Virus record (IMG/VR): IMGVR_UViG_3300010430_000021 | Source: an uncultured virus (IMG/VR IMGVR_UViG_3300010430_000021) | Lineage: Duplodnaviria > Heunggongvirae > Uroviricota > Caudoviricetes | Reading direction: 5' to 3' (one strand) | Length of the DNA stretch: 20,000 nucleotides | Part shown: positions 1 through 20,000 of the stretch, one piece after another | Layout: the number at the start of each line of letters is the position of its first letter | How positions within the stretch are numbered: the first letter of the stretch is position 1 | Made by a program: the position numbers and the translations under genes | Notes under the pieces: model-generated | What the model saw: the letters and a program-made list of their open reading frames with translations, nothing else | Database searches by the model: none | Told to the model about the DNA's origin: nothing

Positions 1-69
1 AAGGATCTCCCTACCCATCGTGGTCTTGGCGAGCGCCCGGACTTTATCGCTGTCGGGTTCGTAGCTCAA
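1..69 (-). CDS. 5' end of a hypothetical protein running off the window (MSYEPDSDKVRALAKTTMGREIL...)
   Basis: TTG at 69-67 overlaps the orn stop (TTGA); GGGAG SD-like motif upstream; frame open to the window edge. Confidence 0.55.
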   Translation of the reverse strand, partial: MSYEPDSDKVRALAKTTMGREIL

Positions 70-788
70 GGGCTGATCTCCCGAGCGAGTTCTATGGCGC
101 CCATCGTGTAGTCGCTCGCGCTCTCGGATTCCTTGGCGGACAAGATGTATTCGACGGCGCGTGTTTCGTTGGAGACTTCCTTCGCGGGCTCTGGCTCATA
201 GAGCAAGGGCTCGGGGCCTAGCGGGAGCATGTCGAGGTAGTGGCTCATTTCCTCGATGCTGTTGTGAAGGTCTTCGATTGCTCGATGCGCTTTGTACTCT
301 GGCGGCTTCCAGGGCCGGTGGTCTGGATAGAAGAGTTTGAGCATGTTCTTGATCGAGCTCACGTCCAGGTTCCTGTAGTGGAAGACTTCGTTGAGTTTGG
401 GCGCGAGCTTCTTCACGAAGCCTCGATCGAACGAGATTGTGTTCCCACACATGGGCGAGCCGATTGCCCCGAACTGGCGCATGAACTCTATAGCGCTCTC
501 TACGGCTGTTTTGAGAGGCACTCTCTCGCTGTCTTTGGAGAAGAGCTCATTCCAAAGCCCGTTGGCCTGGTGCATGTCCCAAATGAAGGGCTCAAGGTTC
601 TGCATGTTGATCATGCGCGTTGGGAACGTCACCCACGAGCACTCGGCGAGCACGTCGAGTTGTCGATTGGTGATGACGATACCGAGCTCGAGGATGGAGC
701 ATTCGCTTTCGTCGAGCCCGGTTGTCTCCAGATCGAGCCAGGCTAGGTTGGTGTGTTCGTCGTCGTTGTGATCAGCTTTTTGGGTCAT
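66..788 (-). CDS. orn: Oligoribonuclease (DEDDh 3'-5' exonuclease) with a C-terminal extension of about 50 aa
   Basis: LAWLDLETTGL, ILELGIVIT, MHQANGL, PMCGNTISFDRGF, FHYRNLDVSSIK and HRAIEDL match Orn motifs; ATG at 788 follows a GAGGA SD. Confidence 0.9.
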   Translation of the reverse strand: MTQKADHNDDEHTNLAWLDLETTGLDESECSILELGIVITNRQLDVLAECSWVTFPTRMINMQNLEPFIWDMHQANGLWNELFSKDSERVPLKTAVESAIEFMRQFGAIGSPMCGNTISFDRGFVKKLAPKLNEVFHYRNLDVSSIKNMLKLFYPDHRPWKPPEYKAHRAIEDLHNSIEEMSHYLDMLPLGPEPLLYEPEPAKEVSNETRAVEYILSAKESESASDYTMGAIELAREISP

Positions 789-793
789 GGGTT

Positions 794-1576
794 TTAATCC
801 TCGTCGTTCTGGCAATAGATGATTGGGCCGCGTTGGACGGGCTCCGCTTTCGCCGCGGCGCCTCGTAGTTGTTGTTCGCTCTTGAGCATTTCGACGTGGC
901 CCTCCAAGAACTCGACCTTCTTCAGAAGCGCGATGTTATCGGCCTGGAGCACTTCGTTGCGTCGGTGCATCTGGCGTTCCCGAGCGCCGCCCTCAGCGAA
1001 GGCTTTGTGCGCGTAGGCGAATTGGGAGTTGGGTTTGGATGTAACCATGCGGCCTGTGACTGTGCCCATCCCTAGCGCTTCGCTACTCTCTCGGTGCATG
1101 GAGATGGCTTCCATCTCGTTTTGGAGCTTCACGTTGCGGTGCCGGAGTTTGTCGTACTCATTGACGAGGATCTTGATTCCATCGGCAGTTGTAGATGCTC
1201 TGTGAATGCCTGGCACTTCTCGAGCCATTTGGCTCAGCTCGGCGTCGGTCATCACGGGGGGAATCTCGCACTCAGGGCGGTCTTTACTTGGGAGCATCAC
1301 TGAAGTGACGAACATCGCCACGAACGTGTGAATTTCCCACTTGCAGGCCATCGCGCCCGCCGTGGACAAGTCTTTCTTGCGAACAAACCACTGGTGCGAG
1401 CTCTTGTCGTACTCGTACCCGAAGCGCGTGAGTATTTCGATGATGGTCTCGTGGAACCTGTCCACGTCGTCGCGGAACTTGATGACGTGACAAAGGTGCG
1501 TCTCGAAGGTCTGTGGGACCGACCCCGAGTTGACCGCTAGTGTGGTTTTTACTCTGTCCCCTTTGTTGCGTGGCAT
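794..1576 (-). CDS. Hypothetical protein (260 aa) with coiled-coil segments and an embedded PolA motif-2-like peptide
   Basis: ATG at 1576 coupled to the upstream stop (TGATG); heptad-like segments flank GTVTGRMVTSKPNSQF. Confidence 0.75.
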   Translation of the reverse strand: MPRNKGDRVKTTLAVNSGSVPQTFETHLCHVIKFRDDVDRFHETIIEILTRFGYEYDKSSHQWFVRKKDLSTAGAMACKWEIHTFVAMFVTSVMLPSKDRPECEIPPVMTDAELSQMAREVPGIHRASTTADGIKILVNEYDKLRHRNVKLQNEMEAISMHRESSEALGMGTVTGRMVTSKPNSQFAYAHKAFAEGGARERQMHRRNEVLQADNIALLKKVEFLEGHVEMLKSEQQLRGAAAKAEPVQRGPIIYCQNDED

Positions 1577-2040
1577 CACTTCACTCCTGGTAGTAGGTTG
1601 GGCATTTTCTTGCCCTTGAGTCGGACTTCTTCCAACTGAGGCAAGGTGTACTGGCCGACTGTTTGGCCGTTGGGCAACACAAGGTGCGCCATGAACTCTT
1701 CGTCGAACGTCGTGATGTCGCTCTCTACGGCCTCGAGCTTGGCCTTGACGACAAGGGCGAGAGCTCGCCAACGTTGGCGGCCTGCCTGCTCCCAAGCCTT
1801 CTCTATGGCCGGCTGAGACCGCTCACGGCCCGTGTCCGTGAGTTGGAACTCATCGTCGTTGATGTCGGGCATCGTGATTTGGAAGCGGACCATGCGCCCG
1901 TCCATGCGAAAGGCGATGATGGCCGCGGTGCCATCCCAGCCGTAGCTGAAACCATCGGCGCCGTATCGCACGAGGGTCTTCTCAATCTCGGCCCTCGATC
2001 GGTCGGAAGTCGTTTTCGTTTGCGCTGCGTATCTACTCAT
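1576..2040 (-). CDS. Conserved phage hypothetical protein (YA..T...SR.EIE..L.RYGA / [18 protein letters not shown] type)
   Basis: Recognisable widespread phage family of unknown function; coupled by overlaps at both ends. Confidence 0.8.
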
Positions 2041-2870
2041 ACCGACACCTCAAATTTGATTGAGGGTTGGGGGTCGTAGCCCGTCAATTCGATGTCCGCG
2101 GCGACGATTTCATCCACGGGCTTGCCTGGTGGAAGCCCTAGGAAGGGCAGCGGGCCACACTCGCGCTTCATTTGCTCGCGTAGGCCCGGGATATGGTTCT
2201 GGTAGGCGTGCGCGTCCCCAATTGTGTGAACGAAATCGCCCCCCATGTAGCCGCACTCGTTGGCGATGAGTCGGGTCAAGAGCGCGTAGCTTGCGATGTT
2301 GAAGGGCACGCCCAAAGCCACGTCCGCCGACCGCTGATACATCTGGCAGTCGAGGTAGCCTTTGAATAGCGCGTCCCCTTCCTTGGGCCTCACGTAGAAT
2401 TGAAACATGAGATGGCACGGGGGCAGGGCCATGTCGGGCACGTCTTCGACGTTCCAAGCGCTCACGATGATGCGCCGGGACATGGGGCTCTCTTTGATTG
2501 TCTTGATGGCTCGAGCGATTTGATCGGTGCCTGCGTAATGAATCTCGGTTGGTGAAGGATTACGTGGGCGTCTTCCCCAGTTGCGCCACTGGTGCCCGTA
2601 GATAGGCCCGAGGTCGCCGTTCTCATCGGCCCACTCGTTCCAAATCTTAGAGTCGAGGTCGTTGATGTTGGTCGAGCCTGAGAGGAACCAAAGGAGCTCG
2701 GCGACTACGGCTTTGAAGTTGACCTTCTTGGTCGTGAGTAGCGGGAAGCCGTCTTGCAGATTGTATCTGTGTTGCGTCCCGAAGATCGATCGGGTGCCGG
2801 TCCCTGTACGGTCGCCGCGGTCGGTGCCGTTGTCTAGGATGTCGTTGACCAATTCCTTGTACTGTTTCAT
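2037..2870 (-). CDS. thyA: Thymidylate synthase ThyA
   Basis: [77 protein letters not shown]; start MKQY at 2870 (ATGA overlap). Confidence 0.97.
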
Positions 2871-3115
2871 TTCGTTCTCTTCTCTGTGCAGTCGGGGCAG
2901 TAGTATTCTTCTGAGCCAGCGCTCGACCATCCTTTGGGCGTGACGAAACTACGCCCCTGCACAACCGCGTGGTTGTCGGGGATAGAATCAACCTCGAAAC
3001 TCTCGGTGAGAGTTACCGTGCCTTCCGCGGTGACGTAGCTCTTGCAATACGACCCTGCGCAGGTGATGTCGATTTCGGCTTTAACTCGGATAGTGAAGTC
3101 GCTGTAGTTGAACAT
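2867..3115 (-). CDS. Small putative Zn-binding protein (CAGSYC...GW...CPDC)
   Basis: 82-aa ORF with two Cys pairs; stop overlaps the thyA start. Confidence 0.7.
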
Positions 3116-3133
3116 TTGTCGGGGCTCTTAGCT

Positions 3134-3382
3134 CTACTCGGGCGCAGCGTCGGCTGCGTCCGCGATTCCCATAAAGGAGAAGTCGAGGTCGCCCGATGCC
3201 CTGTGGCTGATTGTGCCTTCAGCGGGCTCTGTGATGTTGTCCGCGTTGAAGGGGCTGTTGTCGTCGAAGTACCCACGGTCGGCGCAGACTTGCTTAGCTG
3301 CATCAATCGTGTTGAAGAGCATGTACTGCTCCGCAAACGTGAGTCCTGTTTTCCGGCTTTTGTCGATCAGTAGTATTTTCAT
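3134..3382 (-). CDS. Hypothetical 82-aa protein beginning with a Mu-terminase-like Walker A peptide (ILLIDKSRKTGLTFAE)
   Basis: ATG at 3382 overlaps the upstream TGA; GGAGA SD. Confidence 0.7.
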   Translation of the reverse strand: MKILLIDKSRKTGLTFAEQYMLFNTIDAAKQVCADRGYFDDNSPFNADNITEPAEGTISHRASGDLDFSFMGIADAADAAPE

Positions 3383-3963
3383 TCTGGTATCTCCAAGGTT
3401 TGCCCGTCCCAAGCGGCTACGCCGAACTCAGAGCAGGTCGTTATCGTGGTGTATCCTAGGTGGTTAAGGCTCACGACCCAATGAATTTGCGGGTCGAGTT
3501 TGGCTGAGGCGCAGATGTTCCCCGAAGGGCATTCTGTGGGCCTCTTCATGCGTCCGTAGCCGTCCTTGCGGCCACAGTTGGAGCATCGCCAAGCAATCAA
3601 CCCAGGCTTCAAATCGACGCCTGGGCAGTTCTTCTTGAGGAAGAGGAAGAGACGGCGAGCTCGTATCTTGACGAGTAGCTTTGAGCGCTCGTCGGCTTCC
3701 TTTTGGGTTTCGATCGAGGCGCCAACCCAAACATTGGGAGGGATCCCTCCGTTGGGGGGCATCCGGCGCCACTGCTCCGGCATCTCTCTGCCGAAGTGCT
3801 CGAAGTCCTCCACGAGAAGGAGGAATTGCTTGACGGGGTTGTCGGTTATGTCCTTGGCAACGTCATCGAGTTTCGTATGACGTTGCACAGGGACAAAGAC
3901 TCTGCCTTCTAATTCAGGCCAAACAGAGTCAAACCAGTGTGTGCGGGTCGGGAAGTTGGTCAT
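3379..3963 (-). CDS. Degenerate DUF5131 (phage Gp37/Gp68-like) protein
   Basis: N-terminal T..HWFDSVWP resembles T.IEW.D.TWNP; also PPNVWVGASIETQKEADER and IHWVV; the family Cys-cluster motif is absent. Confidence 0.65.
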   Translation of the reverse strand: MTNFPTRTHWFDSVWPELEGRVFVPVQRHTKLDDVAKDITDNPVKQFLLLVEDFEHFGREMPEQWRRMPPNGGIPPNVWVGASIETQKEADERSKLLVKIRARRLFLFLKKNCPGVDLKPGLIAWRCSNCGRKDGYGRMKRPTECPSGNICASAKLDPQIHWVVSLNHLGYTTITTCSEFGVAAWDGQTLEIPE

Positions 3964-4093
3964 GCGGATAGGTGTATCCCCAGGTGTGGTCACAGTCGCA
4001 ACCGTTCCAGGCGATGAGTACGAATTTTTCGGATTGATATTGGCGGCCACAGTATTTCCCCTGTGTGCCGCACTTCGGACAATGGTGAGGATC
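3929..4093 (-). CDS. Possible Zn-ribbon protein (CPKCG...CDCDHTW); start not defined
   Basis: Protein-like frame fills the gap 3964-4091; nearest in-frame ATG is at 4237, inside the upstream gene. Confidence 0.45.
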   Translation of the reverse strand, partial: DPHHCPKCGTQGKYCGRQYQSEKFVLIAWNGCDCDHTWGYTYPHDQLPDPHTLV

Positions 4094-4397
4094 AGTCTTC
4101 GGAGGGCTCGTCCTCTCCAGAACTCCCGTCTTCCTCGTCGGGGGATTCTGGCTCTCCTTGGGCGAGCTCTTCTTTGTTGCAGGTCTCGAGGATCTCTTGG
4201 GCCTGCTCGGCTGCCCTTGAGATTTCTCCGGCTGCATCGAGGAGGGCGTCGATTGCGTTGGCTCGCTCTTTTCCGTCTTTGTCTTCTTCGGGGTAGAGGA
4301 AGAGGGAGATTGCCGCATCGCACGCCTCCGTCGCGCCAGAGATATGCCCGTGTGCCGCCGCGAGGCGGGCCATGATGAAATCGCGTTCTTCTGCCAT
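4092..4397 (-). CDS. Acidic, helical hypothetical protein
   Basis: 101-aa ORF with GAGGA SD and a D/E-rich tail. Confidence 0.75.
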   Translation of the reverse strand: MAEERDFIMARLAAAHGHISGATEACDAAISLFLYPEEDKDGKERANAIDALLDAAGEISRAAEQAQEILETCNKEELAQGEPESPDEEDGSSGEDEPSED

Positions 4398-4400
4398 CGT

Positions 4401-4751
4401 TTACTTTTCCTCTTCTTCTTCTTTGGGTGTCGGGATCGGCTCATAGGGAGGCTTTGGTACTTTGTGGAATTGCTTCACGCTAATGACGGGCTCTCGAGCT
4501 ATCGCTGAGACGTACATAAGGTTTCCGCAAAAGTCGCAGTCAATGTAGAGGGAATTCTCTGTGAGTTTCGACTCGGGGATTGGATCGCGCCCACCATACT
4601 CGGCGAGCATTTTGTGGTTGTTGCGTTTGCCGCACCAAGGGCAAGGAACGTTGCTTTCAACGCCAGTCTTCGACTTCTTGCTGATGGGGTGATCTACTGC
4701 GAACGCTTGCTTGCGTTCCTCTTCACTTTTGTAGGGTCCAAAATCGGACAT
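4401..4751 (-). CDS. Zn-ribbon protein (CPWC...CDFC)
   Basis: 116 aa; TAATG coupling to the upstream gene; AGGAG SD. Confidence 0.75.
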   Translation of the reverse strand: MSDFGPYKSEEERKQAFAVDHPISKKSKTGVESNVPCPWCGKRNNHKMLAEYGGRDPIPESKLTENSLYIDCDFCGNLMYVSAIAREPVISVKQFHKVPKPPYEPIPTPKEEEEEK

Positions 4752-4912
4752 TAGTTTCTCTCCTTCTCTTCTTCGCTCTCGACGTGTTGGGTGAGGATGA
4801 TGCGAAGGTACTCAGACAGGCTGAGCACTCCCGACTTCTTTTGCACTTTCACAAGTCTCTTTAGGAGCTTTTCAGGGAGGCGTGTCTGTACTGCCTTTTG
4901 CTTCGCTGCCAT
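4751..4912 (-). CDS. Ribbon-helix-helix (CopG/Arc-like) DNA-binding protein
   Basis: 53 aa: beta strand KAVQTRLP, helix EKLLKRLVKVQKKSG, then SLSEYLRIIL (typical RHH pattern); first gene after a promoter. Confidence 0.75.
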   Translation of the reverse strand: MAAKQKAVQTRLPEKLLKRLVKVQKKSGVLSLSEYLRIILTQHVESEEEKERN

Positions 4913-4918
4913 GGCCAC

Positions 4919-4948
4919 TGAGTAGCATAGTGTTGCAGATTGTTGCAA
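4919..4948 (-). promoter_or_regulatory. Putative sigma70-type promoter (TTGCAA-18-TACTCA, preceded by TGc) overlapped by a TGCAACA direct repeat
   Basis: Direct repeats at 4931-4937 and 4941-4947 (10-bp period); -10 lies 6 nt before the ATG with no SD. Confidence 0.5.
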
Positions 4949-4956
4949 ACTGATTC

Positions 4957-4997
4957 AAAGAAAAAACCCCCTCTCGGGTCATAACTCCGAGAGAGGG
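4957..4997 (-). terminator. Rho-independent terminator
   Basis: Minus strand CCCTCTCTCGG-loop-CCGAGAGGGGG followed by TTTTTTCTTT. Confidence 0.85.
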
Positions 4998-5027
4998 CAG
5001 TGTGGTTGGAGCGATTGGCGTCGGCTC

Positions 5028-5321
5028 CTATTGGATAATCCTACTCTTGCCTTTGTCTGGTGTCGAGTCTGGATGGATGACTGTTATCGGCTTATCTGCG
5101 GTGAAGGTAAACTTCATGATGCCCTCTTGGCCGGTCCCCTGGATTTGGACTTTCCCCATCATTGTGAAGAGGCCAGGAATGGACGGGTCCGAGGTCACGG
5201 CGCCCATCATCTGCCCCATGCCTGGGAAGAAGATTTGGACGGGGATGCTTTTGTCTTCAGCCTCGGAGGCTGCGATGCGTCGGTTGAGATCGATGGCGAT
5301 TGGATGTTCGGCGAAATTCAT
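5028..5321 (-). CDS. Hypothetical 97-aa beta-rich protein
   Basis: ATGA-type coupling to the upstream gene; ends just before the terminator. Confidence 0.7.
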   Translation of the reverse strand: MNFAEHPIAIDLNRRIAASEAEDKSIPVQIFFPGMGQMMGAVTSDPSIPGLFTMMGKVQIQGTGQEGIMKFTFTADKPITVIHPDSTPDKGKSRIIQ

Positions 5322-5848
5322 ATCGGATTCATACCAGAAAACAACCGTGCCAGGAGGGTCGGGTCGGGCCCGATTTGAACGGCCTTGATACCGTGTGAGA
5401 CGAGCTTCTGAGCTCCCTCACCAGTAGGGCAAATCACGGCGTCGTAGACCTTCAGAGACTCGATCTCCTTGTCCACCATGATGTTCGTGCCTTCGAGGAT
5501 GGCAACGTTGGGCACGCCCACCGTGTAGAGGCCAGGGATGGCCATGGCGGGCTCGTAGGCGACGCCATCGCCGCCCTGGGAGTTCCCGAACTGAGCGGTG
5601 CTGATCGTCGCTCCTAGGGCCACGCCGGGCGGGATGCAGACCACGTTGATGAAGCGCATCTTGAGCGCAGTCATGAAGACGTGCGGCACTTTGTCCCAGG
5701 GGTGCATTCCAAAAGGGACAACACCGATAGGCATGACGCGAACCCCGAGTCCCGTCTTATCGACGGCCTCAAGGTATGGGAATGCGAGACCCTCCGAGTC
5801 CATGCTCGGTAGGGTCACGCAGGCGTAGCGGATCAGTGCTTCGTTCAC
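5318..5848 (-). CDS. Hypothetical protein resembling the N-terminal Rossmann half of a GT-B glycosyltransferase
   Basis: Alternating beta/alpha pattern and YDAVICPT...AQKL.SHGI segment; no C-terminal donor-binding domain. Confidence 0.5.
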   Translation of the reverse strand: MNEALIRYACVTLPSMDSEGLAFPYLEAVDKTGLGVRVMPIGVVPFGMHPWDKVPHVFMTALKMRFINVVCIPPGVALGATISTAQFGNSQGGDGVAYEPAMAIPGLYTVGVPNVAILEGTNIMVDKEIESLKVYDAVICPTGEGAQKLVSHGIKAVQIGPDPTLLARLFSGMNPI

Positions 5849-5854
5849 GCGGAG

Positions 5855-5863
5855 ACCCTACCA
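5855..5863 (-). promoter_or_regulatory. Putative extended -10 (TGgTAGGGT) for a leaderless transcript
   Basis: 6 nt before the GTG at 5848; no SD; overlapped by palindrome CCTAC-cat-GTAGG (5857-5869). Confidence 0.4.
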
Positions 5864-5881
5864 TGTAGGTGTGACAAGAGC

Positions 5882-6559
5882 CTAGTGGACCGCTTCGTCG
5901 ATCATGAGGTCCATCTCGTCGTCGCTGAGGTCGGTTCCAAAGCCACTTGAGAGAACTCCCATGTCGAGGTCTTCGAGCTCGTCCTTGATTTCCTCCGCGG
6001 AGAGCGTGGCAATCGGTGGAGGAAGCTCGCCGCCCGTTGCGCCGCCGCTGGTGTTGTAGGCGGGGACAACGGATGTTGTGCGGACGGGTGCCGGCAAGAC
6101 GGACGTGCCACGAGGCGAGGCCACCGTCGAGGTGTTGAGCTGAGGCATTGGCTCACCAGGCTGCACGTTCAGGTTGTGGTCGGAGACCATCCAACCGTAC
6201 TTGGGAAGGTAGGCTTGAACCGCTGTCTGGATGGCAGCGATGCTCGCGCCGACAACAACAGGGGTGTGGTATTGCTTGACTCGATCGATCCGGTGGACCA
6301 AGAGCCAGGCGGCGCCCGCTGCGCCTACCGTCGAGAGCACGCTTGCGTGCTTGGCTAGCTTTGGGAATCTCTTCAAGATCATCCCGTGAACGACTCGAGA
6401 AGCCATCCGGGTGCCTGCATAACCGGCGAACCCGGGGACGACAAACTCTGCGAGGTCTTGCAACGCGGGCGGGTTTGACTTCGCCACGATGTCGTTGTTC
6501 TTCTTCGCTCGTTTGGATGCGCGCTTCTTGTAGGCCGCTAGCCCTTTTTTCTTTGCCAT
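5882..6559 (-). CDS. Putative membrane-associated protein: basic N-terminus, NP motif, three hydrophobic/amphipathic helices, Pro/Thr linker, acidic tail
   Basis: ATG at 6559 with AGGA SD downstream of a strong promoter; 225 aa. Confidence 0.75.
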   Translation of the reverse strand: MAKKKGLAAYKKRASKRAKKNNDIVAKSNPPALQDLAEFVVPGFAGYAGTRMASRVVHGMILKRFPKLAKHASVLSTVGAAGAAWLLVHRIDRVKQYHTPVVVGASIAAIQTAVQAYLPKYGWMVSDHNLNVQPGEPMPQLNTSTVASPRGTSVLPAPVRTTSVVPAYNTSGGATGGELPPPIATLSAEEIKDELEDLDMGVLSSGFGTDLSDDEMDLMIDEAVH

Positions 6560-6592
6560 TGTTGTCCTGTCAAGGTGGGCCGGAGAGCCGAT

Positions 6593-6622
6593 AGTATAAG
6601 CATCCCCCGGATTTACGGTCAA
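6593..6622 (-). promoter_or_regulatory. Sigma70-type promoter TTGACC-18-TATACT
   Basis: Near-consensus hexamers in the gap between the MTase stop and the ATG at 6559. Confidence 0.75.
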
Positions 6623-6624
6623 CT

Positions 6625-7470
6625 TCAAGCTGCTAGATGCGCTCTGAGCAGTCCAGGGCGATTTGTGATGAGCAGGCAGGGCACTTTTCCACGGCCTGCC
6701 TTGTTGCGGTTGACCGAGCGCCTCTCCTGCGCGGGCACCGAAGTAGCGTAAGTATACCAAGACCTTACCTTCTCAGTGTCCGAGTTGTGGCAAAGGAAGG
6801 CCGCGCCGCGTTGGTGAGCGTAATAGAGCTCTGCGCTCAATCGGTCTTGACTTACGCCCGTGTACCCGTCCGCGGAGTAGCCAACATAGGTGCCGTCGTA
6901 GGGCGGGTCGGCGTAGATCAGGTCGCCCTCGCCGGCCTGGCGCACGCACGGCTCGAAGTCCCCGTGCTGGATTTCCGTGCCTTGCAGAGCTTCGGAGGCG
7001 GCGCCCATTCGCTCGAGTAGAGCGTCTGTGATCTTGTCCGATGCGTGCCCATAGGCTGCGTTCATCTTCCCCTTCTTGTTCGTGCGCCACAGTCCGTTGA
7101 AGCAGTGCGCGTTGAGGTAGATCATTCTCGCCGCGGCCTCGACATCCGTGTCGGGGTCGCTCGCTCGCACAGCGTAGTAGTTGTCTTCTTGCGTGCCCCA
7201 CTCGCGCAACTCGCACAAGAGCAGCCCGACATCTACGGGCGTCTCTTTGACGGCGCGGTAGGTACGCACGAGGTCTTCGAGGGTGTCGTTGACCACCATC
7301 CTCTCGAGCCCTAGACCTAGCGCCATCGCGAGCCCACCACTGAAGGGCTCGTAGTAGGTGCCCCCTGTTTCTTCGAGGTACGTCTTGATGGTCGGTGCCA
7401 GTGTCGGCACGAATGCTTTCTTTCCCCCTACCCATTTCAGGAACGGGATTGCCTTCGGTTCAAATGTCAT
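6625..7470 (-). CDS. Dam/DpnM-family (D12 class) N6-adenine DNA methyltransferase, orphan
   Basis: PFLKWVGGK, YYEPFSGG, FNGLWRTN, GDF, DLIYADPPY; ATGA-coupled start at 7470. Confidence 0.93.
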   Translation of the reverse strand: MTFEPKAIPFLKWVGGKKAFVPTLAPTIKTYLEETGGTYYEPFSGGLAMALGLGLERMVVNDTLEDLVRTYRAVKETPVDVGLLLCELREWGTQEDNYYAVRASDPDTDVEAAARMIYLNAHCFNGLWRTNKKGKMNAAYGHASDKITDALLERMGAASEALQGTEIQHGDFEPCVRQAGEGDLIYADPPYDGTYVGYSADGYTGVSQDRLSAELYYAHQRGAAFLCHNSDTEKVRSWYTYATSVPAQERRSVNRNKAGRGKVPCLLITNRPGLLRAHLAA

Positions 7471-7691
7471 TTCACTCTCCAGATTCCATCCCACCAAAAC
7501 AGTGCGATGCCTTCAATAATCACTTCCCTCTTGCGCCTGATTGGCGGCATCCTAGGGCCTAGGTAAATTTCTCTGTAGTCCGCGAGCTCCTTTATGTACT
7601 TCGTGCATTCAGAGCAAAGCCCTCGGATCGAACCCATGTCTACGCTTCGGTTCTCCCACGAGCATCGGGCGCACTTACTTGCCGAGGGCAT
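7467..7691 (-). CDS. Small Zn-finger protein (CARC...CSEC)
   Basis: 74 aa; stop overlaps the MTase start. Confidence 0.6.
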   Translation of the reverse strand: MPSASKCARCSWENRSVDMGSIRGLCSECTKYIKELADYREIYLGPRMPPIRRKREVIIEGIALFWWDGIWRVK

Positions 7692-8139
7692 GAGGCCCCC
7701 TTGTGAATCGGACCCCAATCCCAACGGCGTCTACCGTGTTGTGGAATAGCGACATGGCCTTGGGCTTCTCGATGCGGTCGCGCTCGTCTTTCGAGAGCTT
7801 GCTCAAGATGCGCTCGGTCATGATTTTCTTGGGCGTCCCACCCTTCCAGTTGTGAGGCTCGTACTCCACGATGCGGCAGCGAGGGAGCCTGCCCGTCACG
7901 CGGCCCGACATGAGCAAGAGCTCAACAAGGTCGGCGGGCCTCTTGCTGTCCTTCCGAATCTGCATTCGCTCGATCACAATCGTTCGGATCAGCACCGCGC
8001 TCACCGGAATCTTCTCGATCACGTTGTCCGCGGTCTCTGCCCACGTATTGCCTCGGGCGAGCCACGCCGTCGTGAGCTCCTTGTCTTCCCACAAGGAAAC
8101 CCCTGCCACCTTCTTACCTGGATCTAAACATAGAATCAT
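7675..8139 (-). CDS. RuvC-like Holliday junction resolvase
   Basis: MILCLDPG (catalytic D), IVIERMQ (E), PHNWKG, HNTVDAVGIG (D). Confidence 0.85.
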   Translation of the reverse strand: MILCLDPGKKVAGVSLWEDKELTTAWLARGNTWAETADNVIEKIPVSAVLIRTIVIERMQIRKDSKRPADLVELLLMSGRVTGRLPRCRIVEYEPHNWKGGTPKKIMTERILSKLSKDERDRIEKPKAMSLFHNTVDAVGIGVRFTRGPHALGK

Positions 8140-8447
8140 TTCTCTCTCCTGAATTTCCCGCGCCACCAAAACCCCTTGGCCTTTGGAGGTTTGACTTCCA
8201 CCTTCTTGAGCGCCTCTTTGACTTCCCTCTTCTCTCGGGACTCTAGGCGCTTCTTTTTCTTCTCCGCGGGGCTGAGGCTCACTGCTTGCTTCTCAAGGGC
8301 ATCCCAAAGCGATAGAGGTTTTGGGTTCATACACATGCTGCAAGTGTGGTCCTCGTGCTTGACGCCCTCGAGCTCTCGGACGTAGTGCCCGCACTCAAGC
8401 AAGATCCAAACGTCGTCTCCGCTATTTTCAAACTGGAACCTACTCAC
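8136..8447 (-). CDS. Small Zn-binding protein (LECGH...CSMC) with a basic C-terminus
   Basis: GTGA and ATGA overlaps at the two ends. Confidence 0.7.
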   Translation of the reverse strand: MSRFQFENSGDDVWILLECGHYVRELEGVKHEDHTCSMCMNPKPLSLWDALEKQAVSLSPAEKKKKRLESREKREVKEALKKVEVKPPKAKGFWWRGKFRREK

Positions 8448-10435
8448 GCCGCCATCGCCTCTACGTTGCGAGAGAAGTCCTCAATCCACTCCTTGCCTTC
8501 CTTCTTGCAAGGGACAAGGACTTGCTCTCCGTTGATTTCACGGAAGACGGGCGCCGCGCCCTTCTTCCAGGTGAAGCACATAGCCCCCGTCGCGCCGATA
8601 GGTACGTCGGGAACAAAGCGCTCCATGCTTTCTCTCATGATTTTCTCGAGCTCCTTCATCGCTCGGCTCGCACGCACGCGGCCTAGGTCGGTACCGTCAA
8701 AGGGAATCTCCATTCCAATCTCATCGTGAGCGAAGAGCCAAGGCCGGCAGCCGAACAACGGAGATTCTGTGTCCACGTAGCAAGCGTAGGCCACGTCGAA
8801 GAGTGCTTTCTTGGCGCCCATCGCGGCGAGGTTTTGGAAGTACCCGTTGCAGATCTGCGTGTACCCAACATCGCCTCGAATGAGTCCCGAGATGAAGAAC
8901 TCAACTTGGTTGATACCAAGGTCCTTGTCCTTGCTGTCGGAGACTTCCGAGCAGAAGGCGAAGTACCGAGTCATCTCCGGCCACATTGCGCGGAAGCCTG
9001 CGTGAAGCTCCTTGGCGCGGGCAACCGACATGTCTACGCCAAAGCCGCGGGCGTACTCGATGAAGGCCAGGTGGCCCATGCCGCCAGCCATTCCGTAGTT
9101 CGCAATCTTGGCGCCCTGTCGTGTCTCTTTGACTTCGGGGTCCTCGTTCTCGAGAAGCTCCATTGCCTCTTCGTAGGAGAGTCCGAGCATCGACGCGGCG
9201 AATGCACAGTGAAGGTCTTTGCCCTCCTTGATGGCCTCGGCAATCTCGGAGTGTCCAAAGAGCCAGATGCACACTTGCGCGAGCGTCCGCATCTCGAGCG
9301 TGTCGTAATCACAAAACCCGTAGATGTAGTTGGGCCTGGCTTCCCAGCAATCGCGAACGCCGCCATCACGAGGAAGGTTCTGGATGTTGGGCTTGGAGCA
9401 CGACGTTCGATACGTCTCAAGGATGCAGTTGTAGCGCGGGTTGATTGGTACTCGCGTACCAAGCTCGAGCATTGGAATGTACGTCGAGAGTAGTTTGCCG
9501 ACTCGCACGAGCTCGGCGACGGCCACCATGCCAGGGTGCGCTTCAATCTCGGGATACTCACGCATGAGCATCGTGTCGCGAGACGTGGACACGCGGCCTG
9601 TGTCTGTCTCGGGAACTTTCAGCCCGTGTTGGGTATAGGTGTCATCGACAAGGGTGTAAATCTTGTCCATGATTCGCGCCCACTTGTACTCGCCTTTGTC
9701 CTTCTTGATTCGGACGAGCCCGTACTTGCGGCAAATCTCGACTTGCGCATCGTATGCCTCTTGGAATTCTTCTTTGAGGATCGCAATGTCTTCGGCGGTC
9801 GTTCTCGACCCCCAAACCGACTGGAGTTGTAGCGCCCAATCTGGTTGGGTCTGCGACCACTCCATCTCGAGTAGTTTGTGGTGCGTGTCTTTCTCTTGCT
9901 CGAAGAAGATTTCGAGGGCGTAGATCGAATCGAAGAGCGAGTATTTGAGCGCTGCCTCGGGCCACTCCTCGACGGGGACGTTGTGGAGCGTGTAGTAGCG
10001 CAAGCGCCACACGTCGCCTTCTTTGTCGCCAAAGGTCCACTTGCCTAGGATTCGGTGACACAGATCAGCCAGCGCGTACTTCTGCGCCTTGAACTCGCCG
10101 GTCTCTTCGTTGAAGACGTACTTGAGCTCGCCTTTGGCGTTGTCGAGAATCTTCTGCCGGATGCCTGTGTCGTGGATGCGTCCTTCGATGTAGGCCGCGA
10201 ATACGAGAGGTAGCAGTCTCGGACGCTCGGCGACACAGACAGAGAGGTCGAACCGTGCGTTGTGCGCAACAAGGTGGTCTCCTGCAAGCAGCGCGGCCTC
10301 GAGCCAGTCGAGTCCCTCTTCGGTCAAGAGTACGCCGGAATCCCCGTTCGCGCTCGCGAACGAGAGGCACACCATCTTCGGGATTGGGTTGCCCGGCGTG
10401 ATGAGGAAGGTCTCAACGTCGAATGCGTGGATCAT
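8444..10435 (-). CDS. polA: Family A DNA polymerase with 3'-5' exonuclease domain
   Basis: ExoI FDVET, ExoII HNARFD, ExoIII YSLFDS; SKPNIQNLPR; motif A CDYDTLEMR; motif B RQGAKIANYG; motif C FAHDEI. Confidence 0.95.
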   Translation of the reverse strand: MIHAFDVETFLITPGNPIPKMVCLSFASANGDSGVLLTEEGLDWLEAALLAGDHLVAHNARFDLSVCVAERPRLLPLVFAAYIEGRIHDTGIRQKILDNAKGELKYVFNEETGEFKAQKYALADLCHRILGKWTFGDKEGDVWRLRYYTLHNVPVEEWPEAALKYSLFDSIYALEIFFEQEKDTHHKLLEMEWSQTQPDWALQLQSVWGSRTTAEDIAILKEEFQEAYDAQVEICRKYGLVRIKKDKGEYKWARIMDKIYTLVDDTYTQHGLKVPETDTGRVSTSRDTMLMREYPEIEAHPGMVAVAELVRVGKLLSTYIPMLELGTRVPINPRYNCILETYRTSCSKPNIQNLPRDGGVRDCWEARPNYIYGFCDYDTLEMRTLAQVCIWLFGHSEIAEAIKEGKDLHCAFAASMLGLSYEEAMELLENEDPEVKETRQGAKIANYGMAGGMGHLAFIEYARGFGVDMSVARAKELHAGFRAMWPEMTRYFAFCSEVSDSKDKDLGINQVEFFISGLIRGDVGYTQICNGYFQNLAAMGAKKALFDVAYACYVDTESPLFGCRPWLFAHDEIGMEIPFDGTDLGRVRASRAMKELEKIMRESMERFVPDVPIGATGAMCFTWKKGAAPVFREINGEQVLVPCKKEGKEWIEDFSRNVEAMAA

Positions 10436-10605
10436 TTCCGATGCTCCATCTCTACGTCGTCATCGTTGAGCTTGGTGTGCCTACCGTCTGTGTGTGTCCA
10501 ACACCCGTGAAGACCGTCGTGGTCTTTCTCACGCCCACACAAAATAATCACGGTCCCGTGGAAGGCTTTGAAAGGTACAGGGTGATTGCAGAAGTGAAAC
10601 GTCAT
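10432..10605 (-). CDS. 57-aa Cys/His protein (C...CGREKDHDGLH), absent from the ORF track
   Basis: Hand translation MTFHFCNHPVPFKAFHGTVIILCGREKDHDGLHGCWTH...; ATGA overlaps at both ends. Confidence 0.75.
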   Translation of the reverse strand: MTFHFCNHPVPFKAFHGTVIILCGREKDHDGLHGCWTHTDGRHTKLNDDDVEMEHRK

Positions 10606-10913
10606 GGCGCGGTCAAATCGTAGTTAGGGTGGACGGAGCCTCGGAGCTTGTCGGCGTCGATGGCGAGGATGCGGGGGTCTTCAAACGCTTTCATCCCGCT
10701 ACGGCTTTCCTTCGGCTCGAAGTGCTCGACGGCCAGCATGATTTTGCTGGGGTAGACGATGGGGCGGTCGCACGACCACGCGGCACAAGGAAGCACCAGC
10801 TTCTCTAGCAGTCCGCGGGTCTGCCTAGCGTCGTGGAGGGAGCACACGGGAAAGTCCTCGATGTACCCCTCAACAACGTAGTCGCAACCGTATACGGCGC
10901 AACTCTGGCTCAA
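10602..10913 (-). CDS. Zn-finger protein (CAVYGC...CSLH, CAAWSC)
   Basis: TTG at 10913 overlaps the tmk stop; 103 aa. Confidence 0.65.
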   Translation of the reverse strand: MSQSCAVYGCDYVVEGYIEDFPVCSLHDARQTRGLLEKLVLPCAAWSCDRPIVYPSKIMLAVEHFEPKESRSGMKAFEDPRILAIDADKLRGSVHPNYDLTAP

Positions 10914-11485
10914 AGCTCGAGCACCCTCAGAACTTCGGCGTGAACTTCTTCGGGGCTCTGGTCTGCTTTGACGATGAAGACATCGCTCACGATGTCCTGG
11001 GCCGACCTGTAGAACTGTCGCGCTTCCATCAAGCGCTTCTCGTTCATCTCGTACTCGTCTTCGCGCTTGGGTCGTCGTCGGAACGATTCGCCAACCGAGA
11101 TGTCGAGAACGATCCACTGGTGAGGCTGGATAAGTCTTGCGTGGACTCTCAAAAGCCAATCGAGGGGGAGTCCATCCGTTTGCCCGTAGACAAGGCCGCT
11201 CATCCAATAGCGGTCCAGAATCACGAGCTCGCCCCTTGCGTGGGCCTCTTCGATTTTGTGTGCGCTCTCGTAACGGTTCACCGTCATGAGAGACTGTAGG
11301 ATTAGACCGTCGCGTTCGTCGTCTTCGGACTTCAAGAGCCCGGAGATCTTCTTCCCTGTGTCCGTGGTGTAGTTCGGGAAGTCGAACTTCGATACCTTAA
11401 TGCCCTTGTTGATAGCGTGACGCTCCAACATGCGAACCTGTGTCTCTTTGCCACAGGCATCAATTCCTTCAAACGCGACGATCAT
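10910..11485 (-). CDS. tmk: Thymidylate kinase
   Basis: IVAFEGIDACGKETQ P-loop, FPNY, VILDRYWMSGLVYG, LDIS; AGGAG SD. Confidence 0.93.
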   Translation of the reverse strand: MIVAFEGIDACGKETQVRMLERHAINKGIKVSKFDFPNYTTDTGKKISGLLKSEDDERDGLILQSLMTVNRYESAHKIEEAHARGELVILDRYWMSGLVYGQTDGLPLDWLLRVHARLIQPHQWIVLDISVGESFRRRPKREDEYEMNEKRLMEARQFYRSAQDIVSDVFIVKADQSPEEVHAEVLRVLEL

Positions 11486-11507
11486 AATCTCTCCTGATAG
11501 GGGTGGC

Positions 11508-11527
11508 CCGGAGCCCGAAGGCTCCGG
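11508..11527 (-). other. Stable cUUCGg hairpin without a U-tract
   Basis: Minus strand CCGGAGCC-TTCG-GGCTCCGG between the putative ssb and tmk. Confidence 0.75.
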
Positions 11528-11544
11528 TACCGGGTGGTGGGTTG

Positions 11545-12063
11545 TTAGTTTGCTTCTTCGACGGTCTCAGGCCACGACGATGGCCTGTCGGTGTACCAAC
11601 TGTGGATGGTGAAAGGTGAGCCCTTCCCTTTGTTGGTCACGATGCCCGTCGTCTTGAGATAGACGATGGTGTCGACGAGCAAGTTGTCCTCACCGCAGGC
11701 GACGTTGTACATGCCCTTCATGTCCGTCCAATCTTCGTCGTTGTTCGGATCGAGCAGATCGAGGCCATGCTCCTCGTCGCGAGAGTAGACCGTCCATGCG
11801 GCGCGGAGGAAGTCTGCGACGTTGCCCGCGGCAGCATCAAGGGACAGCTTGACGACTTGAGATGCGCAGAAACCTTCGCCCTGCTTCTCGTTGTCGCTCT
11901 CGATGATACGGGCCTCAACGATGAAGAAGTCGTCGGAACGTCCCTCTTTGTCGATGCACTTCGTAACGGCCACTTTGTAGTGGTGGTCGGGATCGAAGTA
12001 GACGCCGCCTTCGCTGCCTTTTGCGGTTGGTAGTTTGTCGAAAAAGTCTTTTGCTTTAGCCAT
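11545..12063 (-). CDS. Putative single-stranded DNA-binding protein (OB-fold, DUF669-like)
   Basis: Size, beta-rich aromatic pattern, acidic end and position among helicase, nuclease and polymerase genes. Confidence 0.55.
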   Translation of the reverse strand: MAKAKDFFDKLPTAKGSEGGVYFDPDHHYKVAVTKCIDKEGRSDDFFIVEARIIESDNEKQGEGFCASQVVKLSLDAAAGNVADFLRAAWTVYSRDEEHGLDLLDPNNDEDWTDMKGMYNVACGEDNLLVDTIVYLKTTGIVTNKGKGSPFTIHSWYTDRPSSWPETVEEAN

Positions 12064-12067
12064 GTTC

Positions 12068-14263
12068 TTATTCCTCTGTTTGTTCTTGGTTTTGGTTTTG
12101 GTTTTGGTTTTGCCCGAAGGCTTCTATTTGTTTTTGTCTCTCTGAGTTGATTAGCTTCTGTGCGATTTTCTTCTGATGGATTCCCTCCCCGTCTGCGTAC
12201 AAAATCTTCTGGCGTTGGCCTGTTGAGTCTTCGATGTACATGGCGTCGTTGATGACATCGTTCATGCACTTGTCCAAAGCGTCGGTGTGTCCGTAGCAAT
12301 CGTCGATCACCAAGTCCGATAGCTGCCCGGGCCTGTGCGTTCTACCAGCTTTTTGCTCGTAGAGTTTGCCGTTCGTCGGCATTGTGGTGGTGATGTTGGT
12401 GTTGTAATGCTGGAGATTCTTGCCGGTCGCTTGCGTGGCCATACTACAGATGATCACGTCTTCTTTCGACGGCGAGGCATCGGTCCCTGCTCCGTAGAGA
12501 GGCCATCCCGTCTTCTCGTGAAGGAGCTCGCCGATGACCGTGGACTCGTACCAGACAATAACCTTGCGCCCGTCGTCAACATACTTCTGAGCTCGCTTGA
12601 TGGCGTCATCGACAAGGAACGGATCGATCATCACCGCTTCGGTCGGCGGCGTGGGATTGTAGAGGGTCTTGACCTTCTTCCAGGTGATGTACTCTTCGCA
12701 AGGGAAGAGTTTCGCGTCGGGCGCGGGCCTCAGTTTGTTGACGCCCGTGCAGAAACTTCGGTGGTCGGGGTCGGGGTAGATTTTGCACTCGACCGCTACC
12801 CACTCTTTGCCTTTGCGTGTGCAGTCTTCGGGGTGGTCGGGGTCAACCTTGCAGTCGTACTCCGTCGTCTGCATACCGCAATCACCATCTTGGCAATCTT
12901 CATCGCCGCAGGCGTCGCCGGCATCGCAGGGGAATTTGCGCTTGGTACATTTGCTGTGGTCTTCGCCAACCCACTCACCTTCGCAATCGCTGTGGTCCTC
13001 AACGGATTTGCGCCAACGCTCCGCGGCATTGGTGACTAGGAGCTCGGAGTCGAGACCTTGCCCGCCCGTCTTGAGCCGTTCGCGCACTTCACGCTTCCAG
13101 GCGGCGCGAGCCTCGAGCCACGCAACGTCTTGCTCGCTAGGGCCACCTTCGGGCCAAACCCATCGGTAGTAGAAGCCGCACGACATCTGGCGACAAAAGC
13201 GCCAAAACGAAATGGGAGATGCGTACTCTTCCCCGTTGTAAGCCCACGTCTCGTGAACTTCTTCGAGCGCCTCCGTGACGGATGCGGGGATGAACTCAGG
13301 TTGGATGATGCGGACGAGTAGGCTTGTGCCCAACGCGCCCTTCTCAGTCGCAACGACGCCGCGTGTCCCTACGAGACGGCGCCGGAATCCTACCCGGACG
13401 TTTCCTTCGTCCTCTGGCTGGACGAAATGACGTAGAACACCAGGATCAACAGGGGAGGTCGGGCGCACGTCGAGAGCACCGGACCACAGTTTGAGCTCAT
13501 TGTGGTTGTTGGGGAGAGGGGAGTTTTTGCGCAGGCAGAGCTCGAGGAGGTGCGCGTAGTCGAGAATGCTTCTCGATGTCATGGTGCCCGATAGGGCGAC
13601 CAAGCGGCAATGCGGATTCTCGCGCATGTACCTTCGGAATCGTTTGGTCCTTGCGCTTGTCGGTCGGCGCAGGTTGTGGGCTTCGTCTAGGATGATGAGG
13701 TCGGGGTTGAGCTCATCGAGCAAGCCCGTGTTCTTCGCGAGTGACAACTCGCTGTAAGCCAAGATGCGGACGATGCGTTCAAGGGGTAGATTGAAGTGAG
13801 GCCCGTAGACTTCCTCGATCTCCCTCGCGAGCTGGTCGCGCAACTGTGGCGGTACCAGGAGCACGGCTCTCTCGGAGTCCATCGCCTCGGGCATGAGTAG
13901 CGTGATGAGCGTCTTGCCGTGGCCGACGCCAATCGGGCCAAAGAGCCCGTTGGCGTAGCAAGCCTCGATGAGCGCTGCGTTCTGAATGGGGCGAAGCTGC
14001 ATCGTGCCCCCGTCCTTGCGGAAGATGCTGGTGAGGTCGGTGACGTTCTCCAGATCTAGGTCACGGACGGGGACCTTCATGATGCGTGAGAACTCAGAAG
14101 AATTCGTCACAACATCCTTGTACCCGTTCTTGCGGGCGTCCTTGCTCTTCACCTTGTTCAAGGCTTGAGCGAATGCGGTCCTTGGATCTGCTTTTTCGAT
14201 CTTAGACCCAACCGCATCGAACGCTTCCGCGAACGGGTTGTGTTTGAGCTCCGCTTCAGACAT
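12068..14263 (-). CDS. Superfamily 2 (SNF2-like) DNA helicase with a Cys-rich insertion
   Basis: LRPIQ, GVGHGKT, ILDEAH, LSGT, ATGKNLQ, YEQKAGRTHRPGQ. Confidence 0.92.
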   Translation of the reverse strand: MSEAELKHNPFAEAFDAVGSKIEKADPRTAFAQALNKVKSKDARKNGYKDVVTNSSEFSRIMKVPVRDLDLENVTDLTSIFRKDGGTMQLRPIQNAALIEACYANGLFGPIGVGHGKTLITLLMPEAMDSERAVLLVPPQLRDQLAREIEEVYGPHFNLPLERIVRILAYSELSLAKNTGLLDELNPDLIILDEAHNLRRPTSARTKRFRRYMRENPHCRLVALSGTMTSRSILDYAHLLELCLRKNSPLPNNHNELKLWSGALDVRPTSPVDPGVLRHFVQPEDEGNVRVGFRRRLVGTRGVVATEKGALGTSLLVRIIQPEFIPASVTEALEEVHETWAYNGEEYASPISFWRFCRQMSCGFYYRWVWPEGGPSEQDVAWLEARAAWKREVRERLKTGGQGLDSELLVTNAAERWRKSVEDHSDCEGEWVGEDHSKCTKRKFPCDAGDACGDEDCQDGDCGMQTTEYDCKVDPDHPEDCTRKGKEWVAVECKIYPDPDHRSFCTGVNKLRPAPDAKLFPCEEYITWKKVKTLYNPTPPTEAVMIDPFLVDDAIKRAQKYVDDGRKVIVWYESTVIGELLHEKTGWPLYGAGTDASPSKEDVIICSMATQATGKNLQHYNTNITTTMPTNGKLYEQKAGRTHRPGQLSDLVIDDCYGHTDALDKCMNDVINDAMYIEDSTGQRQKILYADGEGIHQKKIAQKLINSERQKQIEAFGQNQNQNQNQEQTEE
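12086..12112 (-). repeat. (CAAAAC)n hexamer repeat encoding QNQNQNQNQ
   Basis: Tandem TTTTGG units on the + strand. Confidence 0.9.
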
Positions 14264-15918
14264 TAGCGTCCTGCCGCCTCAACAACATCGGTGGCGTGAG
14301 GAATCAGCGCTGTTGCGATGTCTTGACCAAGACCGCTGCGTACAGCGACGAGAGCGGACGGCACGCCGTCTTCCTCAATCTTGGCTTGGATGGCTCGAGC
14401 GAGGGCAACCTGCTTCTCGCTGTACCCCGTGAGTCGGAAGTCGGGGAGCTCGGTCGCTTCCAGAGTCGCCTCGTTCAGCTTCACAAGCGCCTCGGCGAAC
14501 CAATCCTCGGCCATGATGGCTGTGTGGTCCTGGCCCTTCACAGGGCGGCAGCCGATGTAGAGCGTGAACTCACGCTTGGACTTGCGCTTGGTGGTCTTCT
14601 TGGCCGGCGCCTTGCCCTCCTTCTTGGCAGCGGCAGCGGCCTTCTTGGCCTCCTTGGCGGCCTGCTTCTCGGCGGCCTCGGCGCGGATTCGCTCCATTTC
14701 CTCCTTGGCAGTCTCGCGAGGGGCTCCATCGGGGGGCGTAATGGTGTCTGAGGCTTCTGAATCCGCTTTCTCAGCGGTGTTCTCGGCGGCAGCCTCCACG
14801 TATTCCCCGGTTCCCTCATCGACGGCCTCAGCGGCCTCAGCGGCCTCTTCTTCCTTGGGGGCCTTGGTCGTGTTGACGGGCTTTTTCTTGAGCATCGCGG
14901 CAAAGCCTCCAGCCTTGGCCGGTGCCTTCTCCTTGGGAGCCTCTTTCTTGGCGGCGGGCGCCTTCTTGGCGGCGGGCGCCTTCTTGGCGGCGGGCTCTTT
15001 CTTCCCTTCAGCTTGCGCGTCTTTCGCGCCCTTAATCTTGTCCATGAATCCAGCCATATCTATTTTCTTCTTCCTTGGTTTTGGTGTGGTGATGGCAAAC
15101 AGAGACTCGGTTGCTCGAATGCCGCACTTGGGTTTGTAGTCGCATCCACCGTAAGAGGGGCAATGCGCTGTGTTTGGTTCTAGGTCTTCAAAGGACTCGA
15201 CGAGTGCGGCCTTCTCCATCTCGAACATCACGGCTTGGTCTCGTGCCCAATACTTCGCGTTGCTCTCTCTGGAGATGATTTGCTTTACCTTGAGTACCTT
15301 TGTGCTTTTTGGTTTCTTGACAGCGACGCCGCTGGTGACTTTGACGTAGTAGTGCTCGACTTGCACTTCCATGAGGTCTTCGTCGATTTCAAAGGCCCAC
15401 TTGGCATACATGTTCATCTGTATGTCTTCGTGAAGCTCTGCCGGCGTGAGTGCTGTTCTTAGGTCTGTTTTTGTTTTCAGGTCGCCGATGACAAGACGCC
15501 CTACTTCGTTGATGAAGAGGAGATCGATTAGGCCAACAATGGGATGGCCGTCAACAGCGTCGTGGTACCCGGTTATGACTTTCCCCGAGACATGATCGAG
15601 GAAGAACTTTCCCTCGGCTCGGACTTTGGTTTTGTTTGGGTCCGGTATTAGATCAGCAGCGACAAGCCATTCGATGTAGCGGAAGTACCCAAGCTCGTGA
15701 GTTTGGGGAATCGTTCCTGTGTTGAGATAATCCTCGAGGATCGAGTGAATCTCTTTACCCCTGATTTGCGCAGGAGTGTCGGGCGTCTTGTCTCCCAGAA
15801 TCCACTTGAGGTACCAAGTGCGTTTGCAATTGATGTACGCCTGGATCTGGGACGCTGAAAAGTTACGGATTGGTTTCGGTTTTAGAACCTTCTCTAATTC
15901 TTCGGGCGGCAACGTCAT
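14263..15918 (-). CDS. PD-(D/E)XK exonuclease (Cas4/AddB-like, 4-Cys Fe-S staple) with a long Ala/Lys/Glu-rich linker and a C-terminal domain
   Basis: SASQIQAYINCKR, GKEIH, GLIDLL, GDLKT, QMNMYA, CPSYGGCDYKPKC. Confidence 0.9.
   Translation of the reverse strand: MTLPPEELEKVLKPKPIRNFSASQIQAYINCKRTWYLKWILGDKTPDTPAQIRGKEIHSILEDYLNTGTIPQTHELGYFRYIEWLVAADLIPDPNKTKVRAEGKFFLDHVSGKVITGYHDAVDGHPIVGLIDLLFINEVGRLVIGDLKTKTDLRTALTPAELHEDIQMNMYAKWAFEIDEDLMEVQVEHYYVKVTSGVAVKKPKSTKVLKVKQIISRESNAKYWARDQAVMFEMEKAALVESFEDLEPNTAHCPSYGGCDYKPKCGIRATESLFAITTPKPRKKKIDMAGFMDKIKGAKDAQAEGKKEPAAKKAPAAKKAPAAKKEAPKEKAPAKAGGFAAMLKKKPVNTTKAPKEEEAAEAAEAVDEGTGEYVEAAAENTAEKADSEASDTITPPDGAPRETAKEEMERIRAEAAEKQAAKEAKKAAAAAKKEGKAPAKKTTKRKSKREFTLYIGCRPVKGQDHTAIMAEDWFAEALVKLNEATLEATELPDFRLTGYSEKQVALARAIQAKIEEDGVPSALVAVRSGLGQDIATALIPHATDVVEAAGR
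14945..14995 (-). repeat. 18-bp tandem repeat (about 2.8 copies) encoding PAAKKA
   Basis: TTCTTGGCGGCGGGCGCC twice plus a partial third copy. Confidence 0.95.
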
Positions 15919-16033
15919 TTAGAATTTTCTGCTCCATGCTCTTGTGTATCTCGGTCCCCCGCCTCATGGCTTCGGACTGCTTAGGTTTGTTGTTTGCGTA
16001 GGTGATGTACCAACGTCTCGGGCATTCGTTCAT
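15863..16033 (-). CDS. 56-aa ORF similar to the N-terminus of the adjacent nuclease, absent from the ORF track
   Basis: MNECPRRWYITYANNKPKQSEAMRRGTEIHKSMEQKILN...; AGGA SD; starts 3 nt after the primase stop. Confidence 0.7.
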   Translation of the reverse strand: MNECPRRWYITYANNKPKQSEAMRRGTEIHKSMEQKILNDVAARRIREGSKTETNP

Positions 16034-16036
16034 TCT

Positions 16037-18826
16037 CTATTCCTTTCCTTGGTCTTGTTCTTGGGCTTGTTCTTGGTCTTGGTCTTTTTCTTGGTGCTTG
16101 AGAATTTTTCTTGTGATGTCGGTATCACGAGCCGCGAACTCTTCGATGCGGTCGGTGTCCCCGATGTCGTGCGTGGACGCATACAGCAAGATGAGCTCGA
16201 CTGGAATCACCCAGTACCTTGCCGACCCTCCCTTTGTCCACACCTTCACAGCGCTTGTCCTTGAAGACATCGCTTTTATGTGGCGAAGCAAATGAGAGTG
16301 CTCAATGTCGCCGCCTTGTTGGCCTGAGAATTCAGTGAAGCGCTCCTTCATCATCTTTGTGTTCAAGACGACGATGCCGTTGCCGATGTCGGCAGCGTAA
16401 AGGCCCTTTGCTGTCTTCCCTTGGATGCGTGCCGGTGCCTCGCAGAACTGGACAATCCATTCAAACACTCGGTTGCGCTCGTCCCCCTGGAAGATGAACT
16501 TGTTGGTCATGTCCTGCGAGCTTCCTTGCACAAGGAAGCGACCGCGGCCCGTTAAGTCTCGCTGTGTGGAAAGCCAAAGGACGTGACGGGCAAACCCGCC
16601 ATTCTTAATCCACTGCTCGGTGAGTACGTTGTCTTTGTTGTTCTCGGCAAAGAACTCACGCGCCCGATCGTCCCGAATCTTGACGTAGATGATTCGCTCC
16701 GACATTGCTCGAGCGTCGTTCTTGGAGAGCTTCTCTTCCTTGCCCGACAAGAGCACGTCGCCGTTGTTGGCTGCGATCACAAAGCGCAAGTAGCTACGCA
16801 AGCGAAGTAGTGGTCCCTTTTTGACGTTGACCAAGTGAGACCCTTGAGCCACAAGACGACGCAAGACCATCGAGGCGTTCTTGAGCTCTTGGCTTATGCC
16901 CTCGTCGATGAGAGACATCGGGGACTTCAAGAGCGCCTCGTTGAACCCTTGGGCGATATGCTCGTAGAGAGGCACGTCATCGGTCCACAACTGGCCGGCG
17001 CCGATGCCGAACAAACTCTTGCCGCAGCCCGGAGGGCCATTGAGGTAGAGAGCAGCACACGGCCTGTCCAAGTGCGTGAGCCCTGCCAACCAATCGCACA
17101 ACACGTCGTAGTGGTTGTCGCCGCCGAGCAGCTTGAGCCAGGTGTCGATGTCTTCGTTGTAGACCGGCTTCGTGTAGCGGTACGGCGCGGTGTTGATGAT
17201 TAGGTGTCTGTCCTCTGTGTCGAAACAGGTTTGATGCACACAGTAGGAGTAATAACTATTCTCAGCGGCGCGTGAGTAGAGTCGCTCGAGATACGCGGGC
17301 GGGTGTTCAACCGCGTTGCCTTCTTCGTTGATGTAGGAGTGTTTGAACGGGCACGAGGCATCGTCTTCTGGCCAGCAATCCCGGATGATCGACTTGAGGT
17401 ATCGAGCGTTCTTTGCGTACTTGAGGTAGTACCGACCATTGGGCCAATCCCAAATGTAGGTGTACTCGTCGTAGATAATCAGACCGCAACGAATGAGCTC
17501 ATCTTTGTCGCTCTCTCCAGGCTCGCCACTTACCTCTTCCTCTTCCTCCGTCTCGGGGTTGATGAGCGGGCTCCCTAAAGGGGATCGTGTCCTCTTCAAC
17601 GCACGCGCTAGGTCGCGGAGGCCCGCACGCTGGTTGTCTTGGTCCTTCGCCTTGATGCGAGTGAGCTTGTCGACGGTCTTCTCCATCTCGCGAACGAGAT
17701 CGGTCTCGTCGCCAGAGTCATCCACCCACTGCTCGAGTGATGGACGCATGAGATCGTCAACGATGAACTTCAGATCGGACTCTGAGAACTCTTCGATGTC
17801 CGCCGTTAGGAAACAGATGATGCCGCACACTTTCGTGAGCGCGAAGTCTCTGTTGCCTTTGTCCTCGATAGACTCCCCCGCGAGTAGTCGCTCGATGTAG
17901 TCGCTCTTCTGCCTCAGATCGACAGCGGCGAGCTTGTCTTCTGGTTCTTCAGACTGCTCTGCTTCTAGCGAGTCGTCGTAGTATTTCTCAGCGTAAGCCT
18001 TGAGCGATCGAGGAAGGTTCTCAACGCACTGTGCTTTGGGCACTGAGCTTGCGCTCGGCGTGAACGTTGCCGGCGCTTGCTGGTCCCTCGCAGGGGTTGT
18101 CACGCGGACGGGCGCGAGCTCATCCAGGTCATGCTTCTCGAAGTCGCCTTCGAGACCGAACATTGCTTCAACCTCTGCCGGCTGTGTAGGAATCTTCCAG
18201 TTGCTAAACCCAGGGAGTCGCCAGATTCGGTCTGGTGTCCACGTCGGGTCGCAATGCCAACCGTGCTCTTTCATGGAAAGCATGTAGGGCGCGTGCGCTG
18301 CTTTGCGTCGCTTGCCGTAGTCTTTGCCTTCCTTCTTCGATGAGAGCTCTACGTTGTTCTGGTAGATCCAATACAGGTGAACGCCGTAACCGGAGTGGAT
18401 TGCGATGCTAGGCGCTGGGCCTGCATCCACGACGGGGATGATGTCATCAATACCGTCTGGGAGTTTTTCTGATTCGTGAGCGCCGGGTGTTTTGAAGTCG
18501 ATGTCGAGAGCAAGGCACGTTGAGAGGGAGCAGTCCTCTACACCGCCTCGAGAGCTTCCAGGCATGGAGAGGAACTCTGGCTCTCGAAGCGCGGCACCGA
18601 AGTAGATGTCGGACTTGTTGTGGTTCGCCTCGACGTGAGGCGTCCAATCCATGTTCTCTACTTCCGAGAGGTGGTACTTGAAGACGCGGACCTTCGCCCG
18701 CTTGCGCTTCGTGTACTCGCCCGTCTCTTCATCAAACTCATGCTTGAGGATGTGGATGATGGTGAAAACCCCGTCATGACCAAATCCTCCGTATATGCGC
18801 CTTAGAAATTCTATCGTCTGTTCCAT
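16037..18826 (-). CDS. Primase-helicase: RepB-type AEP primase, PriCT-like region and SF3 (DUF5906/D5-like) helicase
   Basis: DIYFG, LALDIDF, PSIAIHSGYGVHLYW, DRIWRLPGFSNWK; GNRDFAL; LYLNGPPGCGKS, LIDEG, FVIAANN. Confidence 0.9.
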   Translation of the reverse strand: MEQTIEFLRRIYGGFGHDGVFTIIHILKHEFDEETGEYTKRKRAKVRVFKYHLSEVENMDWTPHVEANHNKSDIYFGAALREPEFLSMPGSSRGGVEDCSLSTCLALDIDFKTPGAHESEKLPDGIDDIIPVVDAGPAPSIAIHSGYGVHLYWIYQNNVELSSKKEGKDYGKRRKAAHAPYMLSMKEHGWHCDPTWTPDRIWRLPGFSNWKIPTQPAEVEAMFGLEGDFEKHDLDELAPVRVTTPARDQQAPATFTPSASSVPKAQCVENLPRSLKAYAEKYYDDSLEAEQSEEPEDKLAAVDLRQKSDYIERLLAGESIEDKGNRDFALTKVCGIICFLTADIEEFSESDLKFIVDDLMRPSLEQWVDDSGDETDLVREMEKTVDKLTRIKAKDQDNQRAGLRDLARALKRTRSPLGSPLINPETEEEEEVSGEPGESDKDELIRCGLIIYDEYTYIWDWPNGRYYLKYAKNARYLKSIIRDCWPEDDASCPFKHSYINEEGNAVEHPPAYLERLYSRAAENSYYSYCVHQTCFDTEDRHLIINTAPYRYTKPVYNEDIDTWLKLLGGDNHYDVLCDWLAGLTHLDRPCAALYLNGPPGCGKSLFGIGAGQLWTDDVPLYEHIAQGFNEALLKSPMSLIDEGISQELKNASMVLRRLVAQGSHLVNVKKGPLLRLRSYLRFVIAANNGDVLLSGKEEKLSKNDARAMSERIIYVKIRDDRAREFFAENNKDNVLTEQWIKNGGFARHVLWLSTQRDLTGRGRFLVQGSSQDMTNKFIFQGDERNRVFEWIVQFCEAPARIQGKTAKGLYAADIGNGIVVLNTKMMKERFTEFSGQQGGDIEHSHLLRHIKAMSSRTSAVKVWTKGGSARYWVIPVELILLYASTHDIGDTDRIEEFAARDTDITRKILKHQEKDQDQEQAQEQDQGKE

Positions 18827-18876
18827 GCTCTCCCTGACCTTGCTTGAAAATCGAAGCGTGCTGCCAAGCGGGCGTA

Positions 18877-18906
18877 GAGATAGCTCAGCCGGTGGGTCTA
18901 ATGCAA
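18877..18906 (-). promoter_or_regulatory. Putative promoter of the replication operon (TTGCAT-18-TATCTC)
   Basis: Same 18-bp spacing as the promoters at 4919 and 6593; 50 nt upstream of the primase ATG. Confidence 0.4.
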
Positions 18907-18946
18907 CCCTGCTCGCGAGTTTCTTTTGGACGCGATCTCCGAAACG

Positions 18947-18969
18947 ACAAAACCCCCTGGGCAGGGGGT
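18947..18969 (-). terminator. Terminator-like hairpin or palindromic operator
   Basis: Minus strand ACCCCCT-GCCC-AGGGGGT followed by TTTGT. Confidence 0.5.
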
Positions 18970-19119
18970 ATTGAAGAGCTTGGCGGCTGGTCTAGGAGTG
19001 GGCCGGGAAGGCCGTTTGGATTAGACGGGAAGTGTGTAGCACCGGGATGCTTCAGATTGCAACACCAGAAAGTCCGAAAACCCCAAATAGCTGAAAAACC
19101 GCACTATGGGGGCGGCGCG

Positions 19120-19615
19120 GACCAAAACCTTCCAAAATTCCAGCATTCTCATTACTAGAAAGAGAGAAGAGAGAAAATAAGAAAAAATAATAAGCAAGAA
19201 AGTGTGTATTAGTAATGATGGGTACAATACACACTAAATAAGGAATGCAAATAGAGATACATTTACCTTAGTTTATTATTATTATTAAAAAATGGAAGGA
19301 AAGGAAAGGAAGGCATAACATTTCAACTACTTAGGAAAGAAAAAACCTTCCAAAATTTTTCGAGAAAACGGAAGGGAGCTCGGATTTTGGAAGGCGCCTA
19401 GAGAAAACAATGACTTACAAAAACGGCCCTTCCAAAAGTCGCTAAGCTCATTCCAAAAATTCTGGACGCTGATAGGTATTCACTCCATGAACCATCATCA
19501 GCGAGATCAGAAAAAATGGAAGGAATACCCCCGGATTTTGGAAGGTGCCCTCGGGAAAAATGGAAGGTGGGGGTCGGGATTTTGGAAGGTGATACCGGAA
19601 AAAATGGAAGGCGCG
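19120..19615. other. Putative replication origin: AT-rich core with GGAAGG/CCTTCC iteron-like motifs in both orientations
   Basis: AT-rich stretch 19145-19340; GGAAGG at 19294, 19308, 19370, 19389, 19518, 19540, 19562, 19584, 19606; CCTTCCAAAA at 19128, 19346, 19428. Confidence 0.7.
19511..19611 (+). repeat. Five TGGAAGG motifs with an exact 22-bp period
   Basis: Alternating AAAAATGGAAGG and GGATTTTGGAAGG units. Confidence 0.9.
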
Positions 19616-19810
19616 ACATAACTACGCGATAACACTAGAAGCGCACCGCGAGGCGTTTTTCCTTAGCGATTTTCCTGCTCGAGCGATTTTCAGGATCCCG
19701 AAAACCGTCGCCACAAGAAAAAGCGCCCACCCTTTGCAACGGCGAAGAAGCTCAGGGTGGGCAAGGAGCCCCGACAAAGAAGCTCAGGCCCTTAGTGTAC
19801 CATGCCGCCC

Positions 19811-20000
19811 ATGGAGATTGAAGAGAGCGAGCTCGAAGAGTACAAGCTGTGGCTCCGAAAGTACGGCAGGAGCAAAGACACAGCCGAGCAGTACGCGGTC
19901 AACGTCCGAAGAGCCTACGCCGTGGGCGGCCCGCTCGAGCGACTTGTCGACACAGAGCTCTCTCCAAAGTACCTGCGACTCATAAAGGCATCCGTGAAGG
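19811..20000 (+). CDS. 5' end of a probable tyrosine recombinase (N-terminal core-binding/SAM-like domain), truncated by the window
   Basis: MEIEESELEEYKLWLRKYGRSKDTAEQYAVNVRR...LSPKYLRLIKASVK fits the F/Y..WL...G.S..T...Y pattern; alternative ATG at 19802; catalytic domain not visible. Confidence 0.6.
   Translation, partial: MEIEESELEEYKLWLRKYGRSKDTAEQYAVNVRRAYAVGGPLERLVDTELSPKYLRLIKASVK

Follow-up and report, generated by a model that had tools for sequence, protein, structure and literature searches.

Five enzyme-like open reading frames in an uncultured virus probably have different origins and include two apparent pseudoenzymes

Among the genes of an uncultured tailed-phage-class virus from marine sediment are five open reading frames (ORFs) that recall parts of phage enzymes, which raises the question of whether they form a single system or arose separately. 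The window (the whole stretch of 20,000 nt that was analysed) is part of its 75,302-base contig, the other 55 kb of which lie outside the analysis. All five ORFs, here A to E, are on the minus strand, as are the neighboring genes described below, and each is an open frame (start positions used: A, 1576; B, 3382; C, 3963; D, 5848; E, 16033). A first-pass annotation of this DNA had read them as a possible repertoire of intact, non-catalytic decoys, three with an isolated signature of a core phage enzyme and two resembling domain-deleted enzymes. Our best explanation for the whole, to which we assign a probability of about 68%, is that the five ORFs have different origins and make up no single system. 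Three of the five (C, D, and E) are real enzyme derivatives, B is borderline, and A is not one.

The codon bias of A, B, C, and D is 0.15–0.23, compared with 0.11–0.26 for conserved genes; that of E is 0.03, calculated over 36 codons, and one other small gene is similarly low. Contigs from two public runs, which may be the source samples, largely cover E with zero differences. We sought strain variants for dN/dS, and none of those listed for four runs fell within the five ORFs. Promoter and terminator counts were at chance level.

ORF A (794..1576) encodes a 260-aa protein with a coiled-coil C-terminal half. In homologue searches it retrieved only itself among 523 candidates (lengths 143–455), and its profile matches were limited to weak coiled-coil hits (ZapB/DivIC/bZIP). 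The look-alike of PolA motif 2 is correctly placed at 1019-1066 (A residues 171–186) and is flanked by two coiled-coil stretches. Its resemblance to motif 2 of cellular PolI has a p of 2e-7 per position, which counts against a chance origin. No polymerase match was found in Pfam or PHROG, and a useful PDB sequence match was found for neither A nor B. We nevertheless judge the motif to be at chance level, because A scores <3 bits against an HMM of 30 PolI sequences and because 41 of 2,282 control ORFs (~2%) match one terminase family as strongly as A matches its motif. By its sequence, A is a coiled-coil orphan whose motif arose by chance. The window also has a gene for an intact family A DNA polymerase (8444..10435; PF00476, E 7.6e-19). 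Used alone as a query, this polymerase recovered no relative in viral contigs; relatives were found with alignment queries. The PolA proteins of five close relatives, on contigs of 65–85 kb (P0002, P0004, P0007, P0014, and P0016), are 61–78% identical to it.

The case of B (3137..3382) is closer. This acidic orphan (82 aa, pI 4.4) is modeled as a small alpha/beta fold, and the look-alike of the Mu-terminase Walker A motif (3329-3361, correctly located by the first-pass annotation; B residues 8–18) falls in the loop after strand 1. B residues 2–30 share the strand and Walker A residues of the Mu gp28-type large terminase (NC_000929 gp28), with 14 of 29 positions identical, exactly on Walker A. 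Mu gp28 has 551 aa, whereas B lacks Walker B, the nuclease domain, the full ATPase domain, and, by its predicted structure, the ATPase fold. The likeness nonetheless admits a tentative reading in which B is a true graft, with a Mu-type terminase strand, P-loop, and first helical turn recombined into a small scaffold of phage origin; the product would then bind phosphate or serve as bait. The match has a p of about 5e-10 per position, for a motif window and a 31-residue trim that were picked after the match had been seen, in a scan spanning some 250,000 windows. None of 5.3 million shuffled positions scored as high as B, and none of the 2,282 control ORFs equaled it against any of 542 terminase-family windows. 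In a tblastn search of 50,697 phage records, the first 31 residues matched only 48 Pseudomonas phage records (E 2), and 7 of the 20 listed are annotated as large terminase. Against a graft, the terminase HMM match covers residues 2–31 only, with an E of 0.26 when scaled to a library of 38,880; in Pfam an unrelated family scores highest, and full-length B has no match at E 10.

The predicted structure also bears on B. Its model (pLDDT 82) resembles uncharacterised phage proteins of 66–70 aa, with TM up to 0.62/0.72. One of these structural neighbors, G026, has a short turn where B has its motif, as judged by eye, which would suit a graft, but no sequence alignment between the two was obtained. 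Among the PDB matches listed for the model, the best of which has a Z of 4.8, there is no NTPase, and a P-loop family is still conceivable. For a link to DUF7336 there is one Atlas structure match, below the threshold used for naming, and the profile matches, in 5 of 201 genomes, are all sub-cut-off. Homologues of B were absent from 1.84 billion representatives, bar four repeat-rich noise matches. We regard B as a small viral orphan, predicted to be globular with a common small-phage-protein fold and a Walker A look-alike in a loop. That look-alike is nearly twice as likely to be a coincidence as to have been grafted in from a terminase.

ORFs C and D fared differently, and the description of both as domain-deleted enzymes was borne out. 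C (3379..3963, 194 aa) is a true, degenerate member of DUF5131 (Gp37/Gp68), matching PF07505 at E 1.4e-7 (31.7 bits, cut-off 28.9) and aligning across the barrel core. Intact DUF5131 proteins have a three-cysteine iron-sulphur motif, a GGESG motif, and a C-terminal part; both motifs are present in the two intact phage proteins we compared. C has lost all three features and retains a four-cysteine insert. Its syntenic orthologue in one relative (L018/G001), the only orthologue found, has identical losses. The two share 40% amino acid identity with synonymous sites saturated, and the corresponding value for PolA is 42%. Since the orthologue has the same deletions and conservation equals that of PolA, C is not debris; it appears to be an old, conserved, selected pseudoenzyme that is apparently non-catalytic. 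Additional scans for further C or D loci returned nothing new. DUF5131 is counted among the radical SAM clusters (PMC9477430), and C also has a weak match to PADLOC PDC-M30B (E 0.009). The homology, motif losses, conservation, and synteny of C can be read directly from these comparisons; its function, like that of every other ORF here, we infer. Most likely, C lost catalysis and was retained for binding; it would now be a radical-SAM barrel, catalytically dead, whose insert binds zinc and whose role is binding or regulatory.

D (5318..5848, 176 aa) is a true N-terminal half of a GT-B glycosyltransferase (GT), namely a stand-alone acceptor-side domain. It aligned with residues 2–138 of a 379-aa GT (hhalign probability 80, E 1.4e-5, 133 columns), and its Atlas structure matches were to the N-terminal GT-B domain (TM 0.51–0.66). 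Although it has no usable Pfam, PHROG, or NCBIfam match, it resembles the N-terminal Rossmann domain of GT4-like GT-B enzymes (PF00534) and of Gtf3_N (PF26334). GT-B glycosyltransferases have a C-terminal donor-binding domain, which D lacks, stopping at the domain boundary. We identified a family of 29 stand-alone viral proteins of 135–200 aa, in a search that covered lengths of 69–343 aa, and both length and invariant residues are kept among them. In two relatives (L012 and G001) D adjoins a full, two-domain GT4-like gene, which in G001 stands beside other glycan-modifying genes. The full GT is absent from the D locus of the window, and the complete genome of G003, which has D, contains no full-GT profile match. 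The 3′ end of D is overlapped by an uncharacterised 97-aa gene (5028..5321). L012, G001, and G003 also have a small gene resembling it, which comes after D or after the full GT; this likeness was noted by eye, and tblastn did not detect it.

D is apparently an old, selected, non-catalytic-looking GT-B derivative and a paralogue of the GT4-like gene that adjoins it in two relatives. In the likeliest single reading, with a chance a little short of even, D is a subunit without catalysis that binds the acceptor or serves as an adaptor, and it stems from a duplicated copy of the virus's own GT. The adaptor reading is weakened because the full GT is missing at the locus and in complete G003; as D persists where the full GT was not found, it would probably have another partner too. 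Split GT-B enzymes exist, for example Alg13/Alg14, and D aligns along the entire N-terminal domain, so it could be one half of an active split enzyme, with the nucleotide-sugar half supplied by another gene of the virus or of its host. We consider this unlikely, given that the neighbor in L012 and G001 is already a complete two-domain enzyme and that nothing in G003 matched a full-GT profile.

E (15863..16033) encodes 56 aa and is the 5′ stub of a nuclease gene of the PD-(D/E)XK (Cas4/RecB-like) type. It matches PDDEXK_1 (PF12705) at E 1.6e-4, with 22.1 bits against a cut-off of 22, and the match stops at profile position 49 of 247. Of the three core-enzyme signatures once ascribed to A, B, and E, that of E reflects true homology, that of A is judged to be due to chance, and that of B is borderline. 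E shares the N-terminal helix-turn-helix motif of PD-(D/E)XK/Cas4-like phage exonucleases over 38 homologous codons only, and lacks the first helix and the entire catalytic core that those enzymes have. The view that all five ORFs are intact with plausible starts therefore holds for the open frames and not for E as a domain.

The setting of E suggests how it came about. It lies in frame behind a primase-helicase-like gene (16037..18826), separated from it by one stop codon and one codon, and ahead of an intact resident PD-(D/E)XK nuclease (14263..15918; PF12705, E 3e-15). It comprises 38 codons between the primase stop and the nuclease start, and its last 18 codons read through over that start. 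In five relatives (L003, L004, L006, L008, and G001) the primase and nuclease genes abut or overlap, and the extra nuclease N-terminus occurs in the window alone among 59 sequences with the motif (117 searched). A recent duplication of the resident nuclease was rejected, as that protein comes 20th among 52 by similarity to E, and the two have no common DNA stretch >11 bases. An N-terminal extension of the nuclease by frameshift was also rejected, as an in-frame stop directly precedes the nuclease start. E is probably what recombination left, as a stub at the boundary, of a foreign nuclease gene. It may perhaps have been retained because ribosomes leaving the primase gene are carried across it to the start of the nuclease.

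We also examined relatives that have this gene block in common with the window. Pfam searches found no terminase in the contig of G001, in G002, or in G003; this absence concerns the relatives, and two of the three terminase Pfams also missed the terminase of G004. A candidate capsid protein of G002, putatively of the jelly-roll kind, gave a single-sequence fold with a pLDDT of 30 and no profile match in the PDB. On gene content, the group seems to have no recognisable capsid or packaging gene. In a scenario with a slim chance of being correct, B is a grafted Walker A and forms, with the dead enzymes C and D, a mimic set in a probably tailless temperate virus, B baiting or priming host terminase sensors against tailed phages. 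One such sensor could be Upx, for which binding of unfolded ATPase strands is predicted. If this were true, a terminase-less virus could exploit B in competition with tailed phages.

About as slim is the chance of the decoy repertoire proper, in which most or even all of these ORFs would be mimics without catalysis, there to titrate pattern-recognition sensors of the host. Sensors for terminase and for family A polymerase do exist, all five frames are open, and four have normal codon bias. These sensors recognise whole core folds, however: the Avs2-terminase interface covers 2,833 square angstroms, and for Avs19 the polymerase core domain is necessary and sufficient. A and B do not mimic such a surface, each carrying a short motif on another scaffold (predicted, for B). 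The potential triggers in the window are PolA and the nuclease. Stand-alone terminase-like phage proteins are known (Ksap1, Ksap2, and T4 vs.8; PMC13601566), and anti-defence is one suggested function for them. Like B, they are small and lineage-restricted and look like a portion of the terminase ATPase. In their case the likeness is to the ATPase fold, whereas B shares only about 15–29 residues and has another predicted fold, and Ksap1 and Ksap2 activate Avs2 rather than block it (PMC13601566). DSAD1, which competes with the tail tube protein at DSR2 according to structures, is a precedent for a phage protein that blocks a sensor at the site of its trigger; it is not described as a trigger fragment in the available text of that source (PMC11087589), and such blocking by the ORFs here would be hypothetical.

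The distribution of the ORFs also speaks against a common repertoire. They are spread over 15 kb and have no tag in common, at most two of the five occur in any one of the relatives searched, no terminase was found in the three relatives named above, and the parent enzymes of C and D are accessory ones rather than the core proteins reported as Avs triggers. The first-pass annotation had proposed to check whether each motif is kept in homologues; A and B fail this check because neither has homologues, and E is a single occurrence among the sequences searched. The opposite extreme, that all five ORFs are gene debris, is the least probable reading: it suits E, a nuclease 5′ stub and probable recombination scar, and catalytic parts are missing from C and D, but it is already contradicted for those two, which are conserved and selected (C as strongly as PolA at saturated synonymous sites, D in length and invariant residues across 29 proteins), and B has a high-confidence predicted fold.

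In combination, the results favor separate origins for the five ORFs. The decoy kit fails, and short motif look-alikes are seen to arise easily. Being small and, by prediction, well folded, B offers an inexpensive way to see if a Walker A motif on its own can engage a terminase sensor. We found no description in the literature of the pseudoenzyme families reported here in such uncultured viruses lacking recognisable capsid and packaging genes. These two conserved families, one of half glycosyltransferases and the other of dead DUF5131 proteins, are the modest but real outcome.

The gene content of the window, which comes from a source contig of 75,302 bases, is that of the replication block of an uncultured virus, with genes for a primase-helicase, PD-(D/E)XK nuclease, helicase, thymidylate kinase, PolA, Dam methylase, thymidylate synthase and DEDD exonuclease, all on the minus strand. 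The helicase (12068-14263) carries a Cys/His-rich segment, roughly 100 residues long (near residues 425-525), where relatives do not align, and the oligoribonuclease-like DEDD exonuclease (66-788, PF00929) was not found in the related loci compared. We collected 94 related loci, partly redundant, via PolA alignments, plus five longer virus records (G001-G005). Marine sediment runs carry DNA near-identical to the window; position 7985, inside a resolvase-like gene, is T in all four sequencing runs compared and C in the window. On the plus strand, divergent from the primase, lies the 5′ end of a probable tyrosine integrase (19802-19999). This fragment is 42% identical to the G001 integrase, found at the same position, which suggests a temperate life style for the window virus.

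The first-pass annotation had suggested that five minus-strand ORFs, A to E, may be a repertoire of decoys that titrate host sensors, such as those of the Avs type, or partner proteins. Direct reading of the window bears out the three motifs on which this partly rested, a PolA motif 2 look-alike in A (1019-1066), a Mu-terminase-like Walker A in B (3329-3361) and a nuclease N-terminal motif in E (15863-16033). ORFs A to D have the codon bias of conserved genes, and that of E, measured over only 36 codons, is lower.

The motif in ORF A (794-1576) is a chance look-alike. It reaches p 2e-7 per position against motif 2 of cellular PolI. As a control, 2,282 unrelated viral ORFs were compared with a single terminase family, and 41 of them matched one or another of its windows at p 2.5e-7. 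With the PolA motif 2 of its own virus family the score is 1.9 bits, which shuffled sequence also attained at 518 of 5.4 million positions, and the full PolI HMM gives <3 bits. A found no homologue but itself among 523 candidates of 143-455 aa, in a database that holds relatives with 61-78% identical PolA on 65-85-kb contigs. Its Pfam matches are weak and to coiled-coil families.

The homology of ORF E (15863-16033) to nuclease N-termini is real. Its 38 homologous codons span the gap from the stop of the primase gene (16037-18826) to the start of the resident nuclease gene (14263-15918). As read directly from the sequence, E continues the reading frame of the primase beyond its stop codon and one further codon. 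A good ribosome-binding site serves E, whose final 18 codons run over the nuclease start in another frame. Comparison of sequencing runs ruled out an assembly error. A profile of 51 nuclease N-termini matched in 59 of 117 sequences, with two copies only in the window; primase and nuclease adjoin or overlap in G001 and in loci L003, L004, L006 and L008. Because the resident nuclease ranks only 20th of 52 in likeness to E, and their longest common DNA stretch is at most 11 bases, E must derive from another nuclease lineage. The simplest reading is a stub left by recombination, possibly retained for translational coupling.

Of the isolated enzyme signatures, that in ORF B (3137-3382) is borderline. 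B is identical to Mu gp28 at 14 of 29 residues on the Walker A. None of 5.3 million shuffled positions matched the terminase motif as well, the 15-residue core has p of about 5e-10 per position, and none of the 2,282 control ORFs fell below 1e-8 against the terminase family. The first 31 residues matched, among 50,697 phage records, only 48 Pseudomonas phage records (E 2), and 7 of the 20 listed among these are annotated as large terminase. Several points count against the resemblance: the motif windows were picked post hoc, after the match was seen, B scores 10.7 bits with the complete Mu-terminase HMM (at the size of the PHROG library, E 0.26), full-length B has no match at E 10 and no PHROG family, and its best Pfam match is unrelated. 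Among 1.84 billion representatives, B retrieved itself and four repeat-rich proteins only. Folded alone (pLDDT 82), it shows the order strand, loop, short helix, strand, helix and C-terminal hairpin. The best structural neighbours are uncharacterised phage proteins of 66-70 aa (TM up to 0.62/0.72, none at E 0.001); one of these has a short turn at the position of the motif, as placed by eye without sequence alignment. We estimate the chance that B descends from a terminase at about one in three, and rate a decoy role as much less likely.

In the search for a terminase that a decoy might shield, three terminase Pfams found none in the complete records G002 and G003. One matched in G004 and G007, and the sensitivity of this search is limited, as the other two missed the terminase of G004. 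The Mu-terminase HMM had no match in 75 called ORFs of the G001 contig or 116 of G003, and in a PHROG scan of 65 and 50 ORFs, respectively, neither terminase nor major capsid families turned up; matches labelled as tail or portal arose via peptidase and NUDIX domains, alongside one short virion-protein match. No A32 ATPase was found in the relatives searched. The virus group looks tailless, and the window virus would by extension be so too. None of the terminase, major capsid, portal and A32 families was seen in G001:C75 (L112-L115), G003 (L102-L106) or G002 (L097-L101), which are 68-84 kb long. G001 and G003 have a block of unknown genes in common, including a 64%-identical pair (L115:4960-5394 and L102:15181-15672), possibly the capsid protein of a tailless virus group not yet described. 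Both also encode transglutaminase-like genes with weak intein and LAGLIDADG matches (L112:852-2342 and L102:6583-8076), and G002 has at least 10 paralogous ORFs, some 165-200 aa in length, that have an N-terminal motif in common (L097:9421-19966 and L098). A comparison of L022 and L024-L095 with G004 and G007 shows the primase-nuclease-helicase-PolA-resolvase module both in records with a terminase (G004, G007) and in others that have none, which suggests that it was swapped between tailed and tailless viruses.

ORFs C and D had been described as resembling domain-deleted enzymes, and this holds for both in what they lack. They lie in an accessory block, parts of which are common to the window, the 68-kb contig of G001, G003 and L012. 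ORF C (3379-3963) is a DUF5131 protein, above the Pfam cut-off, from a family placed among radical SAM clusters (PMC9477430). Unlike two intact phage DUF5131 proteins, it is without the three-cysteine motif, GGESG and the C-terminal part. The one orthologue found, which occupies the corresponding place in the gene order of G001, lacks these parts too and, like C, retains a four-cysteine insert; C was not found in G002, G003 or G006. The two are 40% identical (four-fold sites 0.35), compared with 42% (0.29) for the PolA of the same virus pair. Given the common losses and a conservation close to that of PolA, C is, as judged from sequence, an old pseudoenzyme under selection.

ORF D (5318-5848) corresponds to the N-terminal part only of a glycosyltransferase. 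A four-sequence profile, scored on 8,000 candidates of 69-343 aa, defined a family of 29 members, 135-200 aa long (three being query rows), with four invariant residues in 30 rows and no Pfam domain in the 29. As a family they align with residues 2-138 of a GT4-like enzyme of 379 aa (probability 80, E 1.4e-5), whose gene lies next to D in L012 and G001. Other glycan-modifying genes lie near the D locus in G001. The enzyme is missing at this locus in the window and in complete G003, and was found nowhere in G003. D is most likely a paralogue without catalytic activity that binds the acceptor or serves as an adaptor, and that has one or more partners besides. A nearby conserved gene (5882-6559, minus strand; orthologues in L012, G001 and G003) encodes a basic N-terminus closing with an Asn-Pro motif and a hydrophobic middle; a similar start occurs in L115:6093-7409 and L102:12477-14045.

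Avs families are described as sensing core proteins, among them terminase and family A polymerase, through their folded cores; in the case of Avs19, the core domain of the polymerase is both necessary and sufficient (PMC13581612). The targets named in the abstract include neither glycosyltransferases nor DUF5131. The interface between Avs2 and the terminase ATPase buries 2,833 square angstroms, and Ksap1 and Ksap2, which resemble this ATPase, activate Avs2, with an anti-defence role left open by the authors (PMC13601566). DSAD1 shows that competition at a sensor can be effective (PMC11087589). No account of motif-sized enzyme fragments as decoys came up in our literature searches, nor in passages of PMC11702601 and bioRxiv 2025.06.06.658234. 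For Upx, binding to unfolded ATPase strands is predicted, independently of sequence (PMC13601566), and such binding would be the best opening for a short mimic. The first-pass observation is partly confirmed, and a decoy repertoire made up of all or most of the five ORFs is not supported (less than one chance in ten). What remains of the proposal is two conserved pseudoenzymes, C and D, and one borderline motif, in B.
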